Shown: positions 1 through 50,701 of the stretch, piece after piece
Numbering within the stretch: the stretch's first letter is position 1
Layout: each line of letters starts with the position of its first letter
From: an uncultured Bacilli bacterium
GTDB lineage: Bacteria; Bacillota_I; Bacilli_A; RF39; UBA660
DNA: 50,701 nt
Reading direction: 5' to 3'
Assembly (NCBI GenBank): GCA_944371545.1
Contig: CALVXT010000001.1
Location: forward strand, 1 to 50,701
The notes under the pieces: generated by a model
The model's input: the letters and a program-made list of their open reading frames with translations, nothing else
The model's database searches: none
Told to the model about the DNA's origin: nothing
Program-made: the position numbers and the translations under genes

Positions 1-348
1 TTACAGTTCCTCTTAACATCAAAGTTCACTCCCTTCCTATTACTTTTTACTTCTGGTACTACTTTATCATGACTATGCATAAACTACAATTAAAATCTAT
101 CGACAAATTCTGCAGCATCGCCAATTATTTAATTTAACACATAAACCACGATAGAACTGATTATACTCTTTTTATTTTTAGATATCTATAAGTTCTCTCA
201 AAATGTTCAATTTTGGATGTAACATGTAAATTTCAAGTATTAAATTTTTTTAAAATTATATCTTACAATCATAAAAACCCTTTTAAAGTCTTCAAAGATT
301 TTTTGACGTTGATTTGTGTTATTCTTGTTTCCGTTGGGTAGTGATAGT

Positions 349-954
349 GTGAAAAAAATTTTTATAGAAAAATCAATAAGTTTAATTAAATATCGAAAAG
401 AACTCAACACAATTGAAGAGAAAAAGATGCGATATGGACTAGAAGCTTTTTATAATTTGATTACTAAAATTATTGTTCTATTTATCTTTGCTATTATATT
501 TGATTTAATTTTAGAGTTTTTCTTACTTTCTTTAATATATTCTACAATGCGACTATATGGATTTGGATTACATGCAAAGACAAGCTTACAATGTTGGTTT
601 ACAACTTTGCCTGTTTATATAGGTGGTTGCTTATTAATTAAATATCTAGCTATACCCAACTTCATTGCTGGAATTATATGGATATTTGGCTTTTTTTCTT
701 TTTTACTTTTTGCACCCGCTGATACTCCAGCAAGGCCTTTAATTCATAAAGAAAAAAGAATTCGAGCAAAGATTTTATCTATGAGTATTCTATTAGCATA
801 TTTATTTATATATCTTTATAATTTTAGTGCTATTCTTAACAATGCAATATTGTATGCGTTATTAATGGAAAGTGTTGTTATTAACCCTTTAATATATAAA
901 CTTACGGGTACTACATTTAATAATTATAAGTACTTTCAAAAAAACACGGTTTAA
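349..954 (+). CDS. agrB: AgrB-family accessory gene regulator B (membrane endopeptidase that processes the AgrD propeptide)
   Basis: Polytopic ~200-aa membrane protein. The His-x6-Cys pair in GFGLHAKTSLQCW is spaced like the catalytic His/Cys of AgrB. An AgrD-like peptide gene follows immediately. The track ORF opens at 316; GTG at 349 (VKKIFIEK) looks like the more typical N-terminus, so the start is uncertain. Confidence 0.8.
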   Translation: MKKIFIEKSISLIKYRKELNTIEEKKMRYGLEAFYNLITKIIVLFIFAIIFDLILEFFLLSLIYSTMRLYGFGLHAKTSLQCWFTTLPVYIGGCLLIKYLAIPNFIAGIIWIFGFFSFLLFAPADTPARPLIHKEKRIRAKILSMSILLAYLFIYLYNFSAILNNAILYALLMESVVINPLIYKLTGTTFNNYKYFQKNTV

Positions 955-998
955 ACTTTTTTATAAATTTAAACAAATCATTAGAAAGGAAGTGTATT

Positions 999-1112
999 AT
1001 GTTTTTCGTAGATATGTTATCAGGAATTGCTAATCTTTTTTCAAGATCAATTTCATCAGCATGCTTTTTATTAGTATTTGATGAACCTGTAGTAGATAAA
1101 GATATTTTATAA
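999..1112 (+). CDS. agrD: AgrD-like autoinducing peptide precursor (37 aa), not in the supplied ORF track
   Basis: Hand translation gives MFFVDMLSGIANLFSRSISSACFLLVFDEPVVDKDIL. It has an N-terminal amphipathic leader, a single Cys in SSACFLLVF, and an acidic DEP tail, as in AgrD. The SD-like AAAGGAAG (985-992) lies 6 nt upstream of the ATG. The gene sits 45 nt after agrB and before a terminator. Confidence 0.75.
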   Translation: MFFVDMLSGIANLFSRSISSACFLLVFDEPVVDKDIL

Positions 1113-1123
1113 GCAAAATTTTT

Positions 1124-1148
1124 CCAGTCATAATGACTGGTTTTTTTT
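1124..1148 (+). terminator. Rho-independent terminator after agrBD
   Basis: Stem CCAGTCA (1124-1130) pairs with TGACTGG (1134-1140) across a 3-nt loop, followed by T8 (1141-1148). Confidence 0.75.
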
Positions 1149-1277
1149 AAATTATTAATTGAATTAATATATATAGTATTATCTCAGTTATGTACGTTTT
1201 TTTTAAAAGATAAAAGTTAGTTATGATAATAAATTGAGTCATGATTACATTCAAAAAGATGTATTTTTTTTATTTGC

Positions 1278-2537
1278 TTAATTCTTCTTTTTGTTTACTT
1301 TTAATTGGTAAAAAAATTTATTTTCTTTAATATAAGTCGAAACCTTTATTGCATTGAATTTAAATATTGAAAACAAACCTAATCCATGGCCTTTTTGTTT
1401 TGAAGTATAATTTTTATTTCCTAATTCATCTAAATCAATTACACCAGAAAAAGTATTAACAATTGAAAGAATTATCTTTTCATCGTCATCATGAATATCT
1501 ATGTAGATTATTTTTTCTTTACTTTCTTTGGCAGCTTCAATTGCATTATCTAAACCAACGCCTAATGCTTCACAAAATAGGCTATAATCTCTTGCAGACA
1601 CAACTTCAATAATATTGTTTTTTATATGATTAGAAACCGATATTTTTATTTCTTTTGAATCTATATTATAAATTTTTTCAAAAATTATACCATTTATGCC
1701 ACTAGGTAGCTTTTTAAAATCTTTAGGCATTTTCATTGTTGATTGAAACTTTGAAATCAAATTATTTATTAAAATTTCAGTTTTTTTATTTGAAACACTT
1801 TTTAAGCCATTCAGGTTTGCAATTAAATTATGTTTTAATATTCTGTATTCATCAATTCTTTCAATAAAAAATTCGTTATTTTTCGTTAATAAAGTTATAT
1901 TTTCCTTTAAGAAAATAATTTGAGCTTGTTGGTAAATAAAAAATAAAATTCCTCCTAAAAAGAAAATAGAAATTAATAATACGATTGTTGAAACAGAAAC
2001 TCTATTAATATTTTTCAAGCAATATGATGCTAACCCTATATAAAACAATACAACAAATACTAGTATAAATATAAAATAATTTATTTTTAAAAAGTATTTT
2101 TTTATCCTATTAATTATGTTTATTATTTTTTTCGATTTTCCTAGACATAAAAATACTATTGCAATTATTAATGAGCCTAAAGTTTTATAAATCATTATAT
2201 TATTTTCATTTACAACAACTAATTTATTAAAAATATTCATGGTAGTTATATCTAAAAGAATAGCTAAAGCCCACTCTATTATTGAATAATAAATTAGATC
2301 TCGAGTACTAAGCGATAAAAAGTATTTACTTATTATAGCGATTATAATAAGTGATATTAAAGTTGATATTTCAGTTGCTATTATATTTATTGTTGCAATG
2401 TATATTATTGCGTAAGTTAACATACAAATAATTAACAAACGCTTTTTTACATATTCTTTTTCAGAAACCCTTTTTATAAAATCCAAAAAGCTAAAAAGCA
2501 TAATTGTAACAACTATCGTATATAAAAATTCAATCAT
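1278..2537 (-). CDS. AgrC-like (HPK10-type) sensor histidine kinase
   Basis: The N-terminal half is multi-TM. An H-box-like YRILKHNLIANL is present. The C-terminal GHKL ATPase motifs include GLDNAIEA and KGHGLGL. A 4-nt overlap with the upstream LytTR regulator indicates an operon. Confidence 0.8.
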   Translation of the reverse strand: MIEFLYTIVVTIMLFSFLDFIKRVSEKEYVKKRLLIICMLTYAIIYIATINIIATEISTLISLIIIAIISKYFLSLSTRDLIYYSIIEWALAILLDITTMNIFNKLVVVNENNIMIYKTLGSLIIAIVFLCLGKSKKIINIINRIKKYFLKINYFIFILVFVVLFYIGLASYCLKNINRVSVSTIVLLISIFFLGGILFFIYQQAQIIFLKENITLLTKNNEFFIERIDEYRILKHNLIANLNGLKSVSNKKTEILINNLISKFQSTMKMPKDFKKLPSGINGIIFEKIYNIDSKEIKISVSNHIKNNIIEVVSARDYSLFCEALGVGLDNAIEAAKESKEKIIYIDIHDDDEKIILSIVNTFSGVIDLDELGNKNYTSKQKGHGLGLFSIFKFNAIKVSTYIKENKFFYQLKVNKKKN

Positions 2538-3235
2538 TTTTCAATCTCTTTCTTATATTTCTTTGAAAGTAGCTCTACTTTTTCTCCAGTATCTAATATG
2601 AAATAGCCTTTTGAATAATTTCGTTCAACCATACGATCTTTATTAGCAATACAACTTTTATGAGTTCTCACAAAACGTTCATCTAACATTTCTAGTAATT
2701 TTTCTAAAGTCAAACTTGTTTTAAATTTATTATCACATGCATGAATTATACATTTCTTTTCTTCTTTTTCTATGTATAAGATATTCTTCATATGCAATTC
2801 TAATTCTACATTATTACCGGTAATTTTTAATATTTTCTTATCATACTTCTTATTTATAATTTTCAAGATATCTTCTTCTAATCTTTTATCCATATCTAGA
2901 AACTTTTCAATAAAATCAAAAACTTCTAAAATATTTCTATGTACAGTTTCAAACATTTTGTCATGACTCGTTACAAATATGATTTCACTATCCCAGTCAG
3001 TTTCTCTAATTTTTTGAGCAATTTCAATTCCACTAATACTATTATCTAGCTCGATATCCATTATATAAACTTTTCTTGTAGCTTGAGCTTCAATTTCTTT
3101 TTGAAGTTCTTTATTATATTTTTCATAATACTTTGCTTCATATTCTTGATTTGTGTTAATACTTATTTTAATTAGTAATTTTTTGATTTTCTCTTGAATC
3201 ACTTTATTATCTTCTACCACTATAAACTTTATCAT
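2534..3235 (-). CDS. LytTR-family response regulator (AgrA-like)
   Basis: Receiver domain (FIVVEDN ... IMDIELD) plus a C-terminal LytTR DNA-binding domain (FVRTHKSCIANKDRM). ATG at 3235 has better SD spacing (AAAGAG) than GTG at 3244. Confidence 0.85.
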   Translation of the reverse strand: MIKFIVVEDNKVIQEKIKKLLIKISINTNQEYEAKYYEKYNKELQKEIEAQATRKVYIMDIELDNSISGIEIAQKIRETDWDSEIIFVTSHDKMFETVHRNILEVFDFIEKFLDMDKRLEEDILKIINKKYDKKILKITGNNVELELHMKNILYIEKEEKKCIIHACDNKFKTSLTLEKLLEMLDERFVRTHKSCIANKDRMVERNYSKGYFILDTGEKVELLSKKYKKEIEK

Positions 3236-3309
3236 TTTCAACACTCTTTCTTTCGTTGTTTACTGTAAGCAATTATATCATATTTTTCTATAAAAAAGAA
3301 ATACCTAAA

Positions 3310-3882
3310 TCAAGGTATTTTTGAAATTATATAATTTTTATAGTTTTGATAATAATATACTTTTTTATTTTGCGTTTTTATTACATATTTTGGAATTTGC
3401 TCATTACTTCCAAATAGGTAAAATCGTGTATTCTTATAGTGTTTAAGTATATAATTTATAGTGTTTTCAAATCCATTTAAAATATAAAATGGATAACTTA
3501 TAGTTTTTATGTTTTTAGAAACTTTTTTTGTTAAAAGTAAATAACTATTATGAACATTTATGTAAATTTGATTTTTATTTATTGTATAAAGTGTTTTTTC
3601 ATCATAACATGTAATATGCGTTAATCCAAGATTATTTAAAATTGTTATTAAAATTTCTTTATCAACGTTTTCATAATTTCCAGGAATTATTAAATGAATT
3701 TTTTTTGGTTTTAAAAATGTTATCCACTTTTTCTTATTAATAAATTTATATAATGCTTGTTCAAATAAATTAATGTCTTTTATTTTTCCATAAGCCATTG
3801 CTTCTTTAGGAAAAGCATTTTCTTTAATTTCTTCGTTTTCTTTATATTGAATAGTGTTTTCATATAGATATATAGTAATCAT
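3310..3882 (-). CDS. Hypothetical protein (190 aa), no domain recognised
   Basis: A long open frame in a stop-rich AT genome with normal local amino-acid composition. No clear SD; the ATG follows directly after the upstream terminator. Confidence 0.5.
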   Translation of the reverse strand: MITIYLYENTIQYKENEEIKENAFPKEAMAYGKIKDINLFEQALYKFINKKKWITFLKPKKIHLIIPGNYENVDKEILITILNNLGLTHITCYDEKTLYTINKNQIYINVHNSYLLLTKKVSKNIKTISYPFYILNGFENTINYILKHYKNTRFYLFGSNEQIPKYVIKTQNKKVYYYQNYKNYIISKIP

Positions 3883-3885
3883 TTT

Positions 3886-3907
3886 GAAAAAAATCCCAGT
3901 TGGGATT
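3886..3907 (-). terminator. Rho-independent terminator after the spoIIQ-like gene
   Basis: Minus strand reads AATCCCAACTGGGATT followed by T7. It overlaps the stop codon at 3906-3908. Confidence 0.6.
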
Positions 3908-4559
3908 AATTTATTTCAGAAATACTTTTATCAAATAAATTATTAGGATTTGTTAATACACCATCAATATAAGTTTCAAACAATAAAGATTCGGCTTTTG
4001 AAGAATCAATATTACTTGTTCCTGAAGTTGCAATGACTTGATTTTGAGTTATTTGATCCCCTTCGTTTACTTTAATTTCTCCTAATGTATAGTAAACTGC
4101 TGTAATTTTGTTATCACATTCAATAGTAATCATCTGTCCTAAAATTTCATCTTCTTTGATTTCTTTTACTGTTCCATTAAGAATAGCTATGACATCAAAT
4201 TTTTCATCACTACCATAAAGAATTCCAGTATTTGGCATGTAAGTATTCTCATAAAAAATCAAAGCTTTTTCTTGATTTTCAGTACTTTCATCCTTATTAT
4301 AAAATTCTTTAGTTACTGTTACTTTGTCACTTGTATAAGGTCTTACAATCTTTATTTCGGTTGTCGTATCGACTTCAGTATTTGTTGGATCATTTTCACT
4401 TTCTTCAAATACACTTTTACTATAATTGTAATCCTCGTCATTCATTTTCTGCTTTTCTAATAAACTTTGACTTAAAAATGTAATGCTTACGATCATTACT
4501 CCTAAAACAACAAAATAAATTGCTGGTAATACATAACCTTTTAATTTTCTTTTTTTCAT
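3906..4559 (-). CDS. spoIIQ: SpoIIQ-like protein: N-terminal membrane anchor plus degenerate LytM/M23 domain
   Basis: TM helix (LPAIYFVVLGVMIVSITFL). The M23-like C-terminus has GDQITQNQVIATSGTS, but LLFE replaces the HxH metal site. It lies directly downstream of spoIID, as in clostridial genomes. Strong SD (GGAGG). Confidence 0.65.
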   Translation of the reverse strand: MKKRKLKGYVLPAIYFVVLGVMIVSITFLSQSLLEKQKMNDEDYNYSKSVFEESENDPTNTEVDTTTEIKIVRPYTSDKVTVTKEFYNKDESTENQEKALIFYENTYMPNTGILYGSDEKFDVIAILNGTVKEIKEDEILGQMITIECDNKITAVYYTLGEIKVNEGDQITQNQVIATSGTSNIDSSKAESLLFETYIDGVLTNPNNLFDKSISEIN

Positions 4560-4609
4560 TTCTTTGTTCCTCCTCGTCTATATTTTGGGTGGAACTTATT
4601 TTTTTATAC

Positions 4610-5530
4610 CTATAAATTTGTAATTTCTGTATTTTGATAATAATATTTAACAATTTCTTCATAGGAGTAACCTTCTTTAGCCATTCCATTTGCTCCATAT
4701 TGACTCATGCCTACTCCATGTCCATATCCCCTTGTCGTTATCGTAACACCCGATTCATTAATTACAATATCAAAATCTGTTGAACGCAAACCTAATTTTG
4801 AACGCATTTCTGTTCCTTTAAAAGTTTGATTATTAATTGTAATAGTTAAAACCCGATTGGAATCACTTCTTGTTATATCTTGAATTTCAACACTATCACA
4901 AGTAATTCCTAATGAACTACAAAAGTCTTCTTTAAAAAAATTTATTGTATAACTATAGTTATTAAGACTTTCATTATCCCATTTGGATGAAACACTATTT
5001 AAATAGGGTAAATCTTGCGCGAATACTAATTCACAGTTTTCTGTATATCCGTTACTCATCGAAAAATAAAAAGCATTAATGACCTCTCCATTATAGGTAA
5101 GTACTTGTCCTTGAGTTTCTTCTACTGCTTGGCGAATTTTTAAATAATTTGTAAAGAAATTAACTTTCCATTGAGCTAAAAGGGTTTTATTATCTTTATA
5201 AGCTTGATCTTTTACTCCTTTTATTAAATCATAATCTAAATTTCTTGTTTCTTTTTTATACATAGCAAATGTTCTTGCCGCTACGGCCTGAGCTTTTAAT
5301 GCCTCTAATTCAAAACTTGCTGGCATTTCTGCAGCAACCACTCCTATTATATAATCCTCTAAATTAATGTTCGTAATTTCATTTGTCGACTCATCTAAAA
5401 GTCTAATAATAATAGGCTCTTTTCCCTCTTCTACAACTATAGGTTCTGTCACTTTTTTGATTGAAAGACTGACAATAAGTAAAATAGCCGTTAGTATAAA
5501 TACTACGGCTAATAAAATTTTATTTTTCAT
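4610..5530 (-). CDS. spoIID: Stage II sporulation protein D (SpoIID/LytB lytic transglycosylase)
   Basis: SpoIID-domain motifs are present: VVAAEMP, EALKAQAVAARTF, GHGVGMSQYGA. The start was moved to MKNKILL (5530), which has an SD and a signal anchor. The track ORF extends to 5623. Confidence 0.9.
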   Translation of the reverse strand: MKNKILLAVVFILTAILLIVSLSIKKVTEPIVVEEGKEPIIIRLLDESTNEITNINLEDYIIGVVAAEMPASFELEALKAQAVAARTFAMYKKETRNLDYDLIKGVKDQAYKDNKTLLAQWKVNFFTNYLKIRQAVEETQGQVLTYNGEVINAFYFSMSNGYTENCELVFAQDLPYLNSVSSKWDNESLNNYSYTINFFKEDFCSSLGITCDSVEIQDITRSDSNRVLTITINNQTFKGTEMRSKLGLRSTDFDIVINESGVTITTRGYGHGVGMSQYGANGMAKEGYSYEEIVKYYYQNTEITNL

Positions 5531-5541
5531 TATTGGTCTCC

Positions 5542-5739
5542 TTATAAAAATTCTAAAACAAAATTTGTTACAAGATACCCCATTACTAAACTTAATAATA
5601 AAACTAATATTCTTGTTTCCCAAATACGGTTTTTTCGAATAATTTTTTCAAAATTAATTCCTGATAAAGCAAAGGCAGATAGCATAGAAAAAAATATATA
5701 TAAATAGATTTTATAATCCATTATATGCTCCATTTTCAT
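5542..5739 (-). CDS. Small DUF1146-type membrane protein (YwzB-like)
   Basis: Two TM helices with a KIIRKNRIWETR loop. It occupies the same neighbourhood as B. subtilis ywzB (near spoIID/murA). The start may be 5721. Confidence 0.55.
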   Translation of the reverse strand: MKMEHIMDYKIYLYIFFSMLSAFALSGINFEKIIRKNRIWETRILVLLLSLVMGYLVTNFVLEFL

Positions 5740-6163
5740 AATCTATTATTTTATTTATTCTTCTAATGTGTCTTTCTTCCGTTGCTGATTTTGTATTTAA
5801 AAAAGTTTTGATAATATTTAATGCTTCTTCTTTACTAATTCCACCAAAGGCAATTACATTTGCTCCATTGTGGTTTTTCGCATGATGAGCATCTTCTTCA
5901 TTCACTACTCGTGCACAACGGATGCCTTTTACTTTATTTGCTGCGATAGAAATACCTATTCCATTTCCACATATTAAAATGCCTAAGTTGGCTGGGTCTT
6001 TTAACACATTTTGACAAACATCAAAAGCAAAATCTGGGTAATCATCTTCTTCATTATTTTTTAAAGAAGACATTTCAATATCTATACCTGCTTCTTTTAA
6101 ACTCTGAAATAAATAATTTTCTAGTTCTTTTCCTCGATGATCTGCTCCAATGAATAATTTCAT
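5711..6163 (-). CDS. rpiB: Ribose-5-phosphate isomerase B (RpiB/LacAB family)
   Basis: MKLFIGADHRG at the N-terminus and the CGNGIGISIAANK active-site loop. Confidence 0.9.
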   Translation of the reverse strand: MKLFIGADHRGKELENYLFQSLKEAGIDIEMSSLKNNEEDDYPDFAFDVCQNVLKDPANLGILICGNGIGISIAANKVKGIRCARVVNEEDAHHAKNHNGANVIAFGGISKEEALNIIKTFLNTKSATEERHIRRINKIIDYENGAYNGL

Positions 6164-6224
6164 TTTTTCACGCTCCTTATATTTTATTATATAATTTTTT
6201 GAAAATAAAAAAAAGAAAAATACC

Positions 6225-6437
6225 TTATTTTTCTTCTTGATTTATGTTATATTTACGATTAAATTTTTCAATCTTACCAGCTTTGATTGCTTTTCCTTGT
6301 TTTCCTGTATAAAAAGGATGACATTCTGAGCATACTTCTACTTCAATATGATCTTTTGTAGATAAAGTCTTAAAAGATGCTCCACAAGCACAAGTAACAG
6401 TTACTTCTTTCATTTCTGGATGAATATTTGCTTTCAT
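6225..6437 (-). CDS. rpmE: 50S ribosomal protein L31 (Zn-ribbon type)
   Basis: MKANIHPE start and CxC...CxxC cysteines ([17 protein letters not shown]). Confidence 0.95.
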
Positions 6438-6569
6438 AACAACTTACTCTCCTTTCGCCATACCCTTAATTTGGGCATAGAAATTTCTTTTCCATAGTAT
6501 TATATCATATTTTTTTTAGGAAGCAAGAAAAAAATAGCTGTCCAATCAATATAAAATTTTATGTTAAAA

Positions 6570-7238
6570 TTAAATATTTTCAATAATTTTTTCACTTATA
6601 TAGCGATGACCTTTATAATTAAAGTAATAGTTGTCTTTTGTAAAAAAGTAATCGGGTGTTTGAGAAATACTTTCAATATTTATAAACTTTATTTCATAGT
6701 TTTTGCATATTTCTTCTAAACGAGCATTGATATTTTTTATTTGCTCTTCCTTAATTCTTGGTGTTGGATATAGACTTATTACTACAATATTTTTTTTATT
6801 ATAAATTCGTAGAAATTTTAAAATTTTTTCCATATTATTTACATATTCATCAACTATAGCCGTCGTTAATTCCTTTTTGTTGTTTAATTCATACATTCCT
6901 AAAGATAAAGTCAATATTTTTGCTTTTGCTATTGCTTGGGTAATAGATGTATTTGTACTTTCTAAGGTATAATTATTTTGAAATTTTAATAATAATGTTT
7001 TCGTTGTTTCTTCTACTTCAGCAAATTCTGTTATATATTCTTTTAAAATGCTATTTTCTTCATAATAATCTTTTAAATAGTCATTATAGCTATATCCTTG
7101 GACATTAAACGCTGTTTCCCCTAAGGCTATGCCATCTCCTAAAGCAACAATATTCATATCTTCATGATAAAAGTTTTTATATATAAAAAATGTTGATATT
7201 GCTCCAATGATGATAGTTAATAAAATGATTTTTTTCAT
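6570..7238 (-). CDS. Membrane-anchored SGNH/GDSL-fold protein with degenerate catalytic motifs
   Basis: Signal anchor, then NIVALGDGIALGE (block I with Gly where the Ser nucleophile is expected) and a C-terminal DNYYFNYKGH (block V without the usual DxxH). ATG at 7238 has AGGTG 6 nt upstream. Confidence 0.5.
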   Translation of the reverse strand: MKKIILLTIIIGAISTFFIYKNFYHEDMNIVALGDGIALGETAFNVQGYSYNDYLKDYYEENSILKEYITEFAEVEETTKTLLLKFQNNYTLESTNTSITQAIAKAKILTLSLGMYELNNKKELTTAIVDEYVNNMEKILKFLRIYNKKNIVVISLYPTPRIKEEQIKNINARLEEICKNYEIKFINIESISQTPDYFFTKDNYYFNYKGHRYISEKIIENI

Positions 7239-7286
7239 AACATACACCTAGTAAATTTTATGAAAAAAACGAAAAAGTCATTCCTT

Positions 7287-7760
7287 TTATCGTTTTACGA
7301 TATTTGTAGTTATTTCTCGGTTTTTTCCAAAAAATGTTACTCGTGCTTTGGCTGTTTTTTTTCCATCAATATGAATTTCCCCATTTATTTCTTCATATTT
7401 AGGACTATAAATTAAATGACAAAAATTATTTGGAGAATTCTCTTCCATAATTTTGTCTTCTTTTGAAAATATTGCTGGATATTCACCATGAGAATGAAAA
7501 TTTCCAATAACTTTATAGTTCTTCATATGAACTTTGCAATACTCTTCCAAATACTTTCTCGTTAATTCAAAAAAGTGATATCGATTTTTTGTTCCTTGAT
7601 TTTCATCTAAAAAAGCCGCGGTAATAATAAAAGTCATTTGATTTTCATTTTCTTTTATTTTTCCAATAAGATAGCCTCCACATTCTAAAAAAGGATTGTT
7701 ATTCGCAAAATCTATAATTTGTTTAAAGGTTTCTCGATGAATTTTAATAATAAATTCCAT
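7287..7760 (-). CDS. Stand-alone JAMM/MPN+ metalloprotease-fold protein (157 aa)
   Basis: Complete JAMM signature: Glu in LECGGY, then HSHGEYPAIFSKED (HxH-x7-S-x2-D). ATG at 7760 lies 1 nt after the murA stop codon (7762-7764). The track ORF extends to 7823, inside murA. Confidence 0.7.
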   Translation of the reverse strand: MEFIIKIHRETFKQIIDFANNNPFLECGGYLIGKIKENENQMTFIITAAFLDENQGTKNRYHFFELTRKYLEEYCKVHMKNYKVIGNFHSHGEYPAIFSKEDKIMEENSPNNFCHLIYSPKYEEINGEIHIDGKKTAKARVTFFGKNREITTNIVKR

Positions 7761-7761
7761 A

Positions 7762-9015
7762 TTATTCCTCAATAATTTTGATATTAGCTCCGACATTAGA
7801 TAATTTTTCGACAATATGTTCATAACCTCTTAGAATATGCTCAATGTCACTGATTTTTGTAGTTCCTTTAGCTATTAATCCTGCGATTATCAAGGACGCT
7901 CCTGCTCTTAAATCACTAGCGGTTACGTCATTGCCAAAAAGAGGTGTTTTTCCTTTAATAAACGCCATTTGATTTTTTACCGTAATATCCGCTCCCATGG
8001 AATTTAAATATGGAACTTGTCCCATTCGATTTGAGTGAATTGTTTCTTCTAAAATGCTTGTTCCATCACATTGAGTCATTAAAACACTCATAGGTTGAGC
8101 TAAGTCTGTTGGAAAACCTGGGTAAATCAATGTAGTAATATTAAAGGAATTCAATTTTTCTGCTTTGTTAATAAGTATATTATTTTCTTCTATTTTAATT
8201 TGTACTCCTATTTCTTGTAATTTGCTAATTAAGGAAGTTAAATGTTCTTTGATTACATTTTGAATTATTAAATCTTTACCTAAAAGAGCACCTAAAATTA
8301 TATACGTTCCTGCTTCAATACGATCTGGAATGACTTCAATCATTGCTTTGTGTAAATATTTTACTCCTTCAATTGTAATTTTACTTGTTCCAGCTCCACG
8401 GATTTTAGCTCCCATATTGTTTAAAAATGTTGCAACATTAACAATTTCTGGTTCTTTTGCTGCATTATTAATTACCGTTGTTCCTTCTGCTTTTACAGCT
8501 GCAAGCATAACATTGATTGTTGCTCCAACACTAGCAAAATCAAAATATACTTTGTTTCCCACTAATTTATCTGCCTTAATAATGTATTTGTTTTCTTCTT
8601 CAATAATCGTTGCACCTAATGCTTTAAACCCTTTTAAATGAAAATCAATTTTACGATTTCCAATCTTGCATCCTCCTGGCAAGGCAATTTCTACATATTT
8701 ATTTCGACCAAGAAGAGCTCCCATAAAATAATAAGAAGCTCTAAGTTTTGAAGATAACTCTTCTGGAATAAAAACATTTTCTATATTTTTTGTATCAATA
8801 TGTAGTGTATCTTTATCCACTTGTACTTTTCCATTTAATTTTTCAATGATTTTAATCAAATTATCACGGTCTGATATTTCTGGTACACTGTAAATTGTAG
8901 TTTCCTCATCACAAAGAATAGCTGCCGGAATTAAGGCAACTGCACTATTTTTAGCACCTGAAATTGGAATAGTTCCACTTAATGTATTCCCGCCTTGGAT
9001 TACAATTTTTTGCAT
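7762..9015 (-). CDS. murA: UDP-N-acetylglucosamine 1-carboxyvinyltransferase
   Basis: Full-length MurA similarity: GGNTLSGTIPISGAKNS, the active-site Cys loop PGGCKIGNR, and DLRAGASLIIAGL. Confidence 0.95.
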   Translation of the reverse strand: MQKIVIQGGNTLSGTIPISGAKNSAVALIPAAILCDEETTIYSVPEISDRDNLIKIIEKLNGKVQVDKDTLHIDTKNIENVFIPEELSSKLRASYYFMGALLGRNKYVEIALPGGCKIGNRKIDFHLKGFKALGATIIEEENKYIIKADKLVGNKVYFDFASVGATINVMLAAVKAEGTTVINNAAKEPEIVNVATFLNNMGAKIRGAGTSKITIEGVKYLHKAMIEVIPDRIEAGTYIILGALLGKDLIIQNVIKEHLTSLISKLQEIGVQIKIEENNILINKAEKLNSFNITTLIYPGFPTDLAQPMSVLMTQCDGTSILEETIHSNRMGQVPYLNSMGADITVKNQMAFIKGKTPLFGNDVTASDLRAGASLIIAGLIAKGTTKISDIEHILRGYEHIVEKLSNVGANIKIIEE

Positions 9016-9080
9016 ATGATCCCGTCCTTTTTCCTTACTACTATATCAAAATTTCTTTTGTTTTTAAAGCTTTTTATCCG

Positions 9081-9620
9081 TTATTTACATATATGAAAGA
9101 CTCCTAAAATCACTAGAAGAATAAAACCTAATATGCTTGCCTTATTTCCTAATTTACTAGAAACGAAACTGCCAATACTTAAACCAACCCACGTAAAAAT
9201 GAAGCTTGTTATTGAAAATAAACACATAGCTAATATTTTGTTTTGAGTAATTGCTGTTAAAGCAAGGCCTGTTGAGAATGCATCTATTGAAACTCCAAAG
9301 GCAAATAAAAACATTCCTAAAAAAGATAAGTCTATAGTCGTATCTTCTTCTTTTTTTATCATATCAATTAATAAATTTCCTGCAATAAATAGGAGAATGC
9401 ATCCCAGAAATAAATTGCTATTTAACTCAAAAAAATGCATGATTTTCTCACCAACCACGTTTCCTAACAAAGGCATGATGAAGTGCATTATTCCTACTAA
9501 TATGGCTAACTCTAAACTTTTTCTTTTTTCTAAATTATATGTTCCTACCCCTAAAGATAGAGAAAAAGTATCCATGCTTAACGCTACTCCGATTAGTAAT
9601 ATATTTAGTATTTCTTTCAT
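9081..9620 (-). CDS. mntP: MntP/DUF204-family putative manganese efflux pump
   Basis: Six-TM protein with duplicated DTFS / DAFS motifs (LSMDTFSLSLG, VSIDAFSTGLA). Confidence 0.75.
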   Translation of the reverse strand: MKEILNILLIGVALSMDTFSLSLGVGTYNLEKRKSLELAILVGIMHFIMPLLGNVVGEKIMHFFELNSNLFLGCILLFIAGNLLIDMIKKEEDTTIDLSFLGMFLFAFGVSIDAFSTGLALTAITQNKILAMCLFSITSFIFTWVGLSIGSFVSSKLGNKASILGFILLVILGVFHICK

Positions 9621-9648
9621 AAAAAATCCCCATTACATTTTATGGGGA
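9621..9648 (-). terminator. Rho-independent terminator after spoIIR, abutting the mntP start codon
   Basis: Minus strand reads TCCCCAT-AAAATGTA-ATGGGGA followed by T6, ending 1 nt before the mntP ATG. Confidence 0.65.
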
Positions 9649-9659
9649 TAAGCATCTTT

Positions 9660-10166
9660 TTATGAAGTATATTTTTCGATTATTTCTTGAACATAAAATT
9701 TGTAGTTTATGTCATCTGTGTTTTCATTTTTTGCTTCTAATAAACATAATGGTGGGAACATCACACACCACCAATTATTTCCTACGCCATTACCTAAAGT
9801 AATGACTAAAGATTCATATTCACCACTTGGATAGGTTACTCCGTGATATTCTTTTTCCGGAAAATAATTTACTCCAAAGGAAATTTTATTATCCGTTGTA
9901 TATTGATTTACTATTTGTTGAATATGCTCCATATTCTCATTAATTAACTTTTTTGCTTCTTCACTATTCTTGGCTTCTAACATCAATTTATTTACTTCTT
10001 GTTCAATTGCTTCTTTTACCTTCATTTTTACTTCTTGGTCTATTTCGTCATTACTGTTTGCAATTACTCTAAATCGTATCGCGTCAGTTGGAATTAAAAT
10101 TTCTTCTTTATTTGCATAACCGTATATTAAGAAAAAAACAAACAAAATAGGAATAATTTTTTTCAT
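9660..10166 (-). CDS. spoIIR: Stage II sporulation protein R
   Basis: Signal peptide, then IRFRVIANSNDEIDQEVKMKVKEAI and WWCVMFPPLC, both typical of SpoIIR. It lies next to prmC/prfA, as in B. subtilis. Confidence 0.9.
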   Translation of the reverse strand: MKKIIPILFVFFLIYGYANKEEILIPTDAIRFRVIANSNDEIDQEVKMKVKEAIEQEVNKLMLEAKNSEEAKKLINENMEHIQQIVNQYTTDNKISFGVNYFPEKEYHGVTYPSGEYESLVITLGNGVGNNWWCVMFPPLCLLEAKNENTDDINYKFYVQEIIEKYTS

Positions 10167-10205
10167 TTTCTCACCTATTTTGTTTATGGTTAGAATTTTC
10201 TTTTT

Positions 10206-10934
10206 TTATTCAAATTCAATAAAAATATATCGATCACGATTAGTTAAGTCTTTTTCAATAAGAATTTTTTTTGTGGATAAGTATTTTAAAGCTAAAGATT
10301 TTATATCCTCGCCTTCGTTCATTCCTATTTCAAAGGCTACCAATTTGGGCATTGTGGATAACTTGCTGATATTTTTTAGAATCTCTTCATAAAAATATAA
10401 ACCATTATTTTTAGCAAACAAAGCATTTTGAGGTTCATATTTTGTTTCTTCTCCTACTGACTCTGTTTCTTTTACATAAGGCGGATTACTAATAATTACA
10501 TCATATCCTTCTAAATTTGTATTTATCATATTTTCTATTTTGTATTCAATTTCTACTTGATTTTTTAATGCATTTTCTTTAGCTAATTCAATTGCTTGCT
10601 CAGAAATATCTATAGCTGTCACAAAACAAGGAAGATTCTTTTTTAAAGAGATTGCGATACAGCCACTTCCTGTACCTAAATCGATAATTCTAGGATTTTG
10701 GATATTTAAAGCTTTGATTCTTTTAATTGTTTTTTCAACTAACAATTCTGTTTCAAAACGAGGAATTAAAACTCTTTCATCTACATTAATTATGGTGTTT
10801 AAAAATTCAACATTTCCAATTAAATATTGAACTGGATAATGACTTTCTAATTTTTTGATGATTTCATTTATATTTTGTGGATATTTTTCTTTTAAAATTT
10901 TCCAATCTGTATCCGTTATAAAATCAGGTTTCAT
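10206..10934 (-). CDS. prmC: Release-factor glutamine N5-methyltransferase (HemK/PrmC)
   Basis: SAM motif IIDLGTGSGCIA and catalytic NPPY (IISNPPYV). Located downstream of prfA. Confidence 0.85.
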   Translation of the reverse strand: MKPDFITDTDWKILKEKYPQNINEIIKKLESHYPVQYLIGNVEFLNTIINVDERVLIPRFETELLVEKTIKRIKALNIQNPRIIDLGTGSGCIAISLKKNLPCFVTAIDISEQAIELAKENALKNQVEIEYKIENMINTNLEGYDVIISNPPYVKETESVGEETKYEPQNALFAKNNGLYFYEEILKNISKLSTMPKLVAFEIGMNEGEDIKSLALKYLSTKKILIEKDLTNRDRYIFIEFE

Positions 10935-10962
10935 AATACCCTTCTTTCTTTTTTATAAATCT

Positions 10963-11194
10963 TTATAATTTATACATTTTTTCTAAAAAATCTATATTTT
11001 CTTCTAAAAGAATAGAATAATTTTCTCCTAAGATACTTTTTAATCTTTCAAATTTGCGAATAAATTCTTTACTTTCAAATGTAAATAAGTCTAAATAATA
11101 AAGTAGTATATCTTTAGTAACCGTTACATTTTAAATGTTCTAAATTTCTCTTTTTTAATTCTTTATCTATTAATATTCTCTCTTCTGGATACAT
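10963..11194 (-). pseudogene. Small ORF (about 75 aa if intact) split by a frame change between prfA and prmC
   Basis: Good SD (GAAAGAGGAAAGT) before ATG 11194. Frame 0 gives 26 aa (MYPEERILIDKELKKRNLEHLKCNGY), then TAA at 11114-11116. The +1 frame then runs 49 codons (KDILLYYLDLF...EKMYKL) to 10963 with no start codon of its own. Confidence 0.4.
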
Positions 11195-11223
11195 ACTTTC
11201 CTCTTTCTTTTAAAAAAACAGGA

Positions 11224-12279
11224 TTATTCTCCTGCTAGCTTTCTTTTTAAATCTTCAGTAATTAACGCTTCAATTATTGGATCTAATTCTCCATCCATTA
11301 CCCGATCTAAAGACATTACAGAAAAGCCAATTCGGTGATCTGTAACACGATTTTGTGGATAATTGTATGTTCTTATTTTCTCGCTTCGATCTCCTGTTCC
11401 TATTTTACTCTTTCTTGTACTACCTAATTTTTTTTCTTTTTCTTGTTCCATTAAATCATAAAGTTTTACTCGTAATATTTTCATAGCTTTTTCTTTATTT
11501 TTTAATTGGCTTCGTTCATTTTGACAAGTAACTACTGTATTGGTAGGTAAATGAGTAATTCGAACAGCAGAATTGGATGTATTTACGGATTGTCCGCCTG
11601 CGCCACTTGAATGGTAGACATCAATTTTTAAGTCACTTTCCTTAATTTCAATATCTACATCTTCTACTTCTGGCATGACTAATACTGTAGCTGTTGAAGT
11701 ATGCACTCTACCTTGAGTTTCGGTTACTGGAACACGTTGAACTCGGTGAGCTCCACTTTCATATTTTAGTTTACTATAAACATTTTCTCCCTTAATTGTA
11801 CATTCTACTTGAGAAAATCCTCCTGATGTACCTTCTACTTGATGGTCAATCTCAATTTTCCATCCTTGTTTTTCGGCATAGTATGTATACATTCTTAATA
11901 GGTCACCGGCAAAGATATTAGCTTCATCTCCACCAGCTGCACCTCTAATTTCCATGATAATATTTTTCCCGTCATTTTCATCTTTAGGAATTAATAAAAT
12001 TTCTAACTCATGATTTAATTGTTCTAATTTTGCTGTATTTTCTTCAATTTCTAATTCAGCCATTTCTCTTAATTCTGGATCATTTAGAACTTCTTTTGCT
12101 TCTTTTAAATGCTCTTCAGCTGTTTCATATTCTTTATATTTATCTACAATTTCTTTTAAATCGCTTTGTTCTTTTGATAAAGCTTTAATTTTATTAAAAT
12201 CGCTCATAATTTCTGGATCCATTAAAAGAGTCGTTAATTCTTCATATCTTGCTTTTATGCTTTCTAATCTTTCTTTCAT
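11224..12279 (-). CDS. prfA: Peptide chain release factor 1
   Basis: RF1-type PVT tripeptide region (RVQRVPVTETQGR) and GGQ motif (SGAGGQSVN). Confidence 0.95.
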   Translation of the reverse strand: MKERLESIKARYEELTTLLMDPEIMSDFNKIKALSKEQSDLKEIVDKYKEYETAEEHLKEAKEVLNDPELREMAELEIEENTAKLEQLNHELEILLIPKDENDGKNIIMEIRGAAGGDEANIFAGDLLRMYTYYAEKQGWKIEIDHQVEGTSGGFSQVECTIKGENVYSKLKYESGAHRVQRVPVTETQGRVHTSTATVLVMPEVEDVDIEIKESDLKIDVYHSSGAGGQSVNTSNSAVRITHLPTNTVVTCQNERSQLKNKEKAMKILRVKLYDLMEQEKEKKLGSTRKSKIGTGDRSEKIRTYNYPQNRVTDHRIGFSVMSLDRVMDGELDPIIEALITEDLKRKLAGE

Positions 12280-12324
12280 ATTCTTATCCTTTCTATTTGT
12301 ATTTTTACGTTTTAAGAAAGGTAG

Positions 12325-12750
12325 CTAAAGATTTTCTTCATCGTCATCAATAATTACTAAATCTTTTAAATCATCATCTGTAGTATCGTCATCTGCTTCT
12401 TCATCATAGAATACGTCTTCTGACTCTTCTTCTTCAACAGCGGGTTCTTCTTCAATTACCTCTTCATATTCCTCATCATCATCTTCTATCACTAGTTTTT
12501 CACTATGACGTGTACGAAGATCCCAGTAACCATCTTCTAACATTACAAATTTTTTGTCTGTTGTTAGAATTTCGAAAAAATCTGCAATATGGTCTTCATA
12601 TTCTTTTTGAGATAAACCTAATGCATCACATATTTTTTGAAATAAATCTGTAATTTTCATTTTTTTCTTAGATTCTTCTAAGATGATATAAGCTATGTCG
12701 TCATATCCCATTAATTCTAATTCTTCTTTTGGTATATCTTTTAATTTCAT
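12325..12750 (-). CDS. rpoE: DNA-directed RNA polymerase delta subunit
   Basis: N-terminal HARE-HTH-like domain (ELMGYDDIAYIILEE ... YWDLR) followed by a long Asp/Glu-rich tail. Confidence 0.85.
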   Translation of the reverse strand: MKLKDIPKEELELMGYDDIAYIILEESKKKMKITDLFQKICDALGLSQKEYEDHIADFFEILTTDKKFVMLEDGYWDLRTRHSEKLVIEDDDEEYEEVIEEEPAVEEEESEDVFYDEEADDDTTDDDLKDLVIIDDDEENL

Positions 12751-12762
12751 TATTCTTTCTCC

Positions 12763-14460
12763 TCACATTTTCTTAGGTATTTTTATACTTAATAAAGCTA
12801 ACATTTCTTTAATAACTTTATTTCCTAAGTTAAGTACAAATAACCAACTTTCTTTTTTCTTTTTATCTTCTAGATTATTTATATGATTCTTTTCATAAAA
12901 AGCATTCATATTTACACATAAATCATATAAATAATTTGCTAGTACAGATGGTAGTCTTGTACTATAACTATATTTTAAAGTATTTTCCAAATCTAATAAC
13001 TTTATTCTTAAATCTCGATCTTCTTTATTATATATATCTTTTTCTTCAAGTTCACAGGTTTCTGTTTCTTTTTCTAAAATACTTGCTATTCTTAAATAGG
13101 TATATAAAATATAAGGGCCTGTTTTACCTACTACTTCCGAAAATTTATTTAAATCAAAGATATAATCTTTTTCTCTATTGTTTTGTAAATCTGCAAATTT
13201 AATGATTGCATTTACTAGTATATCTAAGTCTTCTTCTGTCATGTTGTCATTTTTTTTTTTTGAAGTTAAGAAAGCATTTTTTGTTTCTTTAAATAGAGAA
13301 TCTAATTTCGGAGCGCTTCCAGCTCTAGTTTTGAATGGTTTGCCATCAGAGCCATTAACTGTTCCAAATCCGAGATGTTCAAAAGTAATCATGTCTGTAT
13401 ATCCTAGTTTTTCACATACTCTAAATAATTGTTTAAAGTGAAGACTTTGGCGCATATCTGTGACATAAATCATATTATCTGGATGAAAATCTTCTATTCT
13501 TTCATAAATCGTGCCTAAGTCAGTTGTTCCATAAAGATAGGCTCCATTACTTTTTTGATAAATTAATGGTGGAATTTCTAATTCATCTTCTGGTTTAGAT
13601 ACTTCAACAATCTTAGCTCCATTACTTGTAGTTAATAAATTCTTTTTATTTAATTCTTCTGTCACCTTATCTATATAAGGATAGGCATCGGATTCTCCAT
13701 ACCATAAATCAAAATGAACATCTAAATATTCATAGATTTTTAAAATATCTTTTCCTGATACTTCACGAATTATTTTAAAATACTCTTGATACTCGGCATT
13801 TCCATCTTGTAGTTCTTTTGTTATTTCAGCACATCTTTTTTTTACTTGTTCGTCTTCTTTGCATAATGCGCTCATTTTTGGATAAATTTCGTCTAAAATC
13901 TCAATCGTAATATCTTCTTTTGCTATATTTTCTTTTTGTAACCCATATATTACTTGACCTATTTGTAACCCATAATCCCCTAAATGAACATCTCCAATGA
14001 CATCATGACCAAAATATTTTAATATTCTTTTAATTGATTCACCAACAATAGCACTTCTTAAATGACCCACATGAAGAGGTTTGGCAATATTTGGTCCACC
14101 ATAATCAATAATAATTTTCTTTTTCTCTGGCATATGAATATTGAATTTTTCTTTATAAAACATATCTTTTAAACGTTCATTTATAAATTTGTTACTTAAT
14201 GTAAAATTTATGAATCCAGGTTTAACTGCTTCTACTTTAGAAAAATCTTCTTCATCTTTATATATTTCTAAAAACTTACTAGCAATTTCTTCACTAATTT
14301 CATATGGAGATTTTCTGGCTATTTTGGCATAAGCAAAACAACCATCAAATTGATAATCACATAATTCTTTTCGATTAGAAACAATGATTTTTGCTTGTAA
14401 ATCATATTTTAAATCATTTAATACTTTTTGAAGTTTTTCTTCTATATATTCTATTATCAC
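12763..14460 (-). CDS. argS: Arginine--tRNA ligase
   Basis: Class I HIGH motif (NIAKPLHVGHLRS) and an ArgRS anticodon-binding C-terminus. Preceded by a ywiB-like gene, as in B. subtilis. Confidence 0.95.
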   Translation of the reverse strand: MIIEYIEEKLQKVLNDLKYDLQAKIIVSNRKELCDYQFDGCFAYAKIARKSPYEISEEIASKFLEIYKDEEDFSKVEAVKPGFINFTLSNKFINERLKDMFYKEKFNIHMPEKKKIIIDYGGPNIAKPLHVGHLRSAIVGESIKRILKYFGHDVIGDVHLGDYGLQIGQVIYGLQKENIAKEDITIEILDEIYPKMSALCKEDEQVKKRCAEITKELQDGNAEYQEYFKIIREVSGKDILKIYEYLDVHFDLWYGESDAYPYIDKVTEELNKKNLLTTSNGAKIVEVSKPEDELEIPPLIYQKSNGAYLYGTTDLGTIYERIEDFHPDNMIYVTDMRQSLHFKQLFRVCEKLGYTDMITFEHLGFGTVNGSDGKPFKTRAGSAPKLDSLFKETKNAFLTSKKKNDNMTEEDLDILVNAIIKFADLQNNREKDYIFDLNKFSEVVGKTGPYILYTYLRIASILEKETETCELEEKDIYNKEDRDLRIKLLDLENTLKYSYSTRLPSVLANYLYDLCVNMNAFYEKNHINNLEDKKKKESWLFVLNLGNKVIKEMLALLSIKIPKKM

Positions 14461-14816
14461 TTTTCTCTTCCTTCCTCCAATTCTATTGTTAAAACATTTT
14501 CATGATCATCGGTTTCAATAAAATAGGATAACTGGATTTCAAATTTATTCGTCAATAGATTAGCATACTCTACTAAAACTTGCAAGTTATATTGTTCTTT
14601 TTTTAAAGTAATTTGACTTTTTTGATTTTCAATATCTAATAAAAACGCGTATTCATCGTTTTCTCTTAGAAATTCTTTGGTTTGTAAATTTACACTGTGT
14701 TTCATATCATTTAATTGAAAACTTAAAATATTGTTTTCTAACAATGCTGGAATATTTTCTTCATTTATAACTATATTTTCGCCATTTTTTAACGTTATTT
14801 TTAAAATATATTCCAT
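14457..14816 (-). CDS. DUF1934-family protein (YwiB-like)
   Basis: 119 aa, 4-nt overlap with argS, and the same position as ywiB in B. subtilis. Confidence 0.55.
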   Translation of the reverse strand: MEYILKITLKNGENIVINEENIPALLENNILSFQLNDMKHSVNLQTKEFLRENDEYAFLLDIENQKSQITLKKEQYNLQVLVEYANLLTNKFEIQLSYFIETDDHENVLTIELEEGREK

Positions 14817-14871
14817 GGGTCACCTCACTTAACCGGAACATTATATCACGGAATACCAAGAAAAAAAAGGA

Positions 14872-16158
14872 TTATTTGTACTCCTTTTTTGTTCGAATTT
14901 TAGTTAGTATTTCACTTACTTTTGTTGTATCTTCAATTTCTTTTAATCCTTTAAGAATTGATGTTAATTCTTGTCTTTTTTGATGTAATGCTTTGATATT
15001 TTTCTCACTTTTTTCTTTTTTTATTTGATTTATAAGTTTATTTCCAATATAACCATATGGCTCTAGAGCATCGCATAAATCATCAAAGAAGTATTCATAT
15101 CGCGAATTTTGACAGCGTTCAGGAATGCTCATTTCTTTTCTAATTCTTCTTAATATTGCTTTAGCTTTTTTTGTTGTTAATTTGAATTCTTTTGTTCTTA
15201 TAAGCTCTGAAAGATCATCAAGATTAATTTTTTGAATTATAATTACATCATCCATATCTCGTACTTTTTGAGGAATATTTAATTGTAGATATAAATCATA
15301 AAATACATCATCAAATGAAATTTCATCTAAAAAATTAAAAGAAAGAATCGATTGCTTTTCTTTTGGATTTTTTGGATTACTTACTAGAATATTTTGTACA
15401 TCAATTAACTCATATAGATTTAATAGCCAAGTAATTTCTAATCCGTTATCCATATATAATAGTTCTTGTTGAAATGATTTTTCGTTGCTACGAAATGCTT
15501 GGAATAACTTTTCTATTTCACACAGGTCATCAAATACTTCTTCTAAAGTTCTTATATCCCTAGTACTTAAGATTAAATCTTTTAGCATTTCACATCTATC
15601 TATTAAAGACATTTTAGAAATTAAAAATTTATTTTGCCATGAAATACGAACTTCTTTATCTTGAATGACTTCTGTTTCTAAAAAAATATTTTTTATTTTT
15701 GAGATATCATGTATTTTTAAGTATTCTAAAATTTTTTTAAATTTCTCATTTTGATCTATTAATATGTTAATTTCATGTTGTAGTTGTTCCATTTTTAATT
15801 CATCTTGTTCTTTGTATATGATTCTTTTTGTTTTTGAATCAAGTATACAATTTTCCATCGATATTTTATTTTTTTCTCTACATAATTGTTTTTTAAGGGA
15901 TTCATTTTCTATTATCAAATTTTTAATGTATTCTAATATATCAATATTTTTATAAGGTATGTTATTTTCTGGTTTAGAAAATATGGTCAAAAAATTATTT
16001 AAAATTGTTTCTCCATATATGCTTGGGGAAGCAATTTTTTCTGATTTTACATCCTTTAAATATGCATATAAATCCATTAATGCCATTACGGCTTCAAAAT
16101 TTATTTTATATGACTCTTTAAGTGTTGATAACTCCGTTTCTTCATTTTTTTTCATCAA
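14872..16158 (-). CDS. Hypothetical protein (428 aa), helical, no recognisable domain
   Basis: Long uninterrupted ORF, divergent from the PBP gene. No motif recognised. Confidence 0.6.
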   Translation of the reverse strand: MMKKNEETELSTLKESYKINFEAVMALMDLYAYLKDVKSEKIASPSIYGETILNNFLTIFSKPENNIPYKNIDILEYIKNLIIENESLKKQLCREKNKISMENCILDSKTKRIIYKEQDELKMEQLQHEINILIDQNEKFKKILEYLKIHDISKIKNIFLETEVIQDKEVRISWQNKFLISKMSLIDRCEMLKDLILSTRDIRTLEEVFDDLCEIEKLFQAFRSNEKSFQQELLYMDNGLEITWLLNLYELIDVQNILVSNPKNPKEKQSILSFNFLDEISFDDVFYDLYLQLNIPQKVRDMDDVIIIQKINLDDLSELIRTKEFKLTTKKAKAILRRIRKEMSIPERCQNSRYEYFFDDLCDALEPYGYIGNKLINQIKKEKSEKNIKALHQKRQELTSILKGLKEIEDTTKVSEILTKIRTKKEYK

Positions 16159-16261
16159 AAGCCCTTCTTTCTTATCTTTATTAAAGCATATTTTTCTATA
16201 TTAAACAATTTTTTTCTTATATTTTTTTCTTTTTGATTCATACTAACTTTAGGTGTTTTGC

Positions 16262-18202
16262 ATGAAAAAATTTAAATTTATATGTCGATTGCTTCTTTTT
16301 TTCCTTTTAAGTGGAATTATTGTTTTAACTGGTATTTATGTTTATGCATTTTTTTCACCTAAATTAGAGCTTAAAAATATGGGAAAGGTTTTTATTTATG
16401 ATTATGAAAATAATTTGGTTTATCAAGGTTCTGGTTCTAACGATTGGATTAGTTTAGAAGATATCTCTCCTAATTTAATTAATGCTGTTATTAGTGTAGA
16501 AGATAAAAACTTTTATAATCATCATGGTTTTGATTTTTTAAGAATTGGAAAAGCTTTTCTTACGAATATTCAAAAAAATACTAGAATTGGAGCTTCAACT
16601 ATTAGCCAACAATATATTAAAAATATGTTTTTAACTTTTGATCAAACTTGGGCTAGAAAAATAGAAGAAGCTTTTTTAACAGTTGAATTAGAAGTTCATT
16701 ATAGTAAGGATGAGATTTTAGAAGGATACTTAAATACGATTAATTATGGTGAAGGTAATTATGGAATTGAAGATGCTAGTCATTATTATTTTAACAAAAG
16801 TAGTAAAGATTTGACTTTGGAAGAAGCATTGATGTTAGCTGGAATTCCTAAAGCACCAAGTATTTATAATCCTGTTAGCGATTATGATGCTTGTATTGAA
16901 AGGGCTTGGATTGTTGCGCTTACTATGTTAAATAACGGATATATTACAGAAGAAGAATATAATAATTTATTTCAAGAAGAAATTCCTATTTATGGAAAAA
17001 GAACACAGAATAATTCACAAACGATTCTTTATTATCAAGATGCTGTAATGGAAGAGCTTGCTGAAATCAAAACGATTCCTACTTCTTTAATCGATTCCGG
17101 CGGCCTTAAAATATATACAACATTTGATATGAATGCTCAAACAAAGATGGAAGAGAATATTTTAAAATATATGGAAAATCAAGAGGAATTGCAAATTGCA
17201 AGTGTTATGGTTAATCCCCAAACTGGAGGTGTTTTAGCTTTAACTGGTGGACTTAATTATGCGAAAAGTCAATATAATCGCGCGACCCAAAGTAAAAGAC
17301 AAGTTGGAAGTACTATGAAGCCTTTTTTATATTATGCTGCTTTAGAAAATGGACTTGTCTCTTCTTCTACTTTTAAAAGTGAAAAAACGACTTTTTATTT
17401 TTCAAATGACCAAAGCTATTCCCCAAATAATTATAACGATATTTATGCAAATGAAGATATTACTATGTCTGCTGCCATTGCTTTTTCGGATAATGTTTAT
17501 GCCGTTAAAACTCATTTGTTTTTAGGCACCGATGTTTTAGTCGATACAGCTCATTTAGCAGGTATTAAAGAAGAGCTTGTTGGCAATCCTTCTCTTGCAC
17601 TTGGAACTAGTGAGCTTAACATGATGGATTTTGCCACAGGATATACTACTTTAGCTAATGGTGGAAATCAAAAGGAACTTTATTTAATTGAACGAGTTGA
17701 AGATTTAAATGGAAATGTTTTGTACCAACATAAGGATAAACAAGATTATGTTTTAAATAGTAATAGTGTTTATATTTTAAATGAAATGCTTACTAGTACA
17801 ACAAATTCCGCTTACACAGATTATACAACTCCTACCGCTTTATCTTTGGCCTCTAAAATGAGTCGTAAGTATGCTTTAAAAACTGGAACAACAAATACGG
17901 ACTCGTGGGTTGCTGGATATAATCCTGAGCTTTTAATGATGGTATGGATTGGAAATGATGAAGCAAAAGAGATCGATAGTACAGCTAGTTATTATTCGAA
18001 AAACATTTGGCTAGATACAATGGAGGCTTATTTAGAAGGACATGAGGCAGTTTGGTATGAAAAGCCTCAAAATGTTATTGGACTTATTCGTAATGGAATA
18101 ACTGGTAAAGAAGATTTAGAAGGAAAAAATAGTACTGTATTTTATTATGTTAAAGGAACTGAGATAGCTCCTATTGCTGTAAATAAAGAGGATAATACTT
18201 AA
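16262..18202 (+). CDS. Class A penicillin-binding protein (GT51 glycosyltransferase + transpeptidase)
   Basis: N-terminal TM anchor, GT51 motifs (EDKNFYNHHGFD, GASTISQQ), and transpeptidase motifs SxxK (STMKP) and KTGTT. ATG 16262 is preferred over GTG 16253. Confidence 0.9.
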   Translation: MKKFKFICRLLLFFLLSGIIVLTGIYVYAFFSPKLELKNMGKVFIYDYENNLVYQGSGSNDWISLEDISPNLINAVISVEDKNFYNHHGFDFLRIGKAFLTNIQKNTRIGASTISQQYIKNMFLTFDQTWARKIEEAFLTVELEVHYSKDEILEGYLNTINYGEGNYGIEDASHYYFNKSSKDLTLEEALMLAGIPKAPSIYNPVSDYDACIERAWIVALTMLNNGYITEEEYNNLFQEEIPIYGKRTQNNSQTILYYQDAVMEELAEIKTIPTSLIDSGGLKIYTTFDMNAQTKMEENILKYMENQEELQIASVMVNPQTGGVLALTGGLNYAKSQYNRATQSKRQVGSTMKPFLYYAALENGLVSSSTFKSEKTTFYFSNDQSYSPNNYNDIYANEDITMSAAIAFSDNVYAVKTHLFLGTDVLVDTAHLAGIKEELVGNPSLALGTSELNMMDFATGYTTLANGGNQKELYLIERVEDLNGNVLYQHKDKQDYVLNSNSVYILNEMLTSTTNSAYTDYTTPTALSLASKMSRKYALKTGTTNTDSWVAGYNPELLMMVWIGNDEAKEIDSTASYYSKNIWLDTMEAYLEGHEAVWYEKPQNVIGLIRNGITGKEDLEGKNSTVFYYVKGTEIAPIAVNKEDNT

Positions 18203-18551
18203 AGAATCTCATTTTTAGATTTTTTTGTTTTATACAAATTTAATAATGTACGGGTCTTTTAATGAACAAATGTCACTGCAAATTTCCATGTAATTCAAAT
18301 TAATAATTTCCTCAAACGTGACATCAAAATTCTTGATAATCGATTTAAAGTTTCATTTGAAGGTTCTCCTACCATTGACTCTTCTATCATGATTAAACCA
18401 GTTGAATAAATTAAAGCTTTATTTCTAGCTTCAGAAGTACGTGTAGTAAATAAATCATTTGTTAGATTTGGACAAGTTAAAATTGGCTATTAAAAATGGC
18501 TCAAATTTTTGCTTTAAATATTATTATAGAAAGTTAAAAAAATGATTAAAT

Positions 18552-19784
18552 CTAATCATTTTTTTTAATATTAATTGTCATTTGATAATTTCCATTAAGG
18601 TCTACTTCATCTAAAGTTATTTGAAAACCTTGTTTTTGCATTTTATCAATCATATCTCGAACTTCATTAATAGCAGTTTTTAAATCTATTCCTTTTTCTT
18701 CTTCAACTATTTGCTTATAATTTGGATCTAATTTAATAACAGAATCCATTGGGTCAACAATTTTTTCGGTTGATGTTTCTTTAATTTCTTCAATTTTATT
18801 ATTTTCTGGAACTTGAGAATCTGAAAATAAAAATGGTATCACCGATTCTTCTTGTGGTTGTTGAGTGACTGGCTCTGATGGAGGTGTTGATGATCCGATA
18901 TCATCTAAAACCTCTATTTCATCCATTGCAGTATTATCATTTTGAGTAGATGATGGTGTTTCAATCATTTGCATATTTGCGGCTTCATCTTCTAAAAAGT
19001 TAAAAAATTTGTTTGGAATATTTCTTGGTTCTTCAGTTTTTATTTCAGACATATTTTCTTTTTGTTCATTTTCCATAGTTTTAACCTCTTTCGTTGGTTC
19101 TTTTTGATTTATATCACTAGAGTTGTTAATTATTTTTGTTACATCTGGTGCAATATTTACTAAAGGAACATCTTCATTTATTTCTCCTTTTGCTTTTTTT
19201 ATTTCTAAATCCAATTGTCGAACAGTAAGGCGCTTTGTGAGAATTTTTTGTAACCATTTTGGTTGTTCTTCTTTTGGTAAAACTAATAAACTTCTGGCAT
19301 GGCGTTCACTGATTTTTTCCTGTAATAATGCGTCTTGAACTTCAGGTGCTAAATTTAAAAGACGTAATTTATTAGCAATCGAACTTTGACTTACTCCCAT
19401 TTTTTCTGCAAGTTGTTCTTGAGTCATATACCCACGGTCTAATAAATTTTTATATGATTTTGCTTCTTCAATTGGTGTTAAATTTCTTCTTTGAATATTT
19501 TCTACTAAGGCAATTTCAGCACTTTTATTGTCGTCTATATCTGATATAATTGCAGGCACTTGTCTTAATCCTGCCATTGTTGCTGCTTTAAATCTTCTTT
19601 CTCCAGCAATAATTTCATATTTATTTCCTAGTCTTCTTAAAACTAAAGGTTGAATAATGCCATGCTGTTTAATTGATTCTGATAATTCTTTTAAACCTTC
19701 TTCATCAAATGCTAGTCGTGGTTGAAAACGATTTGGTATTATATCCTCTATTGCTACTTGAAGTACCTTTTGATCTGTATTCAC
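18552..19784 (-). CDS. noc: ParB-family protein of the Noc (nucleoid occlusion) type with a long internal insertion
   Basis: ParB N-domain with the arginine patch (IIAGERRFKAA). The HTH region GVSQSSIANKLRLLNLAPEVQDALLQEKISERHARSLL matches B. subtilis Noc (GKGQSTIANKLRLLKL...ITERHARAL) rather than Spo0J. The C-terminus (FQITLDEVDLNGNYQMTINI) is also Noc-like. Residues ~200-365 are acidic, Pro/Gln-rich extra sequence. Confidence 0.8.
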   Translation of the reverse strand: MNTDQKVLQVAIEDIIPNRFQPRLAFDEEGLKELSESIKQHGIIQPLVLRRLGNKYEIIAGERRFKAATMAGLRQVPAIISDIDDNKSAEIALVENIQRRNLTPIEEAKSYKNLLDRGYMTQEQLAEKMGVSQSSIANKLRLLNLAPEVQDALLQEKISERHARSLLVLPKEEQPKWLQKILTKRLTVRQLDLEIKKAKGEINEDVPLVNIAPDVTKIINNSSDINQKEPTKEVKTMENEQKENMSEIKTEEPRNIPNKFFNFLEDEAANMQMIETPSSTQNDNTAMDEIEVLDDIGSSTPPSEPVTQQPQEESVIPFLFSDSQVPENNKIEEIKETSTEKIVDPMDSVIKLDPNYKQIVEEEKGIDLKTAINEVRDMIDKMQKQGFQITLDEVDLNGNYQMTINIKKND

Positions 19785-19935
19785 AAAAATCAGCCCCTTA
19801 CGCCTATTTTATCTATATATCATTTTAACAATAATTTCCAAAATAGGCAATATTAATTTAAAATTTTGTTAAAATTCTAGTTTTTTCTTCCCATTTTCTA
19901 TTACAAATACTATAATTAATTTATGGTGAATTTCT

Positions 19936-21069
19936 ATGTTTGAAAAATATAAAGGTACAATTGATCTTTTTAAAGTAATTTATGATGAATATCATTATCA
20001 AGCGGTATCTTTAGAGGATCTTTATTCTAAGCCATTTATAGAATTAGAAGTATATGGTGTAGATGCTTTGTGCTGGATTACTTTTCAAGGTGAAAAATAC
20101 TTATTTAAAGAAGTGAAGGACTATGAATATAATATTTGGGGAGAGTTAATTTCTGAAGAATTTGCTAAATTATTTGGATTTCCTTGTGCTTCTTATCGAT
20201 TTGCAGCATTTGGAGATCGTTATGGTGTGATTACGAAGAGTTTTTTAAAAAAAGGAGAATCTCTTCGCTTGGGAAGTGAAATTTTTCAAAGATTTATTAA
20301 TCGTTATGTTTTAAAAAACAAGGAAATTCATAATATATTAGATGATCAGCAATTTTTGTCGCTTTATCAAATTCCTCCCTCTTTTTTAAAGCTGGATTCT
20401 TATGATCAAAAAAGATATATTTTTAATCATTTAAACAATTTGGATCAAATTTGGTCTATTATTGAAAATAATAAAAAAATTCACGCAGATGAGAGTCAAA
20501 ACATTATTTCTTCCTTGCTTAATCTTTTAATTTTTGATATTGTAACTTTACAATTAGACCGACATCCGAATAATTGGGGTTATATAAAAAGTGATCAACG
20601 TTATTTACCAAATATTCTTTTTGATAATCAAAAGTCTTTTGGACTTGGATATATTAATATGTCTGACAGGGTTTTAGATTTTAAAAATGAGTTAATGAGC
20701 AGTCGTTTTACTCAAAATTTAGAAGTCTTAAATCATTATTTATACGATACAGGTCTTAATTTAACACTTTCTGTAGATAACATAATTGATAGTTCTCTTA
20801 GAAAAAAAGATAATGCATTAAAAGTATTACAAGATTTGCTTGAAAAATCGGATGAGGATACTTGTAAAAAAATAATTTCTACTATCAATAAAATCCCCAA
20901 AAATTTTTTAGAAAATATTATATGTATGTTAGAAGAAAAAAATGGAATAACAATGAATAATAACTTATATTTCTATATTACGAATCTTTTTTCATTGCAT
21001 TTTTCAAACATCCAAAATATAACTCATTTATATTTGGAAAGGAGTACCCAAAATGAGAAACGAATTTAA
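19936..21069 (+). CDS. HipA-like / PI3-4-kinase-fold putative Ser/Thr kinase
   Basis: Catalytic-loop-like LQLDRHPNNWG (D-x-H-x-x-N, as in HipA DGHAKN) and a downstream ILFDNQ (Mg-binding Asp candidate). The N-terminal part (EKYLFKE ... NIWGELISEEFAKLFG) resembles the HipA_C nucleotide-binding region. Confidence 0.6.
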   Translation: MFEKYKGTIDLFKVIYDEYHYQAVSLEDLYSKPFIELEVYGVDALCWITFQGEKYLFKEVKDYEYNIWGELISEEFAKLFGFPCASYRFAAFGDRYGVITKSFLKKGESLRLGSEIFQRFINRYVLKNKEIHNILDDQQFLSLYQIPPSFLKLDSYDQKRYIFNHLNNLDQIWSIIENNKKIHADESQNIISSLLNLLIFDIVTLQLDRHPNNWGYIKSDQRYLPNILFDNQKSFGLGYINMSDRVLDFKNELMSSRFTQNLEVLNHYLYDTGLNLTLSVDNIIDSSLRKKDNALKVLQDLLEKSDEDTCKKIISTINKIPKNFLENIICMLEEKNGITMNNNLYFYITNLFSLHFSNIQNITHLYLERSTQNEKRI

Positions 21070-21457
21070 TGATTTTCTTCCAATTTTTCAAACTTTTTTA
21101 GATAAAGGTCTTTCTATTCAAGATGCTTTAAGTTTCATCCTTAATAATAAAAATAGAATAATTAATCAAAATTTATTATTTGATGATTACTATTTTATTT
21201 ATAATGGTATGGAACTTTATTGTCTTTTTATTCCTAAAAACGATAATGACTATTTATGGTCTATTTATGAAGAACAAGGCTTCTTACCTTTACAATGTAA
21301 AAGTGAAAATTTAGGCACTTTAAAAAATGGCGATGCAATAATAGATAATATTTTAAGAGCTGGTCATAAATATGCTGAAACGGGAAATGGAAATAAGGAA
21401 CTAGCTCGTTCCTTAAAAAAATATCAATTTAATTCTTCTGGATACCATTTAAGATAA
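21053..21457 (+). CDS. Hypothetical protein (134 aa) translationally coupled to the HipA-like kinase
   Basis: 17-nt overlap with the kinase ORF. SD AAAGGAG lies 9 nt upstream of ATG 21053. No recognisable domain. Confidence 0.55.
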   Translation: MRNEFNDFLPIFQTFLDKGLSIQDALSFILNNKNRIINQNLLFDDYYFIYNGMELYCLFIPKNDNDYLWSIYEEQGFLPLQCKSENLGTLKNGDAIIDNILRAGHKYAETGNGNKELARSLKKYQFNSSGYHLR

Positions 21458-21460
21458 ATA

Positions 21461-23313
21461 TTATTCAATTTCTTTTTGAAATTCTTTTATATATTTTTTT
21501 CTTATTAATGGTAAAACTTGTTCAGTTAATTCTATAGTTGTATCTAAGGTACTTTTAAATGTAGTATCTATAAAACTACATTTTTTTTCTTTCTCTAAAA
21601 ATTGGTGATAAAAAAAGGTTAATGTATCATTAAATTTATTAATTTTATTAAAATCTGCAATACTATTTAATCCAAAACCTATTCTAGATAAATATTCTTT
21701 TTGCAATAAAACTAGAGGATCCATGTAATTTATAATGTGAAAATCAATTGATTGTTTGAATAAAGCTAAATATTTTCTTTGAATTTCCAAATAAGTATTT
21801 TTTGAGATTTCTTTATTTAAAAACTGAATATAACAGTGAATTAATTCATTTAATAAACCCCTTGTAAATACTATTCCTTTTATTTGAGAAATATTTTCTA
21901 AGTTAGAAGTATTTTCAATTAGTTTTATATCGAAATTTGCTATTTGAAAAAAGTCATATAAACTTTCTATGATTCTTGAATTATCATATTTTGGAGCTCC
22001 ACTAAAATCGATAACAAAAGATGGATTTGACGAGCATAATTTTTTTAGTTGGAGTAACTCTTGTCTTTGAGCGTTTATCTTTTTTAACTCTTGATAATAT
22101 TTTTCTTTTCCACAAAACACTTTATCTCTTAAAAAAAGATCTTCTTTTTTACCAAATACAAGTTCTAATGCTGCTTTTAAACGTTTAAAAATAGGTAGAT
22201 CTTTATTTTCATTAAAAATCAAACTTTTATAAATATTTGTATAATACCATTTTTGTTTTTCTTCTCCTCTTTTAAATGAAGAAAAATCTCTTTGACCATT
22301 TTTTTCAAATTTTAAATATAAATCTTCGACATTATTAATTTTATCAGCACATATAACTAATTTGTTTCGTAAAGGAAGTTTTTTTGTTTCTTCGATTGTA
22401 TGTTGTTTTCTTTCTTCCCAAGATAAAGATTTGTCTGGCTCAGATGCTCCCATAACTAAAGAGGCAATATCCCTACCAAATTCCTTTTCAATATCTTCTA
22501 TAGTATATTTTGTGTCTTCTACTACATCATGTAAATAACCTGCTGCGATGACACGATCATCAAAGCCATATTGTTCTAAAATCATAGCTACACTGATAGG
22601 ATGAATTATCATTGGTTTATCAGGTTCACTTTTTCTTTTTTGATCTTTATGAGCTTCAATTGCAAAATATTTTGCTTTTATTTTTATATCCTGTATATTA
22701 TTAACTTGTAAGTATTTTAAAACAAATTTAGCTTTACTGCTAAGTAATGCTTCAACTTCTGCGTTCATTTTTTCATAATCTGTATCTTTACAATATGTAG
22801 GAGCATATCCCATTTTTCCATATTTTTTCTTAATATAATTATATGCTCTTTCAATTTTTTGCTCTAATGTCAATTCCGGATAATTTTTACTTGAATATAA
22901 ATGTGTTCGTTCAATAGATTTATTTAAATTTGTCGTTCTATCTGCTGAAGATAGAATCTTTCCATAATCATTTCTTGGTGTATATTCTAAACTTGATCGA
23001 TGATCTTCAATTGCATCTTTCATTATTCTTCTTTGTTCTTCGGTAAAAAATTCTTTTATTTTTTCATCTTCATAAAAAATTTTTGCTGAAAGTATTTCAT
23101 GTTGATCTTTGTCAATATGATGTCAAGATCATGAAAAGAAGCGATTGTATAAAGCATATCTATGTTTATATTTTGAAATTGACTTGAGAATTCTAGACAC
23201 CTTCTTATTACATATTTAATGTGCTCTATTCCGTGTCCCTCATCATTTTTTGCATACAAGGGAAATATTTCATTTTCAATGTATTCTTTTAGTTTTGGAT
23301 TAATATTATTCAT
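21461..23313 (-). pseudogene. Frameshifted fusion gene: HD phosphohydrolase domain + RelA/SpoT-type (p)ppGpp hydrolase HD domain + unknown C-terminal domain
   Basis: The 85-aa ORF (23056-23313) carries H...HD (HGIEH ... ASFHDL). The 520-aa ORF frame is already open from 23122 (HHIDKDQHEILSAKIF...AIEDHRSS...SSADR), which continues the same HD family. It then has a SpoT-like HD_4 region (AHKDQKRK...HPISVA...AAGYLHDVVEDT). One missing nt near 23123 separates the two frames. Confidence 0.7.
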
Positions 23314-23323
23314 TTCTACTCCT

Positions 23324-24028
23324 TTAATTTATTGATTTCTTTTTTATTTTATCATATGTTCTAGGATATTTCTTATCTGTTTCTTTTTCTTTTATAATGG
23401 ACATTAAGGTTCTTGTTCCGCCATTATTCGGTAAGTCAAATTTTTCTTGTGTTAGTATTTTGCAATTTAATATCTTCATTGTATTTAATGCTTTTTCTAA
23501 TTCTTCTTCAAGATTACCTTTCATTACTAGAAAATTTCCATTTACTTTTAAAGCTGGAATATTAAGTTCTAATAAAATCCGTAGTTCTGCAACAGCTCTA
23601 GAAGTTACAAAATCATAGTATTCACGATGAGTTCTCGTATAATCCTCTGCCCTACTATAAACTGTTTGAACATTTTGAAGGTGTAATTTTTCAATACATT
23701 CATTCAAAAAAGTTATTTTTTTATTATTGCTATCAAGTAATGTAACTTCTAGGTTTGGAAATACAATGGCTAATACAAGTCCTGGAAAACCTGCTCCTGT
23801 TCCAACATCTAAAAGTTTACCATTTTGTAAATTTGCAATTTTAACTAAGGTGAAAGAATCATAGAAATGTTTTAGATATACTTCTTCTTTTGTTTTTATT
23901 GCTGTCAAATTTGTATGTTCATTATACGTTAAAAGGAAATCAGCATATTCTTCTAGTTGATGAAGCATTGTATCTGTAAGTTTTATATTTAATTTTTTGA
24001 TTTCTTTTAAAAACTCTTCTTTATTCAT
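23324..24028 (-). CDS. rsmG: 16S rRNA (guanine527-N7)-methyltransferase
   Basis: GidB family: LLDVGTGAGFPGLVLAI. 8-nt overlap with mnmG. Confidence 0.9.
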   Translation of the reverse strand: MNKEEFLKEIKKLNIKLTDTMLHQLEEYADFLLTYNEHTNLTAIKTKEEVYLKHFYDSFTLVKIANLQNGKLLDVGTGAGFPGLVLAIVFPNLEVTLLDSNNKKITFLNECIEKLHLQNVQTVYSRAEDYTRTHREYYDFVTSRAVAELRILLELNIPALKVNGNFLVMKGNLEEELEKALNTMKILNCKILTQEKFDLPNNGGTRTLMSIIKEKETDKKYPRTYDKIKKKSIN

Positions 24029-25886
24029 CTTTACTATACTCTTTCTTTAAATACACACTTAAAATAGCTATATCAGAAGGATTTACTCCACTAATTCTTG
24101 CCGCCTGACCGACTGAAATTGGTCTTACTTTTTCTAATTTTTGACGAGCTTCTGAAGCCAAGTTTTTGACTTTTTGATAATCTATATCTTTCGGAATCAT
24201 TTTTTCTTCTAATTTTTTCATTTTTTCAACTTCTTTATAGGTCTTTTTTATGTATCCTTCATATTTTATTTGAATTTCTAATTCTTCTTTTGTTTGATTA
24301 TCTATAGGAATTTCTAAGATTTTTTCTAAAAATTCCATGGTAATTTCTGGTCTTTTTAATAAATTATATAGACTATCTGTTATATTTGGAATTTCTTTTT
24401 GGTTTTCTTCAAATATTTCCTTAATTTCTGGGGTGATTTTTAATTTTGTTTCTTGGAGATATTTTTCCCCTTCTTGGATTTTTTGTAATCGATTTTGATA
24501 ATTTTGATACTGTCTTTCAGTTATACTTCCTACTTTATGAGCATATTCTCTTAATCTTAAGTCGGCATTATCATGGCGAAGGATTAATCGAAATTCAGCT
24601 CGTGATGTTAACATACGATAAGGTTCAGCCGTTCCTTTGGTTACTAAATCATCTATTAAAACTCCAATATATGCATCATTTCTCTTTAATATAAGAGGCT
24701 CTTTGTTTTCTAGTTTTAAACTAGCATTTATTCCAGCAATTAAACCTTGTCCGGCTGCTTCTTCATAACCGCTTGTACCATTTATTTGGCCTGCGGTAAA
24801 TAAATTATGGATGATTTTTGACTCTAATGATGGAGTTATTTGAAGAGGGTCTATTGCATCATATTCAATTGCATAGGCATATTTTGAAATCACCGCATTT
24901 TCTAGTCCACTTAAACTATGGACCATACGCTCTTGAATATCTCTTGGCATTGATGTTGAAAAACCTTGTAAATACCATTCATCATAATAAAGACTTTCTG
25001 GTTCTAAAAATAATTGATGTCTTTCTTTATCTTTAAAACGAACAAGTTTATCTTCAATACTTGGACAATATCTTGGTCCTACTCCTGTTACGAATCCACC
25101 GTACATTGCCGATTTATCTAGGTTATCTAAAATAACTTTATGAGTGTTTTCATTAGTATAAATTAGAAAACATTTTTGTTGTTCATTGATTTTATATGCT
25201 GGAGGGTTATCAAAAGAAAATGTCCAGTAGGTATTATCTCCATATTCTGGTTGCATTTTTGAAAAGTCAATAGATGCTGCTTTTATTCTTTGTGGTGTTC
25301 CCGTTTTTAGACGTTGGATTGTAAAGCCATATTTTTTTAAGTTATCGCTTAAATGATTACTTCTTGGTTCGCCATGTGGTCCTGATGGCGTACTTTCTGA
25401 GCCTATTAAAATATTTGCTTTTAAGTATGTTCCGGTTGTTAAAATAACCATAGATGATTCGATTTTTGTCCCATCTGCTAGAACTACTCCTTTTACACTA
25501 TTCTTTTCCACTATTAAATCTTCTACTGTTCCTTCTAAAATAGATAAATTTGGAGTATTTTCAAGTTCTTTTTGCATGTTTTGTGGATAAGTGATTTTAT
25601 CTGCTTGAGCTCTTAGAGAACGAACAGCTGGTCCTTTTGAATTGTTTAGCATTTTAATTTGAAAATGTGAAATATCAGCTATTCGTCCCATTATTCCACC
25701 TAAGGCATCAATTTCTCTTACAATAATTCCTTTAGCTGTACCGCCAATTGATGGATTGCATGGCATGTCTCCAATATTTTTTTTGTTCATTGTAATTAAA
25801 AGGGTTTTATGTCCTTTAAACGCGGCGATATGACTTGCTTCGATACCGGCATGTCCGCCACCAACAACTATTACTTCATAATTCAT
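24021..25886 (-). CDS. mnmG: tRNA uridine 5-carboxymethylaminomethyl modification enzyme MnmG (GidA)
   Basis: FAD motif VIVVGGGHAGIEA and full-length GidA similarity. Confidence 0.95.
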   Translation of the reverse strand: MNYEVIVVGGGHAGIEASHIAAFKGHKTLLITMNKKNIGDMPCNPSIGGTAKGIIVREIDALGGIMGRIADISHFQIKMLNNSKGPAVRSLRAQADKITYPQNMQKELENTPNLSILEGTVEDLIVEKNSVKGVVLADGTKIESSMVILTTGTYLKANILIGSESTPSGPHGEPRSNHLSDNLKKYGFTIQRLKTGTPQRIKAASIDFSKMQPEYGDNTYWTFSFDNPPAYKINEQQKCFLIYTNENTHKVILDNLDKSAMYGGFVTGVGPRYCPSIEDKLVRFKDKERHQLFLEPESLYYDEWYLQGFSTSMPRDIQERMVHSLSGLENAVISKYAYAIEYDAIDPLQITPSLESKIIHNLFTAGQINGTSGYEEAAGQGLIAGINASLKLENKEPLILKRNDAYIGVLIDDLVTKGTAEPYRMLTSRAEFRLILRHDNADLRLREYAHKVGSITERQYQNYQNRLQKIQEGEKYLQETKLKITPEIKEIFEENQKEIPNITDSLYNLLKRPEITMEFLEKILEIPIDNQTKEELEIQIKYEGYIKKTYKEVEKMKKLEEKMIPKDIDYQKVKNLASEARQKLEKVRPISVGQAARISGVNPSDIAILSVYLKKEYSKDE

Positions 25887-25891
25887 TTAAA

Positions 25892-26401
25892 TCACTTCTT
25901 TTCTAATTTTTTTTCATAATAATCATAATCTCCCGGATATTCTGCTTGAAAACTGCCAATATATTCAAAATTTAATTTTTCTAATAAATTTTTCATTTTT
26001 ATATTATTATGTTCAATGTCAATTTTTAAAATTTTCGCACGATTTTGTAAAGCTACTTTTTCGGCATATTCTAGTAGTTTTTTGCCTATTTGTTGTCTCC
26101 GGTAATCAAGTGATACACCTAATCGATGAATAACATAGGATTTTAAATTTGAACTACAAATATATTTGACATATTCATTTTCAAAATCTTCTGCTACATA
26201 AATTACACCTTTTATGATATTATCTTCTTCATAAACATATAAGTTTTCTTTCTTTATATCATTATAAAAATCATCATTACTAGGATATTCATTTATTGTT
26301 ATTCCCCATTGTGGATTATTCATATTTTTTAATTCAATTTTAATTTTTAAAATCATTTGATTAATTTGTGATAAATCATTTAAACTTGCTAATCTTATCA
26401 T
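25892..26401 (-). CDS. GNAT-family N-acetyltransferase
   Basis: Acetyl-CoA motif LGVSLDYRRQQIGKKLL, 169 aa. Confidence 0.75.
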   Translation of the reverse strand: MIRLASLNDLSQINQMILKIKIELKNMNNPQWGITINEYPSNDDFYNDIKKENLYVYEEDNIIKGVIYVAEDFENEYVKYICSSNLKSYVIHRLGVSLDYRRQQIGKKLLEYAEKVALQNRAKILKIDIEHNNIKMKNLLEKLNFEYIGSFQAEYPGDYDYYEKKLEKK

Positions 26402-26410
26402 ACAGCTTTC

Positions 26411-27766
26411 CTACTTTCCTAAACAAAATCTTTTAAAAATATTATCTACCAGTTCTTCTTCATAAGCTTCGCCTATAATTTTTCCTAAGTTTTCCCAAGC
26501 ATCTTTAATATCTATAGCAAGCATGTCTACGGGGATATCGTTTTTATTTTCTTCCATTACATGACTGATACTTTTTAAAGCTTGCTTTGCTAGAGAAATT
26601 TGACGAGTATTAAATAAAAAGCTTAAATCTTTATAACTCATATCTTCTAAAGAAAAACTTTTTAAAATTTCTTCTTTTAAATCATCTAATCCTCTATTTG
26701 TTTTCGTACTTCCATAAAGAATTTTTTTCAAAGTTTCTAAATCTTCTATTTTTGAATCTAAATCTACTTTGTTAATAAAAATAATTGCTTTCTGTTTTTC
26801 TATTTTTTCTAACAATTTTTTATCGTCTTTTGTTAATTTTTCATTGTTGTTTAAAACCAAAATGGTGATATCTGCTTGTTCTAGAATTTTCTTACTTTTT
26901 TCTACACCTATTTTTTCAACAGTATCTTCTGTATCTCGAATTCCAGCAGTATCGATAAAATTTAAATCGATTCCTTTGTATTCAATAGTTCCTTCCACAA
27001 TATCTCTAGTTGTACCGGATATATCTGTTACTATTGCTTTATCTTCTTCTAATAATGCGTTTAACAAAGATGATTTTCCTACATTTGGTCTTCCTATGAT
27101 TGCAATATTTATTCCATTTTTTATTTTTTTGCTATTTTCAGATTCTTCGACTATTTTTTGTAATTCATTTTTTATTTCAGTTAAAACTGGAGTAATATTT
27201 TCTTTGGTAATTTGTAACTCATCAATATATTCTGGATAATCAATATTTACCTCAATATTTGCAAGTAAGGAAACCATTTTTTCTCGCAAGTCTTGTATTA
27301 GTTTTGTTGTTTTGCCACTTACACCATTAATTGCCATTTTTCTTGCATTTTCATTTTTAGCTTCTAATAAATCTTCAATACTCTCTGCTTCTAATAAATT
27401 AATCCGCCCATTTAAAAAAGCTCTTTTTGTAAATTCACCAGGTTCTGCTTGTACTGCTCCATTTACATACAATAATTCTAGTATTTTATTAGCTGTTATA
27501 TTTCCTCCATGACAATTTATTTCTACTACATCCTCTTTTGTATAGGTTTTTGGAGCACGCATGAGCATTACTAATACTTCATCTATTACATTATCACCGT
27601 CTTTAATAAATCCGTAATGAATTGTATGAGATTCTGCATTTTTGAATTTTTTATTTGTAAAAATTTTACTAACAATTTCTACTGCTTCTGGTCCGCTTAC
27701 TCTAACTATATTGATAGCTCCTACTCCAATACTATTGGTTGAAATTGCGGCAATTGTTGAATCCAT
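26411..27766 (-). CDS. mnmE: tRNA modification GTPase MnmE (TrmE)
   Basis: G1 motif GRPNVGKSSLLN, G3 motif DTAGIR, and the C-terminal CLGK tetrapeptide. Confidence 0.95.
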   Translation of the reverse strand: MDSTIAAISTNSIGVGAINIVRVSGPEAVEIVSKIFTNKKFKNAESHTIHYGFIKDGDNVIDEVLVMLMRAPKTYTKEDVVEINCHGGNITANKILELLYVNGAVQAEPGEFTKRAFLNGRINLLEAESIEDLLEAKNENARKMAINGVSGKTTKLIQDLREKMVSLLANIEVNIDYPEYIDELQITKENITPVLTEIKNELQKIVEESENSKKIKNGINIAIIGRPNVGKSSLLNALLEEDKAIVTDISGTTRDIVEGTIEYKGIDLNFIDTAGIRDTEDTVEKIGVEKSKKILEQADITILVLNNNEKLTKDDKKLLEKIEKQKAIIFINKVDLDSKIEDLETLKKILYGSTKTNRGLDDLKEEILKSFSLEDMSYKDLSFLFNTRQISLAKQALKSISHVMEENKNDIPVDMLAIDIKDAWENLGKIIGEAYEEELVDNIFKRFCLGK

Positions 27767-27824
27767 AATATCACTTCCACTCGCGGGTATTATATCATTA
27801 TTTTGTTTATATGTAAAAAAAATT

Positions 27825-27838
27825 ATTTCCCGGGAAAT
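27825..27838. promoter_or_regulatory. Noc-binding-site (NBS) palindrome ATTTCCCGGGAAAT, intergenic mnmE-jag
   Basis: Exact match to the 14-bp B. subtilis NBS consensus. Embedded in the 22-bp palindrome AATTATTTCCCGGGAAATAATT (27821-27842). Confidence 0.75.
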
Positions 27839-27857
27839 AATTATTAAAAAAAACAGA

Positions 27858-28454
27858 TTACTCTGCTTTTATTACTATATGACGATGTGGTTCTTCTCCT
27901 TCACTTACTGTTGAAACTCCTTTAAAATTTGCTAATTTATTATGAATTATTCTTCTTTCGTAAGAGTTCATATCTTCTAAAATCACATCATTCTTTGTTT
28001 GTCTTACTTCTTTAGCCATTTTAATTGCTAGTCTTTCTAAGTTTGCAATTCTTTTTTCTTTATAATTTTCAACATCTAACACTATTTTAGGATGAACATG
28101 CCAATCCATATTTATTTTTGCTTTTACTAAAGTTTCTAAAGCTTTTAAAGTTTGTCCATTTTTTCCAATTAAAATTGGATTATTATCTGAGTACATAGTA
28201 ATATTAAATATTTCTTCATTAATACTCGTTTCAAACTTTACTTCTAGTCCTAATCCTTCAATGATTTCTTTTAAATAATTTTTTATTTCTTCTAGAATCT
28301 CTGGATAAGAAATTGCAGACACTTGATATAGTTTTCCTTTAAATAATCCGCCCTTTTTTTCTTCAGTTGTATAATAAATTTTGTCTGTATGAAGAAGATT
28401 TTTTGCTTCTTCTACTGCTTCAATTAACGTTTTAGCTTCTACTACCGTTGGCAT
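27858..28454 (-). CDS. jag: Jag/KhpB RNA-binding protein (KH + R3H domains)
   Basis: C-terminal R3H motif (ERRIIHNKL ... EPHRHIVI). Located downstream of yidC. Confidence 0.85.
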   Translation of the reverse strand: MPTVVEAKTLIEAVEEAKNLLHTDKIYYTTEEKKGGLFKGKLYQVSAISYPEILEEIKNYLKEIIEGLGLEVKFETSINEEIFNITMYSDNNPILIGKNGQTLKALETLVKAKINMDWHVHPKIVLDVENYKEKRIANLERLAIKMAKEVRQTKNDVILEDMNSYERRIIHNKLANFKGVSTVSEGEEPHRHIVIKAE

Positions 28455-28455
28455 T

Positions 28456-29484
28456 TTACTTCACTTCTTTCTTTTTCTTTTTTGTGTTATCCTTTTTTTC
28501 TTTATGTTTCACATCAATAACTTTTGGATCTTTTTGTTCTTTTGCTAAGATCTTTTTTATAACATAATTTTGAACTACTGAGAATCCATTAATTATAATC
28601 CAGTAAAATGCAATTGCAGTTGGTAAACTAAATGAGGCAATGGAAATACTTATAATCATAAACATTACCATAAAATTCATTTGTTTCATCATTTCATTAT
28701 TTTGATTACTTTTCATTGTATTTCTAAATGAAAGATATGTTGTTGCAACAATTAAGAAAATTAATACAATATAAATGTATTGCCCTTCTGCTAATCCTTT
28801 CCATGGTGTCATACCAAGATGCATACCAAATAATTCTCCTTCAAATATTGCTGGCACTTCATTAATTGCTGCTAAAAATGCAAAGAATAAAGGAATTTGA
28901 ATTAATGCTACTAAACATCCAGAAACTGGATTAATTTTGTATTTTTGGTAAACCATCATCGTTTCTTGACTTTTTGCCATCATTGAATCACTATCAGTTC
29001 TTCCAGCATATTTTTTTTCAATTCTCGCTATTTCAGGTTGAGCTTTTTGTAAATTTGTTGATTGTCTCATACTTTTAATTGATAATGGCATCAATACCAA
29101 ACGAATTAAAAGTCCAACAACCATTACGGAAATACCAAAATTGTTAAATAAAAATCCAACTTGTAAAATAATAAATGCTAGTGGTCTAACTAAAATAGCT
29201 TCCCATAAGCCATCATATTTATTTGAAGTTAAAGTAAATTCTTCACAGGTTGGTAACTCATTAACTGGTGTCTCCATTTGGTCTGCATGACTCTCATAGA
29301 TTTTATACAGTTCTGAATCTTTTTCTGGTTGACATAAAATATTTTTTTGAACACTTTGACCAGTCACTTCATTTACTAAAATATTCCCATTTTCATCTTT
29401 TAAATAATTATCTGATCCACAGCCACTTGTTAGAAAAATCATTCCTAACAAGATTAAAGCTAAAATTTTATTTTGTTTTTTCAT
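28456..29484 (-). CDS. yidC: YidC/SpoIIIJ/OxaA membrane protein insertase (lipoprotein form)
   Basis: Lipobox LTSGC, the 60-kDa inner-membrane-protein core (MMVYQKYKINPVSGCL), and a Lys-rich tail. Confidence 0.9.
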   Translation of the reverse strand: MKKQNKILALILLGMIFLTSGCGSDNYLKDENGNILVNEVTGQSVQKNILCQPEKDSELYKIYESHADQMETPVNELPTCEEFTLTSNKYDGLWEAILVRPLAFIILQVGFLFNNFGISVMVVGLLIRLVLMPLSIKSMRQSTNLQKAQPEIARIEKKYAGRTDSDSMMAKSQETMMVYQKYKINPVSGCLVALIQIPLFFAFLAAINEVPAIFEGELFGMHLGMTPWKGLAEGQYIYIVLIFLIVATTYLSFRNTMKSNQNNEMMKQMNFMVMFMIISISIASFSLPTAIAFYWIIINGFSVVQNYVIKKILAKEQKDPKVIDVKHKEKKDNTKKKKKEVK

Positions 29485-29833
29485 GTTTGCTCCTTTGTTT
29501 CATTAAATTTAGAAAGCTTTCTTGCATTTCTTTAAAGTTTAAATCACGAACACTTTCTTTCATTATTATAATATAATCTTCATTGTACTTCAAATCTTTT
29601 TTCCATTCATCTAAGATAAATCTCATTCTTCTTTTTAGCTTATTTCTAGTCACTGCGTTACCAAGTTTTTTTGATACAGCGATTCCATAATGTGGAAAAG
29701 TATATTTTCCTTTCCTTATATATATAGAAAAGTTTTTATTTTTTATATATCTTTCATTTTTAATGATTTCTGAAAATTCTTGATGAGATTTTATCATTTC
29801 TATTTTCTTCAAAAAAATGCTCCTTTCTTTCAT
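29468..29833 (-). CDS. rnpA: Ribonuclease P protein component
   Basis: Basic protein with the RNR-like motif (GNAVTRNKLKRRMR), between rpmH and yidC. An alternative start exists at 29797. Confidence 0.85.
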   Translation of the reverse strand: MKERSIFLKKIEMIKSHQEFSEIIKNERYIKNKNFSIYIRKGKYTFPHYGIAVSKKLGNAVTRNKLKRRMRFILDEWKKDLKYNEDYIIIMKESVRDLNFKEMQESFLNLMKQRSKHEKTK

Positions 29834-29834
29834 A

Positions 29835-29860
29835 TAAAAAAAGCCACATAAAAGATGTGG
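29835..29860 (-). terminator. Hairpin + T-run between rpmH and rnpA (terminator/attenuator)
   Basis: Minus strand reads CCACAT-CTTTT-ATGTGG, then C and T7. Confidence 0.6.
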
Positions 29861-29863
29861 TTT

Positions 29864-29986
29864 TTACTTACATAGTTTTTTACGTCCTTTTTTTCTTCTA
29901 CTTTTTAAAATGTTTGTTTCTTTACGAGCAAAAAATCCATGTTTCTTTGCTTTTTTACGTTTATTTGGTTGATAAGTTCCTACCAT
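29864..29986 (-). CDS. rpmH: 50S ribosomal protein L34 (40 aa), not in the ORF track
   Basis: Hand translation gives MVGTYQPNKRKKAKKHGFFARKETNILKSRRKKGRKKLCK. SD AGGAGGGAAG lies upstream. Canonical position next to rnpA and oriC. Confidence 0.9.
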   Translation of the reverse strand: MVGTYQPNKRKKAKKHGFFARKETNILKSRRKKGRKKLCK

Positions 29987-30072
29987 AGTTCTTCCCTCCT
30001 TTTTCCTAAAGCTCCCTTATTATAATATTAAAATCTAGAAAAAGTCAACAATTAGTGTATTATATAGGAAAT

Positions 30073-30230
30073 TGTGAATAATTGTCCACATATGCTATAA
30101 GCATTTTTTTCTTTATTTTCGTCACTTTTTCTTCAGTTATAAACATATTCACAGTATGTGGATAATTTATTTTCACATTATCCACTAATTCACATTAAAA
30201 ATTTTTTTGAAATGTTGATAATGTGGATAA
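30073..30230. promoter_or_regulatory. oriC left module: DnaA-box cluster upstream of dnaA
   Basis: Boxes against consensus TTATCCACA/TGTGGATAA: 30073 TGTGAATAA, 30082 TTGTCCACA, 30157 TGTGGATAA (perfect), 30178 TTATCCACT, 30222 TGTGGATAA (perfect). Confidence 0.85.
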
Positions 30231-30367
30231 GTGTATTTTTTTCTTTTATTATCTTGGTTTCTTTTGTTGATAAGTTGTGAATAGTGTGTTAGTATACATT
30301 TTAGTCTTTTAAATTGAAAGAAAAAAGTGTAGAATATTGTTGACAAATGTTAAAGCGGGGTGGTTTC

Positions 30368-31756
30368 ATGGGCGAAAAAGATCTTTGGCAATCTGTATTA
30401 GACGAGATATATCCAGAAGTTAATACCGCTTCTTTTCATGCTTGGTTTAATGATTTGAAGTTGATTAAAATACAAAATAATAAGGTTTTTATTCAAGTGC
30501 CTATGGAAATACATAAACGTATTTTAACCCAAAATTATTATACTTTATTAGATGATGCTTTTTATAAAATAACAAATCATAATTATGAATTTGAATTTTT
30601 ATTAAAAGAAGAAGTTGAAACTGAAGAGGAAAAAGAAACAGTCAATGTGGATAATGTGGATAACTTAGTAAATGTTGTTAATACACCGACTGTTACAGTT
30701 GAAAGAGAATGGGAATCAAACTTAATTCCTGATTTAAATTTTGATAATTATATAGTAGGGGACTCCAATAGACTGGCTAAAACGGCTGGAATGATTGTTG
30801 CTGAACAACCTGGAAAAGTTCATAATCCCTTATTTATATATGGTAAAAGTGGGTTAGGGAAGACTCATTTAATGCATGCAATAGGGAATTATATAGCTAC
30901 TCACTCTAATAAAAAGGTTTTATACACAACTAGTGAAATGTTTAAGGATGATTATATTAATATTATTAGTAATGAAAATAAAGGAAATAATATTCAGGTT
31001 GCTTCAGATTTTAAGAAGAAATATCGTGAAGTTGATGTGTTAATAATTGATGATATTCAATATTTAGTTGGAGCAGAGAAGACTCAACAGGAATTTTTCC
31101 ATACTTTTAATGCATTACATCAAGCAAATAAACAAATAATTATTAGTTCTGATCGTAGTCCTGATGACTTAAAATTATTAGAAGAGAGATTACGTAGTCG
31201 TTTTATGTGGGGACTACCTGTGGATATTTATCCACCGGATTTTGAACTTCGATGTAAAATTATTCGTTCAAAATTAAAAAATACTTCCATTGTTAATAAG
31301 ATTGATGAAAATGTTATTGAATACATTGCTAATAACTGTCAAAATGATGTTAGATTCCTTGAAGGGGCGGTAAATAGACTACTTGCATATACTGCAATGA
31401 TTGTACCAGAAGTTGTTGATTTAAACTTTGCTATTGAAGCTTTAGCGGACTTTGTGAATCATAATATTTATACACGTAGTAGTATTGAAGGAATTCAAAA
31501 AGCTGTCGCAGATTATTATAAAATCACTGTCGATGATTTAAAGGGAAAGAAAAGAAGCGCAAATATTGCTTATCCTAGGCAAATAGCTATGTATTTATCA
31601 AGAACACTTACTGAGGAAAACTTAAATCGTATCGGTTTAGAATTTGGTGGAAGAGATCATTCGACAGTTATCCACGCTTGTGATAAAATAACAAGTGATT
31701 TAAAGAAAAATCCTGCATTAGAACAGCAATTGAAGGAGATTCAAAATAAAATGTAA
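30368..31756 (+). CDS. dnaA: Chromosomal replication initiator protein DnaA
   Basis: AAA+ motifs (GKSGLGKTHL, LIIDDIQ) and the domain IV DnaA signature (IAYPRQIAMYL, GGRDHSTV). ATG 30368 lies behind GGGGTGG; the track ORF opens at 30347. Confidence 0.95.
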   Translation: MGEKDLWQSVLDEIYPEVNTASFHAWFNDLKLIKIQNNKVFIQVPMEIHKRILTQNYYTLLDDAFYKITNHNYEFEFLLKEEVETEEEKETVNVDNVDNLVNVVNTPTVTVEREWESNLIPDLNFDNYIVGDSNRLAKTAGMIVAEQPGKVHNPLFIYGKSGLGKTHLMHAIGNYIATHSNKKVLYTTSEMFKDDYINIISNENKGNNIQVASDFKKKYREVDVLIIDDIQYLVGAEKTQQEFFHTFNALHQANKQIIISSDRSPDDLKLLEERLRSRFMWGLPVDIYPPDFELRCKIIRSKLKNTSIVNKIDENVIEYIANNCQNDVRFLEGAVNRLLAYTAMIVPEVVDLNFAIEALADFVNHNIYTRSSIEGIQKAVADYYKITVDDLKGKKRSANIAYPRQIAMYLSRTLTEENLNRIGLEFGGRDHSTVIHACDKITSDLKKNPALEQQLKEIQNKM

Positions 31757-31855
31757 TGTGGATAATTTTTATTGATGTGAATAATTATGCACATGAAAAT
31801 TCGACAAAATCTTTAAGTTTTAAAGGAATTTTAAGAGTTATGCACATTATCCACA
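31757..31855. promoter_or_regulatory. oriC right module: DnaA-box cluster between dnaA and dnaN, followed by an AT-rich stretch
   Basis: Boxes: 31757 TGTGGATAA (perfect), 31776 TGTGAATAA, 31785 TTATGCACA, 31838 TTATGCACA, 31847 TTATCCACA (perfect). A nearly pure A/T stretch follows at 31856-31890 and is a candidate unwinding element. Confidence 0.8.
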
Positions 31856-31905
31856 TCATTAATAATATGAATATATAATTATAAAATAAGAAAGAGGGAA
31901 AGATT

Positions 31906-33024
31906 ATGAAATTTGCAATTGAGAAAAACATATTATTAGAAAATTTAAATAATGTTGTTAGAGGGATATCAACAAAGAATGTTATTCCTGTATTAAATGG
32001 TATTAAATTTGAATTAAAAGAGGATGGTTTAACTTTAACAGCTAGTGATAGTGAATTAACTATAGAATCTTTTATTGAAAGTAAGTTAATACGTAATATA
32101 GAAAGTACAGGTACTATTATTATTAGTAGTAAATATATTTTAGATATTATTCGTAAAATGCCTAGTGATATTATTAACTTTGAAATGATGGATAGTTTAA
32201 AAATTAAAATTTATTCAGATTTTAATCAATATAATTTAAATTGTTTAGATCCAACAGAATATCCAGCTATTAAGTTGATAACTCATAAAGATCCTATTGT
32301 AATTAAAGCGGATGTTTTAAAAGAATTAATAAATCAAACTTCTTTTGCTATATCTACTCAAGAATTACGCCCTATATTAACTGGTTTAAATATGAAAATT
32401 AATGGAGATTTATTCGAAGTTATTGCTACAGATTCTTATCGTTTGGCTAAGAAAAATATTAAATTAGATACTCCTGTAGATACTGATGTAAACATTGTTA
32501 TTCCAGGAAAAAATATTACCGAGTTAGAGCATATTTTAGTTGATGATGAAGAAGTTTATATGAATGTATTTAATAATCGAGTATTATTTCAATATAAAAA
32601 TATTAAATTTCAAACAAATATTTTATCAGGAAGTTATCCAAATACCTCTAATTTAATTCCAACAGAATTTGAAATTATTGTACAAACAAAGAAAAGTGAA
32701 TTTATGGGAGCTGTAGATCGTGCTGCTTTATTGACTCAAGGTAAAGATAAAAATATTATAAAAATGAAGATTGAAAATAAAGAAATGATTATTAATTCAT
32801 ATGCTTCTGAAATAGGTAAAACAGAGGAGAGAGTAGCTATAGATACGGATGAAAAGTCAACAATTGATATTTCTTTCAGTGCTCGTTATATGATGGATGC
32901 TTTAAAAACTATTAAAGATGAAGATATTTTAATTCTTTTAAATAATGATGTTAAACCTATAGTACTTAAATCTTTAACAGATGAAAGTTTAATTCAATTA
33001 ATTTTACCTATAAAAACATACTAA
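31906..33024 (+). CDS. dnaN: DNA polymerase III beta sliding clamp
   Basis: Full-length beta-clamp similarity (ATDSYRLA, ILPIKTY C-terminus), downstream of dnaA. Confidence 0.95.
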   Translation: MKFAIEKNILLENLNNVVRGISTKNVIPVLNGIKFELKEDGLTLTASDSELTIESFIESKLIRNIESTGTIIISSKYILDIIRKMPSDIINFEMMDSLKIKIYSDFNQYNLNCLDPTEYPAIKLITHKDPIVIKADVLKELINQTSFAISTQELRPILTGLNMKINGDLFEVIATDSYRLAKKNIKLDTPVDTDVNIVIPGKNITELEHILVDDEEVYMNVFNNRVLFQYKNIKFQTNILSGSYPNTSNLIPTEFEIIVQTKKSEFMGAVDRAALLTQGKDKNIIKMKIENKEMIINSYASEIGKTEERVAIDTDEKSTIDISFSARYMMDALKTIKDEDILILLNNDVKPIVLKSLTDESLIQLILPIKTY

Positions 33025-33025
33025 G

Positions 33026-33046
33026 ACTGTCAAATGGCAGTTTTTT
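33026..33046 (+). terminator. Rho-independent terminator after dnaN
   Basis: ACTGTC-AAAT-GGCAGT hairpin followed by T6. Confidence 0.65.
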
Positions 33047-33152
33047 GTTTTAAAAATTAATAAATTTAAAATTTGTTTTCTTTTTTTCGACATTTTTTTT
33101 CTCTTTTATATGGTAGGGTAAGAACAATTTTCATATGAATGGGGGAAAAATT

Positions 33153-33614
33153 ATGCAAACACAATATGAAATTAATGATGAAACTATGGCAATTTTAACT
33201 ATTGATAAAAATTATTCAGAAGTTTATGAGATGAATGACCATTATATTGTTGAACAGGCTTCAAATAAAATTATGGAAGATAGTTGTCGTTATTTCGGGA
33301 GTTCTTTAGAGGGGAGAAGGAAAGGTACGGAATATATGATTGGAGTTAACTATAAAGCTCCAATTATTGTGGAAGAATCTAAAGAAATTATTTTTTTTCC
33401 AACTTCTAGTACTCGAGAAAATAGTAATTGGATTCGTTTAAAATATATTAAATCTTATTACCGTGATGGTGATGTCATTTTTATTGTTTTTGAAAATGGT
33501 ACAAAAATTGCTATAAAAACGTCTTATGGAATTATCGATAATCAAGTTTTACGAGCTACGCGGTTAGAAAGTGCTTTAAGAGGGCGAAAAACATCAAAAA
33601 AAACTGTTATGTAG
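33153..33614 (+). CDS. comK: ComK-family competence transcription factor
   Basis: Matches to B. subtilis ComK: SCRYFGSSLEGRRKGT vs SCRFFGSSYAGRKAGT, KAPIIVEESKEIIFFPTSS vs KPPIMVDPSNQIFLFPTLS, and NQVLRATRL vs NQVYRTAWL. ATG 33153 lies behind GGGGGA. Confidence 0.85.
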   Translation: MQTQYEINDETMAILTIDKNYSEVYEMNDHYIVEQASNKIMEDSCRYFGSSLEGRRKGTEYMIGVNYKAPIIVEESKEIIFFPTSSTRENSNWIRLKYIKSYYRDGDVIFIVFENGTKIAIKTSYGIIDNQVLRATRLESALRGRKTSKKTVM

Positions 33615-33637
33615 GCTTCTTTTGTGATATAATGTAT

Positions 33638-33672
33638 ATAGGTATAGGAGTATTAGTATACCTATATTTTTT
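33638..33672 (+). terminator. Rho-independent terminator after comK
   Basis: 9-bp stem ATAGGTATA / TATACCTAT with a 10-nt loop, then A and T6. Confidence 0.65.
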
Positions 33673-33700
33673 CTATAAATAAAAATTAAGGGGCAAAAAT

Positions 33701-34810
33701 ATGAGGATTGATGTTTTAAAGTTATATAATTTTAGAAATTATAATCGGTTAACTATATCTTTTCATCCAAATCTTAATCTTATTTATGGAAAGAATGGTT
33801 CTGGAAAAACAAATTTAGTTGAAGCTATTTATGTTTTAGCTTTAACAAGAAGTTTTCGCTTAGTAGGGGATAAAACGCTTATTTTAGATACAACTTCGAT
33901 GTGTAAGATTGAGGGAACTGTTTTTAATACATATAGTACAAATTATCAAATTTTGCTGAGTAAAGAAGGAAAAAAAGTTCAAATCAATCATGATAAAGTT
34001 GCTAAAATATCAGATTATGTTTCTAAAATTCCTATTGTTTTGTTTCATCCAGATGATTTAAGATTTATTAAAGATACTCCAAGTACCCGGAGAAAGACAA
34101 TAAATATTTCTATTTCTTTATTGGATTTGCCTTATTTACGTTATTTAAATCTTTATAATAAGTTATTGAAACAAAGAAATGCTTATTTAAAGCAAATGAG
34201 TGTTAATGGAAATTCTTCTTCTGATTATCTTACTATTTTGACAGATAAACTTATTCAGTATGGATGTTATATTCATAAGAAAAGACAAGAATTTTTAGTA
34301 AAAATTAATTCTTATATTTCTTCTTTTTATGAGAAAATTACAGGAATTAAAGGTTTAACATTAAAATATGTTTCTTCTTATAATGATTTAAATAGCGATG
34401 AAATAAGGAATTTGTATGAAAAGTCATTATCTAAGGATTTAACTTTTGGAAAAACCGCTATTGGAGTTCATATGGATGATATAAAGTTTTATTTGAATGA
34501 TAAAGATTTAAAAGAATACGGAAGTGAAGGTCAGCAAAAAAATGCGATTATTGCTTATAAATTTAGTGAAATAGAGGTATTTAAAGAATGTAAGGGATAT
34601 TATCCAATATTAATATTAGATGATTTGTTTAGTGAATTAGATGAGGAAAAAGTACAAAATATTTTAAGTTTATTAAAAACTGAAATTCAAACTTTTATTA
34701 CGACAACGGATGTGGATAAGCTTTCTTTTTTACCTTATCTTTCTTATAAACAAATTCATATTCAGAATGGAAAAGTAGTGGAGGAGAGTGAACATGAAAG
34801 AAGAAAATAA
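33701..34810 (+). CDS. recF: DNA replication and repair protein RecF
   Basis: Walker [14 protein letters not shown], the SMC-like signature SEGQQK, and Walker [12 protein letters not shown]. Confidence 0.95.
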
Positions 34811-36713
34811 AGGAAATTATGGCGATAGCGATATTCAAGTCTTAGAAGGATTGGAAGCTGTACGTAAACGTCCAGGAATGTATATTGGTAATACGAATGA
34901 AGCTGGTTTACATCATTTGGTCTGGGAAATTGTGGATAACGCAGTTGATGAAGCTTTAGCTGGTTATTGCGATGATATTGAAGTTGAAATAGAAAAAGGA
35001 AATGTTATTACTGTAAAAGATGATGGTCGTGGTATGCCGACTGGTATGAATGAAAAAACGGGTTTATCTACTATCGAAACAATTTTTACAGTATTGCATG
35101 CTGGCGGTAAGTTTGGTGGCGGTGGCTATAAGGTTTCTGGAGGACTTCATGGTGTTGGAGCTAGCGTAGTTAATGCTTTATCTGACTGGTTAGAAGTTCG
35201 TGTTTATCGTGATGGTAAAGTCTATTATCAAAGATTTGAAAATGGAGGACATCCAGTTGAACCTTTAAAAGTAATTGATGAATGTAGTGTAGATCGTACT
35301 GGAACTACAGTTACTTTTCATGCTGATCCAACTATGTTTGAAACTACTGTTTATAATTGGGATACATTATATAAAAGACTACAAGAAATGGCTTTTTTAA
35401 ATAAAGGTATAAGAATTACTTTGATTGATCATCGTGAAGATGAAAGGAAAGAGATTTTCCATTATAATGGTGGAATTATTGAATATGTACAAATGCTTAA
35501 TAAACATAAACAGCCTTTATTTGATGATGTTGTTTATGTAGAGGGCAGAGAAGAAGATATATTGATTGAAGTAGCTATGCAATATAATGATAGTTATAAT
35601 GCAGCAATTTATTCTTTTACTAATAATATTCATACAACTGAGGGTGGTACTCACGAAGATGGTGCCAAGCAAGCTTTAACGAGAGTTATTAACAACTACG
35701 CTAAGCAAAATAAGCTTTTAAAAGATAATGATGATAGTTTAACAGGCGAGGATGTTCGTGAAGGAATTGTCATGATTGTTTCTTGTAAGCATCCAAATCC
35801 TCAATTTGAAGGACAAACTAAAACAAAATTGGGAAATAGTGAAGTTAAAAAAATAGCTAGCGATGTATTTGGTAATGGTTTAGAACGTTTTTTAATGGAA
35901 AATCCTGATGCAGCAAGAGTAATTGTCGAGAAATGTATGACTGCTTCTAGAGCTAGACTTGCAGCTAAAAAGGCAAGAGAGTTAACCAGAAGAAAAGGCG
36001 ATTTAGATATTACAAACTTTTATGGTAAATTGTCTGATTGTAAGAGTAAAGATCCTTCTGAATGTGAAATTTTCTTAGTCGAGGGCGATAGTGCAGGTGG
36101 TTCTGCTAAAAAGGGTAGAAATAGTATGACTCAAGCCATTCTTCCTTTGCGAGGAAAAATATTAAATGTTGAGAAAGCACGTTTAGATAGAGCTTTATCT
36201 AATGAAGAAATTCGAACTATTATTACTGCTTTTGGTACAGGAATTGGCGATGAGTTTGATTTATCTAAGTTAAGATATAATAAAATTATTATTATGACAG
36301 ATGCCGATGTCGATGGATCACATATTCGTGTTTTGTTATTAACCTTATTTTACCGCTTTTTTAAGCCTATTGTTGAAGCAGGACATGTATATGCTGCACA
36401 ACCTCCATTATTTAGTATTAAACATGGTAAAACCATTAAATATGTTTTAACAGAAGAAGAAAAGAATGAATATATTTCAAGTTTACCATCTTCTACTAAA
36501 TATGAAATTGGTAGAATGAAGGGGTTAGGTGAAATGAACGCTGATGAGTTATTTGAAACAACTATGGATATAGAAAAACGGACTTTAAGACAAATAACTG
36601 TTGATGATACAATTGCTGCAGATGAAATTTTTTCAACACTTATGGGGGAAGAGGTTGAACCTAGACGTAAGTTTATTGAAGAAAATGCTCAATATGCGGA
36701 TTTGGATATTTAG
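34794..36713 (+). CDS. gyrB: DNA gyrase subunit B
   Basis: GHKL motifs ([22 protein letters not shown]), Toprim ([14 protein letters not shown]) and [13 protein letters not shown] 34794 lies 7 nt after GGAGGAG. Confidence 0.97.
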
Positions 36714-36723
36714 GAGGTAAACT

Positions 36724-39168
36724 ATGGATCGTTTAGAAAAAAATAATATTGTTACAGAAGTTAGTAAATCTTTTGTTGATTATTCTGTAAGTGTTATAAC
36801 CTCGCGTGCTTTACCGGATTTACGAGATGGTTTAAAACCTGTTCACCGAAGAATTTTATATTCTATGTATCAATCTGGTTATACTTATGATAAACAACAT
36901 AAAAAATGTGCTCGTATCGTTGGAGATGTCATGGGTAAATTTCACCCTCATGGTGATTCTTCAATATATGATGCATTAGTACGTATGGCTCAGGATTTTA
37001 GTTATAGATATCCACTTATAGATGGACATGGAAACTTTGGTAATATGGATGGAGATGGCGCAGCTGCAATGCGTTATACTGAATCTAGATTGGCTAAAAT
37101 TTCCGCAGAATTACTAAGAGATATTAATAAAAATACTGTGGATATGACTCCAAACTTTGATGAATTAGAAGAGGAACCTGTTGTTTTACCTAGTAGATTT
37201 CCAAATATATTGGTAAATGGTACAATGGGTATTGCTGTTGGTATGGCGACGAATATTCCTCCACATAATTTGGGTGAAGTAATTGATGGATGTGTTGCTT
37301 ATATTGATAATCCTGAAATTGATACACTTGGATTGATGCAATATATAAAAGGACCAGATTTTCCAACTGGTGCAACGATTTTAGGTAATAGCGGTATTAA
37401 AAAAGCATATGAAACTGGAAGAGGAACAATTACTATTCGTAGTAAGGCTAATATAGAAGAGAAGAATGGCCGTTTTCAAATTGTTTTTGAAGAAGTTCCT
37501 TATGGTGTAAATACTTTAGAATTAAAAAATAAAGTTGCAGAATTAGTTCATAATAAGGTAATTGATGGAATCGCAGATTATCATTCAGATTTAAAAGATG
37601 GAATTAAAATAACTATTACTTTAAAGAGAGATGCTAATCCTCAAGTTGTTTTAAATAATTTATATAAACATACTTCTTTTCAAATTTCTTATGGAATCAT
37701 TTTGCTAATGATTGATCAAGGAGTTCCTAAAACATTAGGGTTAAAGGACATTATTAGTAAGTATATAGATTTTCAAAGAGAAGTTATTGTTCGTAGAACT
37801 CGGTTTGATTTAGAAAAAGCTGAAGCACGTGTTCATATTTTAGAAGGATTAAAAATAGCTTTAGATCATATCGATGAAGTTATTAAGATTATTCGTGGTA
37901 GTAGAACTGATGTTCAAGCTAAAGAAGCTTTAATGAGTCGTTTTGGGCTTTCAGAGATTCAAAGTGATGCAATTCTTGAGATGAGATTACGTCGTCTTAC
38001 TGGATTAGAAAAAGATAAAATAGAAGCTGAATTGGCTGAATTATTAAAGAAAATTGAAGAATACAAAGAAATTTTAGCTAGTGATGAAAAAGTTTTAGCA
38101 ATTATTCGTGCTGAATTATTAGAAATTAAGGAAAAATATGCTGATGAACGTCGTACAAATATTGATATGACTGCTATTGAGTATATTGAGGATGAATCTT
38201 TAATTCCTGAAGAAAATATTATGATTGCTTTAACAAACAAGGGATATATTAAGAGAACAACTACAGATACTTTTAAATCTCAAAATAGAGGTGGTGTAGG
38301 TGTTAAGGGAATGGCAACTAATGAAGAGGATTTTGTAGAGCATTTACTTAACTTATCCACTCATGATTATGTATTGTTCTTTACAAATAAAGGTAAAGTA
38401 TATCGTTTAAAAGGATATGAAATTCCAGAGTTTAGTCGTCAATCTAAGGGAATTCCAGTTATCAACTTATTACAAATAGATAAAGATGAGTCTATTAATT
38501 CTATGATTAAAATTACTAAGGATGATGAATCTAAGTTCTTGTTATTTGCGACTCGTAAGGGAATTGTTAAGAAAACTGCTTTGGAGGAATTTGAAAATAT
38601 TCGAACAAATGGTAAAATTTGTATTACATTACGGGAAAATGATGAGTTAATTAGCGTTCGTAAGACTAAAGGTAATGATATGATATTACTAGGTTCTAGT
38701 TCAGGCAGAATGGTTAAGTTTAATGAATCGGAAATTCGTGTAATGGGAAGAACCGCTAGTGGTGTACGAGGAATTAATTTAGACGGTAATGTTTGTATTG
38801 GAGCAGAAATTGCTACTGATGATGATAAAATATTGATTGTTACTGAAAAAGGATACGGAAAACAAACAAATGTTCGCGAATATAGACAGACAAGTCGTGG
38901 TAGTAAAGGGGTTAAGGCATTAAATATTACTGATAAAAATGGTTCTATAGCTGCCTTTAAGTTAGTTGGTGAAAATAACGATGTAGTTATTATTACAAAT
39001 ACTGGAATGTTAATTCGATTGCCATTAGATCAAGTTTCTACTTTAGGTCGTGTAACTCAAGGTGTACGTTTGATTCATTTAAAAGATAATCAAAATGTAG
39101 CGACGATTAGTATAGTTGAACATGAAGAAAAAGAATTGGTTAATCAAGAAGAAGAATCAGAGTCTTAA
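36724..39168 (+). CDS. gyrA: DNA gyrase subunit A
   Basis: Active-site region [23 protein letters not shown], and C-terminal beta-pinwheel repeats. Confidence 0.97.
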
Positions 39169-39186
39169 TAAACTGATTCTTTTTTT
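39154..39186 (+). terminator. Rho-independent terminator at the end of gyrA
   Basis: Stem GAATCAG (39154-39160) / CTGATTC (39173-39179), with the stop codon in the loop, then T7. Confidence 0.6.
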
Positions 39187-39187
39187 A

Positions 39188-39203
39188 TGTTTCACGTGAA
39201 ACA
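39188..39203. promoter_or_regulatory. parS 1
   Basis: TGTTTCACGTGAAACA, a perfect 16-bp palindrome. Confidence 0.9.
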
Positions 39204-39234
39204 TTAGTATTTTGAATTTAATGTTTATAACCAA

Positions 39235-39250
39235 TGTTTCACGTGAAACT
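39235..39250. promoter_or_regulatory. parS 2
   Basis: TGTTTCACGTGAAACT, with one terminal mismatch. Confidence 0.85.
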
Positions 39251-39293
39251 ATATTTAATTTGTTTTAAATATCTTGAATGTGTATAAGTTATA

Positions 39294-39309
39294 TGTTCCA
39301 CGTGAAACA
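39294..39309. promoter_or_regulatory. parS 3
   Basis: TGTTCCACGTGAAACA, identical to the canonical B. subtilis parS. Confidence 0.9.
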
Positions 39310-39470
39310 TATCTAAGTTTTACTGATTTTATTTATATGTAATAAAATCAATTTGTTAATAATTATCTTTGTTTTAATATATTATTTTGAATTAATATCA
39401 TTTTTATATAAGTATATAATTTGTTTTTTTCTTCAATATTATTTATTTTAAATGAAGTGTTTATAACTCA

Positions 39471-39486
39471 TGTTCCACGTGAAACA
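39471..39486. promoter_or_regulatory. parS 4
   Basis: TGTTCCACGTGAAACA, identical to the canonical B. subtilis parS. Confidence 0.9.
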
Positions 39487-39565
39487 TATATGTTTTTTTA
39501 TGAAATTATTTTTTTATAAATATTTTTTATAAATTTCTTTTTTTTGTTTCCACTGTTGATAACAA

Positions 39566-39581
39566 TGTTTCACGTGAAACG
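39566..39581. promoter_or_regulatory. parS 5
   Basis: TGTTTCACGTGAAACG, with one terminal mismatch. Confidence 0.85.
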
Positions 39582-39788
39582 TTGGATAAAATTTATTTTA
39601 AAATTTTGTTTATTTTTTACTAAAAATTTTAATACTTTTTTATATTATAGTGAATATGTGTATAAGTTTTATATTTTTCGTTAGTAAATAAGAATATTTC
39701 TTTATTATAAAAATGATTCAATCATTTATTATTTTTTTGTAATAATAATTTGCTTCGTTTTTTTAGTTGTGAAAATTTCAAAATAAAT

Positions 39789-39802
39789 ATTTCCCGGGAA
39801 AT
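39789..39802. promoter_or_regulatory. Noc-binding-site palindrome ATTTCCCGGGAAAT inside the parS array
   Basis: Exact 14-mer, located 22 nt upstream of parS 6. Confidence 0.75.
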
Positions 39803-39824
39803 AATTTTGATGTTTATAACCCGA

Positions 39825-39840
39825 TGTTTCACGTGGAACA
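39825..39840. promoter_or_regulatory. parS 6
   Basis: TGTTTCACGTGGAACA, the reverse complement of the canonical TGTTCCACGTGAAACA. Confidence 0.9.
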
Positions 39841-39935
39841 TATGAAAAAATGTTTTTTTTTGAAAGTTTATAACTATTTTTAGAAAAAATTAAGACATCT
39901 TTTAAAAAAATCATTATTTATTTGGAATTTCACAA

Positions 39936-39951
39936 TGTTTCACGTGAAACG
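39936..39951. promoter_or_regulatory. parS 7
   Basis: TGTTTCACGTGAAACG, with one terminal mismatch. Confidence 0.85.
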
Positions 39952-39998
39952 TTATAAAATATGTTGAAACTATGATTCTTTTTTGATAAAATTAATAC

Positions 39999-40069
39999 GT
40001 GCAACAAATATATTGTAATCTGGTCAGGATCGGAAGATAGCAGCCACGTCAATCCCTGTTTGTGTGCAC
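39999..40069 (+). ncRNA. ffs: Small (4.5S-type) signal recognition particle RNA
   Basis: Conserved domain IV core CUGGUCAGGAUCGGAAGAUAGCAGCC. It is closed by the terminal helix GUGCA...UGCAC and followed by T7 (40070-40076). Confidence 0.85.
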
Positions 40070-40089
40070 TTTTTTTATGGAGGAAAATC

Positions 40090-40506
40090 ATGGATAGTTC
40101 TTATATAGATGTTTGTATTGAGGAAGCTAAACTTAGTTATCAACAAGGAGATGTACCCATTGGGGCTGTAATCGTTCAAAATGGTAAGATTCTTGCTAAA
40201 GGGCATAATACTCGAGAATTTAATCACGATATTTTAGGACATGCTGAGATAAATGTTATCAGAGAGGCATCTAAAATCTTGAAAAGATGGAATTTAGCTG
40301 ATTGTGAGCTTTATGTAACTTTAAAACCTTGTTCAATGTGTACTGAAATTATCAAACAATCTCGAATTTTAAAGGTTTTTTACTTACTTGATAAATTGGA
40401 TTATAAAAAAGAGTTTTCTAAAAGTGAATTTTTTAAAATTGAAAGTAGTAAAAACGAACAAATGTATCATAAAATGATTAGCGATTTTTTTAAAGATAAA
40501 AGGTAA
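40090..40506 (+). CDS. tadA: tRNA-specific adenosine(34) deaminase
   Basis: CDA zinc motifs HAEINVI and PCSMC. ATG 40090 lies behind GGAGGA; the track ORF start at 40060 would overlap the SRP RNA. Confidence 0.9.
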   Translation: MDSSYIDVCIEEAKLSYQQGDVPIGAVIVQNGKILAKGHNTREFNHDILGHAEINVIREASKILKRWNLADCELYVTLKPCSMCTEIIKQSRILKVFYLLDKLDYKKEFSKSEFFKIESSKNEQMYHKMISDFFKDKR

Positions 40507-40567
40507 GCTTTATGATATAATGATATTTAGAAATTATTAGATATTTTTTTATGAAAGCGGGGTTTTT

Positions 40568-42202
40568 ATGGAGTATAAGGTTTTGTATCGTAAGTATAGG
40601 CCAACATGTTTTAAAAATATTGTAGGTCAAGAATATACAGTAAAGATGCTTCAAAATGCTATTATCCACAATAAAATTGCTCATTCGTATTTATTTACTG
40701 GTCCACGTGGTACAGGTAAAACGAGTACAGCTAAGGTTTTTGCCAAGACAATTAATTGTGAACATTTAGTTGATGGCGAAGCTTGTGGAAAGTGTAATGC
40801 TTGTTTATCTTTTGAACAAAGTCCTGATATAATTGAAATTGATGCTGCTTCTAATAATGGAGTGGATGACATTCGTGAGCTTATTAATAATGTGAAGGTA
40901 GCTCCAACAGAAGGAAAGTATAAGATTTATATTATTGATGAGGTTCATATGATGACAACAAGTGCTTTCAATGCTTTGTTATTAACGTTGGAGGAACCTC
41001 CAGCTCATGCTATTTTTATAATGGCAACTACGAATGTTGAGAGTGTTCCGATAACTATTTTATCTCGTTGTCAACGTTTTAATTTTAAGAAATTTTCTCT
41101 TGATGATTTAATCAAGCAAATTCGTTATGTTTGTGAACAAGAGAAGATATCTATAACTGATGAAGCCATCACAGAAATAGCTTATTTATCTGAAGGGGGA
41201 ATGCGTGATGCTTTAAGTTTACTTGATCAGTTATCTTCTTTGGGAGAAGAGATTACTATTGATAGTATTTTAACTAATTATGGCTCTATTTCTATGAAAT
41301 TTATTCGTGATTTATTAGAAAATGTTGCAAATCATAACATTTCTTTGGTTCATGAATCTTTACAAGAATTAGCAAATACATCATCAGATTATAAAGTGTT
41401 TATTAAAAAAATTATTCAACAGTTGTCTGATATTGCTGTATCTATAGCAACGGATACTTATACAGGAAATTTTAGTTATTCACAGATAAAAAATATTATA
41501 TTTGAGTTGAATGATTGTTTAAATAAAATTAATATTAATATTAATCCGTTTGTTTTAATTGAGATGATTTTGTTAGGCTCTTATGAAGAAAAAAATGTGA
41601 AAAATGTGGATAACTACGCTGAAAATGTGCATAAGATATTAGAAAAAAGTATTGAAGAAGAGAAAAAGGAGCAAAATTCAGTAAAAATAGAAGAAAAAGT
41701 TGATGATTCTTCTAATGAAAATAAATTGCAAGAGGAAGAGTATATAAGAAAGATGGTTAAAATTCGTGTGAACAACTGTTTTTCTGAGGCTAAAAAAGAA
41801 TCATTGAAATTATTTCAGTCAGTTTGGGAAAAAGTTCTTGATGATGAAAATGTTACCCCAAATATTAAATCTTTTGTTTTGGATTCAACTGTTGTAGCAG
41901 CCTCTGATAAATATTGTATTTTGTCTTCTAAATTGGAAAGTACGGTTTATTTAATTAATAAGAATGTTGATAAGATTTCTTTAGAATTGCAATCTTATTT
42001 TGAAAATCCTGTTTATTTTGTTTCATTAAGTGAGGCAGAATGGAAAAAGGAAAAACAGGAATATGCTAAAACGATTAAAAATGGTGGAAAATATAGTGTT
42101 ATATCTGAATCAGAACTTGAAGAATTAAAACCTAAAGTTCAGTCAGAACTTGAAGAAATTGCCACAAATGTGTTTAATCGTGATAAAATAGAAATGGTTT
42201 AA
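40568..42202 (+). CDS. dnaX: DNA polymerase III subunit gamma/tau
   Basis: Walker A GPRGTGKTS, the Zn module CGKCNAC, and DEVHMMT and SRCQRF motifs. Confidence 0.95.
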   Translation: MEYKVLYRKYRPTCFKNIVGQEYTVKMLQNAIIHNKIAHSYLFTGPRGTGKTSTAKVFAKTINCEHLVDGEACGKCNACLSFEQSPDIIEIDAASNNGVDDIRELINNVKVAPTEGKYKIYIIDEVHMMTTSAFNALLLTLEEPPAHAIFIMATTNVESVPITILSRCQRFNFKKFSLDDLIKQIRYVCEQEKISITDEAITEIAYLSEGGMRDALSLLDQLSSLGEEITIDSILTNYGSISMKFIRDLLENVANHNISLVHESLQELANTSSDYKVFIKKIIQQLSDIAVSIATDTYTGNFSYSQIKNIIFELNDCLNKINININPFVLIEMILLGSYEEKNVKNVDNYAENVHKILEKSIEEEKKEQNSVKIEEKVDDSSNENKLQEEEYIRKMVKIRVNNCFSEAKKESLKLFQSVWEKVLDDENVTPNIKSFVLDSTVVAASDKYCILSSKLESTVYLINKNVDKISLELQSYFENPVYFVSLSEAEWKKEKQEYAKTIKNGGKYSVISESELEELKPKVQSELEEIATNVFNRDKIEMV

Positions 42203-42224
42203 AAGAAAAGGAGAGATAATCGTT

Positions 42225-42521
42225 ATGAATATGCAAAGTATTATGGCACAAGCTCAAAAAATGCAAAGAGATTTACAAAAAAAGAAGGAAGAAATTAATG
42301 CTCAATTATTTCCCGGGAAATATGAGTTTGTTGAAGTGACGTTAAATGGTAAGAAAGAAATGGTAAGATGTAAGATTGATAAAGAGCAATTGGATGCTTC
42401 AGATATTGAACTTTTAGAAGATTTTATTGTATTAGCAACAAAAGATGCAATTCAAAAAATTGATAAAGAATTTCAAGCAAAAATGGGACAATATGCTGGA
42501 ATGTTAGATGGTTTGATGTAA
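42225..42521 (+). CDS. ybaB: YbaB/EbfC-family nucleoid-associated protein
   Basis: 98 aa, with the MQKMQRDLQKKKEE N-terminus typical of the family. Located between dnaX and recR. Confidence 0.9.
   Translation: MNMQSIMAQAQKMQRDLQKKKEEINAQLFPGKYEFVEVTLNGKKEMVRCKIDKEQLDASDIELLEDFIVLATKDAIQKIDKEFQAKMGQYAGMLDGLM
42308..42321. promoter_or_regulatory. Noc-binding-site palindrome ATTTCCCGGGAAAT inside ybaB
   Basis: Exact 14-mer. It encodes LFPGKY in the ybaB frame. Confidence 0.7.
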
Positions 42522-42522
42522 G

Positions 42523-43128
42523 ATGGGAGTTTATCCAAAAAATTTTGAAGCATTAGTTGAATCTTTAAAGAAATTTCCAGGTGTTGGTGAAAAAAGCGCT
42601 GAAAGAATGGCCTTATCTATATTGGATATGTCTTTGGAAGATATTGAGTTGATGAGGGAAGCTCTTTTAAATTGTAAGAAGGATTTACATCCTTGTTCCG
42701 TTTGTGGTTATTTAACAGATCAAGAAGTTTGTCCTATTTGTTCTGATGAATCAAGAGACAAAAATTTAATTTGTGTTGTTGAGGATTATAAAAGTGCTTT
42801 TGCTTTTGAAAAAGTAGGAAATTTTAAAGGTGTTTATCATATTTTAAATGGTCTTATTTCCCCAATGCTTAATAAAGGAGCTGAAGATATTAATCTATCT
42901 TCTTTGGGGCGACGAATTGAGAATTTAAAACATCCTGAACTTATTTTGGCTTTAGGTAGTTCACTTGAAGCTGAAACTACTATTTTATATATTAAAGAAA
43001 TTTTTAAATCTAAAGATGTTACAATAAGTCGACTTTCGCATGGAATTCCTATGGGAGCTGAGATTGAATACTTAGATATGATGACTTTAGATAAAGCCTT
43101 GTTTGATCGAAAAGTTATATCGGAATAA
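42523..43128 (+). CDS. recR: Recombination protein RecR
   Basis: HhH motif (LKKFPGVGEKSAERMA), C4 zinc finger (CSVCGYLTDQEVCPIC), and Toprim domain. Confidence 0.95.
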   Translation: MGVYPKNFEALVESLKKFPGVGEKSAERMALSILDMSLEDIELMREALLNCKKDLHPCSVCGYLTDQEVCPICSDESRDKNLICVVEDYKSAFAFEKVGNFKGVYHILNGLISPMLNKGAEDINLSSLGRRIENLKHPELILALGSSLEAETTILYIKEIFKSKDVTISRLSHGIPMGAEIEYLDMMTLDKALFDRKVISE

Positions 43129-43143
43129 AAATCCGATTTTTTT
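43119..43143 (+). terminator. Rho-independent terminator after recR
   Basis: ATCGGA-ATAAAAA-TCCGAT followed by T7. Confidence 0.6.
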
Positions 43144-43165
43144 CATATCTTTTATTAGGAGATAA

Positions 43166-43360
43166 ATGCCTATGTTAAAGAAAATCTATGTTGTAATAAA
43201 GAAAATTGTTTTTGCTTTTTTAATGCTTTATGGATTAAATTATTTTATTTCATCTTTACAAATTTATATACCCATAAATGTTATTACTGTTGGTGTAGTT
43301 AGTTTATTAGGTATTCCGGGGCTTTCTTCTTTAATTATTTTATATTTTATAGTAAAATAA
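43166..43360 (+). CDS. bofA: Pro-sigma-K processing inhibitor BofA
   Basis: IYIPINVITVGVVSLLGIPG matches B. subtilis BofA IHVPINLVTTAISGILGIPG. Same position after recR. Confidence 0.8.
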   Translation: MPMLKKIYVVIKKIVFAFLMLYGLNYFISSLQIYIPINVITVGVVSLLGIPGLSSLIILYFIVK

Positions 43361-43376
43361 TCTTGGGTGAGAAATT

Positions 43377-44222
43377 GTGGATAACAAAATTTTTCAAGAA
43401 CTTGTTCATGCTTATCATGAGAATAAATTAGCTCATGCTTTTTTGATTGAAACAAATGATAAAGAAAAATGTTATCAAACGGTTATTCAATTTTTAAAAG
43501 TTTTAAATTGCGCGGAGGAATTTAAAGACAATTGTACATCTTGTAATTTATGTCATCTATTTGATACAAATGCTTTACCTAGTTTGCTTACCATTTATCC
43601 TGATGGTCAGAATATAAAAAAAGAACAAATTTTAGAATTAAAAAGAGCATTTCAAACAAAACCTGTTTTTTCTAAATATAATATGTATGTAATTATGGAT
43701 GCCGAAAATTTAAATTCTTCAAGCGCGAATACTATGTTAAAATTTTTAGAAGAACCTGAAGAGTATATTATAGGATTTTTTATTACTAATAATAAAGAAA
43801 ATGTTATTGATACCATTAAAAGTCGTTGTCAGATACTTTTAGATTATTATGATGTAGATGAAATGGGAGATATTCCTTTAGAATATCAGGAGATGGCTTT
43901 GCATTATGCTTTAGAGCTTGAAACGACTCATGAAGATACTTTACTTTATAATAAAGATACTTTGCTTCCTTTTATAAAAGATAAAAAAAGTGCTTTTTGG
44001 TTATTTAAATCGTTATTAGAACTTTATGAAAATTTATATTATGCTTCTTTACATATAAGTGAGTTAAAAGAACAAAATGAAGGATTTCGATTTTTATTAA
44101 AAAAGGATTCGAATTATTTTTTGAAAAAAATTCATGTAATTATGGAAATTTTGGATGAATTAAATTATAATTTAAATATTTCTTTAGTTTTGGATCGGTT
44201 TGTATTAGAAGAAGGTGAATAG
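43377..44222 (+). CDS. holB: DNA polymerase III delta-prime subunit
   Basis: HAFLIE, the Cys cluster (CTSCNLC), and the SRCQ motif. GTG start. Confidence 0.85.
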   Translation: MDNKIFQELVHAYHENKLAHAFLIETNDKEKCYQTVIQFLKVLNCAEEFKDNCTSCNLCHLFDTNALPSLLTIYPDGQNIKKEQILELKRAFQTKPVFSKYNMYVIMDAENLNSSSANTMLKFLEEPEEYIIGFFITNNKENVIDTIKSRCQILLDYYDVDEMGDIPLEYQEMALHYALELETTHEDTLLYNKDTLLPFIKDKKSAFWLFKSLLELYENLYYASLHISELKEQNEGFRFLLKKDSNYFLKKIHVIMEILDELNYNLNISLVLDRFVLEEGE

Positions 44223-44223
44223 A

Positions 44224-45015
44224 ATGAATGTTTATGGTGTAGTTTTCCAAGATCGTGGTAAAGTTTATTATTTTAATGGACAACATTTACGAATTCCTAA
44301 TCGAGTTACTGTTATTGTAGAAACAGAAAAAGGTGAGCAATTTGGAAGAGTTGTTAGTAAGTTGGATAAAGAAAAAGCTTTAAAATATAAGAACGAATTA
44401 AAAAATGTATTGCGAATTGCTACAAAAAAAGATTATGAGCAATATTTGAAAAATTTGAAGGATGCCGATGAAGCTTTAAAAAAGGCACGTGATTTTAGTC
44501 GGGAATTAAATTTGAGTATGAATTTTATTGATGCTACTTTTACTTTTGACCGTAAGCAATTGCTTTTTAATTTTTTTGCTGATGATAGAGTAGATTTTCG
44601 TGAACTTGCTAAGAAATTAGCTGGAGTATATCATACGAGAATTGAGTTGAGACAAGTTGGTGCTCGTGATAAGGCTTTTCATGTTGGTGGAATAGGTATT
44701 TGTGGTCGAGGTTTATGTTGTGCTAATTATTTAACACATTTAGAATCGGTAACTATGAATATGGCCAAAAATCAAAATTTGGCTTTAAATCCTTCAAAAA
44801 TTAATGGGGCTTGTGGAAGATTGTTGTGTTGTTTAGCTTATGAAGATGAACAATATGTTGAGGCTTCTAAAGATATGCCAAGTGTTGGTGAGGATGTAGT
44901 GACTCCTTATGGAAAAGGTAAAGTTAAAAGTGTTGATATTTTGAATCGAAAGTATAAAGTTTTAATAAATGATGAACTAAAGGAAATTTGCCTAGATGAT
45001 GAAAAAGCAGCTTAA
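44224..45015 (+). CDS. ricT: PSP1-domain protein RicT/YaaT
   Basis: PSP1 C-terminal domain with a Cys-rich CGRGLCCANYL ... CGRLLCCLAYE. Located downstream of holB, as in B. subtilis. Confidence 0.9.
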   Translation: MNVYGVVFQDRGKVYYFNGQHLRIPNRVTVIVETEKGEQFGRVVSKLDKEKALKYKNELKNVLRIATKKDYEQYLKNLKDADEALKKARDFSRELNLSMNFIDATFTFDRKQLLFNFFADDRVDFRELAKKLAGVYHTRIELRQVGARDKAFHVGGIGICGRGLCCANYLTHLESVTMNMAKNQNLALNPSKINGACGRLLCCLAYEDEQYVEASKDMPSVGEDVVTPYGKGKVKSVDILNRKYKVLINDELKEICLDDEKAA

Positions 45016-45709
45016 TTGGTTGTTTGATTATCCAAATTTAAAAATATATCAATATCAAGAAGGGTTTAAGTTTTCTTTAGATTCAATTTTGTTAGCAGAA
45101 TTTGCTACGATTCGAAAATCAGATGAAAAAATACTTGATTTATGTACTGGAAATGGAGTAATACCTATTCTATTACATTTTAAATATCAAAAAAATATAG
45201 TAGGAGTAGAACTTCAAAAAGAAATTGCCAGTTTAGCTAGAGATTCAGTAAAGGAAAACGGTATGGAAGATGCTATTTCCATTATTGAGGATAATGTTTT
45301 AGAGTTGAAAAATTATTTCCCGGGAAATAATTTTGATGTTGTTCTTTCAAATCCTCCTTATTTTAAGTTTCATCATCCGAATTTTGTGAATCAAAATTCT
45401 TTAAAAAGTATCGCTAGACATGAAGTTACTATTTGTTTAGAACAATTAATTGAAATGGCTAGTTATTTACTAAAAAATAAAGGAAGGTTTTATTTAGTAC
45501 ATATTCCAGAGCGATTGGATGAAATTATTGTTTATGCAAATAAGTATGGATTTGGAATAAAAAAAATTCAATTTATTCATTCTAAAATATCTGAGCCACC
45601 TATCATTGTATTGGTAGCTTTAGTAAAAAATGGTAGATTTGGTTGTCGAATCTGCCCTCCACTTTCTATTGAGGGAGTAGAGTCTTATCAAAATTTATTT
45701 AAGAATTGA
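44996..45709 (+). CDS. SAM-dependent methyltransferase, YabB/TrmN6-like (tRNA m6A37)
   Basis: ILDLCTGNGVIPI SAM motif and NPPY (LSNPPYF). Synteny with B. subtilis yabB. Confidence 0.8.
   Translation: MMKKQLNWLFDYPNLKIYQYQEGFKFSLDSILLAEFATIRKSDEKILDLCTGNGVIPILLHFKYQKNIVGVELQKEIASLARDSVKENGMEDAISIIEDNVLELKNYFPGNNFDVVLSNPPYFKFHHPNFVNQNSLKSIARHEVTICLEQLIEMASYLLKNKGRFYLVHIPERLDEIIVYANKYGFGIKKIQFIHSKISEPPIIVLVALVKNGRFGCRICPPLSIEGVESYQNLFKN
45315..45328. promoter_or_regulatory. Noc-binding-site palindrome ATTTCCCGGGAAAT inside the methyltransferase gene
   Basis: Exact 14-mer at the centre of the 26-bp palindrome AAAATTATTTCCCGGGAAATAATTTT. It encodes YFPGNN. Confidence 0.7.
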
Positions 45710-45717
45710 GGAATGTT

Positions 45718-46263
45718 ATGAAGATGATTGTTGGTTTAGGAAATCCTGGTAAGGAATATGAGAATACAAGACATAATATTGGTTTTATGGTAGTGGATTC
45801 GTATATTGATGATTTTAAGTTAGAAAATAAATTTCAGGCGATGGTTTCTAAAAAAAATATTGACGGAGAAGATGTTCTTTTTGTAAAGCCAATGACTTTT
45901 ATGAATTTAAGTGGTATAGCAGTTTCTAAAATTGCTCATTATTATAAAATAATCCCAAAAGATATTTTAGTTATTCAAGACGATTTGGATTTACCTTTTG
46001 GTTCTTATAAGATTAAAGTTAATAGTTCTTCTGGTGGACATAACGGAATTAAATCCATCATTTCTTCTTTAAATACTGAAAGTTTCTGTCGATTAAAAAT
46101 TGGTATTTCTCAAGAAAATCGTGGCTCTGTAATCGATTATGTATTGGGAAAATTTTCAAAGAAGGAACTAGAAGAATTGAAAAAGAGTTATTCAAGATAT
46201 CAAGAAATTTTGAAATATTTTATATGTTATGGAATTGATAAAACGATGAATCAATTTAATTAA
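45718..46263 (+). CDS. pth: Peptidyl-tRNA hydrolase
   Basis: MIVGLGNPG...YENTRHNIGF and GGHNGIKS motifs. Confidence 0.95.
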   Translation: MKMIVGLGNPGKEYENTRHNIGFMVVDSYIDDFKLENKFQAMVSKKNIDGEDVLFVKPMTFMNLSGIAVSKIAHYYKIIPKDILVIQDDLDLPFGSYKIKVNSSSGGHNGIKSIISSLNTESFCRLKIGISQENRGSVIDYVLGKFSKKELEELKKSYSRYQEILKYFICYGIDKTMNQFN

Positions 46264-46280
46264 AAAGGGGGAAAGTTTGA

Positions 46281-49200
46281 ATGGAACTTTTTGAACGCTT
46301 TTCTTTTGAAAATGAATCAGTTATAGAAGGTTTAACAAATGAGTTATCCGTTTTTTACGTGTTAGAAGCTTTTAAAAAAGAGAAGAGGAACATTTTAGTT
46401 TTAACAAGTAATCTTTATTTTGCTAATCAATTATTTCGTTCTTTAGAAACCTATACGGATAAAGTTTTATTATTTCCAATGGATGACTTTTTTACTTCTG
46501 TGGCTATTGCAGTTTCACCCGAGTTGAAGTTAAAAAGACTAGAAACTTTAGAAAAACTAAAGCAGGGAACTTATATTGTAGTTACAAATTTAATGGGGTA
46601 TTTACGATTTTTGCCAAATAAAAGTGAGCAAGAATCTTTGGAAGTAAATTTACAAGTTAATATGGATATTTCACGAGATAAAGTGGTTGAAATTTTAGAG
46701 TCTTTAGGTTATCAGAGAGATTCAATGGTTACTTCTACTGGAGAATATGCCGTCAGAGGATTCATTGTGGACGTTTTTTTTCATCAAGAAGAACATCCCG
46801 TGCGAATTGAGTTTTTTGGAGATACAATTGAATCGATTCGGTTTTTTGATGAAGAGTCACAGTTATCTTTAGAAAATATTTCTTCTATTCAGTGTTCACT
46901 TAATGAAGAAATTGTTTCTTCACAACCTAGTTCATTGTATGATTATTTAGGTAAAACGACTTTAATTGCTTTTGATAAAGAGCAAATTCAAAGTAGTTAT
47001 CAAAAGTTATTGGAAGAGATGACTCATTTTAATGAAGAGGAGAATACACCTGGTAAAAAGCATTTCTGGCTTTTGGAGGAATTGCAACCAGATAAAGAGA
47101 TTTTTTTGAATCAAATCACAAATTCTTTAAAGGAGAAGAAAATTGTTCGTTTTTCAAGTAAAGAAATTGAGAACTTTCGTAGTGATTTTACAAAATTGCA
47201 AACTATGGTGTTACAATATATTCACCAAAAGAAAACAGTTTTATTTGTTTTATCTAAAAGTCAACAAATTAAAGTTATTCAAGACCTTTTTGATGATGTG
47301 CTTATTTTAAGGGAATTGAAGCTTCAACCTAATAGAATTCAAATTTATCAAGGAAAGATTAATAGAGGATTTATTTGGGATGATGTAGTTGTTATTAGTG
47401 AATATGATATTGAAGAAGTTAAACAAGAAATTGTTTATAAAAATCCAATTCGTATAGGAAAAAAAATTCATGGAATAGATGCTTTGTCTTTGGGAGATTA
47501 TGTAGTTCATCGAGCACATGGTATAGGTGTTTATAATGGTGTCGTTACATTAAGTAATCATGGTATAAAAAAAGATTATATTCAAATATCTTATTTAGGA
47601 AATGATAAAGTTTATGTTCCAGTTGAAAAGATTTCAACTATTTATAAATATAGTGATAAAGATGGTTTGAAGCCTCAGATTAATAAGCTTGGTTCAACTG
47701 CATGGCAGAAGAAAAAACAATCTATTCAAAAACGTATTCATGATATTTCTAAAGAATTTATTGAACTTTATGCCAAAAGAAATCAGGTACAAGGAGTTGC
47801 CTATATTGATTATCCAGAGGAAGAAGTTTTTGCTCAGAGTTTTCCTTATGAAGCAACTAGGGACCAACAAAGAGCAATTCATGATATTTTAAAGGATTTA
47901 GATAGTACGGTTCCAATGGATAGATTGTTGTGTGGAGATGTTGGCTTTGGAAAAACGGAAGTAGCTTTTCGAGCAATGTTTAAAACGATATGTAATAATT
48001 ATCAGGTTCTTTATTTATGTCCAACAACTATTTTATCTAAACAACAGTATGAATCGGCTTTGGCAAGATTTAAAGATTATCCAGTGGAAATTGCTTTATT
48101 GAATCGTTTTACAACTCCTAAGGAAACTAAACGAATTTTGGAGGATTTGAAATCTGGAAAAATCGATATAGTTTTTGGAACACATCGTTTGTTAAGTGAT
48201 GATGTGAAATTTAAAAAGCTTGGTTTGCTTATTGTCGATGAGGAGCAGCGTTTTGGCGTGACTCATAAAGAAAAGATTAAAAAATATAAAAATGATGTCA
48301 ATGTTTTAACTTTATCTGCAACACCTATTCCTAGAACATTAAAAATGGCTTTATCAGGACTTCGGGATTTATCAATTATTGATACGCCTCCTGTAAATCG
48401 ATATCCAGTTCAGACTTATGTTATTGCTGAAAATGAAATGCTTGTGAAAGACGCGATTTATAAGGAATTAGCGCGCGATGGTCAAATATTTATTTTGTAT
48501 AATCGTATTGAAACAATAGAAGAGGTTCTTTATAGATTACAAAGATTGGTTCCTGAAGCACGTATTCGTTATGCACATGGTAGAATGAATAAACAAGAAC
48601 TTGATACGATTATGGAAGATTTTGTTGATCATAAATTTGATATCTTACTTAGTACAACAATTATTGAAACAGGTATTGATATTCCTAATGCAAATACTTT
48701 AATTATTTATAATGCTGATTATTTTGGATTAAGTCAACTTTACCAATTAAGAGGGCGTGTTGGGCGAAGTAATCGAATTGCGTATGCGTATTTTCTTTAT
48801 CAAAAACAGAAAACGCTTAATGATATAGCAGTAAAGAGATTGCAGGCTATTCGTGATTTTACAGAATTAGGAAGTGGTTATAAAATCGCGATGCGTGATC
48901 TATCTATCCGTGGTGCTGGAGATTTATTAGGTAGTGAACAAGCAGGTTTTGTTGATTCTGTAGGAATTAGTTTGTATATGAAAATGATTGAAGAAGAAAT
49001 GAAACGATTAAAAGGTGAAGTTGTGATTGAAGAAGATGAACGTAAAGATTCTTTAATAAATGTTGAAACTCATATTGACAAAAATTATGTAGAGGATGAG
49101 TCTGTTCGTATAGAAATACATCAAATGATTAATGAAGTTGATTCGGAAGAAAAATTTGAAATAATAAAGAAACAACTTACTGATCGTTTTGGGACTATTA

Positions 49201-49499
49201 CAGAACAAATGGAAATCTATATGTATGAAGAATGGTTTGAAAAACTAGCTTTAAAATTGCAAATTAAAGATGTTCGTCAAACAGAACGTTCACTTACTAT
49301 TTATTTACCTGAGGAAATTTCTTCAAAAATTAAAGGGGATAAACTTTTTTTGGAAGCATATAATATTAATCCAAAGTTTCAATTGAAGTATGAAAATCGA
49401 AAAATTTCTATATCTTTGAATATACTCAATTTAAAGAAGCATTTTATTTATGATGTTGTTCTCTTGCTTCAAAAAATTGTTTTTGATTTAGAAGTATAA
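46281..49499 (+). CDS. mfd: Transcription-repair coupling factor
   Basis: CarD-like RID (GDYVVHRAHGIG), SF2 helicase motifs (GDVGFGKTEVA, DEEQRFG), and the TRG motif region. Confidence 0.95.
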   Translation: MELFERFSFENESVIEGLTNELSVFYVLEAFKKEKRNILVLTSNLYFANQLFRSLETYTDKVLLFPMDDFFTSVAIAVSPELKLKRLETLEKLKQGTYIVVTNLMGYLRFLPNKSEQESLEVNLQVNMDISRDKVVEILESLGYQRDSMVTSTGEYAVRGFIVDVFFHQEEHPVRIEFFGDTIESIRFFDEESQLSLENISSIQCSLNEEIVSSQPSSLYDYLGKTTLIAFDKEQIQSSYQKLLEEMTHFNEEENTPGKKHFWLLEELQPDKEIFLNQITNSLKEKKIVRFSSKEIENFRSDFTKLQTMVLQYIHQKKTVLFVLSKSQQIKVIQDLFDDVLILRELKLQPNRIQIYQGKINRGFIWDDVVVISEYDIEEVKQEIVYKNPIRIGKKIHGIDALSLGDYVVHRAHGIGVYNGVVTLSNHGIKKDYIQISYLGNDKVYVPVEKISTIYKYSDKDGLKPQINKLGSTAWQKKKQSIQKRIHDISKEFIELYAKRNQVQGVAYIDYPEEEVFAQSFPYEATRDQQRAIHDILKDLDSTVPMDRLLCGDVGFGKTEVAFRAMFKTICNNYQVLYLCPTTILSKQQYESALARFKDYPVEIALLNRFTTPKETKRILEDLKSGKIDIVFGTHRLLSDDVKFKKLGLLIVDEEQRFGVTHKEKIKKYKNDVNVLTLSATPIPRTLKMALSGLRDLSIIDTPPVNRYPVQTYVIAENEMLVKDAIYKELARDGQIFILYNRIETIEEVLYRLQRLVPEARIRYAHGRMNKQELDTIMEDFVDHKFDILLSTTIIETGIDIPNANTLIIYNADYFGLSQLYQLRGRVGRSNRIAYAYFLYQKQKTLNDIAVKRLQAIRDFTELGSGYKIAMRDLSIRGAGDLLGSEQAGFVDSVGISLYMKMIEEEMKRLKGEVVIEEDERKDSLINVETHIDKNYVEDESVRIEIHQMINEVDSEEKFEIIKKQLTDRFGTITEQMEIYMYEEWFEKLALKLQIKDVRQTERSLTIYLPEEISSKIKGDKLFLEAYNINPKFQLKYENRKISISLNILNLKKHFIYDVVLLLQKIVFDLEV

Positions 49500-49549
49500 T
49501 TTTATGAAAATTTTACAAAATATTTCTTAGATTGGAGTGAATTTAAGAA

Positions 49550-50062
49550 GTGAAAGATACTGGCGTGATAAGAAAAATTGATGAATTAGGAAGAATTGTT
49601 ATCCCTAAGGAAATTCGAAGGAGTTTAGGGATTCGAGATGGTGAAAATTTAGAAATTTTTGTTTCTTCTGATGGTATATGTTTGCAAAAGCATTCTAGAT
49701 TATTAAATTATCAGGAATTAGCCAATCAATTATGTCTTTTTTCTTATGAAATTATGAATTATAAAATTTTGATATTTGATAGAGAAGAAGTTATTGCATC
49801 TTTTCAAAATGAGTATAAACATATTTCTATTAATTCAAAATTAAGTAAGTTGTTGGAAAATCGAGAAACTTATGAGTCAATGAGTAAAGAAAAAATTTTA
49901 GAAGAGGTAGAATCTAGTTATTATTTTATATATCCTTTAATTATTTCTACAGATGTTGTTGGATTAATGATTTTTTTGTCTGATTCTACTTTTTCTACTG
50001 AACAAAAAAGGTTTTTGCAATTTTTATCAAAATTATTGATTAATAAAATTGATGTTCTTTAG
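49550..50062 (+). CDS. spoVT: Stage V sporulation protein T (AbrB-type N-domain + GAF-like domain)
   Basis: TGVIRKIDELGRIVIPKEIRRSLGIRDGENLEIF matches SpoVT/AbrB SpoVT-AbrB domains. Follows mfd, as in B. subtilis. GTG start. Confidence 0.85.
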   Translation: MKDTGVIRKIDELGRIVIPKEIRRSLGIRDGENLEIFVSSDGICLQKHSRLLNYQELANQLCLFSYEIMNYKILIFDREEVIASFQNEYKHISINSKLSKLLENRETYESMSKEKILEEVESSYYFIYPLIISTDVVGLMIFLSDSTFSTEQKRFLQFLSKLLINKIDVL

Positions 50063-50185
50063 ATTGTTATAAAATGTAACTATTCAGACTTTGAAAAAAA
50101 ATAAAGTGTAAAAAGTAGTGTCAACGATGCTGCTTTTTTTCAGTTATATATGAGAAAATAGTAATAGATAAGGATAGTGGTATAA

Positions 50186-50647
50186 ATGATGAAAGTTACA
50201 AATGACTTCTATAGACAATTTGAGGAGTTAAGTAATAAATTAGATGAACTAATTAAAGAAAATAAAAATATAAATACTACTCATAAAAACGAAATAAAAA
50301 AATTAAAACAAGATTTAAAGAAAGAATTTAAACAAGAAAAAGAAGAATTAAAAACCACTATAACTAATTTAGAAAAAATCATAAAAGAAAAAGATGAACT
50401 TATAGAAAAACTACTAAATGAAATTGATAGATTAAAAAATCAAATAAATAAAGATAGTAGTAATTCTAGTAAACCACCCTCAACAGATACAAGAAAAAAA
50501 GAAAAAAGTGGAGCCAATTTATATAATTCTAGAAAAAAGACAGATAAGAAAATAGGAGGACAAAAAGGTCACAAAGGACATAGCCTTACTAAAGATAAAG
50601 TTGAAAAGATAATAAAAGATAATCTTGGATTGTCAACACTTTTTTAG
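50186..50647 (+). mobile_element. IS66-family transposase, N-terminal fragment only
   Basis: Coiled-coil N-terminus followed by SSNSSKPPSTD ... GGQKGHKGHSL, typical of IS66 TnpC N-termini. The ORF stops at 50647, before any catalytic domain. Confidence 0.55.
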
Positions 50648-50701
50648 ACAATTTTTATAAGGACAACCCCAAACGATATGCTACAGGTGTTTGGTAATTT
50701 A

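Follow-up and report, generated by a model that had tools for sequence, protein, structure and literature searches.

A probable lineage-specific Noc orthologue with a short N-terminus and a long acidic linker, predicted to load near the origin, in a family of uncultured gut Bacilli

Introduction

The question raised by the locus described here is whether a ParB-family protein that lacks the N-terminal membrane helix of Noc, and carries a long acidic insertion, can be counted among the Noc proteins, and, if it can, how it might act. In the current model Noc has two features, an essential N-terminal membrane helix and scattered NBS (PMC4331003, PMC8429893): the N-terminal helix region is described as extremely conserved and essential (PMC4331003), and the NBS of B. 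subtilis are scattered around the chromosome (PMC4331003, PMC8429893).

The gene lies in a stretch of 50,701 nucleotides, referred to below as the window, that forms part of a 1.23-Mb assembly. The family to which the genome belongs consists of uncultured, low-GC gut Bacilli with genomes of about 1 Mb, and its noc genes are annotated merely as "ParB/RepB/Spo0J family partition protein"; no description of a long-linker or helix-less Noc was found in open-access literature text. An initial annotation of the window, made from its letters alone, had reached several conclusions about this gene, which are taken up where the relevant results are given.

The gene and its N-terminus

The open reading frame proposed in the initial annotation is real, and each of the sequence features listed for it was found; coordinates are collected in Table 1. 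Reading upstream from the GTG start codon, just 8 codons are open before an in-frame TAA is reached at the ninth, giving an open frame of 418 residues, so that a longer N-terminus is impossible. Sixteen residues precede the motif PNRFQPR, which makes this stretch some 23 residues shorter than that of B. subtilis Noc: residue 4 of the query corresponds to residue 27 of the 7OL9 chain, and the first residue therefore lies 3 positions ahead of the equivalent of B. subtilis Noc residue 27. On the evidence of the alignment and the upstream stop codon, both the N-terminal amphipathic membrane-targeting helix (residues 1–10 of Noc) and the conserved helix alpha2 are absent from the 410-residue protein.

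Given that the source is a fragmented metagenome-assembled genome, one might ask whether the short N-terminus is an artefact of annotation or assembly, the helix being hidden by a wrong start codon or a frameshift. This is exceedingly improbable, in view of the in-frame stop codon, the good Shine-Dalgarno sequence at the start, and the fact that N-termini are equally short in 150 independent representatives from 30 genera, where 14–18 residues (rarely up to 29) precede PNxxQPR in proteins of 340–804 residues in total. The absence of a B. subtilis-type helix noted in the initial annotation is thus genuine, and the short N-terminus is family-wide.

Table 1. Positions of the noc-type gene, its domains and linker motifs, and the exact NBS in the window
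Feature	Position	Strand	Basis or remark
noc-type gene, 410 aa	18552..19784	(-)	ORF list; GTG 19784-19782, stop codon 18552-18554
Shine-Dalgarno AAGGGG	19794..19799	(-)	read from sequence; 9 nt 5' of GTG start
ParB_N CTP-binding domain, aa 6-98	19491..19769	(-)	Pfam PF02195, E 2.5e-34
HTH_ParB DNA-binding domain, aa 101-199	19188..19484	(-)	Pfam PF17762, E 7e-33
Acidic intrinsically disordered linker, aa 200-365	18690..19187	(-)	composition, AlphaFold2
Linker motif A, aa 213-226 (PDVTKIINNSSDIN)	19107..19148	(-)	HMM, homologue alignment, AlphaFold2
Linker motif B, aa 257-273 (PNKFFNFLEDEAANMQM)	18966..19016	(-)	predicted amphipathic helix
Linker motif C, aa 289-295 (EIEVLDD)	18900..18920	(-)	L293, D295 invariant
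Further linker islands, aa 317-356: PFLF, NKIEEIK, VDPMDSVIKLDPNY	18717..18836	(-)	invariant columns
Noc-type C-terminal (dimerisation) domain, aa 366-410	18555..18689	(-)	alignment, AlphaFold2, TIGR04285 second stretch
Exact NBS (16-bp TATTTCCCGGGAAATA), predicted loading site	27825..27838	.	left of oriC
Exact NBS	39789..39802	.	within parS array (39188-39951)
Exact NBS	42308..42321	.	genome scan
Exact NBS	45315..45328	.	genome scan

Assignment to the Noc branch

That the protein is of Noc type, as the initial annotation had it, is borne out by its best matches in the PDB, Foldseek and NCBIfam comparisons and by its C-terminal domain. The best PDB sequence matches are the Noc entries 7NG0 and 7NFU (E 1e-56), with 7OL9 also matched; the top Foldseek matches are again Noc structures (7NFU and 7OL9), and comparison with 6Y93, the complex of the Noc DNA-binding domain with NBS, gives a TM score of 0.88–0.90 and an rmsd of 1.5–1.9 Å. 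The model TIGR04285 (nucleoid_noc) scores 278 bits and the generic parB model 180; the former value falls under the curated cut-off of 315, the match being in two stretches with the linker between them.

In its succession of ParB_N, HTH and Noc-type C-terminal domains the protein resembles Noc of B. subtilis and G. thermoleovorans (TIGR04285; 7OL9, 7NFU, 7NG0, 6Y93), and over the N-terminal and DNA-binding domains it is 52% identical to B. subtilis/Geobacillus Noc. The C-terminal domain, which AlphaFold2 models as a helix (residues 368–384) and two strands, can be aligned with that of canonical Noc (D..AIN..R......G..V..EE.DFED.YQI.IKI.K), in contrast to the C-terminal domains of Spo0J. In a tree of 72 ParB and Noc sequences (IQ-TREE, quick search) the Noc and Spo0J sides are split at SH-aLRT 95, and the family's long forms are monophyletic (SH-aLRT 100); the alignment and phylogeny that had been suggested as a check thus put the 410-residue protein on the Noc side, grouped with Noc of B. 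subtilis and Geobacillus and away from Spo0J.

The ParB_N domain contains PNRFQPR, GERRFKA (with E62) and the start of VENIQR (E95, N96 and Q98), the last residue of which, R99, falls just beyond the Pfam boundary; the CTP motifs GERR and ENxQR, which are shared with B. subtilis/Geobacillus Noc, are both intact. In B. subtilis ParB, where the numbering runs G77-E78-R79-R80 and E111 lies 33 residues past E78, both E78 and E111 are required for CTP hydrolysis (PMC8494293), and from the equal 33-residue spacing we infer that E62 and E95 are their likely counterparts. Unlike in canonical Noc, the Glu that follows ENxQR is replaced in this family by Lys, Arg or Gln (R100 in the present protein); this family-specific change was considered as a possible loss of a catalytic Glu and rejected, since it is E95, an intact residue, that matches E111.

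As regards DNA recognition, the HTH region reads GVSQSSIANKLRLLNL...ISERHARSL, and in a MAFFT alignment residues Q133, K139, N144 and R161 share columns with QKKR of Noc and R.xG of Spo0J, so that the four specificity positions had been assigned correctly in the initial annotation. Three of the four NBS-specificity residues (Q173, K179, K184 and R201 in Caulobacter numbering) are matched, with Asn at position 184 in place of the Lys of canonical Noc. It had been called novel there; in fact QKNR occurs in 104 of 144 parsable long forms and in 11 of 19 sampled Noc-type proteins from other Bacilli families, among which it is the commonest specificity state. For NBS specificity Q173 and R201 together with one Lys (179 or 184) are sufficient (Jalal et al. 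2020, PMC7383237). The forecast that the protein should read NBS accordingly stands, as a prediction, on the Q/K/R residues it shares with B. subtilis/Geobacillus Noc, on the sufficiency of a single Lys, and on the exact NBS present in the genome.

Binding sites and the second ParB

The 16-bp NBS is identical to that of B. subtilis/Geobacillus. Five exact copies are present in the assembly, four of which flank oriC in the window while the fifth is on a separate contig (C137). Counted by 0, 1 and 2 mismatches, the sites in the assembly number 5, 0 and 4, as compared with 0, 0 and 2–10 for control palindromes, and 5 of its 6 CCCGGG sequences fall within an NBS. These counts refer to an assembly that is 86% complete and in 164 contigs, so that further NBS could sit in the missing part, and to a census by exact match, which is blind to diverged sites (here there are none at one mismatch).

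In 30 genomes of the family 62 exact NBS were counted; 42 of these share a contig with noc, and every one of the 42 lies between 0.9 and 27 kb from the gene (median 17 kb). The proportion of genomes with an exact NBS is 21 of 23 in the family, but only 6 of about 178 among other Bacilli. Like that of B. subtilis/Geobacillus, the present noc sits in the rsmG-proximal origin region; unlike those of B. subtilis, however, the NBS of the family are few (1–5 per genome) and origin-proximal, rather than being distributed along the chromosome arms and missing around the terminus.

Since seven parS sites lie 20 kb from noc and no other ParB-family gene is present in the window, the 410-residue protein could be thought to be the centromere-binding ParB, reading parS, or else a hybrid of ParB and Noc reading both parS and NBS. 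This is highly improbable: the two positions that switch specificity are taken by Q133 and R161, where all sampled Spo0J proteins have R and G, and the genome has a canonical Spo0J of its own. The latter, on contig C75, has 296 residues, starts METKRKALGRGLEQL, is of RMSG type and carries an N-terminal LGRGL motif; it adjoins Soj, the gene for which is split over C142 and C75. The statement in the initial annotation that the Noc-type protein is the only member of the ParB family here is therefore true of the window but not of the genome, and the parS reader that it implied to be missing is supplied by this Soj-Spo0J pair. Of 61 genomes from the family, about 58 encode a canonical Spo0J together with Soj, and almost all encode Noc as well as Spo0J.

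The acidic linker

Compared with canonical Noc-type proteins (251–286 residues), residues ~200–365 form an extra segment, an acidic linker of ~165 residues where canonical Noc has a linker that is short and basic. With Glu, Asn, Ile, Pro and Ser as abundant residues it has a net charge of -24, and it is modelled by AlphaFold2 with pLDDT values of 33–55 and only two short helices; the description of it as an acidic, Pro/Gln/Ser-rich insertion was right as to its presence, its acidity and its Pro and Ser, but it is not especially rich in Gln. Neither the long linker nor the short N-terminus is a peculiarity of this gene, both being the norm across the whole family: Noc with a long linker was found in 30 sampled genera, in about 150 clusters at 50% identity, with linkers of 94–557 residues that are acidic in all 125 measurable cases and in some instances contain tandem repeats (e.g. 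L033, L035). As for the proviso that such an insertion might be a common feature of ordinary Spo0J in the lineage, it is indeed family-wide, but in Noc and not in Spo0J.

Within the linker there are several conserved motifs, which were counted using iterative HMMs (regular-expression scans missed most instances). Motif A, with the family consensus VDINKIKNNAEDINP...LL, is matched in ~100 of 180 family sequences, has D224 and N226 invariant and is modelled as helical over residues 215–221. In motif B, found in ~75 of 180 family sequences (~42%) and recurring across several subclades of the family tree, the sequence KFFNFLEDE is located at residues 259–267, as had been pointed out before; PNKFFNFLEDE (P257-E267) is invariant in 44 homologues, and AlphaFold2 predicts a helix at 259–269 with pLDDT above that of its flanks. 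The hydrophobic moment of motif B is 0.52–0.65, its net charge is -2, and it has a single Lys. Both motifs are missing from several genera (L015-L019, L023), and among the ORFs of this genome motif B was found in none besides Noc. Beyond motif C, the islands have invariant columns at P317, N329, I331-E333, D344-M346, V349, K351-P354 and Y356; invariant islands of the linker are kept at 69–98% overall identity.

Variants of motif C resembling ETLDF were spotted by eye in other genera. A reading of IEVLDD/ETLDF as a mimic of the FtsZ tail was dropped, the likeness to the C-terminal peptide of the genome's own FtsZ (DTEFDIPSFLR) being too weak.

Possible roles of the linker motifs

Taken as a whole, the protein is probably a lineage-specific orthologue of Noc, in respect of identity, of architecture and of an NBS loading restricted to the origin. 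On the mechanism we propose, Noc dimers would load at the few exact 16-bp NBS palindromes flanking oriC, and once loaded would close as a CTP clamp and slide; the nucleoprotein zone so formed would stay within the origin region and would lie beside or over the ParB-parS complex, unlike the spread along the chromosome arms in B. subtilis, and the output step would be carried by the motifs of the linker.

For that last step the reading we tentatively prefer is that the KFFNFLEDE helix makes a weak, avidity-dependent contact with the membrane, in the manner of the Noc and SepF helices, and so provides a tether or shield for the origin region in cells without Min. The motif is conserved, predicted to be helical, and amphipathic. 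Against this, it is net acidic (-2) with one Lys and sits in a linker of charge -24, which would be unfavourable on anionic membranes; it is also patchy in the family, and no statistical resemblance to the N-termini of canonical Noc could be detected. Searched as an HMM, motif B gave no significant match either to these N-termini or to the Noc and SepF of B. subtilis, which leaves the idea of homology with the lost helix without support.

A role in binding protein partners is at least as likely as membrane contact. The linker islands (A, B, IEVLDD, PFLF and VDPMDSVIKLDPNY) might be short linear motifs that recruit partners to the origin-bound clamp with no membrane contact at all, which is quite conceivable; the partners may perhaps be divisome, segregation or replication proteins, and parallels can be drawn, by analogy, with the N-terminal peptide of ParB for ParA and with KorB-KorA binding. 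Five to six separate invariant islands amid a hypervariable disordered region are what such motifs would look like; acidic-hydrophobic stretches such as FFNFLEDE, IEVLDD and PFLF are typical of protein-binding helices rather than of cationic membrane anchors, and the isolated AlphaFold2 helices are of modest confidence, as for segments that fold on binding. In addition, the Noc-type proteins of the sister group (251–256 residues) have neither an N-terminal helix nor this linker, from which it follows that membrane binding is not obligatory in that part of the Noc clade. However, the confinement of motif B to Noc in this genome offers no shared-motif clue to a partner, and the motifs are not universal across the family.

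It could also be that the linker is mostly a neutral low-complexity expansion, and the protein a relic of Noc that marks or insulates origin DNA, its occlusion output having been lost together with the helix. The six-fold range of linker lengths with some tandem repeats, the genera in which motifs A and B are missing, and the failure of NocNdelta10 to function in B. subtilis (PMC4331003) are all compatible with this. We nevertheless think it rather improbable, because of the invariant islands and the recurrence of motif B in several subclades, because the uniform acidity of the 125 linkers indicates selection on charge, and because almost all of the family's ~1-Mb genomes retain noc and its exact NBS.

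The most far-reaching reading would be that Noc has been rebuilt as a second origin-specific CTP clamp beside ParB-parS, loading solely at one to five NBS that are adjacent to the parS array or interspersed with it, its output coming from the linker instead of an N-terminal helix, with KFFNFLEDE as an internal SepF-like helix that tethers newly replicated origins to the membrane or to a divisome component and thereby sets the division site; as a combined proposal this is speculative and rather unlikely. SepF has an N-terminal membrane-targeting helix in which, as in NKFFNFLEDE, Lys, hydrophobic residues and Phe precede an acidic run, a likeness that is qualitative only, given that the SepF helix is N-terminal and has three Lys whereas motif B is internal and has one. 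The N-termini of the family's own SepF proteins are MGLSKLKKIFADEDED, with the pattern M(G/A)LSKLKK(I/L)F(A/S)DE(D/E)E. With respect to Min, none of 31 family genomes has a MinD above the curated cut-off, and a phmmer search of the genome's ORFs with B. subtilis MinD, SepF and DivIVA found nothing beyond Soj, a ParA-like ATPase and a GpsB-like ORF.

Comparison with related systems

Measured against B. subtilis Noc, the protein is without the ~23 residues that make up helices alpha1 and alpha2 and the spacer, but it falls on the same side of the tree. With Spo0J/ParB it shares the fold and the clamp motifs, and its predicted loading sites, like parS, are clustered at the origin; the differences are that its specificity residues are Q..R and not R..G, that its C-terminal domain is of Noc type, and that it has neither the LGRGL ParA-activating peptide nor an adjacent ParA, all of which distinguish it from the Spo0J on C75. 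Closest in the tree is a sister group of short Noc-types from other Bacilli families (L043, L044, L047-L052), which are also within the Noc clade, have QKNR or QKKR and lack the N-terminal helix, but which have only a short basic linker and in whose genomes no exact NBS was found. Finally, RicO of S. aureus is a sequence-specific, origin-proximal binder that bridges origins to the membrane by means of an amphipathic helix (bioRxiv 10.64898/2026.03.06.710092). The parallel is one of function alone, RicO belonging to an unrelated family and having its helix at the C-terminus, and the membrane binding that has been shown experimentally for RicO is hypothesised for the Noc of this family.

Implications

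A very large clade, of more than 150 clusters at 50% identity from dozens of human and animal gut genera, keeps the clamp and the exact NBS of Noc together with neither of the two features of the current model. If coupling between DNA and division persists in these organisms, a different effector is required, be it the internal amphipathic motif or recruited partners. For annotation, the lesson is that the presence of such noc genes alone does not imply the absence of a real ParB. Should such coupling persist, the family would amount to a natural experiment on which parts of Noc are truly needed, and would provide a second example, besides ParB, of a CTP clamp restricted to the origin; it may also account for the positioning of the septum in Bacilli that have reduced genomes and no Min.

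Identity and setting of the Noc-type protein

Computational comparison shows the protein encoded by the noc-type ORF to be a Noc-clade paralogue. Its closest solved relative by sequence is the Noc of Geobacillus thermoleovorans (7NG0/7NFU; E about 1e-56, 52% identity), and in a sequence search this and B. subtilis Noc (7OL9) outrank every ParB/Spo0J entry in the PDB; Foldseek with an AlphaFold2 model ranks the entries in the same way, Noc first, with TM 0.88-0.90 between the predicted DNA-binding domain and the Noc-NBS complex 6Y93 (NBS being the Noc binding site). The NCBIfam Noc model scores 278 bits and the generic ParB model 180; the former value lies below the curated cut-off of 315 because the linker (residues 200-365, between the HTH and C-terminal domains) splits the match in two and the N-terminus is missing. 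A tree was built from 72 sequences, comprising 30 orthologues from the uncultured family of small gut Bacilli to which the source genome belongs, 20 Noc-type and 19 Spo0J-type proteins drawn from other Bacilli families and the source genome, and 3 PDB sequences. The Noc and Spo0J sides part at SH-aLRT 95 and the family's long-linker forms make a single clade at SH-aLRT 100, values to be taken cautiously, since the search was a quick one. Canonical Noc C-terminal domains, but not that of Spo0J, can be aligned with the final ~45 residues.

Pfam recognises ParB_N (residues 6-98) and HTH_ParB (101-199), and has no match past residue 199. The GERR and ENxQR motifs are intact, E62 and E95 being equivalent to E78 and E111 of ParB (ParB residues as in PMC8494293).

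The window is the origin region of a chromosome of ~27% GC, with rnpA-yidC-jag-mnmE-mnmG-rsmG on one side of the origin, dnaA-dnaN-gyrB-gyrA on the other, and a switch in GC skew near 30 kb. The gap between noc and rsmG holds two ORFs without a Pfam match, of 377 aa and 134 aa with a 17-nt overlap, and in convergent orientation a 520-aa HD_4/HD-domain protein; an ORF of 85 aa ending in an HD motif precedes the latter.

Coordinates of the features discussed (C-numbered contigs belong to the same assembly as the window, except where marked)
Feature	Contig	Position	Strand	Remark
ORF between argS operon and class A PBP gene	window	14872-16158		428 aa, no Pfam family
Class A PBP gene	window	16253-18202		Transgly + Transpeptidase
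noc-type ORF	window	18552-19784	minus	410 aa
Codon of R100	window	19485-19487		
Gap from noc to rsmG	window	19936-23313		about 3.5 kb
Exact NBS	window	27825, 39789, 42308, 45315		
parS array	window	39188-39951		seven sites
soj/parA, 5' part	C142	2791-3030		
soj/parA, remainder	C75	5828-6451		
ParA/MinD-superfamily ATPase	C43	1579-2328		263 aa
Locus L053	G134:C11 (other Bacilli family)	111900-117600		675-aa Noc-type protein

Predicted DNA specificity and the distribution of NBS

At the four specificity positions of Jalal et al. 2020, alignment gives QKNR for this protein (Q133, K139, N144 and R161, exactly where the initial annotation had put them), QKKR for the two PDB Nocs and R-x-x-G for 20/20 Spo0J-type sequences. 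In that work Q173 recognises A1 of NBS and R201 recognises C6 if Lys is present at 179 or 184, one Lys at either position being enough (PMC7383237). Since Q and R with a single Lys suffice, QKNR is predicted to be NBS-specific, as the annotation had proposed; its view of N144 as a novel residue does not hold, QKNR being common both in Noc-type proteins sampled from other families (11/19) and in the long forms (104 of 144 parsable).

The residue directly after ENxQR, here R100, is Glu in all 20 sampled Spo0J and in 21 of 22 sampled Noc-types outside the family (both PDB Nocs and 19/20 genome-derived sequences); Lys, Arg or Gln takes its place in about 95% of the long-linker family. A role as the catalytic Glu is ruled out, E95 being intact. 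Residue 100 is one helical turn away from Q98, the counterpart of Q120 in the pocket where apo-Noc holds its membrane helix, and the change may represent a reversal of charge that suits the acidic linker.

The window contains four exact copies of ATTTCCCGGGAAAT, against 0.33 matches in the shuffled window with up to two mismatches allowed. Over the 1.23-Mb assembly five NBS are exact, no site has one mismatch and four sites have two; the corresponding figures for four control palindromes are 0, 0 and 2-10. Every exact site (5/5) extends to the 16-bp TATTTCCCGGGAAATA, and five of the six CCCGGG in the assembly fall inside NBS. The fifth exact site, on the small contig C137, lies beside metG and a tatD-like gene, which are origin-near in B. 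subtilis; judged by these neighbours, it too would be close to the origin. Thirty family genomes yielded 62 exact NBS, of which 42 share a contig with noc, all of them 0.9-26.8 kb from it (median 17 kb) and mostly across oriC, on the side of the parS array. Of the family genomes, 21/23 have exact NBS; among other Bacilli the figure is 6 of about 178 sampled genomes. These counts show computationally that exact NBS are restricted to the origin; few and origin-proximal, they differ from those of B. subtilis, dispersed around its chromosome (PMC4331003, PMC8429893).

Coexistence with Soj-Spo0J and the division context

The protein had been described as the only one of the ParB family, which is true of the window; in the genome there is a second ParB_N match, on contig C75, to a 296-aa canonical Spo0J (METKRKALGRGLEQL..., GKSRSHVTNMLGLLSLP..ISMGHARAL). 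Its gene directly follows that of ParA/Soj, which is split between C142 and C75; the ends of these contigs overlap (..NDFENDIYDVITGVCEIKDAIIKTKFKN) and they should therefore be joined. Downstream come genes for an MscS-like protein and for a small, probably DUF951-like one, the same order as in B. subtilis. About 58 genomes (61 family genera) encode a Spo0J of ~295 aa together with a long Noc-type protein, the genes often about 2 kb apart in the order noc-soj-spo0J; in the source genus noc is parted from soj-spo0J. The Noc-type protein thus coexists, by computational evidence, with Soj-Spo0J/parS.

No MinD exceeds the curated cut-off in any of 31 family genomes, all matches being Soj-like. The ATPase on C43 (43 bits to the MinD model) is distinct from both Soj and MinD and is possibly an orphan protein of ParA-like or TadZ-like type. 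SepF is present in 30/30 good relatives and was not found in the source assembly (86% complete), most likely through a gap.

The acidic linker and the absence of the N-terminal helix

The GTG start lies 9 nt downstream of a Shine-Dalgarno AAGGGG, and because an in-frame TAA occurs nine codons upstream (open frame 418 aa) the N-terminus cannot be longer. The absence of the N-terminal helix noted initially is borne out family-wide: PNxxQPR is preceded by 14-18 residues (rarely as many as 29) in 30/30 orthologues and in the best representatives of 150/150 50%-identity clusters. The long insertion is no peculiarity of this protein, the sampled family proteins being 340-804 aa in length. Noc-types outside the family have 251-286 aa, plus two long outliers in another family, and some begin with tiny hydrophobic starts (e.g. 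MNIFKNQKDK, MFSFFSKDD, MALFNRKDKEE). The family's sister group (251-256 aa) also lacks an N-terminal extension, so that the helix was probably lost before the linker arose. Adams et al. 2015 reported extreme conservation of the N-terminus among every Noc they examined, together with a lack of function in NocNdelta10 (PMC4331003); the family and its sister group are exceptions to this.

Short Noc-types of other Bacilli families (251-256 aa; loci L043, L044, L047-L052 and L055) likewise begin directly at the ParB N-domain, and the exact NBS 14-mer was not found in their genomes. Locus L053 appears to be another, independent elaboration of Noc: its protein has a short N-terminal MALFNRKDKEE and a C-terminus ...DGFWNLFK, and three exact NBS are found no more than 9 kb from the gene.

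AlphaFold2, run with 44 sequences, models the N-terminal and DNA-binding domains confidently (pLDDT 70-90), the C-terminal domain modestly, and the linker as disordered (pLDDT 33-55) save for two short helices, 215-221 and 259-269. The linker has a net charge of -24; all 125 family linkers with both flanking domains located are acidic (median charge -27, median length 201 aa, range 94-557). At 69-98% overall identity it consists of invariant islands, ..DIN (motif A, residues 213-226), PNKFFNFLEDE.A.M (motif B, 257-273), IEVLDD, PFLF, N.IEEIK and VDPMDSVIKLDPNY, with hypervariable spacers between. Iterative HMMs over 180 family sequences match motif A in ~100 and motif B in ~75, always in that order and about 45 residues apart; by eye, motif B is degenerate in further genera and some genera have neither. 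That such motifs recruit protein partners is a possible, if tentative, account of the output step; that the protein is a largely output-less relic seems improbable.

Membrane contact through motif B is a second, slightly less likely account of the output step. The KFFNFLEDE that was suggested to be a relocated membrane element does lie at 259-267, within a predicted helix, and few stretches of the linker are as amphipathic as motif B (hydrophobic moment 0.52-0.65; B. subtilis Noc N-terminus, 0.43); the net charge of motif B, however, is -2 as against +2, and its similarity to canonical Noc N-termini is not significant. Elsewhere in the source genome it was not found, being unique to the Noc-type protein. 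The N-termini of family SepF (MGLSKLKKIFADEDED, MALSKLKKLFSDEEEN) share with NKFFNFLEDE the sequence of Lys, hydrophobic residues, Phe and then an acidic run, so an acidic flank alone does not exclude a membrane-helix role; by this analogy, which is not evidence, such a role would be compatible with motif B.

Proposed mode of action

NBS would stimulate CTP-dependent clamp closure, followed by sliding, and the sliding clamps would then form a nucleoprotein zone confined to the origin. No description of a helix-less, long-linker Noc or of origin-restricted NBS was found in the open-access literature. In S. aureus, the recently described RicO binds origin sites and has an amphipathic helix (bioRxiv 10.64898/2026.03.06.710092), which makes origin-to-membrane tethering a plausible task in Firmicutes.

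Follow-up and report, generated by a model that had tools for sequence, protein, structure and literature searches.

The window, that is the whole stretch of 50,701 nucleotides analysed here, carries origin genes in the order rnpA-dnaA-dnaN-recF-gyrB-gyrA. A DnaA-box scan delineates one cluster upstream of dnaA (30073-30230; dnaA itself at 30347-31756) and another between dnaA and dnaN (31757-31855), and the GC skew changes sign at about 30 kb. The oriC region thus bounded (30073..31855) is the reference point for the distances given below. A parS array of seven sites, the ParB centromere, occupies 39188..39951 and includes all parS-like sites of the assembly at up to one mismatch. A 410-aa Noc-clade ParB paralogue with ParB_N and HTH_ParB domains is encoded on the minus strand at 18552..19784, 11 kb from oriC and close to rsmG within the group of origin genes; it is the CTP clamp presumed to bind the Noc-binding sites (NBS).

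The window contains exactly four copies of the 14-bp palindrome ATTTCCCGGGAAAT, at 27825, 39789, 42308 and 45315, each as part of the 16-bp palindrome TATTTCCCGGGAAATA (strand not applicable, as for the parS array and oriC). The first NBS (27824..27839), an exact match, is intergenic: in the jag-mnmE gap, the jag stop precedes it by 20 bp and the mnmE start follows at 59 bp, and dnaA lies about 2.5 kb to its right. The second (39788..39803) falls among the arrayed parS sites of the gyrA-tadA spacer, 22 nt ahead of the parS at 39825. The third (42307..42322) belongs to codons L-F-P-G-K-Y of ybaB and the fourth (45314..45329) to codons Y-F-P-G-N-N of a TrmN-like methyltransferase gene, about 3.0 kb further on, a distance conserved in 11 species or more. 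A fifth copy stands upstream of metG on the small contig C137 and is origin-proximal by synteny. Mapping agrees with the first-pass annotation, which had described an intergenic site at 27825, a site 22 nt from parS at 39789, FPGK in ybaB and FPGN in the methyltransferase. The flanks it quoted are correct at three sites, whereas the AATT flank at ybaB begins at 42304 and not at 42305.

The four exact 14-mers reported in that annotation are borne out by exact matching and by their absence from 100 dinucleotide-preserving shuffles of the window. Base composition predicts about 1.2e-4 copies of ATTTCCCGGGAAAT per window, in agreement with the former estimate of about 1e-4 per 50 kb, and no further site was found in the window at up to two mismatches. 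The 1.23-Mb draft assembly holds five exact NBS (the four of the window and that of C137), no one-mismatch variant and four two-mismatch matches, a number at or below chance level, and five of its six CCCGGG occurrences lie within NBS. The suggested genome-wide count of the 14-mer and its one-mismatch variants therefore yields a distribution that is not random, all exact copies being origin-proximal and none degenerate. Pooling this genome with 15 species of the genus gives 57 sites, in which the 16-bp core is invariant and is flanked by preferences for T at -2 (75%), A at -3 (78%) and A at -4 (66%), with no conservation past position -5. As flank preference ends by -5, the supported consensus is about 22 bp; of the 18-26 bp extension proposed earlier, the 26-bp limit is unsupported by these sites. 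The CCGG "loop" bases are invariant in the pool, which displays no compensatory stem changes. Flanks are unrelated beyond +/-5 bp, so that no repeat element is involved, and the NBS lie outside any mobile repeat of the kind raised as an alternative.

The five NBS are located at roughly -2.5, +9.4, +12, +15 and +20 kb from dnaA, a span of about 25 kb. The origin region thereby holds 5/5 sites of an assembly that is 86% complete (164 contigs) and whose missing 14% may carry more; the same pattern is seen in relatives with a completeness of 90% or more. Exact NBS are present in 22 of the 24 species of the genus, with 1-7 copies each, on a single contig in 16 species; in the other six, whose assemblies are fragmented, they are split over two or three contigs. 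Fifteen mapped species share the syntenic places jag|mnmE, parS array, ybaB, trmN and metG. The jag|mnmE gap is occupied also in G018, G009, G001, G003 and G004, NBS and parS are separated start to start by 26-59 bp in G013, G018, G009 and G019, and even the most divergent species keep one NBS on each side of oriC. Family-wide, the exact 16-mer is found in 100/121 genomes and 99/120 genera, and a reversed control pattern in 0/121. Every family genome with a mapped NBS context has its sites near oriC; in nine other genera their distance to the noc-like gene is 15-26 kb, except in G060, where sites and gene are on different contigs. Tandem arrays of 7-20 NBS occupy gene-free spacers. Two family members in which only ParB was detected have one exact 14-mer each all the same, and a few with a Noc-like gene have no site at up to one mismatch. 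In the genomes mapped, NBS are restricted to the origin region. The earlier picture of a functional Noc-NBS system at high local density around oriC stands as to functional-looking sites, but the arrangement is not that of B. subtilis, as the origin region holds them all. Likewise, the juxtaposition of NBS and parS, then called unusual, is real and goes beyond a curiosity, since both are interleaved in tandem arrays in three other genera (G163, G074 and G087).

Selection acts on the DNA of these sites. The ybaB site is present in 11/15 species with a third-position identity of 100% over its 6 codons, versus 0.76 for the rest of the gene, and the trmN site in 12/16 genomes with 100% versus 0.69. 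The proposed comparison of orthologous codons, for which synonymous alternatives exist, accordingly finds the third positions of both sites invariant in 11-12 species, as against 21% and 10% for codons elsewhere in the two genes. CCC, GGG and CCG, which are rare codons, are retained at these sites. At the ybaB site, G009 has a synonymous CCT and divergent species encode FVGK, FKGV or FEGH; at the trmN site, divergent species encode FPRE, YNEG or FSKE. In the G163 array, NBS and parS are kept among repeat units that share only about 70% similarity.

The ParB|Noc split in the tree has a support of 100/100 and places the long proteins of the family on the Noc side. The specificity residues of the 410-aa protein are of the Q173/K179/N184/R201 type and, as Q133/K139/N144/R161 of its own sequence, are invariant in 31 homologues. 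Residue 184 is N, whereas K is almost invariable in Noc; Noc proteins elsewhere that score above the cut-off are likewise QKNR. Q173 and R201 read NBS bases, and a single K at 179 or 184 is enough (Jalal et al. 2020, PMC7383237). The Noc-type specificity residues announced in the first-pass annotation are confirmed, being of the Q173/K179/R201 type. GERR and ENxQR, the CTP motifs, do not vary among homologues, and a Noc-like C-terminal dimerisation domain is preceded by an acidic disordered linker of about 140 aa with an invariant NKFFNxLEDE motif, modelled by AF2 at low confidence. No N-terminal membrane helix is present in this protein. Its residue 5 aligns with residue 26 of Geobacillus Noc, the best PDB match; a stop lies 8 codons upstream of the start here, and in-frame stops lie 1-26 codons upstream in 23 homologues. 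As the long N-terminal extension is also lost elsewhere in the Noc clade, absence of the helix alone is no proof of a new function. The protein scores 278 bits against TIGR04285, below the curated NCBIfam Noc cut-off of 315. A canonical Soj-ParB operon is found on contig C75, where the ParB next to soj has R/M/S/G residues of parS type and an N-terminal peptide, METKRKALGRGLEQLF, of the ParA-stimulating LG(R/K)GL type; the 410-aa protein has neither such a peptide nor an adjacent ParA. It had been treated as the ParB homologue and as Noc-like: it does belong to the Noc clade, but is not the sole ParB homologue, scores below the cut-off and fails two defining Noc features. These are the N-terminal membrane-targeting helix and a scattered site distribution.

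The five palindromes are probably loading sites for a CTP clamp of Noc type that is restricted to the origin and acts alongside ParB-parS. We infer binding, CTP clamping and spreading by analogy with ParB and Noc, and likewise a downstream function, with the 410-aa protein expected to nucleate at the sites. A dimer would recognise the 16-bp site via Q173/R201-type contacts, take CTP, close into a clamp and slide off the site. Overlapping spreading zones may then coat one domain including oriC and the parS array, and the output would pass via the conserved motifs of the acidic linker toward the membrane or a protein partner. Because it lacks both an N-terminal membrane helix and a ParA-stimulating peptide, the protein is probably not a chromosome-wide membrane tether, and is more likely to mark or organise the origin domain beside ParB. 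Noc thus seems to have taken on a new role, as a protein of the origin region, in an uncultured gut lineage, since its sites are confined to the origin beside the ParB centromere and the membrane anchor is lacking. No published description of an origin-only NBS-parS arrangement was found in the literature.

The closest relative is the Noc-NBS system of B. subtilis and S. aureus (Wu 2009; Adams 2015; Pang 2017, PMC5540599; Jalal 2020/2021, PMC7383237, PMC8429893), with which the present one shares an identical 16-bp site, the clade, the Q173/K179/R201 code, intact CTP motifs, the C-terminal domain and a gene near rsmG. It differs by five perfect sites in about 25 kb, whereas classical systems spread around 40 or more sites, most of them imperfect, across half to two-thirds of the chromosome, as well as by the missing N-terminal helix, the sub-cut-off TIGR04285 score, the acidic linker with short conserved motifs and the sites beside or interleaved with parS. 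In B. subtilis, NBS are scattered over the origin-proximal two-thirds, and S. aureus has 41 loci within +/-700 kb with spreading of 8-10 kb per site (PMC5540599). Complete genomes with an above-cut-off Noc have 5-6 sites, for the most part imperfect, at distances of hundreds of kb to Mb. ParABS centromeres (Spo0J/ParB-parS) resemble the system in a few high-quality palindromic loading sites clustered beside oriC, tandem arrays in sister genera, the ParB-family CTP-clamp fold and the spreading expected from it. However, the binder here is a Noc paralogue devoid of the LG(R/K)GL peptide and of an adjacent ParA, and in this genus several sites lie within coding sequences, up to 10 kb from the parS array. 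A dedicated DNA-binding protein with a handful of specific origin-proximal sites is also found in the origin-anchoring systems RacA-ram (B. subtilis sporulation), RicO-ricS (S. aureus; bioRxiv 10.64898/2026.03.06.710092) and RocS (S. pneumoniae). The present system is a plausible functional analogue of these and may position or organise the origin, perhaps via DivIVA or the membrane; the genome does encode DivIVA-domain proteins. The proteins of those systems have unrelated folds, their sites extend over hundreds of kb (about 700 kb for ricS), and the C-terminal amphipathic membrane helix is a feature of RicO and RocS, with no such function shown for the 410-aa protein.

A miniaturised form of classical nucleoid occlusion, in which NBS DNA is tethered to the membrane to block the Z-ring and a 1.3-Mb genome without Min needs few sites, is unlikely, although clade and NBS-type residues are those of Noc. 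MinD scores above the cut-off in 0/25 relatives, so some spatial division regulator is needed. Within the linker, amphipathicity peaks at the motif NKFFNFLEDE (muH 0.71-0.75), which is similar to the N-termini of Noc in G032 (MGLFDFLG) and B. subtilis (FSRFFGLGE) and might be a membrane helix that has moved. However, it carries little net charge, runs straight into an acidic EDE stretch and has a low AF2 confidence. Occlusion in B. subtilis depends on the N-terminal helix (Adams 2015, as cited in PMC8429893), which is absent here, and classical function needs sites across the origin-proximal half to two-thirds (PMC5540599, PMC8429893), whereas NBS here cover <3% of the chromosome and would leave most of the nucleoid unprotected. 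Interleaving with parS, moreover, has no part in the classical model.

Rather less probable is a role in replication initiation, the Noc-type domain modulating DnaA or origin firing, with NBS positioned to deliver the protein to oriC, as in S. aureus, where Noc restrains initiation and minor peaks flank dnaA (PMC5540599). NBS on both sides of oriC (-2.5 kb and +9 to +20 kb), one per side being kept even in the most divergent species, and DnaA-box-like words preceding parS sites in the array would fit. However, no NBS lies inside the DnaA-box clusters, other genera concentrate their NBS in the parS array about 9 kb off, away from oriC, and the S. aureus effect is not simply one of site binding, since B. 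subtilis Noc bound the same sites without complementation. Such control would be compatible with an origin-restricted clamp, not exclusive of it.

Transcriptional elements in place of chromosome-organisation sites, either operators of a KorB-like repressor or terminator/attenuator hairpins, are very improbable. KorB-OB of RK2 offers a precedent as a ParB-family CTP clamp repressing transcription at long range from several palindromes, some beside promoters, but KorB (PDB 8qa8) is a distant match (E 4e-12) and the genome has no evident KorA-like partner. The sites at 27825 and on C137, two of the five, are directly upstream of genes (mnmE and metG), the third intergenic one being in the gyrA-tadA spacer; the first follows the jag stop and precedes a T-run on that strand, and the C137 site has a T-box terminator on one side and the ribosome-binding site of metG on the other. 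Conversely, two sites are in-frame in genes here, with further cases among relatives (metG, mfd), the hairpins predicted have A-U stems and little stability (-4.9 to -8.4 kcal/mol, the first site having -4.9), the loop is invariant without compensatory stem changes, and the long arrays in gene-free spacers would be senseless for operators or terminators.

That another factor than the Noc-like protein explains the sites, as ParB sites, CCCGGG restriction-modification relics or mobile-repeat pieces, is hardly credible: the core is the SmaI/XmaI hexamer and a recurrent one-mismatch CCCAGG could reflect decay at CpG, but these readings are contradicted by the R173/G201 parS specificity of ParB, by unrelated flanks, by syntenic positions across species, by the empty reversed control and by 16 invariant bp, far above a 6-bp restriction-modification target.

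The 14-mer of the Noc-binding site (NBS), ATTTCCCGGGAAAT, occurs exactly four times in the window, at 27825, 39789, 42308 and 45315 as the first-pass annotation had recorded, and in none of 100 dinucleotide-preserving shuffles. No further NBS is found in the window when two mismatches are permitted. All four sites are exact copies of the 16-bp palindrome tATTTCCCGGGAAATa, of which the genome holds five. Across 57 sites the 16-mer TATTTCCCGGGAAATA is invariant, flanking T and A included; positions -2 to -4 favour T, A and A, and no position is conserved beyond. An extended consensus of about 22 bp is thus borne out, and the proposed length of 26 bp is not. The placements assigned to the four sites also hold: 27825 is intergenic, in the jag/mnmE gap; 39789 lies 22 nt before a parS site; 42308 falls within ybaB, where it codes for FPGK; and 45315 falls within the TrmN-like methyltransferase gene, where it codes for FPGN.

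The sites surround the replication origin. The window has a G+C content of 24-32%, its GC skew changes sign at about 30 kb, and clusters of DnaA boxes are present at 30073-30230 and 31757-31855. The gene order is rsmG-mnmG-mnmE-jag-yidC-rnpA, then dnaA-dnaN-(comK-like)-recF-gyrB-gyrA-[spacer]-tadA-dnaX-ybaB-recR-holB-ricT-trmN-pth-mfd. Relative to dnaA, the NBS are located at about -2.5, +9.4, +12.0 and +15.0 kb. Seven parS-like sites are found in the assembly, every one of them within 39188-39951, in the gyrA-tadA spacer.

The chromosome-wide distribution to be looked for on the B. subtilis model is not seen. Indeed, the genome (an assembly of 1.23 Mb in 164 contigs, 86% complete) contains five exact matches, no one-mismatch match and four two-mismatch matches, the latter at the chance rate or below. 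The hexamer CCCGGG occurs six times genome-wide, five of them within NBS. The fifth NBS is carried by another contig, C137, between a T-box terminator and the ribosome-binding site of metG, in the gene order metG-tatD-yabE. In relatives, the order mfd - spoVT-like - NBS - metG is found about 5 kb past the trmN site. This synteny would place all five NBS, on two contigs that are not joined, in a single interval of about 25 kb around oriC. Perfect NBS are thereby limited to less than 3% of the chromosome, and the scattered sites typical of Noc are not found, as the draft assembly contains no degenerate NBS outside these oriC-proximal 25 kb or so. At the contig end (50701), an IS66-type (DUF6444) fragment at 50186-50647 (+) terminates the window; at that point relatives run on to the metG T-box leader, the NBS and metG, a continuation that C137 has.

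Two other origins of the palindromes were considered. Terminator hairpins are kept as a minor rival and disfavoured, as the predicted folds are weak and sites lie in frame within genes. A mobile repeat or chance is ruled out, because the flanks hold no information past +/-5 bp, with no conservation outside positions -2 to -4, and the positions are syntenic.

Within the genus, exact NBS (one to seven per genome) are found in 22 of the 24 other species. In 16 of these 22, all NBS are held by a single contig over a span of 10-25 kb; the other six have fragmented assemblies, in which the NBS are distributed among two or three contigs. When 15 species were mapped against the proteins of the window, the sites came up at recurrent places: jag|mnmE, the gyrA-tadA parS array, ybaB, trmN (one or two sites), and metG, both upstream of it and in its 5' part. 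In the divergent species G001, G003 and G004, mfd carries a site instead, and even these three retain one NBS on either side of oriC.

The first-pass annotation had asked whether the coding sites would be conserved at orthologous codons despite synonymous alternatives, and this is what is observed in ybaB and trmN. The third positions of the five to six site-bearing codons are identical in 11-12 species, for a mean third-position identity outside the site of 0.76 in ybaB and 0.69 in trmN, where 21% and 10% of the other codons, respectively, are invariant; orthologous NBS of related species are non-independent observations. The codons imposed by the site, CCC GGG or TTC CCG GGA, are rare G/C-ending ones, and a synonymous CCT abolishes the NBS in one species. 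In divergent species, other amino acids stand at the same place (FVGK, FKGV and FEGH in ybaB; FPRE, YNEG and FSKE in trmN). Because third positions are invariant, rare codons are kept and divergent species have other residues, the constraint at coding NBS acts on the DNA and not on the protein. These sites offer a clean case of a DNA-binding site dictating codons, and even amino acids, within housekeeping genes.

Two ParB_N proteins are encoded by the genome, so that the Noc-like protein is not the sole ParB homologue, contrary to what had been assumed. The canonical one is encoded on another contig (C75) by a soj-parB locus followed by mscS-like and DUF951-like genes; this 296-aa ParB has an N-terminal ALGRGLEQLF peptide, an adjacent soj, and R/M/S/G at the four positions known to decide parS versus NBS specificity (Jalal et al. 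2020, PMC7383237). The Noc-like protein (410 aa, 18552-19784, minus strand) has the ParB/Noc fold by its ParB_N (PF02195, 2.5e-34) and ParB-type HTH (PF17762, 7e-33) domains. Residues 1-200 of its AF2 model are confident, its closest PDB match is Geobacillus Noc (7ng0/7nfu, 1e-57), and the CTP motifs GERRxKA and ENIQRR are intact. The specificity residues had been called Noc-type, and are so: Q133, K139, N144 and R161, equivalent to Q173, K179, N184 and R201 in Caulobacter ParB numbering, are invariant in 31 homologues. Q173 reads adenine 1 and R201 cytosine 6, while a single K at 179 or 184 is enough (Jalal 2020, PMC7383237). The same QKNR combination is found in the Noc proteins of three genomes from other families (G068, G038 and G118), which score above the cut-off of the NCBIfam Noc family TIGR04285.

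A tree built from 42 ParB and Noc domains separates ParB from Noc with 100/100 support. The six long proteins from the window's family fall together in it, their clade (100/99) branching off on the Noc side by a long stem (0.7). By this phylogeny, the Noc-like protein groups with Noc and not with ParB. From its specificity residues and its co-occurrence with the sites, it is likely the NBS binder. As to gene neighbourhood, about 3.5 kb (19936-23313) are inserted between the noc-like gene and rsmG, with ORFs for a 377-aa protein, a 134-aa protein, a 520-aa HD-domain-like protein and an 85-aa fragment. The distance from noc-like gene to parB is 2-3 kb in nine sister genera, and 9-34 kb or across different contigs in four others; in the window's genus, soj-parB has been relocated to the other contig.

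Noc and its NBS constitute the textbook nucleoid-occlusion system of Gram-positive bacteria and rank among the few CTP switches known, and the classical function is thought to need both sites over most of the chromosome and an N-terminal membrane helix. The Noc-like protein departs from this on several points. Its TIGR04285 score is 278 bits against a cut-off of 315, with an alignment covering profile positions 1-215 of 255, which is partial because of a linker insertion; all 16 family members tested (16/16) fall below this cut-off. No N-terminal amphipathic membrane-targeting helix, which in Noc has about 10 aa and precedes helix alpha2, is found, the ParB_N core beginning five residues after the start. 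An in-frame stop lies 8 codons upstream of that start, and 1-26 codons upstream in 23 homologues. Since residue 5 pairs with residue 26 of Geobacillus Noc, the alignment indicates that both N-terminal helices described for Noc (PMC8429893), the membrane-targeting alpha1 and alpha2, are missing. Short N-termini are also found in some other Noc-clade lineages, so that helix loss alone is not unique to the family.

The insertion is an acidic linker of about 140 aa that separates the DNA-binding domain from a Noc-like C-terminal domain. It is disordered in AF2, where the full-protein model gives the linker low confidence and just a short helix at 262-270. Near-invariant motifs punctuate it: NKFFNxLEDE, IEVLDD, PF(L/F)F and DPMDSVIKLDPNY. 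Hydrophobic-moment analysis ranks NKFFNFLEDE as the linker's most amphipathic stretch; it is not cationic. It resembles some Noc N-termini, such as MGLFDFLG in G032, one of the genomes compared, and the FSRFFGLGE N-terminus of B. subtilis Noc.

The sites depart from the classical pattern as well. In B. subtilis, NBS are dispersed across the two-thirds of the chromosome nearest the origin, and in S. aureus 41 NBS loci lie within +/-700 kb, with spreading over 8-10 kb each (PMC5540599). Two complete genomes with an above-cut-off Noc have 5-6 NBS (at most one mismatch), most of them imperfect, across hundreds of kb to Mb, and genomes of this kind hold 0-1 copies of the exact 14-mer. The contrast is thus one of perfect and clustered sites here versus degenerate and scattered sites there, and not one of exact-copy number. 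While classical Noc combines the helix with widespread sites, the window's lineage has the same clade and DNA code with both features gone and its sites beside parS. A few clustered palindromes by oriC (about -2.5 to +20 kb) is a feature that the NBS share with a chromosomal ParABS centromere. However, the binder of such a centromere has a ParA-activating peptide and a ParA partner, whereas neither an N-terminal peptide of this kind nor an adjacent ParA was found for the Noc-like protein.

The same pair of proteins is found throughout the family: in 16/16 sampled genera, the window's own included, a ParB of about 298 aa is encoded alongside a long Noc-like protein, whose open frame spans 369-594 aa. 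Of 121 genomes, 100 (from 99 of 120 genera) contain the exact 16-mer, typically in 1-5 copies and at most 20, and none contains a reversed control pattern. As in the genus, the NBS are oriC-proximal in those members of the family in which they were mapped. The 21 genomes that lack the 16-mer are draft MAGs, as is every genome of the lineage. The long noc-like gene is retained in 17 of them, and 14 have the 14-mer either exact or with a CCCAGG-type change only; when such a 14-mer and the noc-like gene are on one contig, the two are no more than about 25 kb apart. Four of the 21 draft MAGs are apparently ParB-only, two of which still have one exact 14-mer. The co-occurrence of gene and NBS in the family is therefore high, not clean.

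In three genera, NBS and parS strictly alternate in tandem arrays of the tadA-dnaX spacer, at positions 9281-10189 of locus L080 (G163:C3), 8424-8862 of L082 (G074:C1) and 9155-9827 of L081 (G087:C1). The G163 array is made of a 114-bp unit repeated 6.8 times at about 70% identity, and that of G074 of a 140-bp unit; in both, the spacers have drifted but the two palindromes persist. Within the family the window's genus stands out, with a single NBS left in the parS array and the rest dispersed, several of them within genes. The largest NBS array seen is that of G204, a genome with 20 exact 16-bp NBS (G204:C1:89139-90103 and G204:C53), 12 of them at a period of about 79 bp. A one-mismatch variant, ATTTCCCAGG/CCTGGGAAAT, in which the central CpG becomes CpA/TpG, is met repeatedly, within arrays and close to noc-like genes (genomes G163, G074, G227, G259, G251 and G248); it may represent CpG decay by mutation or else a half-site variant that is tolerated.

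The window's genome has a separate canonical ParABS system whose parS array sits among the NBS. What lies downstream of the conserved sites and their likely binder is inference. By analogy with ParB and Noc (PMC8429893, PMC7383237), a Noc-like dimer would nucleate at an NBS, bind CTP, close and slide. If the protein spreads by a few kb from each site, as S. aureus Noc does, the sites at -2.5, +9.4, +12, +15 and about +20 kb would be linked into one continuous domain over oriC and the parS array.

Three outputs of such a domain may be envisaged. Origin organisation or anchoring together with ParB is judged the best candidate, in view of the close, conserved link to parS and of the lost membrane helix; a locally restricted occlusion and a control of initiation, as in S. 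aureus, are the other candidates. No MinD above the family cut-off is found in the window's genome and 24 relatives (0/25), the matches of about 90 bits being ParA/Soj-like. Most of these 25 genomes encode a pair of DivIVA-domain proteins, the longer measuring about 142 aa and the shorter being GpsB-like. A broader proposal, put forward tentatively and with less than even confidence, concerns the whole family of uncultured, low-GC gut Bacilli (more than 100 genera): there, Noc may have given up chromosome-wide membrane tethering and division inhibition to serve as a second centromere protein restricted to the origin. It would be loaded from a small set of perfect NBS that flank oriC and interdigitate with parS, ParB and Noc would form a mixed origin domain of two clamps, and the amphipathic NKFFNxLEDE would act as a relocated anchor, tying this domain either to the membrane or to a protein of the pole or of division (e.g., DivIVA), in cells devoid of Min.

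The lineage provides a natural contrast, since the Noc clade and its DNA code are under strong selection there without the two classical features. This could make testable other roles of Noc/ParB-type clamps, the sharing of one DNA stretch by paralogous clamps (clamps that slide after being loaded only a few helical turns from each other should collide), and the positioning of origin and septum in small-genome, Min-less bacteria. A full-text literature search returned classical Noc work and origin anchors (RacA, RicO and RocS), and none on origin-restricted NBS, such a Noc linker or mixed parS/NBS arrays. The window itself shows dispersed coding-sequence NBS with codon-level proof of selection on DNA, an NBS left of oriC, the Noc-clade placement and the N-terminal comparison.

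Some further features of the region were observed. A ComK-family ORF (33135-33614, plus strand; PF06338, 1e-36) occupies the dnaN/recF gap within the core origin gene cluster, a position kept in the genus and the family. Most parS of the window's array are preceded by a DnaA-box-like TGTnnATAA word (TGTTTATAAC, TGTGTATAAG or TGTTGATAAC; 39222-39830), the word and parS forming a composite unit of about 30 bp. In three species of the genus, parS recurs at a strict 40-41-bp period, with 5-14 visible sites, counts that are partial as two of the three arrays end at contig ends (L063, G020:C2, 3413-3950; L071, G006:C18, 16338-16799; L072, G012:C26, 17126-17301). Compared with these arrays, the seven parS of the window are irregularly spaced and far sparser.

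Follow-up and report, generated by a model that had tools for sequence, protein, structure and literature searches.

A dense parS array between gyrA and ffs in an uncultured Bacilli bacterium, a probable origin-proximal centromere

Seven parS Sites Between gyrA and ffs

The window (the whole stretch of DNA analysed, 50,701 bp) carries a non-coding spacer between the end of gyrA (39168) and the SRP RNA gene (ffs), and this spacer holds seven parS sites. A terminator-like hairpin of gyrA bounds the array on the left and a likely ffs promoter on the right, with the origin-associated features located further upstream:

30073..30273, no strand, oriC DnaA-box cluster upstream of dnaA, at the GC-skew minimum
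31757..31855, no strand, second oriC DnaA-box cluster, in the dnaA-dnaN spacer
39154..39186, + strand, gyrA terminator-like hairpin (GAATCAG-12 nt-CTGATTC, then T7)
39169-39992, gyrA-ffs spacer, 824 bp, non-coding
39188..39203, no strand, parS1, TGTTTCACGTGAAACA, perfect palindrome, 18 bp counting the flanking A/T
39235..39250, no strand, parS2, TGTTTCACGTGAAACT, one mismatch
39294..39309, no strand, parS3, TGTTCCACGTGAAACA
39471..39486, no strand, parS4, TGTTCCACGTGAAACA
39566..39581, no strand, parS5, TGTTTCACGTGAAACG, one mismatch
39825..39840, no strand, parS6, TGTTTCACGTGGAACA
39936..39951, no strand, parS7, TGTTTCACGTGAAACG, one mismatch
39964..39992, + strand, likely ffs promoter (TTGAAA-17-TAAAAT, extended TG)
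39993-40078, SRP RNA gene (ffs), Rfam, 55 bits

All seven sites showed 0–1 mismatch to the 16-bp inverted-repeat consensus TGTTNCACGTGAAACA. The starts (39188, 39235, 39294, 39471, 39566, 39825 and 39936), the sequences and the spacings (47, 59, 177, 95, 259 and 111 bp) given for them in an earlier, sequence-only reading of this DNA were borne out, as was its claim that the contig holds no further match and that none is expected by chance: a scan of the window at up to two mismatches found no additional parS, and 100 dinucleotide shuffles of the window gave a mean of 0.09 matches at the same threshold. No other parS locus was present within −30/+30 kb of oriC. parS1 lies directly 3' of the T-run of the gyrA terminator, and 13 bp separate parS7 from the downstream −35 hexamer of the ffs promoter. 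The gyrA hairpin was read by eye from the sequence; the terminator scan passed over it because its loop is longer than 8 nt.

ORFs in the spacer were of low complexity and reached at most 61 aa, and coding sequence was rejected on these grounds. A promoter array was likewise rejected, since promoter-like sites in the spacer were not enriched (11 found, 10.7 expected). The dnaA region is located at ~30.1 kb and the array at 39.2–39.95 kb, placing the array ~9 kb into the right replichore, and we call it origin-proximal because the GC skew switches at dnaA, where the DnaA-box clusters also lie. The description of the locus as a dedicated non-coding segment near oriC with bona fide parS sites stands.

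Assembly Support and Conservation of the Array

Four further metagenome assemblies, which come from different samples and were made with different assemblers, carry the array with minor indel variation: seven sites each in L007 and L008, five at up to one mismatch in L009, and a cut contig in L010. The GTDB representative (L011) also carries the array, and homologous arrays are spanned by long reads in two metaFlye assemblies (L050, L068). The independent assemblies and the long-read homologues rule out an assembly artefact. How many copies a short-read MAG really has is uncertain, since many contigs end within the array; in practical terms, arrays of this kind fragment short-read MAG assemblies at the origin.

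Comparison of the gyrA-ffs spacer among relatives, which the sequence-only reading had proposed, covered 38 related species in which one contig spans gyrA, an intact spacer and ffs. At least two parS were found in the spacer of 35 of these, with a median of 5 and a maximum of 11. A search of metagenomes for pairs of parS and a Noc-binding site (NBS) placed ~115 of 120 matches between gyrA and dnaX, in organisms with 21–31% GC. Overall, well over a hundred uncultured gut Bacilli of low GC keep the array at this position, and in the 22-kb loci of relatives parS was essentially restricted to the spacer. Because the same gyrA-ffs position is kept across the whole lineage, sequence comparison indicates that the parS segment is under strong selection.

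Conservation at fixed positions was limited to the 18-bp palindrome A-parS-T (350 sites, 73 species), with positions −1 and +16, which lie outside the selection criterion, being A/T in 98–100% of the 350 sites. The spacer of sister clades consists of tandem units of 76–127 bp in which parS and NBS alternate strictly 1:1, and relatives have up to 11–13 units per array. The arrays evolve by tandem duplication, and identity of the non-core part of the units was 86% inside one array as against 76% from species to species. This mode of evolution, together with the position of parS7 directly upstream of the ffs promoter, would also fit palindromes that act as operators controlling ffs or its neighbours, or that are non-functional selfish or slippage repeats of a MITE/REP-like or CRISPR-like kind. 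We consider such an origin highly improbable, since the palindromes match the universal parS consensus, they alone are conserved lineage-wide, dispersed copies are absent from the window and from the loci of relatives, and the promoter-like sites stay at the expected number. MITE/REP elements were rejected as no copies occur elsewhere in the loci. CRISPR was rejected as the window has irregular spacing (47–259 bp) and unrelated spacers, and sister clades repeat whole units including the spacers.

Noc-Binding Sites and a Noc-Type Protein

A second class of ParB-family site was found within the array and at three positions outside it, and a single ParB-family gene was identified on the contig:

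18552..19784, − strand, long Noc-type ParB-family protein, 410 aa, near rsmG, Q173/K179/N184/R201
27825..27838, no strand, NBS outside the array, jag-mnmE intergenic, perfect
39788..39803, no strand, NBS within the array, TATTTCCCGGGAAATA, perfect 16-bp
42308..42321, no strand, NBS within ybaB, perfect, position kept in relatives
45315..45328, no strand, NBS within a methyltransferase gene, perfect, position kept in relatives

The window total of four perfect NBS 14-mers compares with an expectation of 0.33 even at up to two mismatches. Across the loci we counted 324 pure parS, 212 pure NBS and no parS/NBS hybrids, and the lack of hybrid sites indicates two separate readers.

The gene that the earlier reading had called noc is Noc-type by its specificity residues (Q173/K179/R201), and its product is predicted from these residues to be a reader of NBS, not parS. 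The QKNR residues were found in the window protein and in all 120 orthologues; 139 of 150 family representatives fit the residue pattern, all 139 of them being Q-K/R-x-R. The protein has a Noc-like C-terminal domain and a ~150-aa linker with a conserved KFFNFLED island (IPNKFFNFLEDEAANM). It has no N-terminal extension, the maximal ORF beginning 16 residues before PNRFQPR, and does not have the N-terminal amphipathic membrane-targeting helix of Noc. The internal island resembles that helix and may be a stand-in for it.

Search for a Cognate ParB

As the sequence-only reading had noted, soj-spo0J was absent beside noc, and no second ParB or any ParA was present on the contig. No cognate ParB is visible there because the only ParB-family gene is Noc-type. 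When the window and every locus were searched by tblastn, the queries being approximate B. subtilis Soj and Spo0J sequences and the lineage's own Soj and ParB, the Noc-type gene alone was found. Pfam and NCBIfam at relaxed thresholds found no ParB or ParA in unannotated ORFs, and extension of the contig by 10 kb to the right added housekeeping and sporulation genes with no parS-type ParB or ParA. Orthologues dominated among the matches listed in a homologue search with the Noc-type protein, and an exhaustive search against 50%-identity representatives gave long Noc-type proteins only. With a lineage ParB as query, no ParB of the genus was among the matches listed, all of at least 66% identity; a genus orthologue would be expected at ~50–58%.

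Sister clades have noc-soj-parB left of oriC, with soj-parB ~20 kb from the array across oriC. The ParB encoded there combines R173...G201, the residues of the parS type, with an N-terminal LGRGL peptide, and Soj is encoded alongside. Next to noc, soj-parB was missing from the window, from Ca. Ventrenecus and from one more MAG of the genus, and no remnants were found in 514 kb of genus loci. Since sister clades have soj-parB, the gap beside noc reflects a genus-level loss or relocation. The earlier suggestion of an orphan centromere is weakened by the soj-parB of sister clades, whereas its observation that the contig has none was correct.

One explanation is that the genus has lost its canonical ParB and that parS is read by a dual-specificity long Noc-type protein or by another, unrelated protein. 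The empty ancestral site without remnants in all three genomes, and the atypical Noc-type protein with its long linker and no N-terminal helix, speak for this explanation, and dual-specificity ParB variants do exist in deep mutational scanning (PMC7383237). However, the Q173/K179/R201 combination specifies NBS bases, and position 201 is T or S in most of those variants (PMC7383237); Q173 was found in all 270 family members examined, nearly all of them with K179 and R201. The available part of the supplements to that study does not contain the exact QKNR variant. In addition to this, parS and NBS form two sharp classes, a separate parS-type ParB accompanies the same arrays in sister clades, and the ParB search in the genus carries little weight as it covered ~80 kb of an estimated 1.5-Mb genome. 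We therefore judge a loss of ParB very unlikely; the species of the window may instead encode a ParB elsewhere in its genome.

DnaA-Box-Like Motifs Upstream of parS

Five of the seven parS in the window have a DnaA-box-like motif 2–6 bp upstream, on the same strand and on one side only, and a sixth copy has no parS downstream:

39222..39230, + strand, companion of parS2, TGTTTATAA, 4 bp upstream
39279..39287, + strand, companion of parS3, TGTGTATAA, fits the TGTGNATAA consensus, 6 bp upstream
39458..39466, + strand, companion of parS4, TGTTTATAA, 4 bp upstream
39554..39562, + strand, companion of parS5, TGTTGATAA, 3 bp upstream
39657..39665, + strand, orphan motif, TGTGTATAA
39811..39819, + strand, companion of parS6, between NBS and parS6, TGTTTATAA

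No companion was found at parS1 and parS7. parS6 is a member of a compact triple site (NBS, DnaA-box-like motif, parS), and this order recurs in the sister species L012. Over 20 nt, the region of the orphan motif is 90% identical to the unit preceding parS3 (repeat family D6), and the motif may be a decayed unit. The companion-parS unit can be written TGTTTATAAC-parS.

Throughout the genus, the motif GT[GT]NATAA was found up to 16 nt upstream of parS, always on the same strand, at 49 of 78 sites and at the mirror position in 0 of 78, with a background of 3.4%. Other clades had the companion at 2 of 273 parS sites. No flanking motif at a fixed offset was detected lineage-wide (350 sites, 73 species), the companions being clade-specific. 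When the six window boxes were compared with TGTGNATAA/TTATNCACA, two matched and four had one mismatch, and none was the canonical TGTGGATAA; sister species have perfect TGTGGATAA(C) boxes at the companion position.

The one-sided placement of the companions, the perfect boxes of sister species and the true oriC of the window, which is built from the same box family, raise the reading that the array serves chiefly in replication control. In that case it would be a DnaA-titrating box cluster of the B. subtilis DBC or E. coli datA type, with ParB bound beside each box modulating DnaA occupancy and with segregation as a secondary role; this could coexist with a centromere. In B. subtilis, DBCs and Spo0J/parS, both origin-proximal, synergise on initiation (PMC3245932). 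We consider this main function rather unlikely, as the companion is specific to one genus but parS is universal, most of the window boxes deviate from the consensus, and two of the seven parS have no box. In the genus, the coupling of companion and parS goes along with loss of soj-parB from its ancestral site and offers a concrete, testable link between partition and initiation control. Genetics has hinted at such a link, for S. aureus Noc with DnaA and for B. subtilis DBCs with Spo0J.

A Probable Dedicated Centromere Near the Origin

The reading we prefer, with a probability of about 0.8, is that the gyrA-ffs spacer is the chromosomal centromere of this lineage and forms a dedicated, transcription-free loading pad. 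ParB dimers would bind each 18-bp palindrome A-TGTTYCACGTGRAACA-T and, as in characterised ParB proteins, would then shut as CTP-dependent clamps that slide onto neighbouring DNA. With seven such sites in <800 bp, the flux of ParB onto the DNA would be multiplied, and the partition complex formed in this way across the origin region could recruit SMC and engage Soj where present. The array turns over by tandem duplication, through which spacing and copy number shift quickly as the palindromes themselves stay constant. The pad is composite: most parS units of the genus have a DnaA-box-like motif on the same strand, the array also contains one NBS, and each unit of the sister clades combines one parS with one NBS. 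Given these composite units, ParB loading appears to be deliberately sited beside the loading of the Noc-type clamp and/or DnaA binding.

A broader proposal, which we consider possible and put forward tentatively, is that the array is an integrated origin-organising hub. ParB at parS and the Noc-type clamp at NBS would share one track of up to ~1 kb, joined in the genus by DnaA boxes, coupling initiation control to chromosome segregation with SMC loading and to membrane tethering or nucleoid occlusion of the origin. After Soj was lost from its ancestral place the reader of parS might have been relocated or replaced, with the DnaA-box companions taking over the Soj-DnaA link.

The lineage provides a natural series, with 0 to 11 or more parS at one fixed syntenic non-coding locus and turnover by tandem duplication, from which the evolutionary dynamics of the array can be read directly. 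In sister clades, the 1:1 interleaving of parS and NBS is in addition a natural experiment on a single DNA track that ParB and Noc, as paralogous sliding clamps, either share or compete for.

Comparison With Known Systems

Origin-proximal parS are familiar from other bacteria: 8 of 10 parS in B. subtilis lie near oriC, P. aeruginosa has parS1-4, and clusters occur in Caulobacter, Corynebacterium and Streptomyces. Like the sites of these ParABS systems, the array has several origin-proximal copies of a 16-bp TGTTNCACGTGAAACA, and related clades encode a parS-type ParB and Soj. It differs in being far denser, with seven sites in 764 bp and still more units in some relatives, and in being held in one dedicated non-coding spacer, whereas the known sites are scattered within or between genes over tens of kb. 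It is also not beside parAB (none was found next to the array in about 200 loci, soj-parB of sister clades being at the distance given above and the genus having none at that site), evolves as a tandem repeat and carries NBS and DnaA-box-like companions.

The perfect NBS in the array, the three elsewhere and the Q173/K179/R201 protein resemble the Noc-NBS systems of B. subtilis and S. aureus, although the window protein has the long linker with KFFNFLED instead of Noc's defining N-terminal amphipathic helix. Plasmid centromeres (F sopC, P1 parS, pSM19035 parS) share the dense iterated sites in a short non-coding segment, and plasmid tandem-repeat centromeres share the tandem-unit architecture of the sister-clade arrays. 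In contrast to them, the array is chromosomal, syntenic lineage-wide and of chromosomal parS consensus, with no adjacent parAB operon. Several motifs of the DnaA-box family in an origin-proximal intergenic cluster recall the DBCs of B. subtilis and E. coli datA, and functional synergy between DBCs and Spo0J is known; the boxes of the array, however, are mostly one mismatch off, all point in the same direction, are coupled to parS at 2–6 bp and are confined to one genus-level clade.

The features of most interest, all of them overlooked by the sequence-only reading, are the NBS within the array, the DnaA-box-like companions and the parS/NBS alternation in relatives; no description of parS with DnaA-box-like motifs or of parS/NBS alternation was found in the literature. 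Chromosomes have 1–23 parS, in clusters near oriC (PMC7333895, PMC7022226), and the reason for this clustering and what sets the number are listed as open for ParABS (PMC7333895). The view in the sequence-only reading that multi-parS clustering is itself unusual did not hold, as origin-proximal clusters are documented in both reviews and seen in L180, an unrelated Firmicute of 49% GC with four parS and one NBS in ~900 bp beside soj-spo0J.

A conserved parS array between gyrA and ffs

Re-reading of the window sequence returned the seven parS 16-mers (39188-39951) exactly as the sequence-only reading had claimed them in position, sequence and spacing, and no further match was found across the 50,701-bp window at up to two mismatches. 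Dinucleotide shuffles of the window gave a mean of 0.09 matches at the same tolerance, in line with the claim that such sites are not expected by chance. As a complete contig of a metagenome, the window covers the origin region of a spore-forming uncultured member of the Bacilli (~27% GC), with the following features around the array:

minus strand, rnpA-yidC-jag-mnmE-mnmG-rsmG
near 30 kb, GC-skew switch and DnaA-box clusters
plus strand, dnaA-dnaN-comK-recF-gyrB-gyrA, followed by an 824-bp spacer (39169-39992)
left bound of the spacer, gyrA terminator-like hairpin, seen by eye in the sequence
39964-39992, right bound of the spacer, a good ffs promoter
right of the spacer, ffs (SRP RNA; Rfam, 55 bits), tadA, dnaX, ybaB, recR, bofA, holB, ricT ... 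mfd, spoVT

No credible ORF was found in the 824-bp spacer, and promoter-like sites in it were not in excess. An assembly artefact was ruled out because four further assemblies, from different samples and assemblers, carry the array with only small indel differences.

A GyrA-seeded scan with one genome per species yielded 80 loci, all of uncultured low-GC Bacilli (those with names include Ca. Ventrenecus, Ca. Onthousia, Ca. Scybalousia, Clostridium sp. CAG:710 and Mycoplasma sp. CAG:472), in which parS was essentially confined to the region just downstream of gyrA. The gyrA-ffs comparison that the sequence-only reading had proposed showed the array to be kept: in the 38 loci with ffs located within 4 kb downstream of gyrA by a simple motif search, 35 carried at least two parS in the spacer (median spacer 824 bp) and 19 also carried at least one Noc-binding site (NBS). 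The median of five and maximum of 11 parS are, like all copy numbers given here, lower bounds, as many contigs terminate inside the array. Two long-read assemblies span it, one holding 12.8 copies of a 127-bp unit (L050) and another being a complete 1.52-Mb chromosome with the array read through (L068). In this lineage, assemblies of the origin region are systematically interrupted by the array repeat; many short-read MAG contigs end in it 70-1400 bp downstream of gyrA (L025-L046, L055, L056, L062, L083, L085, L088).

Across 350 sites from 73 species, fixed-position conservation was limited to the 18-bp palindrome A-TGTTYCACGTGRAACA-T, whose two flanking positions were 98-100% conserved even though they lay outside the selection criteria. 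A metagenome scan for parS-N13-43-NBS gave at least 120 matches; among the matches listed, ~115 of 120 pairs lay between gyrA and dnaX, in hosts of 21-31% GC with GyrA identities from 100% down to ~50%. One species (L059) carried a second small cluster of three parS and one NBS between tadA and dnaX (L059:13280-13420), as well as a parS run of 37-bp period upstream of ffs.

Clade-specific units and companion sites

Several clades have a spacer made of regular tandem units, each with one parS and one NBS, at a period of 125-127 bp (L023, L047, L050, L054, L068, L087) or 76 bp (L032). Non-core unit identity in the 126-bp clade was 86% within arrays vs 76% between species, a modest degree of concerted evolution. 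Of the palindromes in the 1.39 Mb of loci, 324 were pure parS, 212 were pure NBS and none combined half-sites of the two types; parS and NBS are discrete site classes. In the CAG:472 clade, units of ~170 bp pair parS with another companion motif; its 22-kb loci (L079-L082) held no NBS. This companion is CCTAAnnTATGCCAAAAAAC, partly a hairpin (CTTATGCCAAAAAA...TTTTTTGGCATAAG; L082:12430-13180, L079-L081).

Two kinds of companion in the window had been overlooked in the sequence-only reading. A perfect 16-bp NBS (TATTTCCCGGGAAATA, 39788-39803) lies inside the array; with this one, the window has four perfect NBS cores in all (27825, 39789, 42308, 45315), where 0.33 would be expected by chance even at up to two mismatches. 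The three beyond the array (27825-27838, 42308-42321, 45315-45328) are all perfect; two window NBS are intragenic (ybaB and a TrmN-like methyltransferase gene), at positions kept in related species, and density near the origin is about one per 12 kb. The second companion, TGTKKATAA, stands 3-6 bp upstream of five of the seven parS, on the plus strand every time, with a sixth copy at 39657 that no parS follows. This motif falls within the DnaA-box family (TGTGNATAA = TTATNCACA), whose canonical boxes, TGTGGATAA, are in use at the window's true oriC. Throughout the window's genus, GT[GT]NATAA occurred within 16 nt upstream of 49 of 78 parS, compared with 0/78 at the mirror position and 2/273 parS in other clades, and perfect TGTGGATAAC boxes stand at this position in sister species. 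Two abutting perfect DnaA boxes (TGTGGATAATGTGGATAA) were also seen within the dnaA coding sequence (30646-30663).

The claim that parS sites are usually single or dispersed was not supported, as multiple origin-proximal sites are well known and reviews give 1-23 parS per chromosome (PMC7333895, PMC7022226); the bare finding of multiple parS is thus not new in kind. Five features, which may have been described before, went beyond the literature found in a search of incomplete coverage: the parS density, the confinement to one syntenic non-coding spacer not beside parAB, the turnover as a tandem repeat, the strict parS/NBS alternation in sister clades, and the oriented coupling of a DnaA-box-like motif to parS in the window's genus.

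Candidate readers of NBS and parS

The window encodes one ParB-family protein (18552-19784, minus strand), with ParB_N and HTH_ParB domains. Among solved structures it matched Noc best (7NG0/7NFU, 196 bits), followed by the Spo0J proteins of Thermus (177 bits) and B. subtilis (165 bits). The four specificity positions of Jalal et al. are R173/T179/A184/G201 in ParB and Q173/K179/K184/R201 in Noc, with Q173 and R201 specifying the NBS bases and a single lysine, at 179 or 184, being sufficient (PMC7383237). The window protein has Q-K-N-R, as do 120/120 orthologues, and Q-K/R-x-R was found in all 139 pattern-matching representatives of the 150 in an exhaustive 50%-identity set. Since Q173, R201 and one lysine are present, it is predicted to read NBS and not parS. 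Unlike a typical Noc, the protein lacks the N-terminal membrane helix, as its maximal ORF begins 16 residues before PNRFQPR, and has a long linker (~150 aa) with a conserved island, IPNKFFNFLEDEAANM, followed by a Noc-like C-terminal domain. It belongs to a large, diverse 'long Noc' family (227-982 aa; P0121-P0270) with no N-terminal membrane helix and a variable acidic linker. The family's linker island, (P/T)N(K/R)FFNFLE(D/E), resembles the B. subtilis Noc N-terminal SRFFGLGEKE and may be a relocated membrane-targeting helix.

Two sister clades retain an intact ancestral trio left of oriC, where rsmG is followed by a long Noc-type protein (QKSR), Soj and ParB. At its N terminus this ParB (293-295 aa) carries the LGRGL peptide that activates ParA, and its residues GKSRSHVTNMLGLLNL...SMGHAR correspond to R173/M179/N184/G201; among 120 listed relatives, 119 matched the residue pattern (R-M-x-G in 111, R-M-x-S in seven, R-M-N-V in one). 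In these loci parS occurs only in the gyrA-ffs array, ~20 kb from parB and across oriC. Judged by the parS-type residues of this ParB, the lineage possesses a bona fide parS reader besides the Noc-type protein.

The reported absence of soj-spo0J beside noc is true of the window and extends to Ca. Ventrenecus and a third MAG of the genus; the window likewise encodes no other ParB and no ParA, and no soj-parB remnants were found in 514 kb of loci of the genus. A ParB orthologue in the genus would be expected at ~50-58% identity (estimated from the Noc N-terminal domain, 56%, RsmG, 46%, and MnmG, 65%), and the lowest identity among the listed ParB relatives was 66%. Perfect conservation of parS between species of the genus, amid otherwise diverged intergenic flanks, argues strongly that a reader exists there too.

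A clear exception to the gyrA-dnaX placement was seen in an unrelated Firmicute (L180:741-4110; RCNI01008886.1, 49% GC), where noc (QKQR) is followed by a ~900-bp intergenic region with four parS and one NBS, then soj and spo0J (RSNG); parS clusters with an embedded NBS thus occur in the classical parAB context also.

Proposed role of the array

The array is best explained, we infer, as a chromosomal centromere. It would form a non-transcribed pad between the terminator and the ffs promoter, at which ParB clamps could load on many adjacent parS and then spread across the origin region, where they would assist SMC loading and, given a Soj, also segregation driven by ParA. This proposal builds on the established behavior of ParB-CTP clamps (PMC7053999, PMC7333895). 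Given the companion sites, the array may also be coupled to other origin-linked processes, an idea made plausible by three findings from published genetics: DnaA-box clusters of B. subtilis act in synergy with Spo0J to hold back initiation (PMC3245932), Spo0J and Noc of the same species jointly prevent Z rings from forming over DNA that is still unreplicated (PMC6852036), and Noc of S. aureus limits initiation that depends on DnaA (PMC5540599).

Other features of the window

A ComK-family gene (33135-33614, plus strand) lies between dnaN and recF, a placement kept across the lineage (L008, L223-L225, L229). Between rsmG and noc, an HD-domain (RelA/SpoT-like hydrolase) gene (21461-23023, minus strand) is called as 520 aa with a separate 85-aa ORF in this strain, and as a single 617-aa product in another assembly (L002:3363-5216); a frameshift or different start sites may account for the split. 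At the left contig end, an agr-like quorum-sensing module (316-3244) comprises an AgrB-like membrane protein (by eye), a HATPase_c_5 histidine kinase and a LytTR response regulator, and is probably a strain-variable island since it was found on few short contigs only. The right contig end (50186-50647, plus strand) resembles, by eye, an N-terminal fragment of an IS66-type transposase; metS directly follows spoVT in other strains (L091-L098), so this is an IS insertion specific to the strain, which probably caused the contig to end here.
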